64,000 nt of DNA from an uncultured SAR86 cluster bacterium (lineage in GTDB: Bacteria; Pseudomonadota; Gammaproteobacteria; Magnimaribacterales; D2472). The translations under genes were made by a program, and so were the position numbers. The notes below the pieces were generated by a model that made no database searches, was not told the origin of the DNA, and was given only the letters and a program-made list of their open reading frames with translations. The stretch lies in NCBI GenBank assembly GCA_963926355.1, contig CAWUWW010000004.1:18965-82964 (forward strand). Direction: 5' to 3'. Shown here in pieces: positions 1-64,000 of the stretch (position 1 is its first letter; the number at the start of each line of letters is the position of its first letter).

Positions 1-597
1 GAGAGCTACAAGTCCTTTGCTTTACTTCAAGTTGCAAATTCCTCTGGAAAAATAAATAAAGATTCCGATGACTATCTTAATGACTCTATTTCTTTATTTT
101 TTAATTTTTTTAAAAATAAATTTTCTTTAAATATAGATACATACAAAATGTATGGTCATTCAGCGGGGGCTCAATTTATACATAGGTATATGCTTTTAAG
201 TAATGACTATAGAATCTCAGATGTAGTTATTGCAAATGCTGGCTGGTATACATTTCTCGATGGTAATAATTTTCCATATGGCATTAAAGAAAGCCCAGTT
301 AACATCTCAAGTAAAAGAATCCGTTGGTTCATGTCTAATAAGACTAGCTTGTTAATTGGCGGCTCTGATACAGAACTCCTAGATGTTAACAGTTCAAAGG
401 GTGCTATGAGGCAGGGCAAGAATAGATTAGAAAGAGCTAGCAACTACTTTAATAGCTTGATTCTTGCCGGTGAGCAAAATAATATTCCTTTTAGGTGGGG
501 CTTCCATTCGATTAAAGATGTAGCGCACTCAAATACTAAAATGACCCCAGTTGCAGCAAAAATTCTCCTAGTAGATGTTATGGATGTAAAGCTTTAG
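1..597 (+). CDS. alpha/beta-fold serine hydrolase (esterase-like), 5-prime end outside window
   Basis: Frame 1 is open from base 1 into the listed ORF 148..597. Nucleophile-elbow motif G-H-S-A-G (MYGHSAGAQF). Confidence 0.6.
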   Translation, partial: ESYKSFALLQVANSSGKINKDSDDYLNDSISLFFNFFKNKFSLNIDTYKMYGHSAGAQFIHRYMLLSNDYRISDVVIANAGWYTFLDGNNFPYGIKESPVNISSKRIRWFMSNKTSLLIGGSDTELLDVNSSKGAMRQGKNRLERASNYFNSLILAGEQNNIPFRWGFHSIKDVAHSNTKMTPVAAKILLVDVMDVKL

Positions 598-2096
598 TAG
601 GTATGAGTTCTAATAAACTCTTCAGCTTTCCCAAAAATTATCTCTTTTCTTTCTATACTTAGCCTATCTAGAGCCTTGGGCATAAGTGATAGCCTGTGAT
701 TAGACTTAAAGAAATTAATATTTTTTTCAATAAATCTCCAGTAAAGACCATCAACAACATCACACCATTCATCTTTTTTATAGTTTGACATTCTTAAGAT
801 ATAACTAGATCCACATATATATGGTTTTGTTGAAAAAATACCTCCGTCGGCATATGTCCCCATTCCATAAACATTCGGAACCATAACCCAGTCAGAAGAA
901 TCTACATACATCTCCATAAACCACTTATATATACAATTAGGGTCTACATTAGATAGATTCATTAAATTTGAAATTACCATTAATCGATTTATGTGGTGAG
1001 TATATCCAAATTCAATTGACTCTTTTATTGCATCATCAAGTGGCGTTATACCCGTTTCCCCACAATACCAACTATCTGCAAGTCTTCTTTCATGAGACCA
1101 AAAATTTAAATCCTTATATCTTGGCATATTTGCCCAATAGACACCCATTATAAACTCCCTCCAGCCAAGCAGCTGCCTTATAAACCCCTCAATGGAATTC
1201 AAAGGTATCTTTCCATTTGATTCATGATATGCATTTTCCGCCTCTCTAATGCACTCGAGGGGATTTAAAAGACCTGCATTTAAGTATGGGGAGATTAGCG
1301 AATGAAACATAAAGGTATTTTCTTTATTTATAGCATCCTGAAAATTTCCAAAATTAGGCAGTAGGGTGGAGATAAAATCTTGATAGATCTTCCAGGCCGC
1401 ATCATGTGTTACCGCCCATTGAAAATTATCTATAGAGCCATAAGATGAGGAAAATATTTTTTCAACTTCAATCATCACATCTATTGTTATGGGATCATTG
1501 AGATTTTTGTCTCGTTCTGGTATATCAATACTTAATTTTGACATTCCCAACCTATTTTCTTTATCAAGATTCCATTTATTGCCCGTTGGCTTTCCATCAT
1601 CTGTCATAAGAACATTAAATTTTTTTCTTAGGTACCTGTAGTAGTACTCTTGTACAAGAGATTTTTTATCTGCTGACCAGTTAATAAAATCTTTACCTGA
1701 GGTTATAAATTTTTTATCCTCAAGAACATCAAGCTCAACATTATTCGACTGACAAAAATACATAAGATCTTTAAGGGTTTTAAAATCAGAAGGCTTTGAT
1801 ACTACTAGCCTTGAGAAAGGAGTCTTTGTATAAATAGAGCAAAGATACTGTTCAAGATTCTCTGATAGATTTTGTGTAATTTTTCTATGGAGAAGGTTTT
1901 TATGAATAATTTTTTCTTTAAAATGACGTAGCGAGCTTATTAAAAAAATTAATTTATGTTTGTGATGGGGGAGTTGGTAAAATGTATCCATTGGCTCATA
2001 TAGCAACAATTCATCATCATCTTTTATGGATTCTAGAACAGGGTTATCTATATAAAGCTGATCTGGAAATATTAGGCCTAGTGAATTCATATTCAT
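594..2096 (-). CDS. cryptochrome/photolyase-family protein, COG3046 / bacterial (6-4) photolyase (PhrB/CryB)-like
   Basis: 500-aa ORF with family-typical blocks: LGWREFIMGVYW, WYCGETGITPLDDAI, GYTHHINRLMV, VDSSDWVMVPNVYGM, KPYICGSSYILRMSNY, LYWRFI. Confidence 0.8.
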   Translation of the reverse strand: MNMNSLGLIFPDQLYIDNPVLESIKDDDELLLYEPMDTFYQLPHHKHKLIFLISSLRHFKEKIIHKNLLHRKITQNLSENLEQYLCSIYTKTPFSRLVVSKPSDFKTLKDLMYFCQSNNVELDVLEDKKFITSGKDFINWSADKKSLVQEYYYRYLRKKFNVLMTDDGKPTGNKWNLDKENRLGMSKLSIDIPERDKNLNDPITIDVMIEVEKIFSSSYGSIDNFQWAVTHDAAWKIYQDFISTLLPNFGNFQDAINKENTFMFHSLISPYLNAGLLNPLECIREAENAYHESNGKIPLNSIEGFIRQLLGWREFIMGVYWANMPRYKDLNFWSHERRLADSWYCGETGITPLDDAIKESIEFGYTHHINRLMVISNLMNLSNVDPNCIYKWFMEMYVDSSDWVMVPNVYGMGTYADGGIFSTKPYICGSSYILRMSNYKKDEWCDVVDGLYWRFIEKNINFFKSNHRLSLMPKALDRLSIERKEIIFGKAEEFIRTHTY

Positions 2097-2176
2097 ATAT
2101 CATACTGCTACTATCATCATTTTTTATATATTTCATACTAATTATTGATAGATTCCTATTTTTTTATTGACACATT

Positions 2177-2224
2177 TGTCACAGTTTTGTAACATATAAA
2201 TATATAATGTCACTGTTATGTAAC
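2177..2224 (+). promoter_or_regulatory. two Pho-box-like sites (TGTCAC-N5-TGTAAC twice) with a TATAAT -10 between them
   Basis: TGTCAC 2177-2182 and TGTAAC 2188-2193 are phased at 11 bp. TATAAT lies at 2203-2208, 9 nt after box A. A second TGTCAC 2208-2213 / TGTAAC 2219-2224 pair is also phased at 11 bp. Upstream of ORF 2251. Confidence 0.55.
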
Positions 2225-2250
2225 ATTAAATAATAAAAAAGGATAAACAT

Positions 2251-2688
2251 ATGAATATTAATAATTTAGTTAAAAAAATAGCAATGATCTCATTTATTTC
2301 ATTATTTTCACTACACTCAATAGCTGATAAAGATATTTTTAATGCAGCTCAGGATCAACTTAACCTTAATGCTGTATATATAAATGCAGAGTATGACTCA
2401 GCTATGGTTGGTAATTTTTGCCCTAAACAATCCATTGGTTGTTATGTATCTGCTGATAGGGGTAGAGTATTAATTAGTAAAAATGTACCCAAGGAGCATC
2501 ACAATGTCGTATTGCTTGGTTTGTACAGCGACTACATTCAGCACTCTAATACAGGGCTGATTGATAGTTCTCTGACATGCGGTCTTAAGGTTGATTATTT
2601 AGAGGGTTTAAATAATAAAAATCTTGTGAATCTATACAAAAGCCAGTGTGAAGCTGTTCATAGGAATAAAGTCGTCGCTATGAACTAA
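2251..2688 (+). CDS. hypothetical secreted protein (145 aa, 4 Cys)
   Basis: AGGA 8 nt upstream of the ATG. N-terminal signal peptide (ISFISLFSLHSIA-DK). No recognisable family. Confidence 0.6.
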   Translation: MNINNLVKKIAMISFISLFSLHSIADKDIFNAAQDQLNLNAVYINAEYDSAMVGNFCPKQSIGCYVSADRGRVLISKNVPKEHHNVVLLGLYSDYIQHSNTGLIDSSLTCGLKVDYLEGLNNKNLVNLYKSQCEAVHRNKVVAMN

Positions 2689-2702
2689 AGATTATTAAGA
2701 TA

Positions 2703-3680
2703 TTATTTAATTAGAACAATTTTTTTATTAATAACATTGCCTTTGATGTCTTTAAGACCAATGCTAACTTTTTTCTGAACCCCGTCAATTAATATAAAGC
2801 CGTAGTTTTCACTTGTATACATATCTCCCATAAGAAGTAGATCAGTTTCAGATGAACTTTTTCTTGAGCTAGGGACATTGATTGACGATGAGGTTACTTC
2901 AAATATGTCGCCATATTTATAAATTCCAGCTCTGTGTCTATCACCTGAAATAACAATTGTTGTTGCATCCAGGTTATTTATAAGATCAAGCATTTTTTTT
3001 CTGTCATTTGGAAATAGCGACCATTTCTCAAACCTATGATTAGTTGCAAGAAGTTGAATGGATGTCATTATGATAACAAGGTCAGCATCTCTGCTTATGG
3101 TTTTATTTAACCAATTCCATTGATCCATTCCTAGGATCCCCGCGTCTTCATCGATATTATTTTGGTATGAAAGCTTTTTGCCTTTAATTTCAGATCTAAA
3201 ATATCTAGTATCTAGTCCAATAAAGTGAACTTTTAAACCATCGACGACAATCTCTTTATCATAATATATCCCCTCTTGGTGGTTTCTCTGATCATTCTGC
3301 GGTATATCCCAAAAATCTAAAAAAATATCCTGAGACTCCTTTTTATTTATATAAGAACCCCCGCCATCATTTTCACCGTAGTCATGATCGTCCCATATTG
3401 TAAAAATATCCTTATTGCTTAGCCAGGATGGAAATTGTAACTTTTGTTTTGAGTAGGCTGAGCGTAATTTTATTAAATTACCCGAAGTATCATCTCCGTA
3501 GACATTATCACCAAGGAATATAAACCCATCAATGTTATCTTTTTCTATAGCAGACCATATAGGTTGGGGTAAGTCTTGATTAATACATGACCCAAAAGCA
3601 ATGCTATAAGTTTCTGAATAAGCACTATTACTTAACGTTATAAGAAAAAGTAATAAAGAAAAGGGGTAGTAAGATTTCAC
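2703..3680 (-). CDS. PhoD-like metallophosphatase (alkaline phosphatase D family, short form)
   Basis: Motifs FGSCINQD, FIFLGDNVYGDD, WDDHDYGENDGG and ISGDRHRAG match the PhoD-like phosphatase domain. N-terminal Sec-type signal peptide. Confidence 0.75.
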   Translation of the reverse strand: MKSYYPFSLLLFLITLSNSAYSETYSIAFGSCINQDLPQPIWSAIEKDNIDGFIFLGDNVYGDDTSGNLIKLRSAYSKQKLQFPSWLSNKDIFTIWDDHDYGENDGGGSYINKKESQDIFLDFWDIPQNDQRNHQEGIYYDKEIVVDGLKVHFIGLDTRYFRSEIKGKKLSYQNNIDEDAGILGMDQWNWLNKTISRDADLVIIMTSIQLLATNHRFEKWSLFPNDRKKMLDLINNLDATTIVISGDRHRAGIYKYGDIFEVTSSSINVPSSRKSSSETDLLLMGDMYTSENYGFILIDGVQKKVSIGLKDIKGNVINKKIVLIK

Positions 3681-3703
3681 TTTACAATAGTATCATTGGT
3701 TGT

Positions 3704-4462
3704 ATGCAAACGATAATACTTAAAAATATTTTTATATTAATTTCTATTTTTACTATTTTCTCTTGTGGAAATTCAAATACTGAGCCAAATAGATCACTAA
3801 GTTCCCTCATTCAACCAGAGTTTACCTACAATCAAGATTTTTTTGATTGCTCAATTAATACAAACTATTCTTTAATAAACTTAGAATCTTTTTTTTCATC
3901 ATTTATAGGTGATTATAATAAGGGCGAGGTAAATGGCGAGACTTTAAACGCCTCAGTTTTATTTCCAGACAATATAGACACTATTAAGAATTTTATTATT
4001 AGCGTGAGATCTAATAGCAATCCCCAGGTAGTATCTAATTTCGTAGAAGCGCTAAAGAGTAAGAAATTTAGTAATATTGCATCATGCACTTTTTCTATAT
4101 ATCAAATGAAGGGTTTTGACATTGTTGCTAAAAACAATCAACCTATTTTAGATTATGTTTTTGTTGAAATTTTGAGATGTAAATATAATGAAGGTTATAA
4201 TTTTGGGACCTTCAAAATTTCAATTGAAAGATTTCTAGAGCAAATCAATTTACTCGGCATTTCATACTCATTGTCTTATATTGATAATGTAAATTCTGAC
4301 GGAAATTTTATTTGGATCAACTCATTCTTTGGAGATAATTTTAAAAAAAATCTCTCAGATGACTGGATTGATCTTAAGGATTCCATTGAAATACAAAATG
4401 AATTTAACAGTAATTCTTCGTGTATAGATTCAAAATCTTACAAATCTTATAAATTAATTTAA
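3704..4462 (+). CDS. hypothetical lipoprotein, paralog family member 1 (two-domain internal duplication)
   Basis: Signal peptide with lipobox-like IFSC-G. Shares C...(N/D)F(I/V)W...C domain pattern twice with ORFs 4567..5325 and 5476..6198. Confidence 0.65.
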   Translation: MQTIILKNIFILISIFTIFSCGNSNTEPNRSLSSLIQPEFTYNQDFFDCSINTNYSLINLESFFSSFIGDYNKGEVNGETLNASVLFPDNIDTIKNFIISVRSNSNPQVVSNFVEALKSKKFSNIASCTFSIYQMKGFDIVAKNNQPILDYVFVEILRCKYNEGYNFGTFKISIERFLEQINLLGISYSLSYIDNVNSDGNFIWINSFFGDNFKKNLSDDWIDLKDSIEIQNEFNSNSSCIDSKSYKSYKLI

Positions 4463-4566
4463 AAATCTAAATATATTTATACTTTCGACCATTCATTTTT
4501 ATATAAATCCTGTATATTACCCTTGTATTTTTCTACTTAATAAAACACATAACCACGGGCCACTAA

Positions 4567-5325
4567 ATGCGTATTTTTGTTTCTATTTTCCTTATACTTA
4601 CATCACACAACTCGCTTGAGGCAAAAACTTCTGAGCCTATTTGGTCGGAATATTTTTCGTGCAAATTAGATTCTGGAAAAACATTAGAAGACTTAGATAT
4701 CTACAAAAGCAATTGGAATAAGTTTATGGATGAGTCTGATGTTACTGGCTATGATGCAGCAATTTTATATCCTAGATATGTCTCACCATCTGATGAGCAT
4801 GATTTTATTTGGGTTGGCCATTCAAGCAACTCCATTCAATTTGGAATTGGTAACGATAATTGGGGTGGTGAGGAGGCAAAAGAACTCCGCAGATCTTTCC
4901 CAGCCTCATGCAATGAATCTTTCTCAGCACAACAGTTCCTAATCCAATCTAATTACACATTAGATGAAATGAACCCAACATATCCTGTCTCCTATAGAGA
5001 TTGCAAACTACTTAGCAACAAGACACTGGAAGATGCTTATAAGGTGGTTCTCCAAAGTATGTCATCATCTCACTCAAGAGGTATAAAGGTTAGCTCAAGA
5101 ATTATAGAAATAAAATATGGAACCCCTGCTAAGTTAGAGCCTTATGATTTTATTCTTTCATTCAACAGTCCTACCTGGGAGGAATGGGGAAGGGGTACTA
5201 AAGATTATGATGAAAATATCCTAGGTTCCCCAGGGGATAACGAGGTAAATAAAACATTTATTTGTGAGAACCCAAGAATGTATTCAGGCTCTATAGTGAG
5301 ATGGTATGATTTTATTAAGCGCTAA
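4567..5325 (+). CDS. hypothetical secreted protein, paralog family member 2
   Basis: Signal peptide (SLEA-KT). Two repeats of the pattern C-K-L-x-x-G/N-K-T-L-E-D ... DFI(W/L) ... C. Confidence 0.65.
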   Translation: MRIFVSIFLILTSHNSLEAKTSEPIWSEYFSCKLDSGKTLEDLDIYKSNWNKFMDESDVTGYDAAILYPRYVSPSDEHDFIWVGHSSNSIQFGIGNDNWGGEEAKELRRSFPASCNESFSAQQFLIQSNYTLDEMNPTYPVSYRDCKLLSNKTLEDAYKVVLQSMSSSHSRGIKVSSRIIEIKYGTPAKLEPYDFILSFNSPTWEEWGRGTKDYDENILGSPGDNEVNKTFICENPRMYSGSIVRWYDFIKR

Positions 5326-5350
5326 AGACAATTTTTTTATTAAAGATATA

Positions 5351-5378
5351 AAAAAAGGAAGCTAATTGCTTCCTTTTT
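5351..5378 (+). terminator. rho-independent terminator (bidirectional-looking)
   Basis: GGAAGC (5357-5362), loop TAATT, GCTTCC (5368-5373), followed by TTTTT. An A-run lies upstream. Confidence 0.7.
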
Positions 5379-5396
5379 ATTTATAATCTTTTCTGC

Positions 5397-5471
5397 GCGG
5401 GTATCGTATAATGGCTATTATAAGAGGTTTCCAACCTTTTGATGAGAGTTCGATCCTCTCTACCCGCTCCA
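5397..5471 (+). tRNA. tRNA-Gly (anticodon UCC)
   Basis: 75-nt cloverleaf. Acceptor GCGGGTA/TACCCGC, D-arm TCGTATAATGGCTATTA nearly identical to E. coli glyT, anticodon stem AGAGG/CCTTT with loop TT-TCC-AA, T-arm GAGAG-TTCGATC-CTCTC, encoded CCA. Confidence 0.93.
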
Positions 5472-5475
5472 CGAA

Positions 5476-6198
5476 CTACCTAATAACAGTTCCATTAAAG
5501 TCATTTGTATTGCAGGTGAACATTTCAACATAATCACTTGCATTTTCACTTACCATGAATTTCCCTAACGCCATATTTTTATCTTGATCGTCTAACCATA
5601 GGTCTAACCATACAAAATCTGGTTTTGGATCAAGTTCAAATGTTGGGTTTAGGAGAACATTCCAATATGTGTCACTCCATACAGTCGAACCTACATTTGA
5701 TTTAAAAGTCTTAAATGACTCTTCATCATGACCTTCATTGTAGCTGCAAAAATGAAATCTATTTGAGAAAGCGCCAGAGTTATTATCAATCTTTGGAGGG
5801 GAGACCTCGGCAATTTCAAAAGCAAATACATTTGCTGGATCAAAGCTCATAATTCCATCAATGGATTCCTCCCATTTATCAGACATATTTGACATCCAAT
5901 ACTTCCATCCAGCATCTCTTGCTGACATAGAAGGCCATTTCATAACCCAGATAAAATCATAATTATCATTTGCAACTGTTGGGGTTAGGATGTTTGCTCC
6001 ATCCATTACCATTCCCGAGTCGGTAATAATTTGATTCCATTCATTGATTAATTTAGCAAGGTTTTCTGAATTAAAATCTGGTCCAGCTGAATGCCAAACA
6101 TACTCGACAACGGATGGTTTAGGAGTTTCTTTAACAATTGATTGGGAGCATGAAATAATAAATAAAGTTGTTAAAACCGAGAGTGTTATTTTTTTCAT
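5476..6198 (-). CDS. hypothetical lipoprotein, paralog family member 3
   Basis: Lipobox IISC-S. Contains DFIWV and DFVWL motifs and terminal Cys in each half, as in the ORFs at 3704 and 4567. Confidence 0.65.
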   Translation of the reverse strand: MKKITLSVLTTLFIISCSQSIVKETPKPSVVEYVWHSAGPDFNSENLAKLINEWNQIITDSGMVMDGANILTPTVANDNYDFIWVMKWPSMSARDAGWKYWMSNMSDKWEESIDGIMSFDPANVFAFEIAEVSPPKIDNNSGAFSNRFHFCSYNEGHDEESFKTFKSNVGSTVWSDTYWNVLLNPTFELDPKPDFVWLDLWLDDQDKNMALGKFMVSENASDYVEMFTCNTNDFNGTVIR

Positions 6199-6245
6199 AA
6201 TTTACCTAACTTAGTTAATATATATATTTATAACATATTTTTTCC

Positions 6246-6275
6246 AAAAAAAAGCAGGTCAAGGACCTGCTTTTT
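6246..6275 (-). terminator. rho-independent terminator downstream of prepilin peptidase gene
   Basis: GCAGGTC (6254-6260), loop AAG, GACCTGC (6264-6270), flanked by A8 and T5. On the minus strand it reads as hairpin followed by a T-run. Confidence 0.75.
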
Positions 6276-6322
6276 AAGACCCAGGGGATATGAATTTGAG
6301 GATAGCATTCAAAAGGTCTTAC

Positions 6323-7177
6323 TTATATGACTAAGATATTACCTAAAAGTTCAAAATATTTTAATAAAATATAAAAAATGAATCCTAGTATTAGCCCAGA
6401 TCCAAGCGGCACTTCTCTAGAGTACTTTTTTAGATTACCTGTAATAATTAAAAGTGCACTTATGGAGCCTAGAAATAGTATTGGAGCGAGAGAAAAAGGC
6501 CCAGTTATAGAGCCTATACCAGCAAATAATATAAAATCACCTCCACCAATTCCATCTCTTTTGTTTATTAGTTTATAAATAAAATTTACAACCCATAAAC
6601 TTACAAACCCAGTAAAGCACCCAAGTAATGAAAGCCATAAATGACTTGAAATATGAGTACTTAAATCACCAACAAAAAAACCAAATAAGCCATTTGAAAT
6701 AATACCTATTCCACTTAAACAGTAATTCAGGCCAAGGGGTAAATAAAAAAATTTAATATCTAAAATAAATAGAATATAAAGAATAAAAAATAACACATAC
6801 ACAGTTAAGGATAGAAGTGATATCTGTAAAAAATAGATAATTAGTAGTCCTGTAAGGAGATGAATTAACTCATTAAATAGATACATCAAAGATATGGGCT
6901 TATTGCATTCATTACATTTACCAAGCTGTTTAATAAATCCAAGGATTGGAATTAGATTAAGTAATGAGATTTGTTTCTTGCATCTAGGGCAGTGAGACCT
7001 GGGTAAGAAAAGGTTTATTGATTTATCATTGTCGGTTTCTTTTAAACCAAGTCTGTAAATTAATAGCGACGAAAAACTGCCCATTGAAAGAAAAAAAATA
7101 GATACAAGGAATAGGGTAAGGGCAGATCCCCCTGATTGAAAAATATTTATAGTACCTATCTCAAAAAACCCAATCAA
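6323..7177 (-). CDS. pilD: type IV prepilin peptidase / N-methyltransferase (A24 family; PilD/GspO)
   Basis: Zn-knuckle CPRCKKQI...CNECNKPI, polytopic membrane profile, catalytic-region motif GGGDFILFAGIG. The start codon is TTG. Confidence 0.85.
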   Translation of the reverse strand: MIGFFEIGTINIFQSGGSALTLFLVSIFFLSMGSFSSLLIYRLGLKETDNDKSINLFLPRSHCPRCKKQISLLNLIPILGFIKQLGKCNECNKPISLMYLFNELIHLLTGLLIIYFLQISLLSLTVYVLFFILYILFILDIKFFYLPLGLNYCLSGIGIISNGLFGFFVGDLSTHISSHLWLSLLGCFTGFVSLWVVNFIYKLINKRDGIGGGDFILFAGIGSITGPFSLAPILFLGSISALLIITGNLKKYSREVPLGSGLILGFIFYILLKYFELLGNILVI

Positions 7178-7260
7178 TTTATTTTTTTCTAGTTATCCAA
7201 AAACAAAGAAATAAAAGACCTAGAGCTGGAATTGCGTAGGCACCTATTATCATTAACTTA

Positions 7261-9018
7261 TCAATCATATATCTCTCCAGATGCAAAGGCGTCGGGCCTT
7301 CTATAGTCACCATAGCCATAGAAAATATTATCTTTAAACATTATTGTTTGAAGGCAGGTTGCCGGCGTAATAATTTTTATATCATACCTTGCATCAAGAA
7401 GCTTTTCTTTGATTGCTGAATCTATAGATGACTCAATTTGCAATAAATCAGGCTGCCATTGGTGATGTATTCTTTTTGCAACTGTTGCTTGCTCTAAATC
7501 CATGTCGAAATCAATTATATTGAGTATTGATTGAAGAACTGCTGAAATTATTCTTGCTCCACCAGGACTGCCTGTTGTAAAAAATAGCTCGTCATTTTTC
7601 ATAACTATAGTTGGCGTCATTGAACTCAGAGGTCTTTTTCCAGGTAAAATTTCATTTGCCTCAGAGCCAAGAAGACCAAACTGATTAGGTATTCCAGGAG
7701 CTGCTGCAAAATCATCCATTTCATTATTCATTAAAATACCCGTTCCCTCTATAACAACCCCTGAGCCAAACGAGGAGTTTAGAGTGTATGTGGAAGAAAC
7801 AACATTACCCTCACTATCTACTACCGAATAATGAGTTGTTTCAAAACTTTCATTATCTAAATTAGCCCCGGGCAAAATCTCTGAAGAGGGTGTTGAGATA
7901 CCAATTGATATATTGGAGTTTATTTTTTTTGCATAGGCTTTACTTGTTATCGATAAAACAGGCACTTTAAAAAAATCTGGATCACCTAGATATTTTGATC
8001 TATCTGCATATGCATACTTCATAACCTCGGTTAATAAACTAATATATTCAAAGGAATTATGAGTAAGTTTTTTTAAATCATACTGCTCTAAAATATTTAA
8101 CATCTGAATTATATGAACACCTCCAGATGAAGGAGGACCCATAGTGATGATCTCATTCCCTCTATAAGTTGATATAAGAGGCTGTCTCCAAACAGGATTA
8201 TAATTTTCTAAATCCTCATTCGTAATCAGCCCTCCATTCAATGCCATGGAATCATTAATTTTATTGGCTACAAATCCTTTGTAAAATCCATCTCTTCCAT
8301 TTAGAGCAATTAACTGGAGTGTTTTACTTAAATCTTTTTGAATTAAAATCTCTCCCTCAAAATTAGGGTGCTGATTTTGAAAAATAGATTTTGTTGAAGG
8401 GAATACAGAAAGTTTCTTATTATATTTTATGAGTATATCAGACATATATGGCGTTATTCTGAATCCATTCTCAGCTAAATCTATTGCATGTTCTAATAAA
8501 TCGCTCCAAGGCAATGAACCAAATTTTTGATGAACTTCCCATAATCCAGCAACTGTCCCAGGAACCCCGCTAGCAAGATGACCAAAGGTTGAAAGGCTTT
8601 GAGTGTTGAATGAACCATCTTTTTTAAGGTACATATCATTTGTCGAGTTGATTGGTGCTTTTTCACGATAATCTATTGAATAAGCCTTGTTAGTATCAGA
8701 GTCATGAATAACCATAAACCCACCACCACCTATATTTCCTGCTCTTGGAAGAACAACTGCCAATGAAAAACCTATTGCAACGGCAGCATCATATGCATTT
8801 CCACCTTTGCTCAGAATATCTTCGCCAACTTTTGTTGCTATAAAATGCTGGGTAGTTACCATTCCATTCTTTCCTTCAGCTATAACCTTTTGTGAAGAAA
8901 TGTATTTTTTAGGGTCAACTGTTCCAATAGCTTGAAAGCTTTGAGCATTAATATCTTTAGCTAAAATACTTAAAAAAATTATTGCCGTTGTAAATAAGAT
9001 TCTTTTATTTTTCATCAT
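7261..9018 (-). CDS. ggt: gamma-glutamyltransferase
   Basis: Signal peptide. Autoprocessing/nucleophile region ETTHYSVVDSEGNVVSSTYTLNSSFGSG, plus GPPSSGG and TGSPGGARII. Confidence 0.9.
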   Translation of the reverse strand: MMKNKRILFTTAIIFLSILAKDINAQSFQAIGTVDPKKYISSQKVIAEGKNGMVTTQHFIATKVGEDILSKGGNAYDAAVAIGFSLAVVLPRAGNIGGGGFMVIHDSDTNKAYSIDYREKAPINSTNDMYLKKDGSFNTQSLSTFGHLASGVPGTVAGLWEVHQKFGSLPWSDLLEHAIDLAENGFRITPYMSDILIKYNKKLSVFPSTKSIFQNQHPNFEGEILIQKDLSKTLQLIALNGRDGFYKGFVANKINDSMALNGGLITNEDLENYNPVWRQPLISTYRGNEIITMGPPSSGGVHIIQMLNILEQYDLKKLTHNSFEYISLLTEVMKYAYADRSKYLGDPDFFKVPVLSITSKAYAKKINSNISIGISTPSSEILPGANLDNESFETTHYSVVDSEGNVVSSTYTLNSSFGSGVVIEGTGILMNNEMDDFAAAPGIPNQFGLLGSEANEILPGKRPLSSMTPTIVMKNDELFFTTGSPGGARIISAVLQSILNIIDFDMDLEQATVAKRIHHQWQPDLLQIESSIDSAIKEKLLDARYDIKIITPATCLQTIMFKDNIFYGYGDYRRPDAFASGEIYD

Positions 9019-10655
9019 TTTTGATTAGCCACTCCATTAGCCCATTTGTAATCAGCTTTTCCATTAGGTGCTCTGCGTATCTTTTCAACAAATATTATTA
9101 CTTTTGGCAGTTTATATCCTGAGATATAACCTCTAGTGCTTTCAATTAAATCAGCTTGATTTATTATAGTATTGCTAAGTAAGGATACTACCGCTACTAC
9201 CTTTTGACCAAATTTATCATCCTTTATTCCGACCACCAAACAATCATAAACAGCTTCATTTAGTTTGATTGCTTCTTCAACCTCTTCTGCATAAATCTTT
9301 TCACCAGCCGAGTTAATGCAATTACTTCCTCTTCCCAGCAAGCTAATACTTCCATCACTTTCAACCATTGCATAGTCACCTGGAAAGCTGTATCTAATTC
9401 CGTTAAATTCTCTAAATGTTGCAGCTGATTTCTCTGGGTCTTTATAGTAACCAACTGGAACTAAACTGCTTGTACCTACCAACCCTCGCTGGCCTGAACC
9501 TGGCTCTACTAAATTTCCATCATCCCCAAGAACAATAGAGTCACTATTTATTTTAAATTTAGCAGTTTTTACTGATTTTTCCCTCGAGGAAATTGAGGAG
9601 CCCATTCCTCCTTCACTTGAGCCCATGGAATCAAAAAGTATCATGTCATGATGGTTTAGTAATGAGGCTTTAATTTCAGCACTCCAAATAACACCACTAG
9701 AAATTAAAATTCTTAAACTTGAAATATTATAAGGATTGTTTTTATTTTTTGCATCATCAAGCTCGGCTAGTAATGGCTTTGCAAATGCATCACCAACTAT
9801 AACCATGCTTGTTGCTTTTGTAGATTCAACCTGACTTAGCAATAAGGCCGAGTCTAGTCCTACGTTAGGCACTGTAATAATACTGCCGCCTAGGGCGTGA
9901 GTCATGAAACCGCCAAGAAACATACCTGTACCATGCATTAAAGGACATGCAATTAAGCATCTAGTTAAGGAGTTACTCTCACTCATTTTTAAAATTATTG
10001 GCTTAAGTAAATCAAGATTATCTCTGTTCCTTACATCTGGAACTTCATAACCTTGGGCTTTCAATCCTCCATAAATTGATACCACAAAGCTCCCATGAGT
10101 ATACATAACACCTTTAGGCATACCTGTTGTTCCGCCTGTATATACCATAAGAATACTATCCTCACTTCTTTCTATACGAGGCATGGCTGAGGAGTTGGAT
10201 ATAATTTTATTATAGCTATGAGCAAAGCTCACCAGGTCACTTTTTCCATCTTCAACTTGAATCCAAGTTTTTATTTTTGGGAGGTCCTTGGCAATTAACT
10301 TTATTTGATCTGCATAACAACCCTGAAAAAAAACTGCTTCTGAATCTGAGTTATCAAGGAGGTAGATTAATTCATTGGCCTCATATCTATAATTAACATT
10401 AACAGGAACCCCCATTATTTTAAAAGCACCAAATTGAGCTTCTAAATATTCATTACCGTTATGAAGATATAAACCAACCTTCGAGTTTTCTTTTATACCT
10501 TGATCGTGAAGGAAAGAGGCTATTCTTGCCGATGTATCCTCATACTCTTTCCAAGTTTTTGTTTTATTTCCTGATATTACGGCAATACTATCCGGAATAA
10601 TATCTGAAACATTTTCCCAAATATTAGCAAAATGAAGAACTTTTGTATTTAGCAT
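9015..10655 (-). CDS. acyl-CoA synthetase (AMP-forming, FadD-like)
   Basis: AMP-binding motif YTGGTTGMPKGV, plus GDYAMVESDGSISLLGR and PNGKADY. Its stop overlaps the ggt start by 4 nt. Confidence 0.85.
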   Translation of the reverse strand: MLNTKVLHFANIWENVSDIIPDSIAVISGNKTKTWKEYEDTSARIASFLHDQGIKENSKVGLYLHNGNEYLEAQFGAFKIMGVPVNVNYRYEANELIYLLDNSDSEAVFFQGCYADQIKLIAKDLPKIKTWIQVEDGKSDLVSFAHSYNKIISNSSAMPRIERSEDSILMVYTGGTTGMPKGVMYTHGSFVVSIYGGLKAQGYEVPDVRNRDNLDLLKPIILKMSESNSLTRCLIACPLMHGTGMFLGGFMTHALGGSIITVPNVGLDSALLLSQVESTKATSMVIVGDAFAKPLLAELDDAKNKNNPYNISSLRILISSGVIWSAEIKASLLNHHDMILFDSMGSSEGGMGSSISSREKSVKTAKFKINSDSIVLGDDGNLVEPGSGQRGLVGTSSLVPVGYYKDPEKSAATFREFNGIRYSFPGDYAMVESDGSISLLGRGSNCINSAGEKIYAEEVEEAIKLNEAVYDCLVVGIKDDKFGQKVVAVVSLLSNTIINQADLIESTRGYISGYKLPKVIIFVEKIRRAPNGKADYKWANGVANQK

Positions 10656-10744
10656 TGATTTTTAGTGTAATTTTTTTTTAAAATTGTTTGGCTATAATAA
10701 CGTGTCTAATAGTAAAATATCTATCATAAATTTAGAGACCCAAT

Positions 10745-12421
10745 ATGTCAGATCTTTTTAATAAAATCCTAGAAAAAATAACAGCACCAGGACAGACGTT
10801 TGAGACTAAAGAAATTGTTAATGAGCAAGGCATTGTCTATAGAGAATATGCCCATTTCCCTGATAGTCTAAGAGGTTTTCTAGATTTTGGACTACTTCAT
10901 CAAGAAAAAGACTGGCTTATTTACGAAGATGAGAGGTACACATATAAAGAGGTTTTTGAAAAAAGCGCTCAAGTTGGAAATGCACTTACCTCTGCAGGTA
11001 TATCTAAGGGTGACAGGGTTGCTATATGCATGCAAAACAACCCAGAGTTTGTTTTTGCATATCTAGGTATCATAGGAATTGGGGCAGTTTGCGTTCCACT
11101 TAATTCGTGGTGGGTTCCGGCAGAAGTTATTTATGGGCTAGAACACTCAGATGCTAAGTTAATTTTTGCAGATAAAAAGAGGCTTCAAGGATTGGAATCA
11201 ATTCCAAATGTTCAGAAGATCATAACTAGTTATACACCAGATAATTTATTTACTTCTTTTACTGATTTTATAGATGGCCATGACAAGACATTTCTAGAAG
11301 TTGACATCCAAAGGAATGATAATGCAACAATTTATTACACCTCAGGTTCTACGGGAAAGCCTAAGGGAGTTCTATCATCTCAAAAGGGTATTATTGCTAC
11401 CATGTTTAGCTGGGCCTGTTATTCAACTGTAGTGGGTGAAATAGCAATTATTGAAGAATCTAATAGGGTTCCCTTAGGTCCAGATTTAGCAATTCTTCTT
11501 TGTGTTCCTTTATTTCATGTTACCGGAAGTCATGCAGCTCTATTGATGTCTATTCTTGTAGGAAGAAAGGTAGTTATGATGAAAAAATGGGATGCAGGTG
11601 AGGCGCTAAGATTAATCCAAGATGAAACAATTTCAGATATAACGGGTGTTCCAACTCAAAGTTGGGAACTTCTAAATCATCCTGATAGATTAAATTATGA
11701 TCTATCGAGCCTAAAAACGCTTGGAGCTGGAGGCGGTCCACGGCCAGCTGAACATGTAAAGCAGCTAGATGCAGAATTCGAAGGAGGGCCTTCAATTGGT
11801 TACGGACTTTCAGAAACTAATGCCTTAGGAACTTTAGGTCACGGTAGTGAGTATAAAAATCATCCCTCTTCAGCAGGAAGGGTTGTACCACCTCTAACTG
11901 ATATCAGAGTCATAGATGAAAACTGGGATGACGTTAAGGATGGAGAACTTGGCGAGATAGCTATTAAATCTTCAGCTAATATGGTTTGTTATTGGAAAAA
12001 CTCTAAAGCAACTGCTGAGTGTGTTAATGAAGACGGCTGGTTTAGAAGTGGAGATCTTGGGAAGTTCGACGGTCCTTTCTTATATATTGTTGATAGAGTT
12101 AAAGATATGGTAATTAGAGGTGGCGAAAATATTGCCTGCATAGAAGTCGAGGGTGCTATTTATGAGCATTCAGATATATTGGAAGCTTGTGTGTTTGGAA
12201 TACCTGACGAAAGATTAGGAGAAATTTTATGCACTTCCATATACTTAAAACCAGGCATGAGGGTGAGCGCAGATGAGTTAAAATTATTTTTATCTGATAA
12301 GCTTGCAGCTTTTAAAATACCATTAGTCATAGAATTCTCTAAAGTAGAATTACCTAAGATAGCATCTGGAAAATTTGATAAACCTGCTTTAAGAAAATTA
12401 TTTACAGAAAATAATCAGTAG
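10745..12421 (+). CDS. acyl-CoA synthetase / class I adenylate-forming enzyme
   Basis: Motifs YTSGSTGKPKGV, GYGLSETN, WFRSGDLG and IVDRVKDMVIRGGENI. Confidence 0.85.
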   Translation: MSDLFNKILEKITAPGQTFETKEIVNEQGIVYREYAHFPDSLRGFLDFGLLHQEKDWLIYEDERYTYKEVFEKSAQVGNALTSAGISKGDRVAICMQNNPEFVFAYLGIIGIGAVCVPLNSWWVPAEVIYGLEHSDAKLIFADKKRLQGLESIPNVQKIITSYTPDNLFTSFTDFIDGHDKTFLEVDIQRNDNATIYYTSGSTGKPKGVLSSQKGIIATMFSWACYSTVVGEIAIIEESNRVPLGPDLAILLCVPLFHVTGSHAALLMSILVGRKVVMMKKWDAGEALRLIQDETISDITGVPTQSWELLNHPDRLNYDLSSLKTLGAGGGPRPAEHVKQLDAEFEGGPSIGYGLSETNALGTLGHGSEYKNHPSSAGRVVPPLTDIRVIDENWDDVKDGELGEIAIKSSANMVCYWKNSKATAECVNEDGWFRSGDLGKFDGPFLYIVDRVKDMVIRGGENIACIEVEGAIYEHSDILEACVFGIPDERLGEILCTSIYLKPGMRVSADELKLFLSDKLAAFKIPLVIEFSKVELPKIASGKFDKPALRKLFTENNQ

Positions 12422-12489
12422 TTATAATTTTTTTGCTTTATAAATAATTAAAATAGCGTATAAATGTTTGATAAAACTAAAAAGTAAAT

Positions 12490-13185
12490 ATGAAAAACAA
12501 AATACTTGTAATAGAGGATGAGCCAGATATTCGGACTACCCTTGAATACAATCTTAGAAAAGATGGTTTTGATGTTGTATGCGCTGGATCTCTAGGAGAT
12601 GCTAGGGCTGCCATTGATGCATCATCTTTCTCTATGATACTTCTTGATTTAATGCTCCCAGACGGATCTGGTCTAGATTTATGTCGAGAAATTAAAGGCA
12701 ATAAAGATTTAAGCTCTACTCCTATAATCATCTTAACAGCCAAGGATGACGAGGTTGATAAGGTTGTTGGTTTTGAGCTAGGAGCTGATGATTATGTAAC
12801 TAAGCCTTTTAGCGTAAGAGAACTGATCTTGCGAATTAAGGCAGTTTTAAAAAGAGGCGATTCGCCCAAGGCCCACCTTGTAGAGGTTGAGCGTCAATTT
12901 GGGGATCTTACTATTGATGTTGATTCGCATGAGGTGTTTGTAAATAGCGAACAAGTCACACTAACTGCTCTTGAGTTTAGACTATTAAGGCAGCTTGTTG
13001 ATAGACGTGGAAGAGTTCAGTCCAGAGACCAACTTTTATCTGACGTATGGGGTTACAGCTCCGACGTAACTACAAGAACTGTAGATACACACATTAAAAG
13101 ACTTAGAGAAAAACTAGGAACAATGGGTAAGTATGTTCAGACAATTAGAGGCGTTGGTTATAAATTTTCAAGAACACCTGAGTAA
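12490..13185 (+). CDS. phoB: OmpR-family response regulator, PhoB-like
   Basis: Receiver domain (ILVIEDE, LLDLMLPDGSG, LTAK..E) plus winged helix (TRTVDTHIKRLREKLG, IRGVGYKF), collinear with E. coli PhoB. Pho-box-like repeats nearby. Confidence 0.75.
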   Translation: MKNKILVIEDEPDIRTTLEYNLRKDGFDVVCAGSLGDARAAIDASSFSMILLDLMLPDGSGLDLCREIKGNKDLSSTPIIILTAKDDEVDKVVGFELGADDYVTKPFSVRELILRIKAVLKRGDSPKAHLVEVERQFGDLTIDVDSHEVFVNSEQVTLTALEFRLLRQLVDRRGRVQSRDQLLSDVWGYSSDVTTRTVDTHIKRLREKLGTMGKYVQTIRGVGYKFSRTPE

Positions 13186-13189
13186 TTAA

Positions 13190-14947
13190 ATGGGAATAAG
13201 ATCCCGAATATTCTTTATTGTTTTCTCTTTACTTACCGTTAGCATATCTATTGCTTACGTTGTGGCTGAAAGAGATTTATCAACCGCTTTCAAATTTCAA
13301 ATCGTTAATGAGCTCGAAAAACAAGCTAATTTATTAGTTTCTTCTGTAGATAACATAAACAAATTTAAAACAACAACAGAGGCTGATCATAGCGCTGATG
13401 ATCTTGGTAAGGCTTCTAACTCTAGAGTTACTTTTATAAAGAATAATGGAGAAGTGATCGGCGATTCTGAGTTAAATGTTGATCAAATTAAATTAGTTGA
13501 TAATCATATTTCAAGAAAAGAGGTTAAAGAGGCCATTGATAATGGAACAGGTTGGTCTTCTAGATATAGTGATACCCTAAATCAAGATCTTTTATATTTT
13601 GCTATTCGTGACAATCAAGAGATAGAGCCAAATATAATAAGAATAGCAGTTCCCTTGACCTATCTTGATAATGCCACTGATTCACTGGGTCTTTCATTAA
13701 TACTTCTATTTGTTGTGGTTTTTATAGTATCTATGATTGCCAGTGCGGTTGCGGCAAATTTTTTATACTCAAATATAAAAGATTTAGCAGATGTTGCCAC
13801 AACCATTGCTGAGGGAGAGAATAAAAAAGGAGACTTGAAGGCATTACCTACCCAAAGGGGCGATGAGTTTGGAACTGTGGCTAGATCAATTTCTCAAATA
13901 TCAGAAGACCTAAAGAGTCAAATAAAAATGATTGCAAAGCAGAGAGATCAATTCGGACAGGTTTTAGATGACCTTGGTGAAGGCATACTTGTTACGAATA
14001 ATGACGGTGAGGTGGTATTTTCAAATGAACAAACATCTATTATTTTAAATATTAAAAAGCTAGCTAATAAAAATATTAAAAACTTAAAAATTCCAGCTCT
14101 TAATTACCTTTTTAAAAGAGTTGATAATAAAAAAAGAGCTGACATAGAGTTTGAAATTGCACTAGAGGATAAGACAACAAGGTGGGTTCTAGGATCAATG
14201 AATGCCTCAAAAACTACTGGGGACTATATCTTAGTTGTTCATGACATAACTCAGCTAAGACAACTAAACTCAATGAGAAGGGACTTCATATCAAATCTAT
14301 CACATGAATTAAGAACACCTGTAAGTGTTATTAGGGCAAATTCAGAAACTTTGCTTGACGGTGCTCTTGATAATAAGAAGGATGCAAAGACCTTTGCAAA
14401 AGCAATTCTTCATAACTCAGAAAGGCTTTCGGTAATGGTTGCTGATTTAATTGATCTTTCTAGAATTGAATACGGGGATCTTAAATTAAATATTAAAAAA
14501 ATTGATCTTATTATCTTTATGAATGATTTTATAATTTCAATGAAAAGCCTTACAAAGAAAAAGGAAATTGATATTATTTTTAAACCAAGTGATTATAATT
14601 TTGTAAAAGCAGATCCTCAGGCATTGGAACGAATCATGAATAACCTAGTCGACAATGCTTTTAAATATTCTGAGAAGGGCTCAACCATAGAAATATCAAC
14701 AATTAGAGATCATCAGCATGTAAGGGTTTCGGTTTCCGATACCGGCGTGGGCGTTGCAGATGAAGATCAGGAGCATATCTTCGATAGATTCTACAGAACA
14801 GCATCAGCTAGAGCCTCGGATAATAAAGGGAGCGGTCTTGGTCTTGCTATTGTTAAAAATCTTACCAATAGCCTAAATGGTGAGGTTGGTGTTGAATCTA
14901 AAGATTGTTCTGGCTCTATTTTTTGGTTCACTCTTCCTATTAATTAG
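13190..14947 (+). CDS. phoR: sensor histidine kinase, PhoR-like, with a periplasmic domain of about 140 aa
   Basis: Two TM segments (about aa 7-26 and 166-193), HAMP/PAS-like linker, H-box SHELRTPVS, N-box NLVDNAFKY, G-box DTGVGV..GSGLGLAIV. Lies 4 nt after phoB. Confidence 0.7.
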   Translation: MGIRSRIFFIVFSLLTVSISIAYVVAERDLSTAFKFQIVNELEKQANLLVSSVDNINKFKTTTEADHSADDLGKASNSRVTFIKNNGEVIGDSELNVDQIKLVDNHISRKEVKEAIDNGTGWSSRYSDTLNQDLLYFAIRDNQEIEPNIIRIAVPLTYLDNATDSLGLSLILLFVVVFIVSMIASAVAANFLYSNIKDLADVATTIAEGENKKGDLKALPTQRGDEFGTVARSISQISEDLKSQIKMIAKQRDQFGQVLDDLGEGILVTNNDGEVVFSNEQTSIILNIKKLANKNIKNLKIPALNYLFKRVDNKKRADIEFEIALEDKTTRWVLGSMNASKTTGDYILVVHDITQLRQLNSMRRDFISNLSHELRTPVSVIRANSETLLDGALDNKKDAKTFAKAILHNSERLSVMVADLIDLSRIEYGDLKLNIKKIDLIIFMNDFIISMKSLTKKKEIDIIFKPSDYNFVKADPQALERIMNNLVDNAFKYSEKGSTIEISTIRDHQHVRVSVSDTGVGVADEDQEHIFDRFYRTASARASDNKGSGLGLAIVKNLTNSLNGEVGVESKDCSGSIFWFTLPIN

Positions 14948-14984
14948 TTATTTTTTCTTTACATAGCTAACTATATCCATTATT

Positions 14985-15024
14985 ATGTCACAAAGATGTC
15001 ACATTTATGTTTCATAGATGTAAT
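14985..15024 (+). promoter_or_regulatory. array of four 11-bp-phased Pho-box half-sites
   Basis: ATGTCAC (14985), ATGTCAC (14996), ATGTTTC (15007) and ATGTAAT (15018), each exactly 11 bp apart and 38 bp after the phoR stop. Confidence 0.6.
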
Positions 15025-15167
15025 AAATTAAGGAATCAATATGATAAAAATATTTTTCAAAAAACTTCATGTAATTATGAAGTCCGGCAGACTGAATAAG
15101 GTTATAAAGATATCTGGTCTTAATTAATATATACCTAATATATTTGACATATATACAATTATTCAAT

Positions 15168-15184
15168 TGTCATAAAACCGTAAC
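15168..15184 (+). promoter_or_regulatory. Pho box (TGTCATAAAAC-CGTAAC)
   Basis: The first 11 nt equal the E. coli Pho-box consensus TGTCATAAAAC. The second half-site is phased at 11 bp. The site lies 117 bp upstream of the lipoprotein ATG. Confidence 0.5.
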
Positions 15185-15300
15185 AATATAGCTACTTTTA
15201 TTCACAATATTGTGTTTATTAGTAACCTTACATACTTAATAAATTAACATCCTAACTATCTAATAGCTTTCATAAACATTTCCTTGGAGGGAGATTTATT

Positions 15301-18216
15301 ATGTTTGCTAAAACACTAAAGAATTCACTTTACATTTTTACAGCTTTTATACTTATATCTTGTAGCGGCGGTGGAGACACATCTATTGTTTCACCAGGTG
15401 AGATGGGATCTCTTTCTGATCCAACAGGAGGCGGTGGCACTGGTGGAACTAGTAGCTCTGTTCTTTCAGGAACATGTCCAGAGTCCTCATTTATCTCCAA
15501 CGGGTCTCCTGTTGCAGGTAACACTGTTTGTGCAATTACTGGCCCCATTACAGGCGATTTAACTCTTACTGACGATGTAATGTACAGAATGCTAGGCAAA
15601 GTTGATGTTGGTATTGATGATGGCCTTACTGGAACAATAACCATTCCTGCCGGTGTTGTTCTTTTGGGAAAAACATCTAATGACTATATAGTAGTAAATA
15701 GAGGATCTAAGATATTTGCAAATGGCACGCGTTCCAAGCCAATAAGATTTACCCATAATACAGCTATAGAAGGAACCGTTGGAGAATTTGAAAGAGGTCT
15801 TTGGGGCGGCATTGTTATTCTTGGTAAGGCTCCAATCAATAAATGTTCAAACGATGTCAGGGGCACCTCAGATTGTGAAAAGGTTGTAGAAGGATCTGAT
15901 GCATTAATGGGCGGAACAGATATAGCCGATAATTCCGGAAAATTAAACTTCGTAAGAGTTGAATATGCTGGCTATGAAATTTTTCCAGGCAATGAGTTAA
16001 ATGGCATTACATTTGGTGCTGTTGGTTCAGGAACGGTAGTTGATTATGTTCAAGTTCACAATAACCAAGATGATTGTGTAGAATTTTTTGGCGGAACTGT
16101 GAATATTAAACATTTAGTTTGTACCAATGCCGGTGATGATAATTTAGATATTGACTGGGGTTACCAGGGAAAAATGCAATACGTTATCGTAAAGCAAAGC
16201 TCTGATGTTAGTGATCATGTAGTTGAGTCTGATAATACCAATGCTGATGCAGATGTTGGATACCTAACAGAGCCAAGATCAAGACCTATGGTAGCAAACT
16301 TTACCTTCTTGGCACAAGGTGCCGATGAGCCGATGAAATACAAAGAGGGCGTATCAGGTGTTTATATTAATGGAATTATTGTCAATGCAAATCAACAAGA
16401 TATTTTTGAATCAACAAATCTTGAAACGATTCAAGATGGAGCCATTACACCTAAAGTTCAACATCATTCAGTATTTTTTGACTCAGCTGGTGATACTACA
16501 CCTTATGCGTCAGATACATCACACACCGACGCAGAGCTTGAATCATCTATAGTTCAAAGGTCTACAGATCTAGTATCAGGAACTAATTCATTGGTTTCAG
16601 GCTACTTCTTAGGTGACACAGAAGAATCGGTCACTTCAGCATTTAATATTAGTAACATTGACGCTATGTGCGCAGTTGGAACTCATGATATTGGAACAAC
16701 AACTGAACTTTGCCCAGGTTATGATGATGGCAACTATACTGTTAATACATTCTTTTCAGCTACAGACTACATTGGAGCTTTCTCTCCTGGCTCAGACTTA
16801 GAAAATAATTGGGCTGCTGGTTGGACTCTTGGCTTATTTACAGATCCTGAATGCCCTGCTGGAACATTAGATTCTGAAGTTTTACTTGGAAGAAAGGTAT
16901 GCAGCCTTCAGGGTAGTATTACTTCTGACATGACTCTTGTTACAGGCAACTATTATAAAATTGATGGAAAAGTTTCTGTTGGTAATGATATAGGCGCATC
17001 AGGAACAGCAACAGGCGGTTCTTCAGCAACTTTAACTATAGAGCCAGGCGTAACACTATTTGGTGAATCTGGAAATGATTACCTAGTTATCAAGAGAGGC
17101 TCAAAACTTAATGCAATTGGAACTTCTTCTGCTCCTATAGTCATGACTGGTAAGCAGGACTTACTAGGCGATGCTGATATTGTTAGTACTAGAGGTTTAT
17201 GGGGTGGATTAGTAATCCTAGGAAGGGCTCCTATTAATAAATGCTCATTCTCTAGTGCTGGCTCAGCAACAATCGCTGGTGTAAGAGTTGATCCTTGTGA
17301 AAAAGAGGTTGAAGGGTCTGCTGGCGACATGATGGGCGGAGAGGTCCCAACAGACAATAGCGGTTCTATTAAATATTTAAGAATTCAATATGCCGGTTAT
17401 GAGGTATTTCCAGGTAATGAGTTAAATGGAATAACATTTGGAGGTGTAGGATCAGGAACAACTGTTGATTATGTTCAAGTTCATAATAATGCAGATGACT
17501 GTGTTGAGTTCTTTGGTGGAACTGTTGATGTCAAGCATTTAGTCTGTACTGGTGCAGGTGACGATAACCTAGATATTGATTGGGGTTATGTAGGCAGATT
17601 ACAGTATGTAATTGTTCAACAATCTAATAGTACAGGCGATCATATAGTTGAATCAGACAACGTAAATAGTGACAGTGCAGTTGGTTATCTTACAGAACCA
17701 AGATCTAACCCAATTGTCTCTAATTTTACTTTTATTAGTAAAGGACATGATGATATCTTTAAACTAAAAGAAGGTGTATCAGGTCAGTATTACAATGGCG
17801 TGGCCATCGTTAACAGTTCAGTTTCAGGTAAATCTACTAACTGTATTGAAACTACATTTAACGAAACAGTTAAATCTGGTGCAGTTACTCCAACTTTCTC
17901 AATGAATTCTATTGCAATGGAATGTAATGGTTTTATTAAGACTGATGGAAATGCAACTGTCGCTGAGGTTGAAGCAATTGTTAAAGCTGGTTCAAATAAC
18001 TTATACGGCAATAACTCAGGAGGAGGAACTTATTCAAACACATTAAGTGGTGTTATCAATGGCTCATCTGAAGCATCTGCAAGTGTTACATCTATTCCAG
18101 AGTCATACAATTCTGATAACTTTTTTGATACCACTTCATATATTGGAGCGGTAAGTGGAGTAACAGATACTTGGTATAAAAACTGGACACTTTCAGGAAC
18201 TATAGAAGTCCAATAA
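15301..18216 (+). CDS. large surface-type lipoprotein, internally duplicated (beta-helix-like guess), family unknown
   Basis: GGAGGGAG RBS upstream. Lipobox LISC-SGGGD followed by a Gly/Ser/Thr tether. Two collinear halves of about 450 aa share long identical blocks, e.g. PGNELNGITFG.VGSGT.VDYVQVHNN.DDCVEFFGGTV..KHLVCT.AGDDNLDIDWGY. Confidence 0.85.
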   Translation: MFAKTLKNSLYIFTAFILISCSGGGDTSIVSPGEMGSLSDPTGGGGTGGTSSSVLSGTCPESSFISNGSPVAGNTVCAITGPITGDLTLTDDVMYRMLGKVDVGIDDGLTGTITIPAGVVLLGKTSNDYIVVNRGSKIFANGTRSKPIRFTHNTAIEGTVGEFERGLWGGIVILGKAPINKCSNDVRGTSDCEKVVEGSDALMGGTDIADNSGKLNFVRVEYAGYEIFPGNELNGITFGAVGSGTVVDYVQVHNNQDDCVEFFGGTVNIKHLVCTNAGDDNLDIDWGYQGKMQYVIVKQSSDVSDHVVESDNTNADADVGYLTEPRSRPMVANFTFLAQGADEPMKYKEGVSGVYINGIIVNANQQDIFESTNLETIQDGAITPKVQHHSVFFDSAGDTTPYASDTSHTDAELESSIVQRSTDLVSGTNSLVSGYFLGDTEESVTSAFNISNIDAMCAVGTHDIGTTTELCPGYDDGNYTVNTFFSATDYIGAFSPGSDLENNWAAGWTLGLFTDPECPAGTLDSEVLLGRKVCSLQGSITSDMTLVTGNYYKIDGKVSVGNDIGASGTATGGSSATLTIEPGVTLFGESGNDYLVIKRGSKLNAIGTSSAPIVMTGKQDLLGDADIVSTRGLWGGLVILGRAPINKCSFSSAGSATIAGVRVDPCEKEVEGSAGDMMGGEVPTDNSGSIKYLRIQYAGYEVFPGNELNGITFGGVGSGTTVDYVQVHNNADDCVEFFGGTVDVKHLVCTGAGDDNLDIDWGYVGRLQYVIVQQSNSTGDHIVESDNVNSDSAVGYLTEPRSNPIVSNFTFISKGHDDIFKLKEGVSGQYYNGVAIVNSSVSGKSTNCIETTFNETVKSGAVTPTFSMNSIAMECNGFIKTDGNATVAEVEAIVKAGSNNLYGNNSGGGTYSNTLSGVINGSSEASASVTSIPESYNSDNFFDTTSYIGAVSGVTDTWYKNWTLSGTIEVQ
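15475..16833 (+). repeat. intragenic tandem duplication, copy 1
   Basis: Runs from CPESSF to YIGAFSPGSDLENNWAAGWTLG. Collinear with copy 2, and similarity is still visible at nucleotide level (e.g. 15989-16170 vs 17411-17595). Confidence 0.85.
16852..18213 (+). repeat. intragenic tandem duplication, copy 2
   Basis: Runs from CPAGTL to YIGAVSGVTDTWYKNWTLSG. Offset from copy 1 is 459-474 codons. Confidence 0.85.
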
Positions 18217-18253
18217 GCGCTATTAATATATAAATTTTTTATTGGAGAGATTA

Positions 18254-20881
18254 ATGAGAAGAATAAATATGAAATCAAAGTTCCAGATTCTAAAAGTTGC
18301 GATTAGCTTGATACTAATAGCCCCTTTAACAATGGCGCAAGAGATTGAAGAGGTTGTGGTAAGCGGATCTTTTATCCCAGATCAAAAAAGAGATACATCA
18401 GAAATATCAGCAATACTTGATTCTTCAGAGATAGAAAGAACAGGTGATGATAATATCGCAATAGCTCTAACAAGGCTGACTGGCTTAAGCCTTGTTAGAG
18501 GAAAGTACGTCTATGTAAGAGGTCTTGGTGAAAGATACTCAGCAGCAACCTTAAATGGATCTAATCTACCTAGCCCAGAGCCTCTAAAAAGGGTTGTACC
18601 TTTGGATTTATTTCCCACTCAAATGATTCAATCAGCAGTAATACAAAAAACATATTCAGCTGACATGCCTGCAGAGTTTGGTGGAGGTGTTATTGAGATT
18701 GAAACAAAAAGTATTCCTACTGAAAGAATCTTAGATATATCATTTTCTTCTGCATTAAATGATGTAACTAATTTAAAAGATGGCCTTCTTTATGATGGCG
18801 GAGGACATGATGACCTTGGTTATGATGATGGCACTAGAGATATTCCTAATTTTGTACAATCTGCTATTAATAATGGCTTAAAACTTGATAGGTCCAATTT
18901 TCAGACTTATGAATTATCTAATGCGGGTAGAGAGTTCGAGAACTCTAAACTATGGGTTATTCAAGAGGGTGAAATACCTTTAGATTCATCGTTTAATATT
19001 ACTTATGGAGATGAGTTTGATATAGGTATTGATGAAATTCTTGGAGATGACAGCGCAACCTTTGGTTTTATGGCAACTGCTGGAATGAGAAGTTCTTGGG
19101 ATGCTCAAGAGGGTATTCGTCAAACCGGAACACTTCAGGCCCAAGGGGATGGAACTTCTAATATTATTATTTCAAATAATAAAACATTTAGAAGTACCTC
19201 TAATGACGTAACATCTTATTTAATGTCAGTATTGGGTGTAGAGGCAGATACATATGAGATTAAATATACGGGTATGTTTATTCACAAAGGATCAAAAAAA
19301 GCTAGAGTTCTCCAAGGCTATGACTCAAGTGATTCAGGCAATGTCAGAGAAGACTTTACAGAATTTTTTGAAAGAGAGCTAACCAATCATCAAATTAATT
19401 ATTCATACCAATTCATAAATGACTATGAGCTAGATATTAGATTAACTTCTGGCGAAGCCTCAAGAAATGCTCCTTATGAAAGAGCGGTATTTTATGAAGA
19501 TACTGATGATAGAGGTTTTTGGAGATATGACGTTAACACTGGAAGAAACCAAACTCAGTTTAGTTATGTTAAAGATACTAACGAAAATATAGGCTTTGAT
19601 TTAACAGCTCCTTTGAATATCGATGGTACTGAAATTATTGTTAAAATTGGCTCAGATTATACGGAAAATAATAGAGAGGCTGAGGTGCGAAGCTTTAGAT
19701 TTCTAGCTGAAGGAGGTCCTATTCCCTTGGATGGGCTTGATAATAGGGTTGATTATTTATTTGAGGATAAGAACTTTGATCCTTCTAGATTAATTCTTAT
19801 AGAGAATACTGCTGCATCCTCACCGGCTGGGTACCAAGGTTTGCTAGAATCTAATGCTGCATACCTAAGTGTTGACGCATATCTAAATGAAAACTTTAGA
19901 TTAACTGCCGGCGTTAGGTCTGAGAGTGGGCTGCAGGAGGTTAATACCTATGATGTATTTAAACCTGTTGATCTTAATATAGAGAAAACAATTGATAAAA
20001 ACTATACATTACCTTCATTTACACTCACATATCTTCCAGACTTTGATGAAAATCTTCAAGTAAGATTAGGATTATCTAAAACAATTGCAAGACCTACATT
20101 TAGAGAACTGTCCCCAACATTATTTATTGATGTTGATACTGACAGGGTTATTGCAGGCTCCTTATATTTAGAAAATTCAGAGTTAGATAATATTGATTTA
20201 AGAGTCGAATACTACTGGGGATTTAATCAATTCTTAACAGCTGGGTTCTTTTATAAAGATATATCGAAGCCAATTGAAGAAGTGGTTAATGAGTCAGGTG
20301 ATTTAATCGTTACTTCATATCAAAATGTTCCGGGCGCTGAGCTTACAGGTTTTGAAATTGAGTATGAAAAAATATTCGAAGATCTATTGCCAGAATCTCG
20401 TTGGACTCAAAGTAAAGAATTCATGTTTAAAATTAACATTACATCAACTGAGTCGGAAGTGGTATATGGCATAAATGATACTTATACAAATAGTCAAGGG
20501 CGTGCAGTAAGTGCTTCTTCATTATTTACCAATGGAAGAGATACAAGGCTTCAGGGTCAGTCTGACATAATCAGTAACTTACAAGTTGGGTGGGATGATC
20601 TCCAAACTGGTTCTCAGGGAACTCTTATTATTAACTATGTTAGTGATAGGGTGAGGGCCAGAGGTATTGATGTCCTTCCTGATGTAATTGAAGAACCTCC
20701 ATTGCTTGTAGATTTTGTTTACTCTAAGGAAATTCCATATGACTTCGCAATACTCAAACTTTCAGTTGAATTAAGGAACTTATTGGACGAAGGGTATTTT
20801 GCATCTATGGCATCATCTGTAATATATGATCAATATAAATTAGGAAGATCCGCATCATTTGGTTTTAAATTTAGCTTCTAA
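18254..20881 (+). CDS. TonB-dependent outer-membrane receptor
   Basis: GGAG 6-7 nt before ATG 18254 (the ORF track starts at TTG 18242). Signal peptide, TonB box EEVVVSGSF, plug motif VRGLGERYSAATLNG, C-terminal beta-barrel ending FGFKFSF. Confidence 0.9.
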   Translation: MRRINMKSKFQILKVAISLILIAPLTMAQEIEEVVVSGSFIPDQKRDTSEISAILDSSEIERTGDDNIAIALTRLTGLSLVRGKYVYVRGLGERYSAATLNGSNLPSPEPLKRVVPLDLFPTQMIQSAVIQKTYSADMPAEFGGGVIEIETKSIPTERILDISFSSALNDVTNLKDGLLYDGGGHDDLGYDDGTRDIPNFVQSAINNGLKLDRSNFQTYELSNAGREFENSKLWVIQEGEIPLDSSFNITYGDEFDIGIDEILGDDSATFGFMATAGMRSSWDAQEGIRQTGTLQAQGDGTSNIIISNNKTFRSTSNDVTSYLMSVLGVEADTYEIKYTGMFIHKGSKKARVLQGYDSSDSGNVREDFTEFFERELTNHQINYSYQFINDYELDIRLTSGEASRNAPYERAVFYEDTDDRGFWRYDVNTGRNQTQFSYVKDTNENIGFDLTAPLNIDGTEIIVKIGSDYTENNREAEVRSFRFLAEGGPIPLDGLDNRVDYLFEDKNFDPSRLILIENTAASSPAGYQGLLESNAAYLSVDAYLNENFRLTAGVRSESGLQEVNTYDVFKPVDLNIEKTIDKNYTLPSFTLTYLPDFDENLQVRLGLSKTIARPTFRELSPTLFIDVDTDRVIAGSLYLENSELDNIDLRVEYYWGFNQFLTAGFFYKDISKPIEEVVNESGDLIVTSYQNVPGAELTGFEIEYEKIFEDLLPESRWTQSKEFMFKINITSTESEVVYGINDTYTNSQGRAVSASSLFTNGRDTRLQGQSDIISNLQVGWDDLQTGSQGTLIINYVSDRVRARGIDVLPDVIEEPPLLVDFVYSKEIPYDFAILKLSVELRNLLDEGYFASMASSVIYDQYKLGRSASFGFKFSF

Positions 20882-20938
20882 GATGACTAAATTTTAATCT
20901 TCCATTTGTCAAAACTTGAGATACAAGATAAATTAATA

Positions 20939-20968
20939 ATATGAGCTACAATGTAGCTCATATTTTTT
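20939..20968 (+). terminator. rho-independent terminator after the TonB receptor gene
   Basis: ATATGAGCTAC, loop AAT, GTAGCTCATAT (11-bp perfect stem), then a T-run that runs directly into the gspC ATG. Confidence 0.75.
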
Positions 20969-21370
20969 ATGTTAAATTTTAAGAATACAAAGAAATTTCT
21001 ATTGATGCTTGTAATTACGCCATCAGTTTTTTTATTAATTCTATCTAGTTATTCGATTATAAATAAACCAGATATTAAAAAAATTAATCCTATTGATTTA
21101 AAGGATATAGATATGCTGAGTTCTTTTAGCGAGGATTCTAAAGTTTACTCTGACACCGCAGTCACAGAGGATTTTAACTATAAACTTATTGGCATTAGAG
21201 CAGGAGAGACTGACTCATCAGTGATAGTCAAGAAGGGCAATAAAGAGTATGTGGTCGCTCTAGGTGAGAGACTTGAAGAGATATACGAACTTATAGAAGT
21301 TACTCAAAATGAAGCAGTGTTTCGAAATGGTAAAAATGTGTATAAAATTAATAATATTATAGGTAAATAA
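20969..21370 (+). CDS. gspC: type II secretion protein C-like (TM + HR domain only, no PDZ)
   Basis: N-terminal TM, then an HR/PilP-like segment (YKLIGIRAGETDSSVIVKKGNKEYVVALGERLEEIYELIEV). Sits immediately 5-prime of gspD. Confidence 0.6.
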   Translation: MLNFKNTKKFLLMLVITPSVFLLILSSYSIINKPDIKKINPIDLKDIDMLSSFSEDSKVYSDTAVTEDFNYKLIGIRAGETDSSVIVKKGNKEYVVALGERLEEIYELIEVTQNEAVFRNGKNVYKINNIIGK

Positions 21371-21371
21371 T

Positions 21372-23222
21372 ATGAAATCTTTAGGCCATAAAATATTAAC
21401 GTTAATTTTTTTAGCAACGGTTAACTTTTCACTTGCACAGGATTCATTTATCTTAAATTATGAAGATGTTGATATTAAGAAAGTTACTCAAGATATTGCA
21501 CAATTCTCTAAGAAAACAATTATTTTAGATCCTAGGGTTAAAGGAAAAATTACTATCTATTCGAATGCTAATCTTAATAGACTTCAAGTTTGGGATGTTT
21601 ATCTAAGAACAATTCAAGTTAATGGCTTTAGTGCAATATCTGAAAGTGGTTTTGTAAGAATTGTTCCTGAGAATGAGGCTACAAGAGATTTAAATATTAC
21701 CTCTTTAGCATCTGGCGATTTTCAAACTACTGTTATACCTTTGATAAATAGATCAACAGAAGAAGTTCTTCCCATGATCAAGCCTATTACTGGAAGACAG
21801 TCACACCTTTCAAGCATACCTTCAATAAACTCAATTCTCCTGGTTGATAGGGCTAGCAATGTTAAAAGAATAAAAAATCTCATAGATGATTTAGACAAAA
21901 ATAACTCAGCAAAAATTTCAATTATTAAGCTAAAAAATCTGTCATCTGTAGAGGCTGTAAGGATTTTGGACAAACTGAAGGCTCAAAATAATCCAACTAT
22001 TAATAAATTTATAGCTATTCCTTTTAGCCCATCAAACTCAGTTATCGTGTCGGCTAATGAATTTATTACTTCTAATATCAAATCTACTCTTGAATCCTTA
22101 GATCAGGATATTACGTCTAATGACTCTATTGATGTTGTTTATCTTAAGTACGCGAAGGCAGCTGATGTTGCTGCTATATTAAGCTCTATCTCATCAGGGT
22201 TTGTTCCCGATTCAGATGGAGTCAAAACTGTAATAGCTCATCATGAAAAAACTAATTCATTGATTATCTCATCGGCTGAAGCTAATCAATCAACAATAAG
22301 AAATATTATATCTAAACTTGATATTAGACGTGCACAAGTTCTCGTAGAGGCTATTATCGTTGAGCTTTCTGAAACAGCAGCGAAGAATCTTGGTATTGAG
22401 ACTGTATTCACAGGATCCGACAATAATGGTGTTCCTATAGGAATTACAAGATTCAACGGAGCTGGGCCTGATCTATTAGCAACTCTAGGAGCGGTATCGG
22501 ATGAGACAAATATATCTCTATCAACAACAGCAACATCAGCGCTATTAAATACTCAGGGTTTAGTTGCAGCTTTTGGTGATTTAACTGGAGCCGATAATTT
22601 TGTTGGTATTATTAATGCCATAGCCCAGGATACAAATTCTAATATTCTATCAACACCATCTTTGCTTGCCATGGATAATGAGCTAGCAACTTCTATTATC
22701 GGCCAAGAAATTCCTATAACGACAGGAGAGAGCTTGGGTAGTAGTAATGCTAACCCTTTCAGAACTACTTCAAGGCAAGAGGTTGGTATTAAATTAGAAG
22801 TAACCCCTCAGATTAATGAGGGTAGCTCTGTTGTTCTTAAGATTAAAATTGAAGTATCAGGTGTTGCCGGTGTAATGACTAGCGGAATAGACTTGATCAC
22901 AAATAAAAGAGCAATAGAAACTACAGCTCTTGTGGATAATAATCAGATAATAGTTTTAGGCGGATTGGTTGACGAGGATACCCAAGAAACAGTATCAAAG
23001 GTACCTATTCTTGGTTCTATTCCATTGCTAGGAAGGTTATTTCAGTCCTCATCATCAACTGTAGTTCAAAGAAATCTTATGGTTTTTTTAAAACCAACTA
23101 TATTGATTGACTCAGATGCATCTATTACTTTGTCAGAGGATAAATATAACTATATTAAAGCTCGACAAATGTTAACAGGAGAGTCAACTCAGCCAATAGA
23201 TTTAACAAAATCTAAAGACTAG
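21372..23222 (+). CDS. gspD: type II secretion secretin
   Basis: Signal peptide, N0-N3 repeats and a secretin core (RAQVLVEAIIVELS, ILSTPSLLAMDNE, VPILGSIPLLGRLF). Confidence 0.92.
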   Translation: MKSLGHKILTLIFLATVNFSLAQDSFILNYEDVDIKKVTQDIAQFSKKTIILDPRVKGKITIYSNANLNRLQVWDVYLRTIQVNGFSAISESGFVRIVPENEATRDLNITSLASGDFQTTVIPLINRSTEEVLPMIKPITGRQSHLSSIPSINSILLVDRASNVKRIKNLIDDLDKNNSAKISIIKLKNLSSVEAVRILDKLKAQNNPTINKFIAIPFSPSNSVIVSANEFITSNIKSTLESLDQDITSNDSIDVVYLKYAKAADVAAILSSISSGFVPDSDGVKTVIAHHEKTNSLIISSAEANQSTIRNIISKLDIRRAQVLVEAIIVELSETAAKNLGIETVFTGSDNNGVPIGITRFNGAGPDLLATLGAVSDETNISLSTTATSALLNTQGLVAAFGDLTGADNFVGIINAIAQDTNSNILSTPSLLAMDNELATSIIGQEIPITTGESLGSSNANPFRTTSRQEVGIKLEVTPQINEGSSVVLKIKIEVSGVAGVMTSGIDLITNKRAIETTALVDNNQIIVLGGLVDEDTQETVSKVPILGSIPLLGRLFQSSSSTVVQRNLMVFLKPTILIDSDASITLSEDKYNYIKARQMLTGESTQPIDLTKSKD

Positions 23223-23229
23223 CAATACG

Positions 23230-24732
23230 ATGCCTGAAGTAGTTGATATCAAAAATATTTCTGATATTTTTCCATACGACTTTGTAAGAGAGAATGAGGT
23301 AATTGCTTCATTTGATAGCTCTTCTGGGTATGAGGTGATATCTCCAAATAAATTAACATCAGATCTATATCACGAAATTCAAAGATACCTTAAATCAAAT
23401 TTTACTTTTATTCTTTGTAATTCAGATGATTTTAATGAACTTCTTACTAATAGTTTTTCTATTGATAGCGGTTCATCTAATATCTCAGAAGAGCTATCAG
23501 ATGAATTTGATCTTCAAACATTTGCTGGAAGTATAGCTGCTACAGAAGATCTTTTAAGTGGCAGTAATGACACGCCAATAATAAAATTAATTAATGGAAT
23601 TATTAGTCAGGCTATAAAAAGCAGAGCATCAGACATCCATTTTGAACCTTATGAAAAAAAATTAGTAGTTAGATTTCGAGTTGATGGAATTTTAAAAGAG
23701 ATTTTGAGTCAAGATAGTAAGATTTCTTCAGTCCTTATCTCTAGAATAAAAATTATATCAGGGTTAGATATTTCTGAAAGACGACTCCCTCAAGACGGAA
23801 GAGTCTCGCTATCATTAGGAGATAAAAGTATTGATGTCAGGGTTTCAACCCTTCCTTCATCTTACGGAGAAAGGGTTGTTTTAAGACTTCTCGATAAACA
23901 ATCAGCTCAGATAAATATAGAAGACCTGGGCTTACCTTCAAAAATATTATCTAATTACAAGTCATCTCTAAAAAATCCAGAAGGCATAATACTTTTTACA
24001 GGTCCGACTGGTTCTGGAAAAACAACTACACTTTACGCAGGTCTAAGATTCTTAAGTGACTCTTCTCAAAATATCCTCACTGTAGAGGATCCTATTGAAT
24101 ATACTCTAAATGGAATAGGGCAAACTCAAGTAAATACTAAAACTGGTTATACTTTTGCAAAAGGCCTTAGGGCTATTTTGAGACAAGATCCAGATGTAGT
24201 TATGGTCGGTGAAATGAGAGATGTGGAAACAGCACAGATTGGTATTCAGGCAAGTTTAACTGGCCATTTAGTTCTTTCTACAGTTCATACCAATAGCGCC
24301 ATAGCGGCTATTACAAGGCTTAGAGATATGGGAATTGAATCCTTTCTTCTTGCTTCAAGTCTTCGTACGATTATTTCACAAAGGTTAGTTAGAAGACTCT
24401 GTAAGGGGTGTAAATATGAAGAAGTTGCTTCTAGCCAAGCAGTTAATTTATTTAATTTAGATCCCGGTATTGGAATATGGAATTCAAAAGGTTGTAATGA
24501 GTGCTCAAATACTGGGTACCAGGGAAGAATTGCAATAGCTGAATGTATTCAGGTCGATAAAAAATTAAAAGAAATGATCCACAATCATGAATCTGAAAAT
24601 GTTATCTCAGAGTATGTCTTTAAAGATAACCAATCAATAGACCAAGCATCTAGAGACCTTTTAATATCAGGTATTACATCTTGCGATGAGCTAATTAGGG
24701 TTGGAAACCTCCAGGAAGATGTCGGCATATAG
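23230..24732 (+). CDS. gspE: type II secretion ATPase
   Basis: Walker A GPTGSGKTTT, Asp/His boxes, tetracysteine CKGC...CNEC, and SDIHFEP. Confidence 0.93.
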   Translation: MPEVVDIKNISDIFPYDFVRENEVIASFDSSSGYEVISPNKLTSDLYHEIQRYLKSNFTFILCNSDDFNELLTNSFSIDSGSSNISEELSDEFDLQTFAGSIAATEDLLSGSNDTPIIKLINGIISQAIKSRASDIHFEPYEKKLVVRFRVDGILKEILSQDSKISSVLISRIKIISGLDISERRLPQDGRVSLSLGDKSIDVRVSTLPSSYGERVVLRLLDKQSAQINIEDLGLPSKILSNYKSSLKNPEGIILFTGPTGSGKTTTLYAGLRFLSDSSQNILTVEDPIEYTLNGIGQTQVNTKTGYTFAKGLRAILRQDPDVVMVGEMRDVETAQIGIQASLTGHLVLSTVHTNSAIAAITRLRDMGIESFLLASSLRTIISQRLVRRLCKGCKYEEVASSQAVNLFNLDPGIGIWNSKGCNECSNTGYQGRIAIAECIQVDKKLKEMIHNHESENVISEYVFKDNQSIDQASRDLLISGITSCDELIRVGNLQEDVGI

Positions 24733-25915
24733 TTACATAGCGATAGACATAACTGGCATCAAAAAAAAAGGGGTCTTAAGTGCTCAATCAGAAAGAGAAG
24801 CTAGAAAATTAATTAAAGACCTTAATTTAACTCCCATATCTGTTCAAGAAACAAAGGGGAACCTTTCCTATCTTTCAAAGGTTAAAAATAAAGATATTGT
24901 AATAATGACTAGGCAGTTAGCAACCTTGCTAGAAGCAAATACATCTATTATGGATGCCATAAAAATAACCGCAGATCAGTCTAGTAACAAGAACTTAGTT
25001 CATATTCTCTACAATCTAAGAGAGGATATTATTCAAGGAAAGCGACTTGGACTATCTATGAAAAAGTATCCAGGAGTTTTTTCAGATACCTATACGTCTT
25101 TAGTTTCAGCGGGTGATTCATCTGGTAACTTGGATGTAATTTTTGATAAATTAGCAGACTACTTAGAGGAAAGTGCGTCTATAAGGCAGAAGGTTGTATC
25201 AGCCTTGGCATATCCATTTATCTTAATTGGTTTCTCAGTAATTGTTATTATAGCTCTTCTAGCTTTTGTTCTTCCTCAGGTCATTGGCCAGTTCATTAAA
25301 GCAGGCGCTGAACTTCCTTTCATTACAAAAGCTCTCCTAGCTCTTTCTAATAATATAATGATAATTATAGCTATTCTTTTATTTATATTTTTTGGTCTTT
25401 CTTATCTCTATAAGCAATTCATTAAAGACCCAGAAAAGCATATTATTGCTCACAGTAAAATTCTTTCATTGCCTCTTATGGGTAATTTTATTCTTACATC
25501 TGAAATAGAAAGATTTTCTAGTACTATGGCATTACTTCTTGAGTCAGGTACAAATCTAGATATTGCTCTAGAAGAGTCATCAAGAATATTTAATAACAGA
25601 TATCTATCAAAGTTAATTCTAGATGCTAAAAGTGATGTTATGGAAGGGAAGGACTTTATATACACTTTGAATCAAGCTAATATTTTTCCAGATATATTTA
25701 TCCAGCTCATCTCAAGCGGCTATAAGTCTGGAAATCTAATAAAAATGTTCCATAAGGTATCTCATTTTTTAAAAAATGAAATTGAATCAAAACGATCTGT
25801 ATTCTTGGCTCTTTTAGAGCCCTTGGTTATTGTTTTTATGGGTGGTTTTATTATGCTCATTGTTCTGGCTATACTTATACCTATAATGCAGATGAATACA
25901 TTATCTTTAGGATAA
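24719..25915 (+). CDS. gspF: type II secretion inner-membrane platform protein
   Basis: N-terminus MSAYSYIAIDITGIKKKG matches the GspF/EpsF start. Two GspF repeats and 3 TM. The ORF-track start at 24701 is an upstream TTG. Confidence 0.9.
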   Translation: MSAYSYIAIDITGIKKKGVLSAQSEREARKLIKDLNLTPISVQETKGNLSYLSKVKNKDIVIMTRQLATLLEANTSIMDAIKITADQSSNKNLVHILYNLREDIIQGKRLGLSMKKYPGVFSDTYTSLVSAGDSSGNLDVIFDKLADYLEESASIRQKVVSALAYPFILIGFSVIVIIALLAFVLPQVIGQFIKAGAELPFITKALLALSNNIMIIIAILLFIFFGLSYLYKQFIKDPEKHIIAHSKILSLPLMGNFILTSEIERFSSTMALLLESGTNLDIALEESSRIFNNRYLSKLILDAKSDVMEGKDFIYTLNQANIFPDIFIQLISSGYKSGNLIKMFHKVSHFLKNEIESKRSVFLALLEPLVIVFMGGFIMLIVLAILIPIMQMNTLSLG

Positions 25916-25918
25916 ATT

Positions 25919-26347
25919 ATGAATAAATATAAGAAAGGTTTTACTCTAATAGAACTCATGGCGGTTTTAGTCATACTGGGCATACTAGCAACTATTGTTG
26001 TTGTTAATGTGGCGCCTGTATTCCAAAGAGCTAATTTAGAAAAAATAAAAGCAGACATGGCCCAGACAGGTAAAGCCTTAGAGATTTATAAATTTAATGA
26101 ACTCTCCTACCCTTTAACTTCTGAGGGATTAGATGCTCTAATAACAGCTCATTCAGGACTAAAAAATCCTTTCTTATTCCCTGAAGATGGCTACATCTCT
26201 TCATTGCCGTTGGATCCTTGGGGTAGGGAATATATTTATGAATATCCCCCAAGAAAATCTAAAAAATTTGATTTATACACTCTTGGTGCCGATGGCATGG
26301 AGGGTGGATCAGGTGAGGACACAGATATTGGCAACTGGATGCAATAA
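25919..26347 (+). CDS. gspG: major pseudopilin
   Basis: Prepilin leader MNKYKKG-FTLIELMAVLVILGILA. C-terminal LDPWGREY..YTLGADG. Confidence 0.92.
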   Translation: MNKYKKGFTLIELMAVLVILGILATIVVVNVAPVFQRANLEKIKADMAQTGKALEIYKFNELSYPLTSEGLDALITAHSGLKNPFLFPEDGYISSLPLDPWGREYIYEYPPRKSKKFDLYTLGADGMEGGSGEDTDIGNWMQ

Positions 26348-26831
26348 ACCTTCAAAAGGATTTACTCTGATAGAGGTTCTGGTTGTTCTGGTAGTAATAG
26401 GTATTGCAACTTCTCTCGTGGTTTTAAATTTTAGTGCAGTTACTTCAACATCAAAACAGAGCGCATCATTTACCCAAACATTTAACCATCTCACAGAAGA
26501 GAGCATTATTACTGGAAATATTATTGGCTGGCATGCCAATAATAGAGATGACTTTTCTTATTATTTAGATATTAATAACAAGCTATCTAATAAATTAGAT
26601 GACCCTCATCCATCTCACTGGAATGAACTCTCTAATTACAGAAAAACATTTAAATCATTTGATGGTTCTTTTTTAGAGCTTGATGAAGACTCCCTGGACA
26701 CGCCCTTATTAATATTTTATCCATCAGGAGAAAACTCTGGAGGAGTTATAAATATATATTTTAATGAATATGCGCAAGAAATTACAATAAACTCCAATGG
26801 AAAAGTCCAAATTGAAATTATTAGCTACTAA
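26328..26831 (+). CDS. gspH: minor pseudopilin GspH (start uncertain: TTG 26328 or ATG 26292)
   Basis: Prepilin motif KG-FTLIEVLVVLVVIGIA. No ATG lies close to the leader. The ORF stays open back to 26187, overlapping gspG. Confidence 0.75.
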   Translation: MATGCNKPSKGFTLIEVLVVLVVIGIATSLVVLNFSAVTSTSKQSASFTQTFNHLTEESIITGNIIGWHANNRDDFSYYLDINNKLSNKLDDPHPSHWNELSNYRKTFKSFDGSFLELDEDSLDTPLLIFYPSGENSGGVINIYFNEYAQEITINSNGKVQIEIISY

Positions 26832-27186
26832 AAATAAAGGCTTTAGCCTTATAGAGGTTGTTGTTGCCCTTGTTATTTTAAGTACATCTGTTGTGGCTAT
26901 ATACAATCTAATTCTATCTACAAGTGGGTCTATTTATAAGCTTGAGGATCACTATCTCTCTAAAGAAGTGGCTAACAATAGAATTGCTCTTATTCACACC
27001 TTAGAAAAGCCTAACCAGCCAGGCTTGAGGAGTGGCTCTATGGATATGGGAGGAAAGACATGGATATGGGAAGAGTCTTTCAATGATGGTATTACAAAAG
27101 ATTTTCTAGAGTATCAAATTCTTATTAAAGCTAAAGACTCCAAGGACTATGTATATAAAATTAATGGATACATAGTAAATGAATAA
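26797..27186 (+). CDS. gspI: minor pseudopilin GspI
   Basis: Motif KG-FSLIEVVVALVILS, with size and position typical of GspI. Confidence 0.8.
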   Translation: MEKSKLKLLATKNKGFSLIEVVVALVILSTSVVAIYNLILSTSGSIYKLEDHYLSKEVANNRIALIHTLEKPNQPGLRSGSMDMGGKTWIWEESFNDGITKDFLEYQILIKAKDSKDYVYKINGYIVNE

Positions 27187-27775
27187 AAAGGGGTTCACTA
27201 TTATTGAAGTTTTAGTCTCACTGATTATTCTTTCAATTATTGCAGTTATTTCTTCGAACATACTTCAGTCCTCTTTGGATACTGAGAGGAATACCACCAA
27301 ACATCTCAACTCTATAAAGGAGCTAAACCTTTCCTCAAGTATATTAAGAAGAGATATAAGGCAGATAGTTAATATTCCATCCAGAGATTTCTTTGGAAAT
27401 ACTCTCTACGGTACATTTATTTCATACGAAAACTCTGAAGCAATAATGTTTAATACAAGAGTTAAGTCTCTTTCAAATGAAGTCTCCCCAATTAAAAGAG
27501 TCGAATATATTTTAGAAAAAGATGTGCTATTTAGAAGACAATATTACTCATCAAACCCTTACGATCAAAATGATTATGTCGAATCTGTAATGCTTGAGAG
27601 CCTTGAGAATCTAAATTTTACCTTTATGTATGAAAATAAATGGTATAGCTCTTGGCCTGTCAGTTCTATAACGGCAAGAAAGATTCCAACTTTAATAAAA
27701 CTAGAGTTCTTAATTAACAATAGAGTGTATTCATGGCTAGTTGAACCAAATATTTCATATGCAAACCAAGACTAA
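27179..27775 (+). CDS. gspJ: minor pseudopilin GspJ
   Basis: Motif MNKKG-FTIIEVLVSLIILS, about 200 aa, positioned after gspI. Confidence 0.8.
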   Translation: MNKKGFTIIEVLVSLIILSIIAVISSNILQSSLDTERNTTKHLNSIKELNLSSSILRRDIRQIVNIPSRDFFGNTLYGTFISYENSEAIMFNTRVKSLSNEVSPIKRVEYILEKDVLFRRQYYSSNPYDQNDYVESVMLESLENLNFTFMYENKWYSSWPVSSITARKIPTLIKLEFLINNRVYSWLVEPNISYANQD

Positions 27776-28727
27776 AGGCGTTGTCCTAATATCAGTCTTA
27801 TTGATTGTTCTTTTACTTTCATCTGTTGCTGTAATAATGGGAAATAATTATTTAATTTCTTTGAAAAGAGCCTCTTATCTAGAGTTTCAAACAAATTCAT
27901 TGAACTTTTTCAGAAATATTGAATCATTAGCTCTTAAGAAAATAAATCAAGAGCTGAGATTTAATAGTAATTTTCATAATAAACAGAATTCACTATTCCT
28001 AAATAATTTTACTTTTGAGACTGATAAGGGAAGGATTTTTGGTCAGATAGTTGATAGATCAAGTTGCTTTAATGTTAATGCTATGGTGCTAAAGACAGAA
28101 TCTAATTTTGTTCCAAATAAAAAATCAATCCTAGCTTTTCGGAGGCTTATGGAGCTCAGGGAAATTGATAATAGCTTAGTTGATGAGGCAATAGATCAAA
28201 TAATAGACTGGATTGATCTTGACTCAGACCCAAGAGCATACGGTTTAGAAGATTATTATTATTCCGGACCTCTCAATACACCTAAAGAATATTCTGGAAA
28301 GAGATTATTTTATTCAGTTGAAGAGTTAAAAAGCCTCCCAGCAATAAGGGCGATAGGCTGGAATATCTTTAATGATGATTTTTGCGCAATTCCTGAAAGT
28401 AAAGATTTTACACTTAATATTAATACCTTAAATTTAGAAGATTCATACCTGCTTGCTTCGTTATTTACCGACCTTCAACTCAGCGATGCAGAATATATCA
28501 TCATGAATATTCCAGAGGAGGGTGTTAGGAGTCAGGTTGAGTTATCAAAGTTATTCCCTTCCTATGAGCTTGGCCCAGCAAACGGAGTAATAAATTATTC
28601 TTCCAAGTCATTTAATTTAATTACATCCATCAGCTACGAAGATTTTAACTCAGAGTCAATTAGTAAAATCTATTACGGTAATAATAAGAATAGCTATATT
28701 ATTTCAAGAATTTATAATGGTATTTAA
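27759..28727 (+). CDS. gspK: minor pseudopilin GspK
   Basis: MQTKTKGVVLISVLLIVLLLS lacks the Glu+5 residue, as in GspK. About 320 aa. The ORF-track start at 27741 is TTG. Confidence 0.75.
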   Translation: MQTKTKGVVLISVLLIVLLLSSVAVIMGNNYLISLKRASYLEFQTNSLNFFRNIESLALKKINQELRFNSNFHNKQNSLFLNNFTFETDKGRIFGQIVDRSSCFNVNAMVLKTESNFVPNKKSILAFRRLMELREIDNSLVDEAIDQIIDWIDLDSDPRAYGLEDYYYSGPLNTPKEYSGKRLFYSVEELKSLPAIRAIGWNIFNDDFCAIPESKDFTLNINTLNLEDSYLLASLFTDLQLSDAEYIIMNIPEEGVRSQVELSKLFPSYELGPANGVINYSSKSFNLITSISYEDFNSESISKIYYGNNKNSYIISRIYNGI

Positions 28728-29870
28728 ATGAGCTTATATATTGCACACCCTTTAGATGATTTTATGGAATTAATTAACCTTTATACTTTTGATGAAGGTA
28801 GGGAGTTTGTTCGCTCTATTAAGGATGTTAGCGAAATCGGAGTTCTTGATGATGAGGATAAATTAATTTTTTTAATACCTTCAAGCTTGATAACATCTTA
28901 TATATTTATTCAAAATAAAGAACTGTCTACTCAAGTTAATCTAGCAAATTTTATATCTGAAATAGACTCAAAAATTGTTGGTCAGGTTTCTGATAATGAG
29001 TACCTATTCCATGAAGACAATGCTTTTGCTATAAATAAAAAAACTTTATTAGATATCAATACTTCTTTAAGTAGTTTAAATGGATCTATTTATCTAGTTC
29101 CAGAGTATTCTGTAAGCCACATAAGAGATATAGATATCATTTCGCAGATTGGTTTAAAGTATTTATTCTCTTATTCAGATGGAACTGGTTTTGGGGTAGA
29201 AGAAGATTTTTTAAACCAGTATTTAGATATTATTACTAATAATAAGCCTGACTTTCATCCAACAGTTAGTAGTTTGAATGATGATTTAAATAAGAGGTTT
29301 GAAATATCTAGCTCTCCTTTTTCTTTTTTAAAGCTATCAGAGTCTGATCTAATGCAACTCCCTAATTTTTTTAAATTAAAAATATCACTTAATTTGCTTA
29401 TAAAGAAGCTTTCCTTTTCAAGATCTCAAATTATAGTATGCGCCATTTCATTGATTATTTTGATCTCAGCTCCCAATTTCCTAATATATCAAAATGAGAA
29501 AAACGCAAAAGTTTATAGCTCAGCCACCTTTGATATATTTAAAACGATTAATAAAGATATTAAAAAAGTTGTTTCACCTAAATCTCAAATTGATCAATTA
29601 TTAAAAGATATTCCAGATAACCTCAATACAAAAACAAAACTTCCAAACTTAGACCTTTTCTACAATTTAGGCTCAAAATACCTTTCAAGGTCTTCTATTG
29701 ATATTAATAGATCTATTGCCACCATAACCATAGAGTCAATGCCAGAGTTGCAGTATAGGTTGATTCAAGGCGCATCATCTAAATTTGGGATAACAATAGT
29801 AAACTCCGATGTTGATTTTCAAAATGGTTTTGTAGATGGCGAAATACTCTTGAGGTTTGATAATGAATAA
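28728..29870 (+). CDS. gspL: type II secretion protein L-like
   Basis: Position in the operon, about 380 aa, with a single TM near aa 235-255. Sequence is divergent. Confidence 0.6.
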   Translation: MSLYIAHPLDDFMELINLYTFDEGREFVRSIKDVSEIGVLDDEDKLIFLIPSSLITSYIFIQNKELSTQVNLANFISEIDSKIVGQVSDNEYLFHEDNAFAINKKTLLDINTSLSSLNGSIYLVPEYSVSHIRDIDIISQIGLKYLFSYSDGTGFGVEEDFLNQYLDIITNNKPDFHPTVSSLNDDLNKRFEISSSPFSFLKLSESDLMQLPNFFKLKISLNLLIKKLSFSRSQIIVCAISLIILISAPNFLIYQNEKNAKVYSSATFDIFKTINKDIKKVVSPKSQIDQLLKDIPDNLNTKTKLPNLDLFYNLGSKYLSRSSIDINRSIATITIESMPELQYRLIQGASSKFGITIVNSDVDFQNGFVDGEILLRFDNE

Positions 29871-30309
29871 TTTCCTCACTAATCTTGAGACTCGTGAAAG
29901 AAGGCTTATATTCATTGCTCTTGGGCTTATTTTATCCATGTCAATTATTTTTGGAATTAACTCTTTTTTAAACAAATACTCAACCTCTGTTAAAAACCTT
30001 AATAAAGCAAAGTCTAATTATGAATACGTTCATTTAAAAGCTCTTGCCTTAGAGCGCCCGACAATTTTTGGGTATATTACAAATGAAAGCCTTGAAACCC
30101 TTCTTAAAAAGAAAAATTTATTATCTGCTATTTCAAATATTGATATTTCAAATGATGATTCGTTAGTGACTATTAAATTCAATACGACTAATTTAAAAGA
30201 CGCTGTTAGCTTTTCTGAAGATATTGCCAACAACAATAGTATGAAACTTGGTAAAATTATTTACACTCAGTCCCAAGATAAAATAGAATTCGAACTTATA
30301 TTAAATTAG
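29857..30309 (+). CDS. gspM: type II secretion protein M-like
   Basis: Position, 150 aa, N-terminal TM (RRLIFIALGLILSMSIIFGI). Overlaps the gspL end. Confidence 0.6.
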   Translation: MIMNNFLTNLETRERRLIFIALGLILSMSIIFGINSFLNKYSTSVKNLNKAKSNYEYVHLKALALERPTIFGYITNESLETLLKKKNLLSAISNIDISNDDSLVTIKFNTTNLKDAVSFSEDIANNNSMKLGKIIYTQSQDKIEFELILN

Positions 30310-31166
30310 TTTTTATATATTGAAATTTTCTTAGAGTAGAGTTCGTGAAATGTCTTAACTGCAATTGAGTCTGAAATACCCCATTTGGTAGCTTTAATAT
30401 TTTTTATACCAAGGCCTGCAATAATTTTAAGATATATCTTTAGAGCATGATCTATAACATCAGCTCTGTCATTTTCTAGTTTGTAGTTCAAAATTTTATC
30501 GTCTAGGCTCAGGCTGCTTAGATCAGATGATTTTTGAATAAAGTCTAAATTACTCATTTTTTTAGAATCATGGATATTTAAAAATGATCTAATACTTCCC
30601 CCGAGCCCAACAAGATTACTAATTTTAGATTGTTTTTTAAGCCACTCTTCTAGTCTTTTCCATTCTTTAGCATCCTCTTTTCCAAGCATTCCTCTAATAG
30701 CTCCAAGTTGAAATGATTGAATTATATGTTTACCGTCTTGATGGATATATAACTCTGTACTGCCACCACCAACATCAACATAGGCTTTATTTGATCCAGA
30801 CTGGGCTTTTGGGTGAAATCTTATAAGCTTTGCTTCCTCAAGACCTGAAATAATCCTGATGGGGTGCTCTATTTTATTTTCAATATACCTTCTTGCTTTT
30901 TCAGAATTCTGAGTATCCCTAAATGCGCTAGTAGCGACTATTTCATACATTTTTATTTTATTTGAGGCGAAGTTTTTTTGATATTTTTTTAATGTTTTTG
31001 TAAGTTCATCAAGCTTCTTGTTTGACAGAAATCCATTATTAAAAACTTCCGTTCCTAGTCTTATAGGCGATCTAATTCCTTCTAAAAAATCTATAGAAGT
31101 AGGGGTTGTTTCAAAAACTTTTGATTTGACAGCATTTGTGCCTATATCAATAGATGCTATCTTCAT
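30306..31166 (-). CDS. Ppx/GppA-family phosphatase, short form (actin-like domains only)
   Basis: Motifs ASIDIGTNAVK, ATSAFRD, SGLEEA and VDVGGGSTEL. At 286 aa it has no C-terminal HD region. Overlaps the ppk2 stop by 4 nt. Confidence 0.75.
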   Translation of the reverse strand: MKIASIDIGTNAVKSKVFETTPTSIDFLEGIRSPIRLGTEVFNNGFLSNKKLDELTKTLKKYQKNFASNKIKMYEIVATSAFRDTQNSEKARRYIENKIEHPIRIISGLEEAKLIRFHPKAQSGSNKAYVDVGGGSTELYIHQDGKHIIQSFQLGAIRGMLGKEDAKEWKRLEEWLKKQSKISNLVGLGGSIRSFLNIHDSKKMSNLDFIQKSSDLSSLSLDDKILNYKLENDRADVIDHALKIYLKIIAGLGIKNIKATKWGISDSIAVKTFHELYSKKISIYKN

Positions 31167-31999
31167 ATGTCGTCGCTATATTTAGTAATAATCATAAATT
31201 GTTCGTAGGATAGGTTATCAAATTTAACACCCTCTATGGTGGCCCCATAGTTAGATAATCCATGCGACCATTTAGCAGGCTTAAGAATTTTTTTATTTTC
31301 GTATTCAGTTTTGTTTAGTAAGTATCTTAAAGCTGCTAATCTTCCTATCATTTTATTATCGGAGTTTATTGAAACCCAAGGAGATTTATCAGATGCTGTT
31401 TTATCAAACATTTGCTTTTTATAAAGAGTAAAAGCATCCCATTTAGTAACAATTTTTTCATCATTTTCTGATAACTTCCAATACTTAAGTTGAGAATTTT
31501 TTCTAGCTTTCATTCTTCTTGTTTGCTGATCCCTAGATAGCGAAAAGTAAAATTTAGTCATCTCTACACCTTCGTCTATATGTGCATCTTCCCAACCAGT
31601 GACTCTTTTCATAAATGTTCTGTACTGGTTTTCAGTACAATAGCCCATTATAGGTTCGGTTATAGCTCTGGTGTACCAGGACCTATCTAAGAATGATATC
31701 TCGCCAACATTTGGGAGTACTTTAGCCCACCTTTGAAACCAATGAGATGATTCCCACTTTGAAGGTATACCTAATTGAACGTATTTGAAGTTATTAGGCC
31801 TAAGATATTCTGAAAAGAACTTAATTGCTGAACTTTTTCCAGCTGTATCTCGTCCCTCAAAAACAATACAAATTCTTCTATTATTTTTTATAACATCTTC
31901 CTGGAGTTTTAATAACTCTATCTGTAAGCGTCTTTTTTCCAACGCATAGGCTTTAGCATCAAGTCTTTTATATTCAGTTTGGTCTAATGCAATTAACAT
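31163..31999 (-). CDS. ppk2: polyphosphate kinase 2
   Basis: Walker-A-like FEGRDTAGKSS, plus DRSWYTR and the PPK2 lid region. Confidence 0.85.
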   Translation of the reverse strand: MLIALDQTEYKRLDAKAYALEKRRLQIELLKLQEDVIKNNRRICIVFEGRDTAGKSSAIKFFSEYLRPNNFKYVQLGIPSKWESSHWFQRWAKVLPNVGEISFLDRSWYTRAITEPIMGYCTENQYRTFMKRVTGWEDAHIDEGVEMTKFYFSLSRDQQTRRMKARKNSQLKYWKLSENDEKIVTKWDAFTLYKKQMFDKTASDKSPWVSINSDNKMIGRLAALRYLLNKTEYENKKILKPAKWSHGLSNYGATIEGVKFDNLSYEQFMIITKYSDDI

Positions 32000-32059
32000 A
32001 AAGTATTTATATCAGAGTTTGTTTTAATAAAGTGCTAATTCACTTAAAAGTATGAGTAT

Positions 32060-32076
32060 CTTCACATAAATGTCAC
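32060..32076 (+). promoter_or_regulatory. Pho-box-like site with -10 (TCTAAT 32087-32092) upstream of PiT
   Basis: CTTCAC-ATAAA-TGTCAC half-sites are phased at 11 bp. A 10-nt gap separates the site from TCTAAT. Lies in the ppk2/pit divergent spacer. Confidence 0.45.
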
Positions 32077-32124
32077 AAGATGAAGTTCTAATTTGTATAT
32101 ATAAACTATATACCTTAATTAATT

Positions 32125-33372
32125 ATGGAAACTTTATTTCTTGACCCAACTTTAATTCTTATTATAGCAGCATTTGCAGGCTTTTTTATGGCATTTGGAA
32201 TAGGTGCCAATGACGTAGCCAATGCAATGGGAACCTCGGTTGGTAGTAAGGCAATTACCCTAAAACAAGCAATATTCATTGCAGCGATATTTGAGTTTCT
32301 TGGAGCCTACTTAGCTGGTGGAGAGGTTACCAATACTATTAGGAAAGGTATTGTTGACCCAGGTCTTTATGCAGACAATCAAGATATATTTATTATTGGC
32401 ATGCTATCTGCGCTTCTAGCAGCTGGTACTTGGTTATTCATAGCTAGCAATAAAGGGTGGCCTGTTTCAACAACACATTCTATTGTAGGTGCTATAGTTG
32501 GATTTGTTATCATTTCAATGGGTTTTCAGGCAGTTTCCTGGGGCAAGGTTGGAATTATTGCAGCTAGTTGGGTTGTTTCGCCAGCTATCTCCGGGACCAT
32601 GGCTTTCTTTATATTCTTAAGTGCAAAAAAATTAATCCTTGATAGAAGAGATCCAGCTCAAGCTGCTGTTTCATTAATTCCTATGTATAGCTTTTTTGTA
32701 GCAATAATCATCGGTCTGGTTACAGCAAGAAAAGGCTTAAAACATGTTGGCTTGCCTTTATCTGATAGTGAGATTCTTATTGCTACCGGAGTTTTTGGTA
32801 TTCTAGTAGCTATCCTTACATCAGTATTATTAAATATTAATAAAGAGAAAATAAGAGAACATGGTGTGGAATCAGCATTTGCAATACTTATGCTGGTTAC
32901 CGCTTCAGCTATGGCTTTTGCTCATGGCTCAAATGACGTCGCTAATGCTATTGGACCTGTATCTGCAATTATTAGCGTCGCTACAGAAGGCGAGATTGGC
33001 TCTAAGGCTACAGTTAGTCCATGGGTGCTATTATTAGGTGGAATAGGGATAGTCTTCGGTTTGGCAATGCTGGGCGGAAGGGTAATTAAAACAGTTGGAA
33101 GTAAAATTACACAGTTAACTCCAAGTTTAGGTTTTTCTGCTGAAATGGCTGCCGCAACTACTGTTGTTGCTGCTACATATATAGGCTTTCCAATTTCTAC
33201 AACCCACACCCTAGTTGGAGCTGTTATTGGAGTTGGCTTGGCTAAAGGTGTAGAGCATCTTGATCTAAAATCAATTGGAAGAATTGTATTGTCTTGGGTG
33301 GTAACAATACCAGCTGGAGCAACGTTCACTATCTTGTTCTACGTCTTGCTTAGATTTGTATTTGGGGTTTAG
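32125..33372 (+). CDS. pit: inorganic phosphate transporter, PiT family
   Basis: Duplicated signature GANDVANAMGTSVGS / GSNDVANAIGPVS. Polytopic membrane protein. Confidence 0.9.
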   Translation: METLFLDPTLILIIAAFAGFFMAFGIGANDVANAMGTSVGSKAITLKQAIFIAAIFEFLGAYLAGGEVTNTIRKGIVDPGLYADNQDIFIIGMLSALLAAGTWLFIASNKGWPVSTTHSIVGAIVGFVIISMGFQAVSWGKVGIIAASWVVSPAISGTMAFFIFLSAKKLILDRRDPAQAAVSLIPMYSFFVAIIIGLVTARKGLKHVGLPLSDSEILIATGVFGILVAILTSVLLNINKEKIREHGVESAFAILMLVTASAMAFAHGSNDVANAIGPVSAIISVATEGEIGSKATVSPWVLLLGGIGIVFGLAMLGGRVIKTVGSKITQLTPSLGFSAEMAAATTVVAATYIGFPISTTHTLVGAVIGVGLAKGVEHLDLKSIGRIVLSWVVTIPAGATFTILFYVLLRFVFGV

Positions 33373-33378
33373 GAGCTA

Positions 33379-33975
33379 CTAGGAACTTTGGTTTATCCAA
33401 TTTAATAGATACGCATGAGCAGCTCTGTGAGCCTCAATTTTTCCAACTTCGTTTAGCTCCCCGCTCTCCTTGGCATTTAAAGCAAGAATAGAGAGTATTA
33501 TCTGAGTGAACACCCTAAAGACACCATCCCTATTAAACATTTCCGGAAGATTGATGTTTGACTCAACAAGTGATTGAATTTGACGAGAGAGCTGATGTAA
33601 GGAGTTTGAGGGTACCGGTGTTACCAAGCTATTTGATAGTATAAGTATTTGGGCGCCCTTAGATCTTTGAAAAAAATTATAAAGAATTTCAACACACTTC
33701 ATAACAACGACAGATGACTGGTCTGTTGAAATATTATTAGAACTATCTATAAATTCACCAAGGCAATCATCAAGATATCGAGAAATCATCATAGCCTTTA
33801 GCGAATCAGGGGTAGGAAAAAACTTATAAGTTGATGTTCTCTTTAGGCCTGAATATTTAGCAATATTCGCTACCGTTATGGCCTCCACACCATGCTCTAA
33901 CAATATTTCGTTAGCTGTATTGATGATAGTATTAATTCTCTCTCTGCTGCGGTTTTGTTTTGCTAAGTGCTCCAT
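33379..33975 (-). CDS. TetR-family transcriptional regulator
   Basis: N-terminal HTH (ITVANIAKYSGLKRTSTYKFFPT). Confidence 0.7.
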   Translation of the reverse strand: MEHLAKQNRSRERINTIINTANEILLEHGVEAITVANIAKYSGLKRTSTYKFFPTPDSLKAMMISRYLDDCLGEFIDSSNNISTDQSSVVVMKCVEILYNFFQRSKGAQILILSNSLVTPVPSNSLHQLSRQIQSLVESNINLPEMFNRDGVFRVFTQIILSILALNAKESGELNEVGKIEAHRAAHAYLLNWINQSS

Positions 33976-34039
33976 GTATTAATTATGGACAAATGTTCAG
34001 AAAAGTAAATTAAGAAACTAAAAAAATTTTAAATTCATA

Positions 34040-35002
34040 TTAAAAATTAAACTCAAAACCAATTGAAAAAATACCTATATCTGAATTTTCCAGGTCTTTA
34101 TTTAACTTCGATAGGGTTGTAAAAACCTTCATCACATTATTTATCTTATAGTTATAGCCAATTGATTTTTGCCTTCCTCCTTCAATTTTCATATCAGAAA
34201 CACTATTTTGAATCTTCAAAGAACCTTTACTAGACAACTTATGATCAAGACTTACTAAATGCCCGCTATCATTTTTATTTGAATTAATATGTTTTGAATT
34301 CTGGAACATAAATCCTATGGTTGTTTTGTTTATGGGAATTAATAAAGAGACCCGTTTGCTGTCATAACCCTTAGCACCTGAGTCTATTGCAAATGAAGAT
34401 TTTACAATCTTACCAGAGTAATCAAATGAAATTGATTGATAGGAAATATCAGATTGCCCGATCTTATTAACAGTAATTGTAAAGTCTTTAAAAAATTTAG
34501 GGGTTGTATAGCCAACGAGATCATTCATTCTGCTTTCGCCATGAAATAGTTTCTTAATATCTGAGCTAGTATCATTAAATAAATCAATTTTTAATTGAGC
34601 TTCTTTAAAAGCTGTATCATGCGTTCCTATAAAAAAATTCCCAAAATTTCCTGATAAACCAATAAAAGTATTTCTTTGCTTTAGTACCTTATCTCCATCG
34701 GCCTTACCGTCAGTAGGGTCAATTTCATTTTCAATTTGAAAGGAGAACTCTAAAGTATCTGATAGTTTTAATGAAGACTTAAAGCCAATTCTTGATGCAT
34801 TATTGATAGTTTCATTTTTTATTTTTGAGTTTTGTTTTATTGCAGCCAAGTCCATATTTAACTTGCCATAAATAGAGCTTTCAGCGCTTGAAAGGCCGCT
34901 AAAAAATAAGACGCTAATTAGGATGCTTAGCTTACTAATTCGAGATTTATTTGTTGCAAAAGCGATACATAAATTCACATAATATTGATTAAAAAGTTTC
35001 AT
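34040..35002 (-). CDS. outer-membrane porin (Gram-negative porin family)
   Basis: Signal peptide, YGKLNMDL start, alternating beta-strand pattern, C-terminal GFEFNF. Confidence 0.7.
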   Translation of the reverse strand: MKLFNQYYVNLCIAFATNKSRISKLSILISVLFFSGLSSAESSIYGKLNMDLAAIKQNSKIKNETINNASRIGFKSSLKLSDTLEFSFQIENEIDPTDGKADGDKVLKQRNTFIGLSGNFGNFFIGTHDTAFKEAQLKIDLFNDTSSDIKKLFHGESRMNDLVGYTTPKFFKDFTITVNKIGQSDISYQSISFDYSGKIVKSSFAIDSGAKGYDSKRVSLLIPINKTTIGFMFQNSKHINSNKNDSGHLVSLDHKLSSKGSLKIQNSVSDMKIEGGRQKSIGYNYKINNVMKVFTTLSKLNKDLENSDIGIFSIGFEFNF

Positions 35003-35123
35003 TGAATAGTTAAATTAGTACATATTAAATACAAAGTAATTAAAACATATATACCCTATTTATATTATGTAAATACTTAGTATTAACATAAATATAACTA
35101 GTTAGACACAGCGTTGTAACAAT

Positions 35124-35273
35124 ATGAATAAAAAAGACTCTCAGCTATTAATAAAAATTAATGCTGATACAAAAAAAGAATTTATAAATATATGCGAAGA
35201 CCTTGATAGCAATGCATCAAGAGAAATTAGATTATTTATTAAAGACTTTATAAAAAACAATACAAAAGAATAA
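35124..35273 (+). CDS. small ribbon-helix-helix (CopG/Arc-like) protein, 49 aa; not in ORF track
   Basis: MNKKDSQLLIKINADTKKEFINICEDLDSNASREIRLFIKDFIKNNTKE shows the RHH pattern of beta-strand, helix, N-x-S turn and helix. Confidence 0.5.
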   Translation: MNKKDSQLLIKINADTKKEFINICEDLDSNASREIRLFIKDFIKNNTKE

Positions 35274-35333
35274 TTGCACGCATCCTTTGGTAGGTATTTT
35301 TAGTACTTATGTTTAAAAGACCTACTAAATAAA

Positions 35334-36452
35334 TTATATCTCTAGTTTCTCAATAAAACTTATTATATCTTTTGCCAGAACTTCTGGTTTTTCAAAGGCT
35401 GCAAAGTGACCTCCATCGTATTCATTCCACTGAACAATGTTATAAATATTTTCTGCCCAGACGCGAGGCGGAAGCATGATATCTCTTTTAAAAATAGCTC
35501 CAGCCATTGGCTGTGAAATGCTATTAAAAGAAAATCCAAAATCACCATTCTCTTTATATAGCCTAGCTGAAGAAGTGATTGATTGTGTGAACCAGTAAAG
35601 AGAAATAACACTTAAAACCTCATCATTAGTTACTACTAATTTATTATCACTACCCTCAAACCATCCATAAAATTTTTCAGATATCCAAGCAGCTAGACCT
35701 ATTGGAGAGTCATTTAATCCATACCCTACAGTCTGTGGTTTTGTTTTTTGAATTTCATAATACCCAAAGCCCTGTGTTTTATATTTTTCATAATTTTCTA
35801 GCATTTTTAATTCCATTGAGGTCACTCCCTCCATAGGGTTTTTTCCTCCTGGAGGGAATGCTATGACTAGATTTAAATGTATCCCTATGCAGTTATCTGG
35901 GTATAGTTCTGCCATCCATTTACTAACGGTAGATCCCCAATCACCTCCTTGCACAATATATTTATTGTAACTAAGGGCTGTCATAAGCTCGTGCTGTATT
36001 TTTGCAATACTCTCTGAATTCATCCCAGTTTCTTTCGGCTTGTCTGAAAACCCAAACCCTGGAAGTGAAGGGCATATTATATCTAAGGGTACTTTTGATT
36101 GCTTTCGTAACGCCGGTATAATTTTTAAAAACTCTTGAATACTCCCAGGCCATCCATGAGTCATCATTAATGGAACTGCACCTTCTTTGTCTGATTTTGA
36201 GTGAAGGTAATGTATTTTTAATCCAGAGGCTGATGTAAATTTATAGCTCCCAACTTCGTTTAGCTTTTCTTCGTGATACCTCCAATTGAATTCATCTAGC
36301 CAATACTCCGAGAGATCTTTTAGAAAATTAAGACTGGTTCCATGCGACCATGTTTTATTATTAATTTCATCTGGCCACCTTGTAAGTCTTATTCTTTGCT
36401 TTAGATCATCAATCTCTTTATCGTTTACATGGATGTAAAATTTTTCAATCAT
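35334..36452 (-). CDS. epoxide hydrolase (microsomal-type, alpha/beta fold)
   Basis: N-terminal EH domain (DDLKQRIRLTRWP), HGWPGS oxyanion motif, GGDWGS nucleophile. Confidence 0.85.
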   Translation of the reverse strand: MIEKFYIHVNDKEIDDLKQRIRLTRWPDEINNKTWSHGTSLNFLKDLSEYWLDEFNWRYHEEKLNEVGSYKFTSASGLKIHYLHSKSDKEGAVPLMMTHGWPGSIQEFLKIIPALRKQSKVPLDIICPSLPGFGFSDKPKETGMNSESIAKIQHELMTALSYNKYIVQGGDWGSTVSKWMAELYPDNCIGIHLNLVIAFPPGGKNPMEGVTSMELKMLENYEKYKTQGFGYYEIQKTKPQTVGYGLNDSPIGLAAWISEKFYGWFEGSDNKLVVTNDEVLSVISLYWFTQSITSSARLYKENGDFGFSFNSISQPMAGAIFKRDIMLPPRVWAENIYNIVQWNEYDGGHFAAFEKPEVLAKDIISFIEKLEI

Positions 36453-36541
36453 AACTGCCTAGTTTTAATAGTATTGTGAAACCATCAGTTAAGCATATAA
36501 ATAAAGTAAAATATAAACAATAGACTAACTAACTAATTCTG

Positions 36542-37045
36542 ATGTTTGAAAGAATTGAACTTTATATAAATACGAATGCTGAGCATGTGTGGCTCGTAAT
36601 TCTTTTATTTGCTTTTATAGAGGCATTTTTCATGTCTGGAATTATCATGTCCAGCGCTATTTTATTTTCAATATGCATCTTTGTTTATAACGCTGAGCTA
36701 ATGTCTATATTTACGATTGTTCCCCTTGCTATTATTGGCGCACATTTTGGCGATATGGGAAGTTTTCTTTGCGGTAAAACAATTGGACCTCAGCTACTAA
36801 CATCAAAACCTTTAGTTAAAAGACAAAAAACCATCACTAGGGCGCAAAAATTTTTAGATAAAACAGGTCCATTTACCGTGCTTTTTGGGAGATTTATTCC
36901 AGCCTTAAGACCGGTAGTTCCATTTTTACTTGGAATTTCTGATCTAAAAACTGTAAGATTTTATATTGCTGATGTTATCGCATGTATTTGTTGGGGTATA
37001 GCATTAGGTTTTCTAGTAACTAGTTTGGGAACATTTTTTGGATAA
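36542..37045 (+). CDS. DedA/SNARE-associated family membrane protein
   Basis: Motif FGRFIPALRPVVPFLLG and the membrane profile. Confidence 0.65.
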   Translation: MFERIELYINTNAEHVWLVILLFAFIEAFFMSGIIMSSAILFSICIFVYNAELMSIFTIVPLAIIGAHFGDMGSFLCGKTIGPQLLTSKPLVKRQKTITRAQKFLDKTGPFTVLFGRFIPALRPVVPFLLGISDLKTVRFYIADVIACICWGIALGFLVTSLGTFFG

Positions 37046-37051
37046 TTTAGT

Positions 37052-37237
37052 ATGTTAAATATATTTATTTTGGTTGTTAGCTCTATTGCTTTGCTTTATC
37101 TCTTATTGCAATTAGTTAAAGTTAAAAAACAAGGCAAGCTTCTGCAAACTTTACGCGATCTTTTAATTATATTGCTTGCTCTTTTAATGACAGCGGCAAT
37201 TTTTTATATAGGTTTTAGATTTTTTAAAGCTTTCTAA
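37052..37237 (+). CDS. small membrane protein (61 aa)
   Basis: Two hydrophobic helices. Tightly packed between the dedA-like and HIT genes. Confidence 0.4.
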   Translation: MLNIFILVVSSIALLYLLLQLVKVKKQGKLLQTLRDLLIILLALLMTAAIFYIGFRFFKAF

Positions 37238-37240
37238 TAA

Positions 37241-37582
37241 ATGTCAGAAACATTATTTGAGAAGATAATTAATAGAGATATTCCATCTGATATTATCTAT
37301 GAGGATGATATGTCAATTGTTATAAATGATATTCAGCCTCAAGCTCCAGTTCATCTTTTAATAATTCCAAAAAAAGTTATACCAAAACTATCAGATTCTA
37401 CTGAAGATGATAGGGACCTTTTAGGTCACTTAATGCTGGTTGCCAATAAAGTTGCTAAAGAATTGCAGCTTGATGATACTTTTAGAATTATTGTTAATAA
37501 CGGCGCTAAAGCAGGTCAAAGTGTTTTTCACCTTCACCTGCATCTACTTTCAGGCCGCTCTTTGCAATGGCCTCCTGGCTAA
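37241..37582 (+). CDS. hinT: HIT-family nucleotide hydrolase (HinT-like)
   Basis: Collinear with E. coli HinT (LFEKIINRDIPSDIIYEDD, PQAPVHLLIIPK). Histidine triad HLHLHLL. Confidence 0.85.
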   Translation: MSETLFEKIINRDIPSDIIYEDDMSIVINDIQPQAPVHLLIIPKKVIPKLSDSTEDDRDLLGHLMLVANKVAKELQLDDTFRIIVNNGAKAGQSVFHLHLHLLSGRSLQWPPG

Positions 37583-37677
37583 TAAAATATATAAGCTCCA
37601 AGACCAAGCAAGAACACCACAAAACCTATACTTATAACAAAGTAAGCACCTTGCTTTATTGTTGAACTATCATCCAT
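37579..37677 (-). CDS. small membrane peptide (32 aa); not in ORF track
   Basis: MDDSSTIKQGAYFVISIGFVVFLLGLGAYIFY, preceded by the strong SD AAAGGGAGGAGAAATT-ATG. Confidence 0.45.
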   Translation of the reverse strand: MDDSSTIKQGAYFVISIGFVVFLLGLGAYIFY

Positions 37678-37775
37678 AATTTCTCCTCCCTTTAAAAAAT
37701 ATACCAAAAAATAAAGCATTTTCAAGCTTATTTTTAATATAGAATAAGTAATCAATTAATTTAGATTACTGTCAA

Positions 37776-39029
37776 TTGGATAACCCATCAAATATTTTTA
37801 ATAAAACAGTAAAGTCATGGATTGCTTACGATGTTGGAAATTCAGCTTTTGCTACAACCGTAGTTGCTGGTTTTTTTCCTGTTTTTTACCTCCAATATTG
37901 GGCAGGTGATCTTGATATGGCAGAGGCAACTGTTTATAAAACATGGGCTTTAGCAATTTGCAATGCCATGGTTTTATTTACCGCTCCTATGATTGGAGCT
38001 ATTACAGATATTAATAACTCTACAAAGAAATCACTTGTACTATTCACTATTGTTGGAGCATTTTTTGTTTCTTTACTCTCAGTTCTAGATTATGGATCCT
38101 GGTTATATGCTCTAGTATTTTTTGCTATTGCCAATTATTGTTTTTCAGTTAGCCAGATTCCGTATGACAAAATATTAACTAAGATTACAACCCAAGATAA
38201 ATTATCAATAATTTCCAATCAAGGATATGCATGGGGTTATTTAGGGGGAGGCTTCCTCTTTCTTATCAATGCTTTAATGTTTTTATTTTGGGAAAAGATT
38301 GGTTTAAGCTCATCTGAAGATGCAATTAAAATTTCATTTTTAATGGTTTCAGTTTGGTGGTTTGCATTCATGCTTCCAATAAAGAAAAACTTTTCAGAAA
38401 AAATAATACCTTATAGCAAAACCTCTTTAGTAAAAGATGCATTCAAAAATATTATTAATACCATCAGATCAATATCAAAATATAAAAATGCCTCCATATT
38501 TCTATTGGCTTTTTTCTTATTTATTGATGGCGCTCATACTGTAATTTATCTGGCAGCTGATTTTGCACTTAATGTTGGCCTTAAAGCGACCGATGTTATT
38601 CCAGCATTAATATTAGTTCAATTTGTTGCATTTCCTGCAACTCTATTATGGGGAATTGTTGCAGATCGTTATGGAGATAAACCTGTTCTCTATATAACAA
38701 TTATTTCATATGTATTCATAATTGCATTTAGCACAACTCTTACATCAGCTTTTGAATTCTATATTCTTGCTGCATGGGTAGGCAGCGTGCAGGGTGGCAT
38801 TCAGGGTAGCTCAAGAGGCTTGTTTGGAAAATTAATACCCAATGACAAAGCGGGTGAGTTTTTTGGTCTATACAATGTTCTTGGGAGGGCTGGAGCTATC
38901 CTTGGTCCTCTTATGGTTGGGACCTTATTAGCTATATATGGTGATGTAAAAATTGCCCTTGTGCCAATAGCTATCCTATTTATTCTTGGTGGCTTGCTTT
39001 TAACCAGAGTTGATAATGAAACTTCTTAG
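37776..39029 (+). CDS. MFS transporter (UMF1/Atg22-like)
   Basis: N-terminal SWIAYDVGNSAF motif and about 12 TM. TTG start. Confidence 0.75.
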   Translation: MDNPSNIFNKTVKSWIAYDVGNSAFATTVVAGFFPVFYLQYWAGDLDMAEATVYKTWALAICNAMVLFTAPMIGAITDINNSTKKSLVLFTIVGAFFVSLLSVLDYGSWLYALVFFAIANYCFSVSQIPYDKILTKITTQDKLSIISNQGYAWGYLGGGFLFLINALMFLFWEKIGLSSSEDAIKISFLMVSVWWFAFMLPIKKNFSEKIIPYSKTSLVKDAFKNIINTIRSISKYKNASIFLLAFFLFIDGAHTVIYLAADFALNVGLKATDVIPALILVQFVAFPATLLWGIVADRYGDKPVLYITIISYVFIIAFSTTLTSAFEFYILAAWVGSVQGGIQGSSRGLFGKLIPNDKAGEFFGLYNVLGRAGAILGPLMVGTLLAIYGDVKIALVPIAILFILGGLLLTRVDNETS

Positions 39030-39210
39030 CAAAGAGTCAATAATTTTTTATAGTATTTTAGGTGCAATTACCGGATTTATACTAGCCCCTTTTATTAGGA
39101 GTTTGATGGACTTCTCAACCCCAGTAGAAATTATTATTACAAGTTGTTTTATTATTCCAATCTACATAATTGCGAAAAAGATTTTACTAAAATTTGTAAT
39201 TAAAAATTAA
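39010..39210 (+). CDS. small membrane protein (66 aa)
   Basis: Two TM helices. Overlaps the MFS gene end. Confidence 0.35.
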   Translation: MIMKLLSKESIIFYSILGAITGFILAPFIRSLMDFSTPVEIIITSCFIIPIYIIAKKILLKFVIKN

Positions 39211-39938
39211 CTATTAAGCGCTTCGATAAGTAGTTTTGGTTTGTCAGTGATTATCCCGTCAACATTTAAATCAATCAGCTTTTTAAATGTCTTGTTATCG
39301 TTAATGGTCCAAACTATTATTTTAAGACCCCTGCTATGAGCAAAATTCACAAACCTTTTAGTGACCAACTTAAGACCATATTGATATATAGGAATCTGAA
39401 GACAGTCGCCTTGTATGGGTTTCTTATATAAACCAAAGCTTGCGAGCAATAATCTTAAGATCTCTTTAGGACCCATTGATATACATATATTTGAATTAAT
39501 ATTTCTAATTCTTTCAAGTCTTTCACTATTAAAGCTAGCAATACAAACTCTATCTTCTGCATTAAGTTTAGTAATTATATTAAGGGCAGGTATTGCGACC
39601 TCATCTGTTTTTACATCAATCTGAAAAAAAAGATCTGGAAACTGAGTGAGGGCGTCTTCAAGCTTTGGAATTGAATGTGTGTCAAATATCTTTATGCTAT
39701 CAATATCCTGACTACTCAATGAACTAAAGATAATATCATCACCAAGAATTCTCTTTAGAGATTCATCATGAAATATATAAGGAATACCATCAGATGATAT
39801 CTGTACATCTGTTTCAATGTACTTACAGCCAATAGATTTTGAGTATTCAAATGAGTGAAGGGTGTTCTCATAAGACTCAATAGAGCCACCTCTATGGGCA
39901 AGAACAGCTAGTCCTGAATAATCTAGATATCTTTTCAT
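39207..39938 (-). CDS. glycerophosphodiester phosphodiesterase
   Basis: Motifs AHRGGS..ENTL.SF, IETDVQ and VWTIND. Confidence 0.8.
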   Translation of the reverse strand: MKRYLDYSGLAVLAHRGGSIESYENTLHSFEYSKSIGCKYIETDVQISSDGIPYIFHDESLKRILGDDIIFSSLSSQDIDSIKIFDTHSIPKLEDALTQFPDLFFQIDVKTDEVAIPALNIITKLNAEDRVCIASFNSERLERIRNINSNICISMGPKEILRLLLASFGLYKKPIQGDCLQIPIYQYGLKLVTKRFVNFAHSRGLKIIVWTINDNKTFKKLIDLNVDGIITDKPKLLIEALNS

Positions 39939-40002
39939 GTGTCGTTATTGTATACATTATTGAGGTAAAATAAATATACGTTAATTTCATATTTATAATT
40001 TT

Positions 40003-41112
40003 GTGAGCAAGTTTGATTCCATAAGACCTTACTATGATAATGAGGTAAATGATGTTTTAAAAAGTTTGGCAGTAGATCCAAATGTTATAAATGCTGTTCT
40101 ATCTTTTGGTGGGTATCAGGTTATAAAAAAACTCCCATTTGCATCAAGTATGATCTCCTTTTTATTAAAAAATAAAATTAAAAATATTAATTCAATTAAA
40201 TCTTACCAAGATTTTTTTAAAGTTTTGGTCTCAGGAGTTATAGAAAAATCTATAAATAATTTTTCAGTTAGCGGACTTGATAATATAAAAGCTGACTCAT
40301 CATATCTTTTTATATCAAATCATAGAGACATCACCTTAGATTCTGCATTATTAAATTTTTCACTCCATGAAAATGGTTTTAAAACTACAAATAATGCAGT
40401 CGGTAATAATTTAATGAATGAAAGGTGGGCCTCAGACCTCATGAGGCTGAATAAGAGCTTTATTATTGATAGAAGTGATAAGTCAAAAAAGGATATATAC
40501 AAGAGTCTTCATCTTGCTTCAGAGTTTATTCATAACTCTTTGATCGAAAAGAATAATTCAATCTGGATTGCTCAAAAACAAGGAAGATCAAAAGATGGTA
40601 TAGATTACACAGATCCTTCTGTGTTAAAAATGATCCATTTAAATGGTCGAAAAGAAACAACGGAATCTGATTATTTCAATTTATTATCCATAGTTCCAGT
40701 ATCTATATCTTATGAAAAAGACCCAAATGATCTTTTAAAGGCCAATGAGTTATATTCACTATCTTGCAATAATGAGTATGTAAAAGATGAGAAGGAGGAT
40801 TTAAAAAGTATAGCTGATGGAATAATAGGTCAAAAAGGTAACGTTCATCTTTCAGTAGGGCAGCCTCTACAATTTAATAATTGTAATTATGATGAAATTT
40901 CTACCATTATCACCTCTGAGATAAAGTCGTTATATAAACTGCATTCAACAAATATTGCATCATGCCGTATTCAAGGGATAATAAGCCCAGATAATAATTT
41001 TACAGAAGAGGAAATTAATAATTCTGTTAGATATCTAAAAGACCGAATGCATGCCATGAAAGATGACATGCAGCCTTTTTTCTTAACTCAATATAGTAAC
41101 CCAACCTTATAA
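40003..41112 (+). CDS. phospholipid/glycerol acyltransferase-family protein (PlsC-like)
   Basis: Acyltransferase block FISNHRDITLDSA and IAQKQGRSKDG. GTG start. Confidence 0.6.
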   Translation: MSKFDSIRPYYDNEVNDVLKSLAVDPNVINAVLSFGGYQVIKKLPFASSMISFLLKNKIKNINSIKSYQDFFKVLVSGVIEKSINNFSVSGLDNIKADSSYLFISNHRDITLDSALLNFSLHENGFKTTNNAVGNNLMNERWASDLMRLNKSFIIDRSDKSKKDIYKSLHLASEFIHNSLIEKNNSIWIAQKQGRSKDGIDYTDPSVLKMIHLNGRKETTESDYFNLLSIVPVSISYEKDPNDLLKANELYSLSCNNEYVKDEKEDLKSIADGIIGQKGNVHLSVGQPLQFNNCNYDEISTIITSEIKSLYKLHSTNIASCRIQGIISPDNNFTEEEINNSVRYLKDRMHAMKDDMQPFFLTQYSNPTL

Positions 41113-42390
41113 GTTATAGCCTTGCTCGTTATGCTCTCTAATATCTAGACCTTCCTCTTCGTCTTCAGAAGAAACTCTTATGTCTATAAAAATATTAATA
41201 GCTTTAAGAATTAAATAAGTAGTTATAGCAGTCCATGCGCATATAATTAAAACACCTTCTAATTGAATCATTAATTGTGCTATAGCTCCATCTTCTGATA
41301 TTCCTGCAGCCCCAGATCCTAGGAAGCCCTCAGGATTTCCTACAAAACATAACATAATAATTCCTAATATTCCGCCAACACCGTGTACAGGAAATACATC
41401 AAGCGAGTCATCAATTTTAAAATACGACTTTACCAATTGGGTTGCGTAAAAGCAGACTATTCCAGCCATAAACCCTATTAATAATGCCCCAGCAGGTCCA
41501 ACAGTTCCTGATGCTGGCGTAATAGTTGCTAATCCAGCAACCATTCCTGTTGCTATTCCTATTATTGTAGCTTTGCCTGATTTGACCCACTCAATTGCCA
41601 TCCATGTTATTGCCCCAGTAGCAGCACTTATGTGAGTAACTAGCATTGCCATTCCGGCTGACCCATCAGCAGCAACTGCACTTCCAGCGTTGAAACCAAA
41701 CCAACCAACCCAAAGCATAGACGCTCCGATCATAACCATTGTTCTGTTATGAGGTGGCATTGGTGTTTGCATAAAGCCTTTTCTTTGACCTAGATATAGC
41801 GCGGCAATAAGAGCTCCAATTCCACATGTTGCGTGAACTACAAGGCCGCCAGCAAAATCTATGACACCTATATTTGCAAGATATCCACCACCCCAAACCA
41901 TATGACATGCAGGCAGATAAACAAAGGTAAACCAAAGTACTGAGAATAAACACATTGACCCAAATTTCATTCTTTCTGCAAATGCCCCTACAACAAGAGC
42001 AGGGGTGATAATAGCAAAAGTCATTTGGAATGTTATGAATACAGTTTCAGGAAGTGTTCCGCTTATTGAGTCTCTCTCAACACCGTTTAAGAATAGTGCG
42101 CTAAAGTCTCCTATTATTAACCCGTCTCCCTTGAAAGCTAAACTATAACCATAAACAACCCAACAGACTGATATTAAGCATGCTATTGCAAAGCATTGCA
42201 TAAGAACAGATAAGACATTTTTAGATCTTACAAGTCCTCCATAGAACAAAGCTAAACCAGGAAGCGTCATGAATAATACTAGTGCGGTTGATGTGAGTAT
42301 CCATGCAGTATCACCTGAATTCAATTCTTCCCCATAGCCTAAAGGCGCTATAAGTAGACATAAAAATAAAATTAATCCTTTTTTAAACAT
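41107..42390 (-). CDS. amtB: ammonium transporter (Amt family, with signal peptide)
   Basis: Start moved to MFKKGLILFL (AGGGGA RBS). Motifs DFAGGLVVH, GWFGFNAGS and VHGVGGILG. Confidence 0.9.
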   Translation of the reverse strand: MFKKGLILFLCLLIAPLGYGEELNSGDTAWILTSTALVLFMTLPGLALFYGGLVRSKNVLSVLMQCFAIACLISVCWVVYGYSLAFKGDGLIIGDFSALFLNGVERDSISGTLPETVFITFQMTFAIITPALVVGAFAERMKFGSMCLFSVLWFTFVYLPACHMVWGGGYLANIGVIDFAGGLVVHATCGIGALIAALYLGQRKGFMQTPMPPHNRTMVMIGASMLWVGWFGFNAGSAVAADGSAGMAMLVTHISAATGAITWMAIEWVKSGKATIIGIATGMVAGLATITPASGTVGPAGALLIGFMAGIVCFYATQLVKSYFKIDDSLDVFPVHGVGGILGIIMLCFVGNPEGFLGSGAAGISEDGAIAQLMIQLEGVLIICAWTAITTYLILKAINIFIDIRVSSEDEEEGLDIREHNEQGYNL

Positions 42391-42428
42391 GGTATCCCCT
42401 AAAAAAATATGTATATTTACTATATACA

Positions 42429-42444
42429 TGCAATATAGATGCCA
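42429..42444 (-). promoter_or_regulatory. sigma-54 (-24/-12) promoter
   Basis: The minus strand reads TGGCATCTATATTGCA, with GG-N10-GC spacing identical to the TGGCAC-N5-TTGCA consensus. Lies about 39 nt upstream of the amt ATG. Confidence 0.65.
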
Positions 42445-42492
42445 ATAAAAAAGCTACATTAATAGTAGTTTAAAGTTTGTTTGAGATAAAAG

Positions 42493-42509
42493 CGCACTGT
42501 GAATGTGCA
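42493..42509. promoter_or_regulatory. NtrC-like enhancer site
   Basis: The minus strand reads TGCACATTCACAGTGCG. This fits TGCAC-N7-GTGCA (9/10) and lies about 50 bp upstream of the sigma-54 element. Confidence 0.45.
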
Positions 42510-42510
42510 T

Positions 42511-42550
42511 AAAAGAAAAGAGAGCTGTTATTTAGAATAACAACTCTCTT
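42511..42550 (-). terminator. rho-independent terminator after the porin-glnK-amt operon
   Basis: AAGAGAG-C-TGTTAT, loop, ATAACA-A-CTCTCTT. On the minus strand it is followed by TTTTCTTTT. Confidence 0.65.
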
Positions 42551-42598
42551 TAATGGTTTATAGATTAGGAAATATAGGGGGGAACCTAACCAATAAAT

Positions 42599-43837
42599 TT
42601 ATTTAAATTCTGGATAAGCTTCGACGCCTATTTCAGAAATATCTAATCCAATATCTTGCTCTTCATCTGTTGCTCTTATTGGAGAGACTCTATTGATTAC
42701 AATAATCGTCACTAAACTAGCAATAAATGTAAATCCAGCAATAGCAATAACACCAATTAACTGCCACATGAATGAAGCATCAGCATTAGTTAATGGAACG
42801 ACCATTACACCTAAAATACCAACGATTCCATGAGCAGAAATAGCACCAACTGGATCATCTAGCTTAAGAGTTCTATCAAAGAATAAGATAGAGAAATAAA
42901 CTAAAGCACCACCAGCCATACCAATTAGCACTGCGGCTCCAGCACTTGGAGCACTAGGTCCAGCTGTAATTGCTACTAAACCAGCTATAGCACCATTCAT
43001 AGCCATTGTTACGTCCATCTTTCCAGTCTTGATTAGACTTAAGATTAACGCAGCAACAACACCGCCTGAAGCAGCCATATTAGTATTTAGGAATACCTGA
43101 CTCACAGCAATTGCTGATGCTTCATTGCTAATAATTAGCTCAGAACCACCATTAAAACCAAACCAGCCTAACCAAAGAATCCATACACCTAAAGCGGCCA
43201 TTGGGATGTTTGATCCAGGCATAGGTACTGATATACCGTTAGCAGTGTATTTACCTTTTCTAGGTCCAAGAACTAGAACAACTGCTAGGGCAGCAGCTGC
43301 ACCACATAGATGAACTGTTCCTGATCCAGCATAGTCAGAGTAACCACCTGAACTTAACCATCCACCGCCCCAATTCCAATATCCTTGGATAGGGTAGATA
43401 ACAGCTGTTAAAACAACTGCGAATGCAAAGAATGGTAATAATTTCATTCTTCCAGCTACTGCTCCTGAAACTATAGACATTGCTGTAGCTACAAAAACAA
43501 CTTGGAAAAAGAAATCAGCCTGTTGTGAGTAATCCATTCCATAAGCCATTCCAATTTCATCTAATGGTAACGCTGTAGAAAGTCCAACTGAAGTTCCAAA
43601 GGCCGGCAAAATACCGTCAATGATAGTTCCAGCAGGGTACATAACAACAAAGCCACATACCAAATACATGATACATGCAATTGAATATAGCCCTAAGTTC
43701 TTAGTAACAATCTCAGAGACATCCTTTTTTTGAACAAGTCCTGCTTCAAGCATGGTAAATCCAGCTGCCATAAACATTACTAGCGCGCCAGACATTACTG
43801 CGTAAAAAGTATCTAATGCAAAATTAGTTTCTTCCAT
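42599..43837 (-). CDS. amt: ammonium transporter (Amt family)
   Basis: Motifs YAGSGTVHL, GWFGFNGGS and AHGIVGILG. Immediately downstream of glnK. Confidence 0.9.
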   Translation of the reverse strand: MEETNFALDTFYAVMSGALVMFMAAGFTMLEAGLVQKKDVSEIVTKNLGLYSIACIMYLVCGFVVMYPAGTIIDGILPAFGTSVGLSTALPLDEIGMAYGMDYSQQADFFFQVVFVATAMSIVSGAVAGRMKLLPFFAFAVVLTAVIYPIQGYWNWGGGWLSSGGYSDYAGSGTVHLCGAAAALAVVLVLGPRKGKYTANGISVPMPGSNIPMAALGVWILWLGWFGFNGGSELIISNEASAIAVSQVFLNTNMAASGGVVAALILSLIKTGKMDVTMAMNGAIAGLVAITAGPSAPSAGAAVLIGMAGGALVYFSILFFDRTLKLDDPVGAISAHGIVGILGVMVVPLTNADASFMWQLIGVIAIAGFTFIASLVTIIVINRVSPIRATDEEQDIGLDISEIGVEAYPEFK

Positions 43838-43849
43838 TTTTTATTCTCC

Positions 43850-44194
<345 letters not shown>

Positions 44195-44207
44195 TTAACA
44201 GTGACCT

Positions 44208-44801
44208 TTATAGACTTGCTGATATTGAGAATACAAGTGCATCTTCATCTGCACCATATCCACCATCAGAAAAGTCTGAATAAGATAAACCACAGTCAAA
44301 TGAACCACATGTAAATCCATAAGAAATACCGAAGTTATCGCCATAATTATCATATTCACCGTATGAAACACCAATAGCTCCAAAAGCATATGAGATTTCT
44401 GTATAGTCAGGAGCAGAATCTTGACCTAAAGCAAATGTTAGACCTAAGTCTGCATAACTTAAAGCAACTACCACTTCTTCAAAATCTAGACCTGTTGCAT
44501 TTTCAGGATAGTCAAAAGCTACATACCCTAAATCCACACCAATTCCACCAACTTCAAAACCATAACCAAAATAGTAATCTAACTCACTACCTGCTCCGTC
44601 ATTAAAGTTCACATTTGAACCCCAAATCCCAGCATAAAATCCGCTCTCATCTTCATAATCAAAACCACCTGACATTGCAGGTCCATCAGTTTGAGTCATT
44701 CCTCTCCATATGTAGTCAGAAGCGAAACTTACGTTTGCACTTACACCAGCGAACGAAGGCAGTGAAATTAAAACACCCAACATTAAAAATAACTTTTTCA
44801 T
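44208..44801 (-). CDS. small outer-membrane beta-barrel, TorF / Gcw_chp (TIGR02001)-like putative porin
   Basis: Signal peptide. N-terminal signature ANVSFASDYIWRGMTQTDGPAMSGGFDYEDESGFYAGIWGSNVNF. Confidence 0.7.
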   Translation of the reverse strand: MKKLFLMLGVLISLPSFAGVSANVSFASDYIWRGMTQTDGPAMSGGFDYEDESGFYAGIWGSNVNFNDGAGSELDYYFGYGFEVGGIGVDLGYVAFDYPENATGLDFEEVVVALSYADLGLTFALGQDSAPDYTEISYAFGAIGVSYGEYDNYGDNFGISYGFTCGSFDCGLSYSDFSDGGYGADEDALVFSISASL

Positions 44802-44849
44802 TTTTTCTCCTTTTATTTATAAAAATAGATTAAGTTCACTTATACATAA

Positions 44850-44865
44850 TGCAATTGTCGTGCCA
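44850..44865 (-). promoter_or_regulatory. sigma-54 (-24/-12) promoter
   Basis: The minus strand reads TGGCACGACAATTGCA, a perfect match to TGGCACG-N4-TTGCA. Lies about 49 nt upstream of the porin ATG. Confidence 0.7.
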
Positions 44866-44936
44866 ATTATGATTTTTATGATTATCTATATATATAGATA
44901 TATAATTTAAGAAATTAAATTTATGGAATTCTAATA

Positions 44937-45707
44937 ATGGACTTAAATAATAATGTTGCTTTGGTTACCGGTGGTGCCTCTGGATTGGGAAGGGGTGCTG
45001 TTGAACATTTTGTTAAGAATGGAGCTAAGGTTGCCATATTGGATATCAACGACGATAAGGCTAAAGAGGTTGTTGACCTTTTAGGTGAAGAAAATGTTTC
45101 CTACTTCAATACAAATGTCATGGAAGAAGAATCTGTTCAAAATGCAATAACAGGAATAAAAGAAACTTTTGGAAAACTTAACTTTGTTGTTAATTGTGCA
45201 GGCACTGGTTATGGAGCTAGAATTTTAGGAAGAAAAGGACCCCATCCATTAGATATATTTAAATTTATAATTGATTTAAATCTTGTTGGTACTTTTAATG
45301 TAATGCGATTAGGGGCTGAATTGATTGATAAAAATGAACCTGATGAAAAGGACGAAAGAGGCGTAATTATAAATACTGCTTCAATTGCTGGTTATGAAGG
45401 TCAGATTGGTCAAGCAGCTTATAGCGCATCAAAGGCTGGTGTTATTGGGTTAACCTTAACAGCTGCAAGAGATCTTGCTAGACATAACATTAGAGTATGT
45501 ACAATTGCTCCAGGAATATTCGATACCCCTTTAATGAGCCTTGCTGCAGATGAAAGTAAAGAGACGCTTCTAGAGGCTACTCAGTTCCCTCACAGATTTG
45601 GGAACGTTAAGGAGTTTGCTCAACTGGCTGAACATATTATTAATAATACTTATCTTAATGGAGAAACTATTAGATTAGATTCAGCGATGAGAATGGGAGC
45701 CAAGTAA
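44937..45707 (+). CDS. short-chain dehydrogenase, 3-hydroxyacyl-CoA dehydrogenase type-2-like
   Basis: Motifs TGGASGLG and YSASKAG, with overall HSD10-like collinearity. Confidence 0.8.
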   Translation: MDLNNNVALVTGGASGLGRGAVEHFVKNGAKVAILDINDDKAKEVVDLLGEENVSYFNTNVMEEESVQNAITGIKETFGKLNFVVNCAGTGYGARILGRKGPHPLDIFKFIIDLNLVGTFNVMRLGAELIDKNEPDEKDERGVIINTASIAGYEGQIGQAAYSASKAGVIGLTLTAARDLARHNIRVCTIAPGIFDTPLMSLAADESKETLLEATQFPHRFGNVKEFAQLAEHIINNTYLNGETIRLDSAMRMGAK

Positions 45708-45716
45708 CTATAAGTT

Positions 45717-45851
45717 TTACTGAATAGATGCCCAGTAAGTCATGGCAATAACGCCAATAACTATTAGGATTAATATTACGTTTGCATCTGATTTGCTATC
45801 TTGATTAGCTTCCTCAGATTCATAGTATTTTTTAGATTCATCATCATTCAT
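45717..45851 (-). CDS. possible small membrane protein (44 aa); not in ORF track
   Basis: MNDDESKKYYESEEANQDSKSDANVILILIVIGVIAMTYWASIQ. Its ATG is 2 nt after the upstream stop, with GGAG 9 nt upstream. Confidence 0.3.
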   Translation of the reverse strand: MNDDESKKYYESEEANQDSKSDANVILILIVIGVIAMTYWASIQ

Positions 45852-45853
45852 AA

Positions 45854-46837
45854 TTAAACTCCGTGTTTTATGACAACTCTTCCAATTTGCTGTCCGTTAA
45901 GTATTTTATCAATCTCTTTATCAATATCTTCTAAAGAAATTAGCTTTGAGTATTTTTCTAAATTAAGCAACCAATCATTTGCTAGAAGATTCCATAGCTC
46001 TTTCTTAAATTCTAATGGAGATTCAGCTGAGTCAATTCCTATTAATGAAACTCCTCTCAATATAAAAGGGAAAACAGATGAGGTAAATTTCATACCAGCA
46101 ACATTACCACAACAAGAAACCGCACCTTCGTTTGCAATCATTGATAGCATTTTTGACAATATATCACCGCCAACTGTATCAACCCCGCCTCCATAAGCAG
46201 CTTTATCAAGTGCTTTTACAGGATCAGCCATGAACTCTTTTCTATCTATAATTTGAGTGGCCCCCATATTTTTTAAGATTTTATCCTGTTCTGGCTTTCC
46301 AGTTATGGCATGAACTTCGTATCCAAGGTTTGATAGTAGATTCACAGCAACAGACCCAACTCCACCCGAAGCACCTGATACAAGAACAGGAAGTTGTTTT
46401 GAAATCCCTGAATCTATAATTTTCTTTACAGATGCAGCTGCAGTTATTCCAGCCGTCCCTATATTCATAGCTTCATTAAGTGAAAGACCATCTGGAAGTT
46501 TTACAACCCAATTAGAGTTGAGGTGAACTATCTCTCCAAAGCCTCCAAATTCAGCCATTCCTATCTTATAACCAGTAGCAACTACCAAATCCCCTTTAGA
46601 AAAATTATTATCTGTTGATTCTAGTATCTCTCCAGCCACATCAATTCCTGGAACAAATGGGTATGATCTAACGACCCCTTTAACTCCAGTCGCTGCCAAT
46701 GCATCTTTATAGTTAAGTGACGAGTAGTGAACTTTAATAATAACTTTACCTTCTTCAATTTCAGGCTTATCTAACTCTTTGACTGAGCCTTTAAATACTC
46801 CATCACTTTCTTCTACTAAATAAGCTTTATATTTCAT
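45854..46837 (-). CDS. YhdH/AcuI-type MDR oxidoreductase (acryloyl-CoA reductase / quinone oxidoreductase)
   Basis: Collinear with E. coli YhdH (VHYSSLNYKDALA, PFVPGIDVAG, SGASGGVGS). Confidence 0.8.
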   Translation of the reverse strand: MKYKAYLVEESDGVFKGSVKELDKPEIEEGKVIIKVHYSSLNYKDALAATGVKGVVRSYPFVPGIDVAGEILESTDNNFSKGDLVVATGYKIGMAEFGGFGEIVHLNSNWVVKLPDGLSLNEAMNIGTAGITAAASVKKIIDSGISKQLPVLVSGASGGVGSVAVNLLSNLGYEVHAITGKPEQDKILKNMGATQIIDRKEFMADPVKALDKAAYGGGVDTVGGDILSKMLSMIANEGAVSCCGNVAGMKFTSSVFPFILRGVSLIGIDSAESPLEFKKELWNLLANDWLLNLEKYSKLISLEDIDKEIDKILNGQQIGRVVIKHGV

Positions 46838-46864
46838 TATTTTATCTCTTAATTATTACTATTT

Positions 46865-47842
<978 letters not shown>

Positions 47843-47951
47843 TCAACTTATAATTCACCATAAATGTTATTTATTTTAATCTTATGATCACAGTATTAGT
47901 GACATTGTTAATTAATTATTTAATATTTTATATATATAGTAAAATTTAGCT

Positions 47952-50270
47952 ATGAAATCTCTATACATCAAAAATACCCTATTAAATTTCTTTAGTTTTT
48001 TTCTTATTGCTTTCTCGTTATATATTTTTATTACTTTAGTTTCATACGATCCTACCGATCCAGCTTTTTTTAATAAATCCTCATCTGTTCTTATAAATAA
48101 TTTAGGAGGGCCTCTGGGAGCAAATATATCTGATTTTTTATTTACTCTAATAGGCCTTGGTTCTTTTCTTTTATTGGTCATTGGTTGTGTTTGGGCTCTT
48201 CAAACTATTTTTTTTAAAGATATTTATGCATCTAAAACCAAAACCATTGTCAGGCTTCTAAGCTCCTTTATTTTATTAGTTAGTTTTTGTGCAGTTCTTG
48301 AATATTATTTTGAAAATAATGCAGGTGGATCTTTAGGTAAACTTATTTTTACAAACCTTTCAAATATTATTGGATTTATAGGTAGTTTAATATTTCTTGT
48401 TATCTTTCTTATTCCTGCCGCATCTCTTTCATTTAATTTTTCTTGGATAAAGAGATTAGAGGTACTTGGCGCTTTAATTCTTAAAATTTTTAATTTAACT
48501 CTTTCTGCTTCTAAGAGGGCGTCACAAAAATTAATAGATTTTATAAAATCTATATTGAACTCTCTTTCAAATAAAATTACTGAATTTAAAGAATCTCAAA
48601 AATTAAAAAAAGATTCTTTGAAGCAATCTAAGGTTGTTAAAGAATCTTTTAAAACAAAGATCATAGAAAAGGAATCCTTCTCTAATAAGTCATTGCCTGA
48701 GGAAGTTACTCAGCTCGACCTTCCAAATACCAGTGATACTGTCTTAAAAGAAGTTGAAATATCTTTTTCGAAGAGCGCCTTACCTCAAACAAAAACAAAA
48801 ATGCCAAGTACTGAACTCTTGGATAGGGCATTGGATGATGGATCTTCACTTACTGAGGAAGAGTTAAATGAAATAGCCTCGCTTCTAGAAATGAAGTTAG
48901 AGGAATTCGGTATTGATGCTAGCGTAGAATCAGTAATACCTGGCCCTGTTGTTACTAGGTTTGAAATTCAACCTGCCCCTGGAACAAAAGCAAGTAAAAT
49001 AACAGGTATTGCTCAGGATATTGCCAGATCACTTTCTGTAAGCAGCGTAAGGGTTGTCGAGGTCATTGAGGGTAAGTCTTACGTTGGTATTGAGATACCT
49101 AACACAAATCGTAAAATGGTTAGGCTGACTGAAATTTTATCTTCACAAGCATTCAAGAATTCACCTTCAAGCTTAACTCTTGCTTTAGGGCATGATATTT
49201 CTGGAAATGCTGTAGTTGTTGATCTTGCAAAAATGCCACATTTACTTGTTGCTGGAACCACAGGCTCCGGTAAGTCTGTGGGAGTTAATGCTATGTTGCT
49301 TAGTCTTCTATTTAAATCAGGTCCTGAAGACGTAAGGTTGATATTGATAGACCCAAAAATGTTGGAGCTTTCTGTCTATGATGGAATTCCCCACCTTCTA
49401 ACACCCGTTATAGTGGATATGACTGACGCATCTAATGCACTTAGGTGGTGTGTTGTTGAGATGGATAGAAGATATAAAATCATGGCCTCAATGGGCGTTA
49501 AAAACTTAGCTGGCTTTAATAAGAAAATAGCAGATGCGGCAGCTAATGGAAGGCAAATAATAGACCCAACAAATCCAGAAGATGAGGAGTATTTAGAAAA
49601 ACTTCCTTCAATAGTTGTGGTGGTTGATGAATTTGCCGACATGATGATGTTGGTTGGTAAGAAAGTTGAACACCTGATCGCAAGGATATCAGCAAAAGCT
49701 AGAGCCGCTGGGATTCATTTAATTCTGGCAACCCAAAGACCTTCAGTTGATGTAATAACAGGATTAATTAAAGCAAATATTCCTACTAGAATAGGCTTTC
49801 AAGTTTCAACTAAAATTGACTCTAGAACCATACTTGATCAAGGTGGAGCTGAGCAGCTATTAGGCTCGGGCGATATGCTCTATTTACCTCCAGGAGTAGG
49901 GGTTCCAATTCGTGTACATGGTGCTTTTGTTGGAGACGATGAGGTTCACAGAGTGGCTAGTGACTGGAGGAATAGAGCTGAGCCAAATTATGTTGATGAA
50001 ATTGTTTCCTCATCACAAGAAACAGGCCCTATAGCCGGTTGGTCAGGTTCAGAAACCTCCTCATCTTCAGAGGATGATGATGAGCTTTATGACGAAGCTG
50101 TAAATTTTGTATTAGAGTCTAGACGAGCTTCAATCTCAGCAGTGCAAAGAAAATTAAGGATTGGCTATAACAGAGCTGCAAGATTGATTGAGACAATGGA
50201 AGAGGCTGGGTTAATTTCTGAAATGAGCTCAAATGGATCTAGGGAAGTCCTTGTTCCAAAAAGAAATTAA
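47952..50270 (+). CDS. ftsK: DNA translocase FtsK
   Basis: N-terminal TM domain (SYDPTDPAF), Walker [21 protein letters not shown], and a gamma winged helix ([20 protein letters not shown]). Confidence 0.95.
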
Positions 50271-50772
50271 ATTGAAGTTAATATTCCTGTTCTTATTATC
50301 AATAATATCTCTTGATATATTCGCCAGCTCAGCTGTTGAAGACTTTAATAGTTTAATTGCTAAGAATTTAATATTTACACAAAAAACACTTAACATTGAA
50401 ACGGGTAAGTCAGAACTATCTAGCGGTAATATTGTTAGAAGTGAAATATCTCTAGTGATTAATATCGATAATCCCTATAAAGAAAGATATATTATTAATG
50501 ATTCAAATATTGAAATATATGACTTTGACTTCGATCAAACAAGAGTACTTTCCTTCAAAGATATTGATAACAAAATCTTTATTGACATCATTAAAAAAGG
50601 CATTGATTTAAATATTACTAATATTGTAGATATTTCTACTAACTCTTTTAAGATTGTTGATAAATTAGATAGAGAGATTTATATAGAAATAAAAGATAGT
50701 GATAGTTTTTTTATAAAATTCAAAGATAATATGAATATTACTAACTTGGTTGATTTTAAGGCAGCAATTTAA
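50233..50772 (+). CDS. lolA: LolA-like outer-membrane lipoprotein carrier (start possibly TTG 50272)
   Basis: Signal peptide [18 protein letters not shown], size, and conserved ftsK-lolA synteny. Sequence is divergent. Confidence 0.55.
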
Positions 50773-51128
50773 TGGGTATTCTATTTATAGGAATAGGCGG
50801 GGGACTGGGTGCCATATCTAGATATCTTCTGAGCGAGCTTTCTTTAAGGTTTATCCCTTTAGATTATCCTTTAGGCACTTTGGCAGTTAATGTTATTGGT
50901 TGTTTTTTTATTGGGCTATATATAGGTAATTCCATGCCAATTAAAGATACTTCATATTATTTTTTTATTATTGGTTTTCTAGGATCTTTTACTACCATGT
51001 CTGCCTTTACGCATCAGACAGTGCTGATGATTAATACTAATGTTATTAGTGCAGCATCATATATAATGCTAACTATAATACTCACGGTAGCAGCTACCTA
51101 TATTGGAACCTTAATTTCTAAACAATAA
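50772..51128 (+). CDS. crcB: fluoride channel CrcB/FluC
   Basis: Motifs GGGLGAISRY and GFLGSFTTMSAF, with 4 TM. Confidence 0.88.
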   Translation: MGILFIGIGGGLGAISRYLLSELSLRFIPLDYPLGTLAVNVIGCFFIGLYIGNSMPIKDTSYYFFIIGFLGSFTTMSAFTHQTVLMINTNVISAASYIMLTIILTVAATYIGTLISKQ

Positions 51129-51129
51129 A

Positions 51130-52374
51130 ATGATTGATATTAAACAACTTAGAGAAGATATTGAAGGCGTTGCAAGTGCGCTTAGTTCAAGAGGTTTTGA
51201 GTTAGATGTTGAGCTGTTTGTTGATCTTGATGATAAAAGAAAGTTACTACAAGTAGATACAGAACACCTTCAATCACAGAGAAAAAATCTTTCTGGTGAT
51301 TATGGAAAATTAAAATCCCAGGGTGGCGATACTGTTGATCTAAAAATTCGTATAGATACTATTAATTCTGACCTCAAGGTCAAAGATGAGGCATTGCAAC
51401 TAATTCAAAGTCAATTAAATGATTTTCTCTACAATATTCCAAATATTCCTAATAAAGATGTCCCCTTAGGTAGGGATGAGACAGAAAATAAAGTTATAGA
51501 GGTTTCTGGAGATATAACCTCTACCAACACGCTTGATCATTTGGAGATAGCATCAGACATTGATACAGACCTTGCCTCAAAACTTGCTGGCTCAAGATTT
51601 GTTGTTCTAAAAGGAGATATGGCTAAACTTCAAAGAGCGCTTATAAGCTTTATGCTTGATGTGGCAATTAAGAATGGTTACAAAGAACACTATGTTCCAT
51701 TTATGGCTAATGTTGATTCATTGACAGGTACGGGGCAGTTACCAAAATTTGAAGAAGATCTTTTTAAGGCATCTGATAGTTTGTATCTTATTCCAACAGC
51801 TGAGGTCCCATTAACTAATATTTACAGAGACGTAGTAGTCTCCGATAAAGATATCCCAATTAAACTTACCTCTCATACTCCATGCTTTAGATCAGAGGCA
51901 GGAAGCTATGGAAGGGATACAAAGGGTCTTATTAGGCAGCATCAATTTGAAAAAATTGAACTAGTCCAGGTTGTGGATTCTGAGAACTCTCTAGATGCAC
52001 TTGAGGGCTTGCTTAAAAATGCTAGAGAAATATTAGATCTTCTGGAATTGCCATATCAAGTTATAGAGCTTTGCACGGGGGACCTTGGATTCTCATCATG
52101 CAAAACATATGACATAGAAGTCTGGATACCTAGTCAAAATAAATACAGAGAAATTTCATCATGTTCAAATTTTAGTGATTTTCAAGCAAGAAGGTCAAAT
52201 ATCAAGATTTCAAAAGGTGGGTCAAAGCATCTTGCCCATACTATTAACGGATCAGCGCTAGCTGTGGGAAGAACTTTGGTTGCTTTAATAGAAAATAGGT
52301 ATGAAGGAGGAGATGAAATAACCCTTCCAATTGCTCTTAAACCATACTTTGATAGCCTAAAGATCAGTCTGTAA
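51130..52374 (+). CDS. serS: seryl-tRNA synthetase
   Basis: N-terminal coiled coil plus class II motifs (FRSEAGSYGRDTKGLIRQHQFEKIE, GSALAVGRTLVALIEN). Confidence 0.95.
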   Translation: MIDIKQLREDIEGVASALSSRGFELDVELFVDLDDKRKLLQVDTEHLQSQRKNLSGDYGKLKSQGGDTVDLKIRIDTINSDLKVKDEALQLIQSQLNDFLYNIPNIPNKDVPLGRDETENKVIEVSGDITSTNTLDHLEIASDIDTDLASKLAGSRFVVLKGDMAKLQRALISFMLDVAIKNGYKEHYVPFMANVDSLTGTGQLPKFEEDLFKASDSLYLIPTAEVPLTNIYRDVVVSDKDIPIKLTSHTPCFRSEAGSYGRDTKGLIRQHQFEKIELVQVVDSENSLDALEGLLKNAREILDLLELPYQVIELCTGDLGFSSCKTYDIEVWIPSQNKYREISSCSNFSDFQARRSNIKISKGGSKHLAHTINGSALAVGRTLVALIENRYEGGDEITLPIALKPYFDSLKISL

Positions 52375-52474
52375 CAAAAAAATCACACAATAGATACAAA
52401 AATCATTGATTTAATTCTTGTTTATTCATTTAAAAAGTTCATAATATTTACATAAACTTTTATGAGGATAATTC

Positions 52475-55400
52475 ATGTTTAATAATAATAATAGGTTCCT
52501 TCTTGCAGGGTTCTTCTTAATCTCACTATTTTCTGTAAATACTTTCGCATCAAATGATACGACATCATCTTTAAGAGGTGAATCTAACGTTGGATCTGCA
52601 TCTGTTGAAGTGACACATATTCCTACAGGAATAACGAAAACAACATCATCAGACGTAAACGGTGTTTTTTCAGTTGGTAATTTAAGACCCGGTGGGCCTT
52701 ATAAAATTACTATTACTAAATCAGGCTATGCTCCAGAATCATTAGAAGATGTATTTCTTTCTGTTTCTGAAACTGCAAAAGTATCTGTTGTTTTAGGTTT
52801 AATTGGTGCTATGGACGATGTTGTTGTGACTGGAACTAAATCCTCATCAGTTCAAACTTCTTTAGCTGTTACAGCTCAAGACATTGAAAATATCCCAAGT
52901 ATTGAAAGATCTATCTCAGACTATGTAAAAAAAGATTCTAGAATATTTGTTGAAGGAACTTCAAGAAATGCAACTATTTCAGTTTCTGGTACTAATAATA
53001 GATATAACAACTTCACAGTTGATGGTATCGAGCAAAATGACCAACTGGGTCTTAATGCCAATGGTTTCCCTTCTGTTAGAAACCCTATAAGTATAGAAAC
53101 TATAGAGCAGATCCAAGTTGATATTAGCCCATTTGATGTTTCTAAAGGAAACTTTACTGGTGCAAGTATTAACGCTGTTACTAAGTCTGGTACTAACGAA
53201 TTTACAGGATCTGTTTACTACTACAATACTGATCAAGACGATGTAGGTAAGCTTAATGGACGAAAAGTAGGCGTATTTGAAGATACCACTCAAGGCTTTG
53301 TTATTGGCGGACCAATTATTAAAGATAAGTTATTCTTCTTTGCATCTGTTGAAGAGTTTGAGTCTATCTCACCTTCTGACACTTACACATATAAGTTTGC
53401 TACTGATGCATTAATCACAGAAATAGCAGCCCAAACAAAAGCTTTATACGGTTATGATCCTGGTACTACAGACTTTACTCCTCCAGCTGAAATAGCTGAA
53501 AAAGAGCTATATAAACTCGATTACTACATAAACGAAAATCATAGACTTGAATACGTCTACAGTTACTCACAAGATAATGCCGTTAATCCTTATAACTACG
53601 ATATAAGATACAGCTCGCATTATTATAATTACCCAGCAACTACCGAGAAAGATACCTATGCTTACTATGGAGATATCGCTGATAACTTATATGTTCAAGT
53701 TAAATACTCAGAAGTGGAATGGGCGAATGATCAAGATGCACTTGGTGGAGAAGATTTCCCTGAGGTTAGAATTAAAATTGATGCTGCTGATGGCTCATAT
53801 ACACCCGGTGGTTCTTATGAAAATATATTCTTAGGACCAGACAAATATAGAAGTGCTAATGAGGGCTGGGCTTCAGATGAAATCCTTAACTTAAAAGCTG
53901 TTTACTCTATGGGTGACCATGAAATAACAGTTGGTTATGATTCTATTGATAAGACTCTTGGCAATCTATTTATATCTAGAGAAAACGGTGCATACCAGTT
54001 CGAGGGTGTTGATAATTACTTATCAGGTACTCCTAGCTTCTTCAGGTTTAATAAATCTGCAACAGGCGATCCTTACTATGCAACATCTGGATATAGCGGA
54101 ACTTTTGAAACTCTTTATGTCCAAGATAAATATTTTGTTTCTGATGTATTAACAGTTAACTATGGTCTTAGGTATGATAGCTTTGAAATGGACAGCGGTC
54201 CTGTTTACAACGCTTATGGTTCTGGTTTGCTTGGGTTTAGAAATGATACTCCAGCAAAATCAAGCATTGTTCAACCTAGATTTGGCTTTCAGCTGGATGC
54301 TACTGACCTATACTTTTCTAAGTTTGATAAAATTGTTTCTGCAGAGATACGAGGTGGTTACGGTTTATTTGCAGGAAGAGTTCCTAATGTTTGGATAGCA
54401 AGTCCATTTGCTAACTCTGGTGTAGTTCAATACGGCTCAAGAGACTATTCTCCATGTCCTGCTTCAACAGACTCAAGCTTTGTAGCTTCTGCTGACGGAA
54501 GAGATAGAACTTGTTTCAGAGCACCTGAAACTATTTATAACGACTTCCCTTATTCTGAGTTTGCGAGTACAAGTTCATCTGAAGGAATAGATCCTAATTA
54601 TGAAACTCCTTCTACATGGAAACTAAATCTAGAGCTATTATTAGCTACAGCAAATGGCTATAACGTCAAATTAGCTTTTAATAAAGATGATTCAGAAGAT
54701 GGAATTGGTTTCTCAGATGCCTCGGCAACAGTAGATCAAGCTGGTTTAACAGGCGTAAAAACCTATGATTCTAAGTATGCAAATTACATAACTAATGCAG
54801 AAGGAACATCTTCAGAGTCATTCACTATTTCAATGGATAAAACTTTTGACAATGGAGTTGATGTGTTTGCTAGTTATACTGGACTGGATGCACAATCTGG
54901 TTGGATTGGCACTTCATCTCAGCTTTCATCAAACCTATCTTATATGCCTAGAACTGACCTCATGAATGTCCAGGTTGGTAATACACCATGGGCTGTTGAG
55001 GACAGAATAGTTGCAGGTTTAAACTATACTGCTAATTGGATTCCTGGCGCTCCAACTTCATTTTCATTGTTCTACAAAGCTTATTCAGGAAAAAGATTCT
55101 CTTACATAATGGATGGCTTTGATGATGGTTATGACGATGCTAGTACATTGGTATACGTTCCAACTGTAAACGATCCTAATGTTGTTTATTCAGGTACAAC
55201 TGAAGCAGATATAATTAATGCTCTAAAAGGCGTTGGAACTCCAGGATCTCATGTTGCTGCTAATACAGGTAAAGTTGCTTGGACAAGAAACTTAGATCTT
55301 AGAATAGCTCAAGAAATTCCTTCAGTCCTTAACCATAAGTTAGTTCTGTACTTTGACGTTCTAAATGTTCTAAATTTATTAGATGATAAAAAAGGTCACA

Positions 55401-55558
55401 GTGAGTATAGAAGCTATGGTAGTTACGGAATTGTTACTTCTGACGGTTTAGACTCTCAAGGTAGAATTATTTATACCGGAACTAATGTTAGTGATGCAAG
55501 GCTAGATAGCTATGCTTCTAGATATAGAATGCAATTAGGATTTGTTTACAAGTTCTAA
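52475..55558 (+). CDS. TonB-dependent receptor, Oar-like (carboxypeptidase-regulatory-like N-domain)
   Basis: Signal peptide, CarboxypepD_reg-like segment (GVFSVGNLRPGGPYKITITKSGY), plug, about 1000 aa, C-terminal GFVYKF. Confidence 0.88.
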   Translation: MFNNNNRFLLAGFFLISLFSVNTFASNDTTSSLRGESNVGSASVEVTHIPTGITKTTSSDVNGVFSVGNLRPGGPYKITITKSGYAPESLEDVFLSVSETAKVSVVLGLIGAMDDVVVTGTKSSSVQTSLAVTAQDIENIPSIERSISDYVKKDSRIFVEGTSRNATISVSGTNNRYNNFTVDGIEQNDQLGLNANGFPSVRNPISIETIEQIQVDISPFDVSKGNFTGASINAVTKSGTNEFTGSVYYYNTDQDDVGKLNGRKVGVFEDTTQGFVIGGPIIKDKLFFFASVEEFESISPSDTYTYKFATDALITEIAAQTKALYGYDPGTTDFTPPAEIAEKELYKLDYYINENHRLEYVYSYSQDNAVNPYNYDIRYSSHYYNYPATTEKDTYAYYGDIADNLYVQVKYSEVEWANDQDALGGEDFPEVRIKIDAADGSYTPGGSYENIFLGPDKYRSANEGWASDEILNLKAVYSMGDHEITVGYDSIDKTLGNLFISRENGAYQFEGVDNYLSGTPSFFRFNKSATGDPYYATSGYSGTFETLYVQDKYFVSDVLTVNYGLRYDSFEMDSGPVYNAYGSGLLGFRNDTPAKSSIVQPRFGFQLDATDLYFSKFDKIVSAEIRGGYGLFAGRVPNVWIASPFANSGVVQYGSRDYSPCPASTDSSFVASADGRDRTCFRAPETIYNDFPYSEFASTSSSEGIDPNYETPSTWKLNLELLLATANGYNVKLAFNKDDSEDGIGFSDASATVDQAGLTGVKTYDSKYANYITNAEGTSSESFTISMDKTFDNGVDVFASYTGLDAQSGWIGTSSQLSSNLSYMPRTDLMNVQVGNTPWAVEDRIVAGLNYTANWIPGAPTSFSLFYKAYSGKRFSYIMDGFDDGYDDASTLVYVPTVNDPNVVYSGTTEADIINALKGVGTPGSHVAANTGKVAWTRNLDLRIAQEIPSVLNHKLVLYFDVLNVLNLLDDKKGHSEYRSYGSYGIVTSDGLDSQGRIIYTGTNVSDARLDSYASRYRMQLGFVYKF

Positions 55559-55571
55559 AATAGAATATTAT

Positions 55572-55602
55572 AAAAAAAGGCAGTTTATCTGCCTTTTTTT
55601 TT
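55572..55602 (+). terminator. rho-independent terminator
   Basis: GGCAG, loop TTTAT, CTGCC, followed by T9. An A7 run lies upstream. Confidence 0.75.
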
Positions 55603-55616
55603 GCTAGAATTAAAGT

Positions 55617-56519
55617 ATGAATTTATTAATACCAGAACTATCATTCAAAGATATTGAGAAGGGCGACGCTGAGGCTATCAAACTTCTTAACAGTGCACTT
55701 GCTGGCCACGGCTTTTTCTCTATAACTGAGCACGGACTATCTAAAAACTTGCTTGATAGGTGTTACAAATCTTCAAAAGATTTTTTTAATCTAGAGAGTA
55801 ATATCAAGCTTAAATATAACAGTCAAAGCTCAAAGGGAGCCAGAGGTTTTACTCCCCCTGGTATTGAAACTGCTGTTGGTGAAAAAATTGCTGATCAAAA
55901 AGAATTCTGGCATCACGGACCCATTATCAACTCTTCCTATGACACAGGAATACCGGGAAACATTAAAATAAATGAAGTATCGGACTTTAATGACAATTTT
56001 GACGATCTTTACAGTGAACTTCACGCTATAGGAATTAGAATCATGTCCGTAATAGCCCTTTCTATAGGCTTAGATAAGGACTATTTTTTTCCATGGATAG
56101 AAAAAGGCAACTCTCTGTTAAGGTCTATTTACTATCCTCCTGTTGATGGGTCATTGAATCCTCATAGGGCAAGGGCACATGAGGACATAAATTTAATTAC
56201 TTTATTGGTTGGTGCAGAAGAGGGAGGGCTGGAAGTACTTAATAAAGACGGTATTTGGATTAAAGTAAAACCAAGCTCTCATTCCATAGTCTGTAATATT
56301 GGAGATATGATGCAGCTTGTTACAGATAAGAAATTAAAAAGCACTACGCATAGGGTTATGCAGTATGAGGGTGAAATTTCAAAACCTAGGTACAGCATTC
56401 CTTTTTTCCTTCACCCATCACCAAGTGTTGTTCTTAAGTCTGTCTTTAATAAAGATGATAAGGGCATTCTCGCAGATGATTTTTTAAATGAAAGGCTCAA
56501 AGCTATTAAGCTATACTAA
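55617..56519 (+). CDS. 2-oxoglutarate/Fe(II)-dependent oxygenase (isopenicillin-N-synthase-like)
   Basis: H-x-D (AHEDINLITLL) with distal HRV and a conserved R-x-S (PRYSIPFF). Confidence 0.75.
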   Translation: MNLLIPELSFKDIEKGDAEAIKLLNSALAGHGFFSITEHGLSKNLLDRCYKSSKDFFNLESNIKLKYNSQSSKGARGFTPPGIETAVGEKIADQKEFWHHGPIINSSYDTGIPGNIKINEVSDFNDNFDDLYSELHAIGIRIMSVIALSIGLDKDYFFPWIEKGNSLLRSIYYPPVDGSLNPHRARAHEDINLITLLVGAEEGGLEVLNKDGIWIKVKPSSHSIVCNIGDMMQLVTDKKLKSTTHRVMQYEGEISKPRYSIPFFLHPSPSVVLKSVFNKDDKGILADDFLNERLKAIKLY

Positions 56520-56522
56520 ACC

Positions 56523-57770
56523 ATGACAATACTTAACATTCTCCAAATAGGAGTTGGCTTTCTCGGTCTTATAGCTATCGCAATACCCTTCTCTGATAAC
56601 TATAAATTAATAAATTTTAAATATATATTTTATGGAATACTTGCTCAGATTATTCTTGGATTAATTTTAATTAAACTACCTCTTATAACAACTGCATTTG
56701 AGTACTTAGCAGATGGTGTTACTGTTCTTCAAGAGGGAACTCAGAGAGGCGCCCAATTTCTTTTTGGTTACCCGGGTCCTATAACTGAGGGTTACCCTGG
56801 CTTGTTGTCAACTTTTGCATTTGGAATACTTCCTTATATTATTGTTTTGTCATGCCTGTCTGCGATGATGTGGTATTGGGGCGTTCTTCCTTTTATCGTA
56901 AATATACTTTCCAAAGTCTGTCAAAAGCTATTCAATATTGGTGGTCCAATCGGTCTTGGTGCGGCAGCTAATGTCTTCTTAGGTCAGGTTGAAGCTCCTC
57001 TGCTAATAAGACCTTATCTGGACAAGCTCTCAAATAAGGAGCTCCTCATACTCATGACAACAGGGATGGCAACTGTTGCCGGCTCCGTAATGATTGCTTT
57101 AATAACAATTCTTCAAGTTCAGTTTGGAGATATAAATCTAATTCAACATTTTATAACTGCCTCTGTACTATCTGTTCCTGCAGCCATAATGTATGCAAAT
57201 ATAATGATACCCTCAAATGAGGTAACGGATTTTGAGGGAAGTAGAACTCCTAAGATATACAAAAGTACAATGGATGCTATAACAAGAGGAACCTCAGATG
57301 GAACTAGTATTGCTATAAGTATTGGAGCCATTCTTATAGTTTTTATAGCTTTAGTATATTTTGCTAATTCTTTTCTTGGTTTAATTGGAAATCAGATCGG
57401 CTTAGACATTTCTATTGAAGGTATTCTTGGGTATGTTTTTGCGCCCATAGCTTGGCTTATGGGCATTCCTTGGAATGAAGCTATTATCTCAGGAGAGTTG
57501 CTGGGAATAAAAACTACTCTGAATGAGTTTGTTGCCTATGGCGCTATGGCCAATCTCGAGGAAGGCCTGCTTTCTGACAGATCTAAATTAATTACTCTAT
57601 ATGGCCTTTGTGGTTTTGCTAACTTTTCATCTGTTGGTATTTTAGTTTCTGGAATTGGGGCTATGGCGCCAGAAAGAAAAGGTGATCTTATTGATGTTTC
57701 GTTTAAAGCTCTCATTGGCGCAACCCTTGCATCTTGCATGACAGGGCTTGTTGTTGGATGTTTTATCTAG
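56523..57770 (+). CDS. nupC: NupC/CNT-family nucleoside transporter
   Basis: CNT blocks (GAQFLFG, GGPIGLGAAANVFLGQVEAPLLIRPYL, NEFVAY, LCGFANFSSVGI). Confidence 0.85.
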   Translation: MTILNILQIGVGFLGLIAIAIPFSDNYKLINFKYIFYGILAQIILGLILIKLPLITTAFEYLADGVTVLQEGTQRGAQFLFGYPGPITEGYPGLLSTFAFGILPYIIVLSCLSAMMWYWGVLPFIVNILSKVCQKLFNIGGPIGLGAAANVFLGQVEAPLLIRPYLDKLSNKELLILMTTGMATVAGSVMIALITILQVQFGDINLIQHFITASVLSVPAAIMYANIMIPSNEVTDFEGSRTPKIYKSTMDAITRGTSDGTSIAISIGAILIVFIALVYFANSFLGLIGNQIGLDISIEGILGYVFAPIAWLMGIPWNEAIISGELLGIKTTLNEFVAYGAMANLEEGLLSDRSKLITLYGLCGFANFSSVGILVSGIGAMAPERKGDLIDVSFKALIGATLASCMTGLVVGCFI

Positions 57771-58210
57771 TTATTTATAACAATAAATAAATTTAGGTAG
57801 GATGCAAAAAATAACCATACGACATAAGGTATATAGATAATACCTGAAAGCTTATCAAGATTAATCATTTGAATCAGTAACTTAATATTTAAGAATATTA
57901 AGAACCATATATTTAACAGTGCAAGCAAAGGCATATGAAAGCTAAAAAATAACCAAGACCAAATAGTATTAAAAAAAAGCTGAGCTAAAAAAGTATTTTT
58001 AGTTATTTCAAATGTTCTAAATGCTGATATTGACATGAGGACATAAAGAATGGGCCAGACAATACCAAACACATAACCAGGGGGGTTAAGGTCTGATTTT
58101 ATAAGACTTTGATACCATTGATCGGTTGCTGTATTCGAAGATGCCAGACCGCCTAAAAATAGTGCGAGAAGGACTATTGGAAATACTGCTATTTTTTTGT
58201 TAAAAAACAA
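57767..58210 (-). CDS. tspO: TspO/MBR tryptophan-rich sensory protein
   Basis: Motif WYQSLIKSDLNPPGYVFGIVWPILY and 5 TM. TTG start. Confidence 0.8.
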   Translation of the reverse strand: MFFNKKIAVFPIVLLALFLGGLASSNTATDQWYQSLIKSDLNPPGYVFGIVWPILYVLMSISAFRTFEITKNTFLAQLFFNTIWSWLFFSFHMPLLALLNIWFLIFLNIKLLIQMINLDKLSGIIYIPYVVWLFFASYLNLFIVINN

Positions 58211-58403
58211 AACTTATCTTTTTCTAAAAAACCTTAATACAGTTAATTTAATATCAGAAAGAAGTGTTGATCCTTTAGGCCTAGCTTCTATAAAAATATA
58301 AAAACTAACAAAAATTGTTGAAATTAAAAAAACCCAAACTGCGTCGTATTCACCCATAATATTGTAATTATAATTGTTTTAAATTTTTATATGTAACTTA
58401 AAT

Positions 58404-59519
58404 CTAGTTTTTTTCTACCAATAACGAACATATAGAATAACCAGCTCCAAAAGAGCATATTACTCCTTTCTCTCCAGGCTCTAAGTCATTGTTTAAATTA
58501 AATGCAACAAGAGAACCAACTGAAGCAAGATTGCCATATTTCTCTATTGGCATTGGAATTATGCTTTGATCAAAATCATCCCTACCTAGGACCTTTGAAG
58601 CAATCAATCTAATCATTTTTCCGTTGGCTTGGTGCAGCCAGAACTTAGATATATCTTCAGGTAAGATATTATTAGTTGAAAGCTGCTCAGAAATTAAAGA
58701 TGCAACAAGAGGGCATACGTCTTTAAATACGCCTCTTCCATTTTGATTAAATAAAAGCTCGTCCATTGGTTTTTGATTCTCTGCAGATCTTAATAAATAT
58801 CCAAAATCACTTCGAATATTATTGGAGAATTGGGTATGAAGTTTTCTGTCAATTATCTTAAAACTTTTTTTAGAGCTAGCATTTTTTTGAACAATAGTTG
58901 CTGCACAAGCATCACCGAAAATAAAATGTTTATCTCTCTGGGTAAAATTAACAAACGGAGTTGAAATTTCAGGATTTATAACCAATATCGTATTTGCAAG
59001 CCCTGAAGCTATATCGCTATATGCATTATTAATAGCAAAGGTGGTTGATGAGCATCCAACAAGTATGTCATAAGCATACCCATTAACACCAAGCTCATTT
59101 TGAATCTCTATAGCTATAGCAGGATAGTTTCTAGGCGCATGCGATGTGCCTACAATTATTGCATCTATATCGCCGACAGATATACCAGCTTGGTCCATGG
59201 CTTTTTTAGCAGCAATTAATCCTATTTCAGCATGAAGGGATAAGGAGTCTTTATCCTCATTTCTAACATAAGGCATCATTCTATTTGTATCAAGAATACC
59301 TGCCTTATCAATAACATATCTTGTTTTAATTCCAGATGCTTTTTCTATAAATTCAGATGACGATAGCTGCATCTCTTCAAGTTCACCATTTTCAATTTGA
59401 GTCTTATTGGCAATATTAAAATCAGCTACATAGGTATTGTATGATTCGACAAGCTCATCGTTCGTAATAATATCTTTAGGATGCCAGAGCCCAGTTCCAG
59501 CTATAGAAATGTTATGCAT
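58404..59519 (-). CDS. beta-ketoacyl-ACP synthase III family (long FabH-like)
   Basis: Active-site Cys (VGCSSTTFA), His (WLHQANGKM) and Asn (YGNLASVGS). Confidence 0.8.
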   Translation of the reverse strand: MHNISIAGTGLWHPKDIITNDELVESYNTYVADFNIANKTQIENGELEEMQLSSSEFIEKASGIKTRYVIDKAGILDTNRMMPYVRNEDKDSLSLHAEIGLIAAKKAMDQAGISVGDIDAIIVGTSHAPRNYPAIAIEIQNELGVNGYAYDILVGCSSTTFAINNAYSDIASGLANTILVINPEISTPFVNFTQRDKHFIFGDACAATIVQKNASSKKSFKIIDRKLHTQFSNNIRSDFGYLLRSAENQKPMDELLFNQNGRGVFKDVCPLVASLISEQLSTNNILPEDISKFWLHQANGKMIRLIASKVLGRDDFDQSIIPMPIEKYGNLASVGSLVAFNLNNDLEPGEKGVICSFGAGYSICSLLVEKN

Positions 59520-59556
59520 AATATGTATAAATTTTAAATTTGATATATTATAAATT

Positions 59557-60459
59557 ATGACTTCAAATATAACTAATCAGGATTCCGCTTTGCATGAGTT
59601 TCTAACTTCTCAAAATAATCCAAAAGGTATTATTTACATAAGTCATGGTATGGCTGAGCATATAGGGCGATATAGATGGCTTATTGATAAGCTAAATTTA
59701 GATGGATACCACGTTATATCAATTGATCATAGGGGTCATGGCAGTTGGATTAAAAAAGGAAAAACTCAGGGTTTTTTCTCTGATACTAATGGCTGGGATA
59801 AGGTTTCTAATGATTTATCCTCTTTGATTTTAGATACCCATGTTAAATACCCAAACATAAATCATTACTTAATTGCTCATAGTATGGGATCTTGGATAGG
59901 CCTCAATTCAATTATGGATCCACTACCTCTTAAAGGATTGATAATAACTGGATCAACAAAATTACCTAATTTACTTATTAGAGTTCAAAGAATATTAATC
60001 CTTCTCCTGCTCAAATTATTTGGCAGTCATTCGGTAAGTAACTTTTTAGATTTTATAACCATAGGTACATACAATAATAAAATTAAACCTCAGAAAACTG
60101 CTAGTGATTGGATATCTTCAGATCCTAATAACGTTCAGGAATATATAAATGATCCTTTATGTGGTTTTAAAGTTACAAATGGATTGTGGAATGATCTTTC
60201 CTATGGGTTATTAAAAGTTTTTAATAAAGCAAGTTATAAGAATTCAAATCATAAACTTCCAATAGTTCTAATATCAGGCTCGCTAGACCCAGTAAGTAAT
60301 AATGGTAAGGGCGTTAAGGACCTATACAACTTCCTTCTAAAATTATTTGATAATATAAACTACCATCTTATTGAGAATGAAAGACATGAGGTGTTTAGCG
60401 GTCTTAAAAAAGATCAGGCTTACAAAATACTTAGAGACTTTCTTATTAAAAATATATAA
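59557..60459 (+). CDS. alpha/beta hydrolase (lysophospholipase / monoacylglycerol-lipase-like)
   Basis: HGMAEHIGRY, DHRGHG, and nucleophile AHSMGS. Confidence 0.75.
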   Translation: MTSNITNQDSALHEFLTSQNNPKGIIYISHGMAEHIGRYRWLIDKLNLDGYHVISIDHRGHGSWIKKGKTQGFFSDTNGWDKVSNDLSSLILDTHVKYPNINHYLIAHSMGSWIGLNSIMDPLPLKGLIITGSTKLPNLLIRVQRILILLLLKLFGSHSVSNFLDFITIGTYNNKIKPQKTASDWISSDPNNVQEYINDPLCGFKVTNGLWNDLSYGLLKVFNKASYKNSNHKLPIVLISGSLDPVSNNGKGVKDLYNFLLKLFDNINYHLIENERHEVFSGLKKDQAYKILRDFLIKNI

Positions 60460-60463
60460 AGCT

Positions 60464-61342
60464 TTAACAATCCAATAATAATTTATTTAAAGTTGATGCT
60501 GTTAACTCAGGCCTTTCAAAAAAAGGAAAATGACCTGTTTCATCTAGAATGATTACATCTGAAGTAATATCTAGGTTGTTTAACAGTTCATTATCAGGAT
60601 TAAACCTTGCAAGCTTATCTTTATCACCATAAATAAGTTTTATATTATTTAACCCGTCTATTAATTTCTCTTTCATTTTGAATGAGCTGCAGGCCTTTAA
60701 ATCTATTGAAAGTATTTCTTTTTGACTTTGATTAAATAATCTTTTTAGAGGGTACAGTTTAATTTCTCTTTCAGGATCATCTATTATATATTTAGTTCCG
60801 TATGGCGATTGTATGACTCCTTTTGATTTTCTATATGACCCTGACCCCATTGAGCCAAATCCTAAAGTTTTAATCTTATATTGAGGAAGATTATAAATTC
60901 CGTACTTTGTTAGGAATTCACAAGCTTGATCTAAATTACCTTTGGCGTGATCAAGAAGTTGTTCACCAACAATTAATGGATAGGCTGTATTCATCAATAT
61001 TCCAGAACTACCTTTATGCTTTGTTAAAAGATCCAAGACCACTAAACCGCCCATACTATGACCAATAAATGTTAAATCATTTAGCTTGAGCTTTTCTATT
61101 AGCTCATCACAAAATAATGAATAACTCTCAATTGATTTAAGCAACGGTCCTGTTGTGAAGCCATGTCCGGGCAAATCGACAGAAATAATGTTATAGAAAT
61201 CCTCTAAGTTGCTTAAATTAAGCATTGAAATGGTTCTATGATCCATTCCTGCACCAGGAATGAAAATAATAGATTTCTTAGAGATGCCTATCTCATTAAC
61301 GTTAAAAATATGAGCTTTATGTTCGGATAGATTTATATGCAT
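60464..61342 (-). CDS. alpha/beta hydrolase
   Basis: IPGAGMDH with nucleophile GHSMGG and C-terminal GHFPFFE. Confidence 0.7.
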   Translation of the reverse strand: MHINLSEHKAHIFNVNEIGISKKSIIFIPGAGMDHRTISMLNLSNLEDFYNIISVDLPGHGFTTGPLLKSIESYSLFCDELIEKLKLNDLTFIGHSMGGLVVLDLLTKHKGSSGILMNTAYPLIVGEQLLDHAKGNLDQACEFLTKYGIYNLPQYKIKTLGFGSMGSGSYRKSKGVIQSPYGTKYIIDDPEREIKLYPLKRLFNQSQKEILSIDLKACSSFKMKEKLIDGLNNIKLIYGDKDKLARFNPDNELLNNLDITSDVIILDETGHFPFFERPELTASTLNKLLLDC

Positions 61343-62807
61343 TATTAAGTATAGAGATTAGCAATAAAATGTTAATAAAAAGTAATGGTATAGAAAATAT
61401 TACTAAAATCCATTTAAAAGACTCAGTTCCACCTAGAAACATTATTAAAGAGGGCTGCACTACTAGAAGAATTGCAAAAATAATTCTTAAGCTTTTTGAG
61501 GATTCAATACTAGAATTGTTCATTGATGCACTTGCTAAAATATATGATGATGAATCATAAGTAGTGCATAAAAAAATTATAGAAATAATACCAAACATTA
61601 CTAATAAAATATTGCCATAATTGAGACTCGAGATAGTTTCAATAATCAATGACTCTGGTTGCATTATATTATTAGCAATGATTTCTGGAGAGTTTAAAAT
61701 ATTATTTTCATAAAAAAATATAGATAGATTTGTTAGAATTGATATATGAAGTATGCACCCAACCGTACCAATGATTATTGTCCCTAAAATTATTTGCCTA
61801 ATAGTTTTATTATTAGAAATGTTAATAATAAAAGTTCCCACTACTGGAGCAAGGGCTAGGTACCAAGCCCAATAAAAGACTGTCCAATCTAAACTATATT
61901 TTGTACCTGACGTTAAGCTCATATCAAGAAAATTAACTGCCACATTGCCAATAGTGTTTATTGAATTGCTAATGATATATTGCGTTGGACCTAGAAATAA
62001 AATTGTAGTCAAAAATATTATTACTAGGATAATATTTAAATTACTTAACTTTTTAATACCTTTTTCTATACCTAAATAAACACTTGTTCCAAAAATTCCA
62101 AGACATATAAACAAGGTAGTTATATCTAATGCAAAATTCTTTTCAACTGACAGTACCTTTGAGAAAACTGCTGATATTAAAGGAAATGAAAGTCCAAGAC
62201 CAACACCAGCTCCTGATAAAATAGCACCAATAAATAGAAGATCAAGAAGTACAGCTATTGGTCCATTTTTTTTAGTTAGCAGTATGCCGGAGAAGGTTAG
62301 TGGTGATTCAGGTTTCAGAGTCAAAGCAAAGGCAAATGCTACAGCTGGAAGACAGTAGATGGCCCATCCTGTAAATGCCCAATGAAAAATTGGATAAGTT
62401 CTTGCATTCAATAGATTTAACTCACTTTCTCTAGCAACGCCCTCCAAGGGGTTATTAAAATAATAAATCCATTCTATAGTTGACCAATAAAGTAAAGCTG
62501 CACCCATCCCGGTCGCAAATAACATTGCCCCCCAGGAAATAAATGAATATGTAGTTTTATTTGGTAGCGTTACCTTAAACCCTCCAGCAGGCGATATTGC
62601 AACCATTAATAGAACTACCAATATTAGAAAACCAATGTATAAAAAAATTGACTCAAAGGTCGAAGAGAAATATGAATAAATAAAAGCTAAAGATTCAGCG
62701 CTTCCCTTTGGATTGTTAATTACATATGATGATAATCCAACTAAAAGTAAAATAGTTATAGCTATTACAGTTTTATTCCATGTTGGGTTTATTTTGATAT
62801 TAAGCAT
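61317..62807 (-). CDS. BCCT-family (betaine/carnitine/choline) transporter
   Basis: About 12 TM, with a Trp-rich TM8-like block WTVFYWAWYLALAPVVGTFIINIS. Confidence 0.75.
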   Translation of the reverse strand: MLNIKINPTWNKTVIAITILLLVGLSSYVINNPKGSAESLAFIYSYFSSTFESIFLYIGFLILVVLLMVAISPAGGFKVTLPNKTTYSFISWGAMLFATGMGAALLYWSTIEWIYYFNNPLEGVARESELNLLNARTYPIFHWAFTGWAIYCLPAVAFAFALTLKPESPLTFSGILLTKKNGPIAVLLDLLFIGAILSGAGVGLGLSFPLISAVFSKVLSVEKNFALDITTLFICLGIFGTSVYLGIEKGIKKLSNLNIILVIIFLTTILFLGPTQYIISNSINTIGNVAVNFLDMSLTSGTKYSLDWTVFYWAWYLALAPVVGTFIINISNNKTIRQIILGTIIIGTVGCILHISILTNLSIFFYENNILNSPEIIANNIMQPESLIIETISSLNYGNILLVMFGIISIIFLCTTYDSSSYILASASMNNSSIESSKSLRIIFAILLVVQPSLIMFLGGTESFKWILVIFSIPLLFINILLLISILNNAYKSIRT

Positions 62808-62872
62808 ATAAATAGATAGATTTGCCTTAAATCATAATATAGAGCATTAGATAAATCGACCTTATAATTAAT

Positions 62873-63559
62873 ATGATAAAAAATAAATATAACTACCCCG
62901 ATCTAACAAGAATTGACCAAGAGCTGGGAAGATTTTATCTAGATTCAAAAAATCATCCGGTTCCTAGCGTTACGACCGTCTTAGGCAAGACGTCTACAAA
63001 GTCAGATTCTATTAATCAGTGGCGATTAAGGGTTGGAGAAGAAGAGGCTGATAGGGTAGTCAAGCAAAGTACAGATATAGGAAGTATGGTTCATGAGGCC
63101 CTTGAAAATTTTTTAAATGAAAAGGAATGGGATCTTTTTACAAATGATCAAAATAATATTATTGCTAAAAAAATTACTGAAAAATTTATTAGTGATGGTC
63201 TTGGAGCCATTACGGAGGTGTGGGGTCTAGAGGTTGGTTTGATTCTTGATAATCTGTATGCAGGGACAGCTGATTGTATCGGTGAGATAAATGGAATACC
63301 GTCTATCATAGATTTTAAAACTGCTAAAAAAATTAAGAGACGTGAATGGATAGAGGATTACTTTCTTCAATGCTGTGCATATGCAAACGCACATAACGTA
63401 ATGTTTGGAACAGATATACAGCAAGTTGTTATTTTAATGGTTGATAGAGATTTAATTTTTCAGGAGTTTATTGTTAAACCTAATGAATTTAGAGTTCTTA
63501 CTAATTCATGGAAGCAAAGGCTTTTAAAATTTCACTCTATTTTAAAAAATAATCAGTAG
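62873..63559 (+). CDS. PD-(D/E)XK nuclease-family protein (RecB/Cas4-like fold, no Cys cluster)
   Basis: Core GTADCIGEI...IIDFKTAKK (D...D/E-x-K) followed by QCCAYANAH. Confidence 0.6.
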   Translation: MIKNKYNYPDLTRIDQELGRFYLDSKNHPVPSVTTVLGKTSTKSDSINQWRLRVGEEEADRVVKQSTDIGSMVHEALENFLNEKEWDLFTNDQNNIIAKKITEKFISDGLGAITEVWGLEVGLILDNLYAGTADCIGEINGIPSIIDFKTAKKIKRREWIEDYFLQCCAYANAHNVMFGTDIQQVVILMVDRDLIFQEFIVKPNEFRVLTNSWKQRLLKFHSILKNNQ

Positions 63560-63658
63560 ATTTCATTTCTAAAGCCAGGATATTATTTATGGCTTCATTC
63601 CACTTAACAATAAAAATATTTATTTAATTACTTAGATTATTGGATTAAGATTAGTTGG

Positions 63659-64000
63659 ATGGCTAACTTTAAAAAAACAATACTTTATTTTATCTTTATA
63701 TCATCAAACTCTCTAACATCTAATGAAGTGCCTTACTTCATGATTGATGATGTAAAAATAAATGGTATATATTCTAATGATGGATTAGTAGAGTCATATT
63801 TAGGGGTTCCTTATGCAAGTCCTCCAGTTAACGAGCTAAGATGGCAAGAGCCCCAAGATAAGATATATGAGGCTAAATCATATAATGCTTTTAACTATCC
63901 TGCTGCTTGCATGCAAGGCCCAAGAATTTCTAACTGGTATAAAGAAGTAGCTAAAGGTTTTGGAGGCAATCCTGACTATATTAAATTTCCAGCTATAAGT
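63659..64000 (+). CDS. carboxylesterase type B family, 3-prime end outside window
   Basis: Open frame from ATG 63659 to the window end (114 codons). Signal peptide and signature GVPYASPPVNELRWQEPQ. Confidence 0.75.
   Translation, partial: MANFKKTILYFIFISSNSLTSNEVPYFMIDDVKINGIYSNDGLVESYLGVPYASPPVNELRWQEPQDKIYEAKSYNAFNYPAACMQGPRISNWYKEVAKGFGGNPDYIKFPAIS

Follow-up and report, generated by a model that had tools for sequence, protein, structure and literature searches.

The window analysed here, a stretch of 64,000 nucleotides from a bacterium of the abundant marine SAR86 cluster, contains a run of 15 genes on the forward strand. Genes for a PhoB-like regulator and a PhoR-like kinase are followed by a 353-bp spacer (14948-15300), a 971-residue lipoprotein, a TonB-dependent transporter (TBDR), a hairpin and the type II secretion system (T2SS) genes gspC to gspM. 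The preliminary description had proposed this layout, and it proved to be real, with gene calls and Pfam and NCBIfam matches in agreement. The first gene (12490-13185) encodes an OmpR-family response regulator with Response_reg and Trans_reg_C domains, for which the top NCBIfam match is PhoB (TIGR02154, 240 bits, below the cutoff of 296). The second (13190-14947) encodes a sensor histidine kinase with Pfam HisKA, HATPase_c and PAS domains that matches PnpS, WalK and PhoR in NCBIfam, and its hydropathy profile contains two transmembrane segments and a periplasmic domain of approximately 140 residues.

The lipoprotein gene (15301-18216) is followed after 37 bp, as first described, by the transporter gene (18254-20881). 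The latter encodes a TBDR of the CC0171/BT4055 type, with a Plug domain and a match to TIGR01782 (177 bits). This spacing holds for the ATG start codon at 18254, which is preceded by a GGAGAG ribosome-binding site; a TTG at 18242, merely the mechanical start of the longest open reading frame, was rejected. Downstream, GspD (21372-23222; Secretin, Secretin_N and GspD N0), GspE (23230-24732; T2SSE, 472 bits), GspF (24719-25915; T2SSF, its start codon being a choice among candidates), the major pseudopilin GspG (25919-26347; T2SSG and N_methyl), GspI (26797-27186; T2SSI), GspJ (27179-27775; T2SSJ) and GspK (27759-28727; T2SSK_1st) have strong Pfam matches, and the minor pseudopilin GspH (26328-26831, start uncertain) matches N_methyl. 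GspC (20969-21370; T2SSC, E 0.0033), GspL (28728-29870; GspL_C) and GspM (29863-30309; T2SSM) match weakly (E 0.003-0.05), each to the expected family, and were assigned with the help of position and SAR86 orthologues for GspC and of gene order for GspL and GspM. No gspN was recognised in the cluster. A prepilin peptidase gene of the gspO/pilD type (6323-7177, reverse strand; Peptidase_A24 and A24_N_bact) lies apart from the gsp genes, and the same family is present in 14 related loci.

Judged by its gene content, the window is a phosphorus island, with genes for PhoD-like, Ppx, PPK2, PiT and GDPD proteins. The PhoD-like phosphatase (2703-3680, reverse strand; PF09423, 47.6 bits) carries, as the preliminary description had claimed, a Sec-type N-terminal signal; this signal lacks twin arginines. 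Ppx/GppA (30306-31166) and PPK2 (31163-31999) are encoded on the reverse strand immediately beyond gspM, followed on the forward strand by a PHO4/PiT phosphate transporter (32125-33372).

Family and predicted fold of the lipoprotein

The lipoprotein begins with a signal peptide and a LISC lipobox, in which Cys21 is the predicted lipid-bearing residue and is followed by Ser at position +2. It was initially assigned to no named family, a view that we revise here. It falls within Pfam PF28492 (Beta_helix_4), which is carried by all of its homologues, numbering in the thousands, and both of its repeats align to a Caulobacter vibrioides protein with 35-37% identity (E 1e-78 and 6e-75). By sequence, the 971-residue lipoprotein is thus a member of the ElpS family. 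The internal duplication noted previously is real, the two repeats being 47% identical (E 2e-130).

The AF2 model (pLDDT 87, pTM 0.91) is a right-handed β-helix, and two such domains are predicted in tandem, spanning approximately residues 59-510 and 517-971. Residues 1-56 are disordered in the full-length model, the tether after Cys21 extending to about residue 56. Foldseek returned weak matches with TM scores of at most 0.37, the best being chondroitinase B, a galactosidase and tailspikes; thus, the fold offers no clue to the ligand. Each repeat has an invariant cluster of residues, H213, N214, D217, D218, E221, D239, D240, D243 and E269 in repeat numbering.

Pho boxes and conservation of the locus

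The spacer upstream of the lipoprotein gene contains Pho-box-type repeats at an 11-bp phase, as had been reported, although we count six half-sites and not five elements. Four form a distal array (14986-15024; period 11 in TRF), TGTCAC at 14986, TGTCAC at 14997, TGTTTC at 15008 and TGTAAT at 15019. The other two, TGTCAT at 15168 and CGTAAC at 15179, form the proximal box TGTCATAAAACCGTAAC (15168-15184), 117 bp upstream of the lipoprotein start codon, and similar boxes precede the orthologues in SAR86 and in other lineages. Exact matches to TGTMAY-N5-TGTMAY number three in the window, compared with an expectation of 0.22; all three lie between genes, and 0 of 100 shuffles contained as many. Two exact boxes (2177-2224, forward strand) lie upstream of a 145-residue secreted ORF (2251-2688), and a Pho-like box (32060-32076) precedes the PiT gene. 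The region preceding phoB has no recognisable Pho box of its own.

We compared 79 genomic loci, of which 72 could be scored for the transporter, 55 were fully flanked and were scored for the T2SS, and 76 provided upstream regions for the Pho-box analysis. These 76 regions hold 56 Pho-box matches, compared with 0.88 ± 0.96 in shuffles (approximately 60-fold), at a density about 40 times that of the remaining locus sequence. The neighbourhood proposed at the outset is linked across genomes: in 71/72 loci the gene directly after that of the lipoprotein encodes the transporter, 31/55 have a T2SS within 10 kb and 24/55 have none in this interval, and phoB or phoBR adjoins elpS in four separate lineages. 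Orthologues of the regulator occur upstream of elpS in SAR86 loci L001, L003, L008 and L009, and PhoB is the top match of the regulator in two SAR86 clades. A bona fide PhoB adjoins elpS in Rheinheimera and Allosphingosinicella, and the same Pho-box motif precedes elpS where the neighbouring regulator passes the PhoB cutoff. The elpS-TBDR-gsp order is found again in SAR86 subclades, both those that have phoBR upstream and those that lack it there, and in Hyphomonadaceae, Sphingomonadales, Caulobacter, Brevundimonas and Phenylobacterium. The Caulobacter locus in our set has the order Beta_helix_4, TBDR and T2SS C to K, as described for cc0170-cc0171-gspC..N (PMC2996285). More broadly, the pair is adjacent in 621 genera, 171 of them proteobacterial (bioRxiv 10.1101/2023.03.17.533168).

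An intrinsic-terminator-like hairpin (20938-20964, forward strand), with a 12-bp stem and a T run that reaches the gspC start codon, confirms the terminator first placed between receptor and gspC. It is retained in six SAR86 loci with three compensatory pairs, consistent with elpS-transporter and gsp being separate transcription units.

A model for the module and its alternatives

The SAR86 locus is a further member of an already described phosphate-starvation module and not a new system; we consider it probable that it is the orthologue of the ElpS/TBDR/T2SS module. Under phosphate limitation, the PhoR-like kinase would phosphorylate the PhoB-like regulator, which would bind the phased repeats at 14986-15024 and 15168-15184 and switch on a two-gene operon, elpS-like gene and transporter, ending at the hairpin. 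The lipoprotein would be exported by Sec, lipidated at Cys21 and, having Ser at +2, sorted to the outer membrane, where a flexible tether of about 35 residues would leave it exposed on the cell surface. We propose that its two β-helix domains, both of which contain an invariant acidic/His cluster, form a substrate-binding lid on the adjacent transporter, and that the transporter imports a phosphorus compound whose size keeps it from passing through porins. The separately transcribed gspC-M genes, together with the prepilin peptidase, may secrete helper proteins, such as an ElpS-releasing protease or phosphatases; among the latter, the Sec-type PhoD-like enzyme is a candidate cargo. Our own results cover homology, the linkage of the genes, the enrichment of Pho boxes, the conserved terminator and the predicted fold. 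A lid role for the lipoprotein, the class of its substrate and the cargo of the T2SS are what we infer; phosphate-starvation induction, surface location and T2SS-dependent release are proposed by analogy with homologues in which they have been shown. The original suggestion of a Pho-regulated surface lipoprotein/TBDR pair for phosphorus, tied to a T2SS, is thus supported by analogy with the Caulobacter, Flavobacterium and BT4055/BT4056 systems, together with the comparative counts.

A possible but clearly less probable reading is that ElpS works mostly outside the cell after its release and not as a lid, either enzymatically or by activating or scaffolding secreted phosphatases, with T2SS-dependent release as the key step and the transporter merely taking up the product. 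In Caulobacter, ElpS is released with cleavage near residue 38, and culture supernatants gain phosphatase activity when it is overexpressed (PMC2996285); Fjoh_0546 is a major component of the phosphate-depleted exoproteome (Lidbury et al., PMC8115612). The invariant His/Asp/Glu cluster could be a catalytic or metal site, in a fold that is also that of pectate lyases, glycosidases and tailspikes. However, purified and immunoprecipitated Caulobacter ElpS showed no phosphatase activity (the purified protein on pNPP), and elpS deletion gave no phosphatase phenotype, leaving supernatant activity unchanged, with no change in cellular phosphate detected (PMC2996285). The pair also exists in Bacteroidota, which lack a T2SS, and ElpS is almost always encoded next to a transporter of a single dedicated subfamily, which speaks for the two proteins being physical partners.

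It is improbable that the pair serves polysaccharide utilisation, as a β-helix lyase or hydrolase with a carbohydrate-type transporter for which the phosphate link is secondary. The TonB-Xanth-Caul subfamily (TIGR01782), the only NCBIfam match of the transporter, includes sugar transporters, and the pectin-lyase-like fold with its weak matches to carbohydrate-active proteins points the same way. Against this, induction of the homologues is specific to phosphate depletion, with repression under N or Fe limitation, Pho boxes are enriched upstream of elpS, phoB genes adjoin it repeatedly, and elpS neighbourhoods have no conserved genes for glycoside hydrolases, lyases or sugar catabolism.

The preliminary description cautioned that the T2SS adjacency could be coincidental. 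The conserved terminator, the 24 loci with no nearby T2SS and the lack of a clear sign of co-transfer when SAR86 Gsp proteins were compared with alphaproteobacterial and E. coli Gsp would fit a chance neighbour with no functional tie, yet we regard this as unlikely: the adjacency is conserved in other loci and is not coincidental, an ElpS homologue is also found in Xanthomonas xcs clusters (PMC7777525), release of Caulobacter ElpS needs the T2SS (PMC2996285) and both the T2SS and TonB receptors belong to the PhoB regulon of Caulobacter (PMC11208175).

Finally, we think it very unlikely that the two-component system is not PhoBR, that the repeats are not PhoB sites and that the operon answers another signal: both proteins fall short of the NCBIfam equivalog cutoffs, the kinase matches PnpS/WalK best and, in contrast to E. 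coli PhoR, possesses a periplasmic domain, and SAR86 is reported to lack a phosphate ABC transporter, on which phosphate sensing by canonical PhoR depends, but the repeats fit the classical Pho box (TGTCA-type 7-mers at an 11-bp phase), the same motif accompanies regulators above the PhoB cutoff, PhoB is the regulator's best match in two SAR86 clades, and further boxes lie beside the PiT and secreted-protein genes within the phosphorus island.

Comparison with known systems

The closest described relative is the C. crescentus elpS-TBDR-gspC..N phosphate-starvation locus (Le Blastier et al. 2010, PMC2996285). There, ElpS (CC0170/CCNA_00169) is produced only in the absence of phosphate, cc0171 is reported to be constitutive, and ElpS is a surface lipoprotein that reaches the surface without the T2SS and depends on it for release. 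In both systems, a conserved xSPGE motif and a linker rich in Gly and Pro come after the lipobox. They also share the order lipoprotein, TBDR and gspC onward, a prepilin peptidase gene located elsewhere, and upstream Pho-box-type sites. Whereas Caulobacter ElpS has about 487 residues, the SAR86 domain is tandemly duplicated, and the SAR86 locus differs further in its phoBR directly upstream, the hairpin before gspC and the lack of a recognised gspN. Its host is a streamlined, low-GC marine gammaproteobacterium. The upstream phoBR, the independent tandem duplications and the surrounding phosphorus island are the new elements here.

The Bacteroidota pairs BT4055/BT4056 and Fjoh_0545/Fjoh_0546 belong to the same family, linked to SAR86 through a homology to ElpS stated in the preprint that proposed BT4055/BT4056 as a transporter and its lid (bioRxiv 10.1101/2023.03.17.533168). 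In the AlphaFold-Multimer model of that work, BT4056 sits on the outer face of BT4055 with few high-confidence contacts. As in SAR86, the Flavobacterium johnsoniae pair is a neighbour of phoBR, being part of what is termed the 'PhoBR operon'; when phosphate is depleted, it is upregulated 250- to 1000-fold (log2FC 8-10; PMC8115612). In contrast, the Bacteroidota order is transporter then lipoprotein, the reverse of that in SAR86, and these bacteria use their own lipoprotein export signal. The Xanthomonas xcs T2SS cluster, proposed to serve adaptation to nutrient stress, carries the ElpS homologue XAC0692, which we liken to the SAR86 protein from its description (PMC7777525).

SusC/SusD, TbpA/TbpB and BtuB/BtuG share the logic of a lipid-anchored capture protein with a TonB-dependent barrel encoded by a neighbouring gene. 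They show no kinship of sequence or fold, the ElpS β-helix contrasting with the TPR fold of SusD, the handle/barrel of TbpB and the propeller of BtuG. Klebsiella PulA is likewise a T2SS-associated lipoprotein eventually released from the surface. However, it carries Asp at +2, and its passage across the outer membrane depends on the T2SS. The pullulanase-type surface export suggested earlier does not fit, because the SAR86 protein has Ser at +2 and Caulobacter ElpS requires the T2SS only for its release.

Layout of the locus and the phosphorus island

The window has a GC content of about 33% and carries 15 consecutive genes on the plus strand at 12490–30309. The array read there in the preliminary description, of phoBR-like genes, a lipoprotein, a TonB receptor and a type II secretion system (T2SS), was confirmed by the ORF layout and by Pfam and NCBIfam matches, with small corrections. 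It opens with an OmpR-family response regulator (phoB-like, 12490–13185, plus strand), for which PhoB is the best NCBIfam match, and a PAS-HisKA-HATPase kinase (phoR-like, 13190–14947, plus strand), both recognized by Pfam and NCBIfam. A 353-bp spacer (14948–15300) lies between the kinase gene and that of the 971-aa lipoprotein (15301–18216, plus strand). The TonB-dependent receptor, hereafter the transporter (18254–20881, plus strand), was correctly placed 37 bp past the lipoprotein stop, with its ATG at 18254 and a GGAGAG ribosome-binding site 5′ of it. The terminator noted between this gene and gspC was found as a hairpin at 20938–20964, its 12-bp stem followed by a T run, and gspC–M lie 3′ of it (20969–30309, plus strand).

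GspD, E, F, G, I, J and K gave strong Pfam matches and GspH matched N_methyl, while GspC, L and M gave weak matches, each to the correct family. An O-like prepilin peptidase (Peptidase_A24, 6323–7177, minus strand) is encoded apart from the gsp genes. The core T2SS set (D; E; F/L/M/C; pseudopilins G–K; prepilin peptidase O) is present in the window, and GspN was not found in this T2SS.

The window forms a phosphorus island. On the right, a Ppx/GppA gene (30306–31166) abuts the end of the T2SS and is followed by genes for PPK2 (31163–31999), a PHO4/PiT phosphate transporter (32125–33372), a porin (34040–35002) and a glycerophosphodiester phosphodiesterase (39207–39938), forming the downstream phosphorus-gene island (30306–39938). 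To the left are a 145-aa ORF with a Sec signal and no assigned family (2251–2688), a PhoD-like protein with a Sec-type signal (2703–3680) and, also within 2251–6198, a 252-aa lipoprotein, a 252-aa secreted protein and a 240-aa lipoprotein. These five exported proteins, four of which have no Pfam match, lie beside the prepilin peptidase and are candidate T2SS cargo. Elsewhere, two ammonium transporter genes stand side by side on the minus strand (41107–43837). A second TonB-dependent receptor (CarboxypepD_reg, Plug and barrel, 1027 aa), followed by a 2OG-Fe(II) oxygenase and a Na+/nucleoside transporter (52475–57770), may be another uptake unit separate from the ElpS module.

The lipoprotein as a member of the ElpS family

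The lipoprotein signal reads MFAKTLKNSLYIFTAFILIS-C21-SGGG, with a lipobox, Ser at +2 and no inner-membrane retention residue. Neither the single protein nor a 30-sequence profile matched anything in local Pfam-A, NCBIfam or PDB sequences. The duplication reported for this protein is an internal tandem one (47% identity, E 2e-130), and the more than 5,000 homologues returned by a search with the second repeat all bear the tag PF28492. This family, named Beta_helix_4 in the gene table of a Caulobacter locus, is newer than the Pfam-A copy searched, and the assignment comes from the precomputed tag on the homologues. Most of them have a single domain and about 500 aa, come from Sphingomonadales, Caulobacterales and Hyphomonadaceae, and bear no annotation beyond "lipoprotein" or "hypothetical".

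Both repeats align end to end with the Caulobacter vibrioides homologue P0256 at 35–37% identity (BLASTP, E 1e-78 for repeat 2 and 6e-75 for repeat 1). P0256 is from a strain other than CB15, and its identity as ElpS is taken from synteny, size and the LAGC lipobox that Caulobacter homologues carry, as reported for ElpS. A Caulobacter endophyticus locus (L080) has the order Beta_helix_4, TonB-dependent receptor and T2SS C..K, and the 90%-identity cluster of its lipoprotein includes P0256. Judged by sequence, the window lipoprotein is thus best placed in the ElpS family (PF28492, Beta_helix_4), overturning the opinion that it could be assigned to no named family. Membership of the SusD family was rejected, given the lack of a SusD_RagB or other Pfam-A match in the local library and a predicted β-helix fold.

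Caulobacter crescentus encodes cc0170 (elpS), cc0171 (TonB receptor) and gspC..N at one locus (Le Blastier et al. 2010, PMC2996285). Its ElpS is produced only under phosphate starvation, is palmitoylated and resides in the outer membrane (PMC2996285). PulA-type lipoproteins cross that membrane in a T2SS-dependent manner, whereas Caulobacter ElpS is accessible to proteinase K even in a gsp deletion (PMC2996285). The window lipoprotein has Ser, not Asp, at +2; PulA-type export by the T2SS, suggested on the pullulanase precedent, was therefore rejected. Cleavage of Caulobacter ElpS occurs near residue 38, with release only when the T2SS is present, and overexpressed ElpS increases supernatant phosphatase activity without having such activity itself (PMC2996285). 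A 2023 preprint proposed that the ElpS homologue BT4056 is the "lid" of the Bacteroidota transporter BT4055, with the lipoprotein positioned by AlphaFold-Multimer at the barrel's outer face, and reported pairs of this type as adjacent in 621 genera (bioRxiv 10.1101/2023.03.17.533168). The main action of ElpS may instead follow its release, with ElpS serving as an enzyme or as an activator of phosphatases; such a role is compatible with much of the data and does not exclude the lid model.

An AF2 model of one repeat (pLDDT 87, pTM 0.91) is a right-handed parallel β-helix. Comparison with the PDB using Foldseek returned only generic β-helix proteins (tailspikes, chondroitinase B and pectate lyases; TM ≤0.37, E ≥2e-3), so that no ligand can be read from the fold. 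In the full-length model, residues 1–56 (signal peptide and tether) are disordered and both domains are confident, with a domain arrangement of moderate confidence only (pTM 0.67). All 52 invariant positions of the family alignment are kept in both repeats. They include an H/N/D/E cluster (H213, N214, D217, D218, E221, D239, D240, D243 and E269 in repeat numbering), a sign that each repeat may bind a metal or ligand.

Across the compared loci (L001–L079), an [IV][AS]SPG(E/D) motif stands 7–16 residues past the lipid-bearing Cys and is followed by a Gly/Pro/Thr-rich linker; in the window this tether region is at 15361–15420 (lipoprotein residues 21–40). Its [ST]PG core is found in 70 of 78 family members, the window lipoprotein among them, and is absent in the Rheinheimera/Aliidiomarina group. 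The motif may serve as a signal for sorting or cleavage, since it sits just N-terminal of the position at which ElpS is reported to be cut.

Two-domain forms occur in SAR86, in Hyphomonadaceae/Maricaulaceae and in Rheinheimera/Aliidiomarina, and one locus, from a gammaproteobacterial MAG (L075), encodes three domains. When the window gene was compared with loci L011–L078 and L075, the N- and C-terminal domains shared 55–66% identity within a lineage and 37–45% with either domain of other lineages. This pattern points to independent duplications or to repeats homogenised by gene conversion.

Pho boxes and predicted phosphate regulation

By the definition of a Pho box as at least two direct 7-bp repeats of the CTGTCAT type, 11 bp apart centre to centre and upstream of a regulated promoter, the spacer holds two sets of predicted PhoB sites. 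The distal array (14986–15024) has four half-sites in 11-bp phase (TGTCAC at 14986, TGTCAC at 14997, TGTTTC at 15008 and TGTAAT at 15019), and the proximal box is TGTCATAAAACCGTAAC at 15168–15184. The Pho-box array described earlier is therefore present, with the count corrected from five elements to four phased half-sites and a proximal box of two. Directly 3′ of the distal array is a 28-aa ORF (15041–15127) with an AAGGAA ribosome-binding site, which could be a leader peptide, a small gene or a chance ORF. Other SAR86 loci have a spacer of only about 100–130 bp without this ORF.

Exact matches to TGTMAY-N5-TGTMAY number three in the 64-kb window, all intergenic (0.22 expected; none of 100 shuffles reached three). 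One of them is in the spacer. The other two, TGTCACAGTTTTGTAAC and TGTCACTGTTATGTAAC, lie at 2177–2224, upstream of the 145-aa ORF at 2251–2688, which is probably another Pho-regulated secreted protein. A weaker Pho-like box, CTTCACATAAATGTCAC, is found at 32060–32076, 49 bp upstream of the PHO4/PiT gene. No Pho box was found upstream of phoB, and none upstream of gspC was convincing.

The motif is kept upstream of lipoprotein orthologues. Allowing up to one mismatch, 56 matches were counted in 76 loci within 300 bp upstream of the lipoprotein gene, against 0.88 ± 0.96 in dinucleotide shuffles, at a density of 2.5 per kb compared with 0.06 per kb elsewhere in the loci. Most of them stand on the coding strand, between −70 and −190.

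The two-component system at 12490–14947 may not be PhoBR, as both proteins score below curated cutoffs: the regulator has 240 bits against 296 for PhoB TIGR02154, and the kinase 303 against 400 for PnpS and 242 against 334 for PhoR TIGR02966. PhoB is nevertheless the top NCBIfam match of the regulator, and the motif and the position of both genes in the phosphorus-gene island also favour PhoBR. In the kinase, two TM segments surround a periplasmic domain of about 140 aa, a layout that differs from E. coli PhoR.

Regulators that adjoin the elpS–transporter pair in other groups do score above the curated PhoB cutoff (L054 7330–9447; L025 7922–8776; L065, L067 and L069). In Allosphingosinicella phoB stands upstream of the pair; phoBR and the pair are divergently oriented in Rheinheimera-type Gammaproteobacteria. 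Together with Flavobacterium johnsoniae, whose homologous pair Fjoh_0545/0546 is listed under the "PhoBR operon" and is induced on phosphate depletion only, by a log2FC of 8–10 (PMC8115612), these neighbours indicate that phoB/phoBR linkage recurs in at least four lineages. A polysaccharide target, at which the β-helix fold hints, is disfavoured by this phosphate-specific induction, the Pho boxes and the gene neighbourhood.

SAR86 was described with two ABC importers only, for peptides and iron (Dupont et al. 2012, PMC3358033), which implies that PstSCAB is lacking. Since a phosphate ABC transporter is thus reportedly absent, phosphate sensing in SAR86 may not proceed via the Pst/PhoU route.

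Linkage to the T2SS and a model of the module

We compared 79 loci from a scan at one genome per species, the closest being SAR86 single-cell and metagenome genomes with identical gene order, a match that identifies the window as SAR86. Of the 72 loci whose sequence extends far enough, 71 have a cognate transporter directly downstream of the lipoprotein. These linked transporters score 268–633 bits against the window transporter, compared with 55–98 bits for unlinked TonB receptors of the same loci. A T2SS is found within 10 kb of the lipoprotein in 31 of 55 fully flanked loci, spanning SAR86, Hyphomonadaceae, Sphingomonadales, Caulobacter, Brevundimonas and Phenylobacterium. Coincidence, allowed for in the preliminary description, thus does not explain the adjacency, and a T2SS unrelated to the pair is disfavoured by this recurrent synteny and by Caulobacter genetics.

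The hairpin before gspC recurs in six SAR86 loci and shows three compensatory base pairs; such conservation fits the separate regulation of the T2SS and elpS in Caulobacter. Recurrent elpS neighbours in the 79 loci are the transporter, T2SS, prepilin peptidase, PhoB/R and occasionally Ppx/GppA, the last within 10 kb in six other loci (L011, L022, L054, L065, L067 and L069). A conserved protease or phosphatase gene adjoining elpS was sought across the 79 loci and none extended beyond a few. SAR86 GspD is slightly closer to GspD of alphaproteobacterial elpS-linked loci (34–38%) than to that of E. coli K-12 (32%), and GspE, F and G show no such trend. A search with the GspD N-terminus was saturated by SAR86 variants, and the secretin is common in marine metagenomes.

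The locus, real and well delimited, is best read as a SAR86 version of the ElpS/TonB-transporter/T2SS phosphate-starvation module. The idea of a Pho-regulated lipoprotein/receptor pair was essentially right, and had already been arrived at experimentally in other bacteria. We propose that low phosphate would activate PhoR, leading to phosphorylated PhoB, which would occupy both box sets and switch on an elpS–transporter operon ending at the hairpin. With Ser at +2, the lipoprotein would travel by the Sec and Lol routes to the outer membrane and be displayed there on a tether of about 35 residues that starts with the conserved xSPGE motif. The two β-helix domains would bind a phosphorus-containing ligand and pass it to the transporter. 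The separately transcribed T2SS would export helper proteins, possibly an ElpS-shedding protease, as inferred in Caulobacter, or a phosphatase, for which the Sec-type PhoD-like protein (2703–3680) is a candidate. Homology, gene linkage, motif enrichment, the terminator and the fold were established in this analysis. Regulation, surface location and release are carried over here from homologues in which they were demonstrated, with indirect support from the upstream Pho boxes and the neighbouring phoBR; the lid role, ligand and T2SS cargo are inferences. It is a tentative and rather unlikely extension that the pair is the main high-affinity outer-membrane phosphorus route of SAR86, targeting a polyanionic pool (polyphosphate, phytate-like or nucleic-acid-derived) via a Ca2+/acidic β-helix site, with the β-helix pair as lid and a T2SS co-inherited in Proteobacteria for lid maturation or release. 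On that reading, a lid working as a β-helix pair would account for independent tandem duplication in at least three lineages.

Few heterotrophic lineages of the surface ocean are as abundant as SAR86, which has a streamlined genome in which TonB-dependent receptors are dominant. One of these receptors can now be linked to phosphate starvation through a system for which Caulobacter and Flavobacterium provide experimental precedent, and the elpS–transporter operon offers a concrete phosphorus-stress marker for SAR86 metatranscriptomes and metaproteomes. The invariant acidic cluster, recurrent duplication, SPG tether motif and T2SS and phoBR linkage provide handles toward the ElpS/BT4056 substrate. 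As both the module and its regulation had been published before, the advance is an incremental one; the ecological setting keeps its interest, and a literature search for SAR86 together with an ElpS-type system found nothing specific.

Among known systems, the Caulobacter elpS locus shares with the window the order lipoprotein, TonB receptor and T2SS; in Caulobacter, both the T2SS and several TonB receptors belong to the PhoB regulon (PMC11208175). Xanthomonas xcs T2SS clusters also include an ElpS homologue (PMC7777525), and the lipoprotein of the F. johnsoniae pair is a major component of the exoproteome (PMC8115612). With SusCD, the window pair shares a working logic but not membership.
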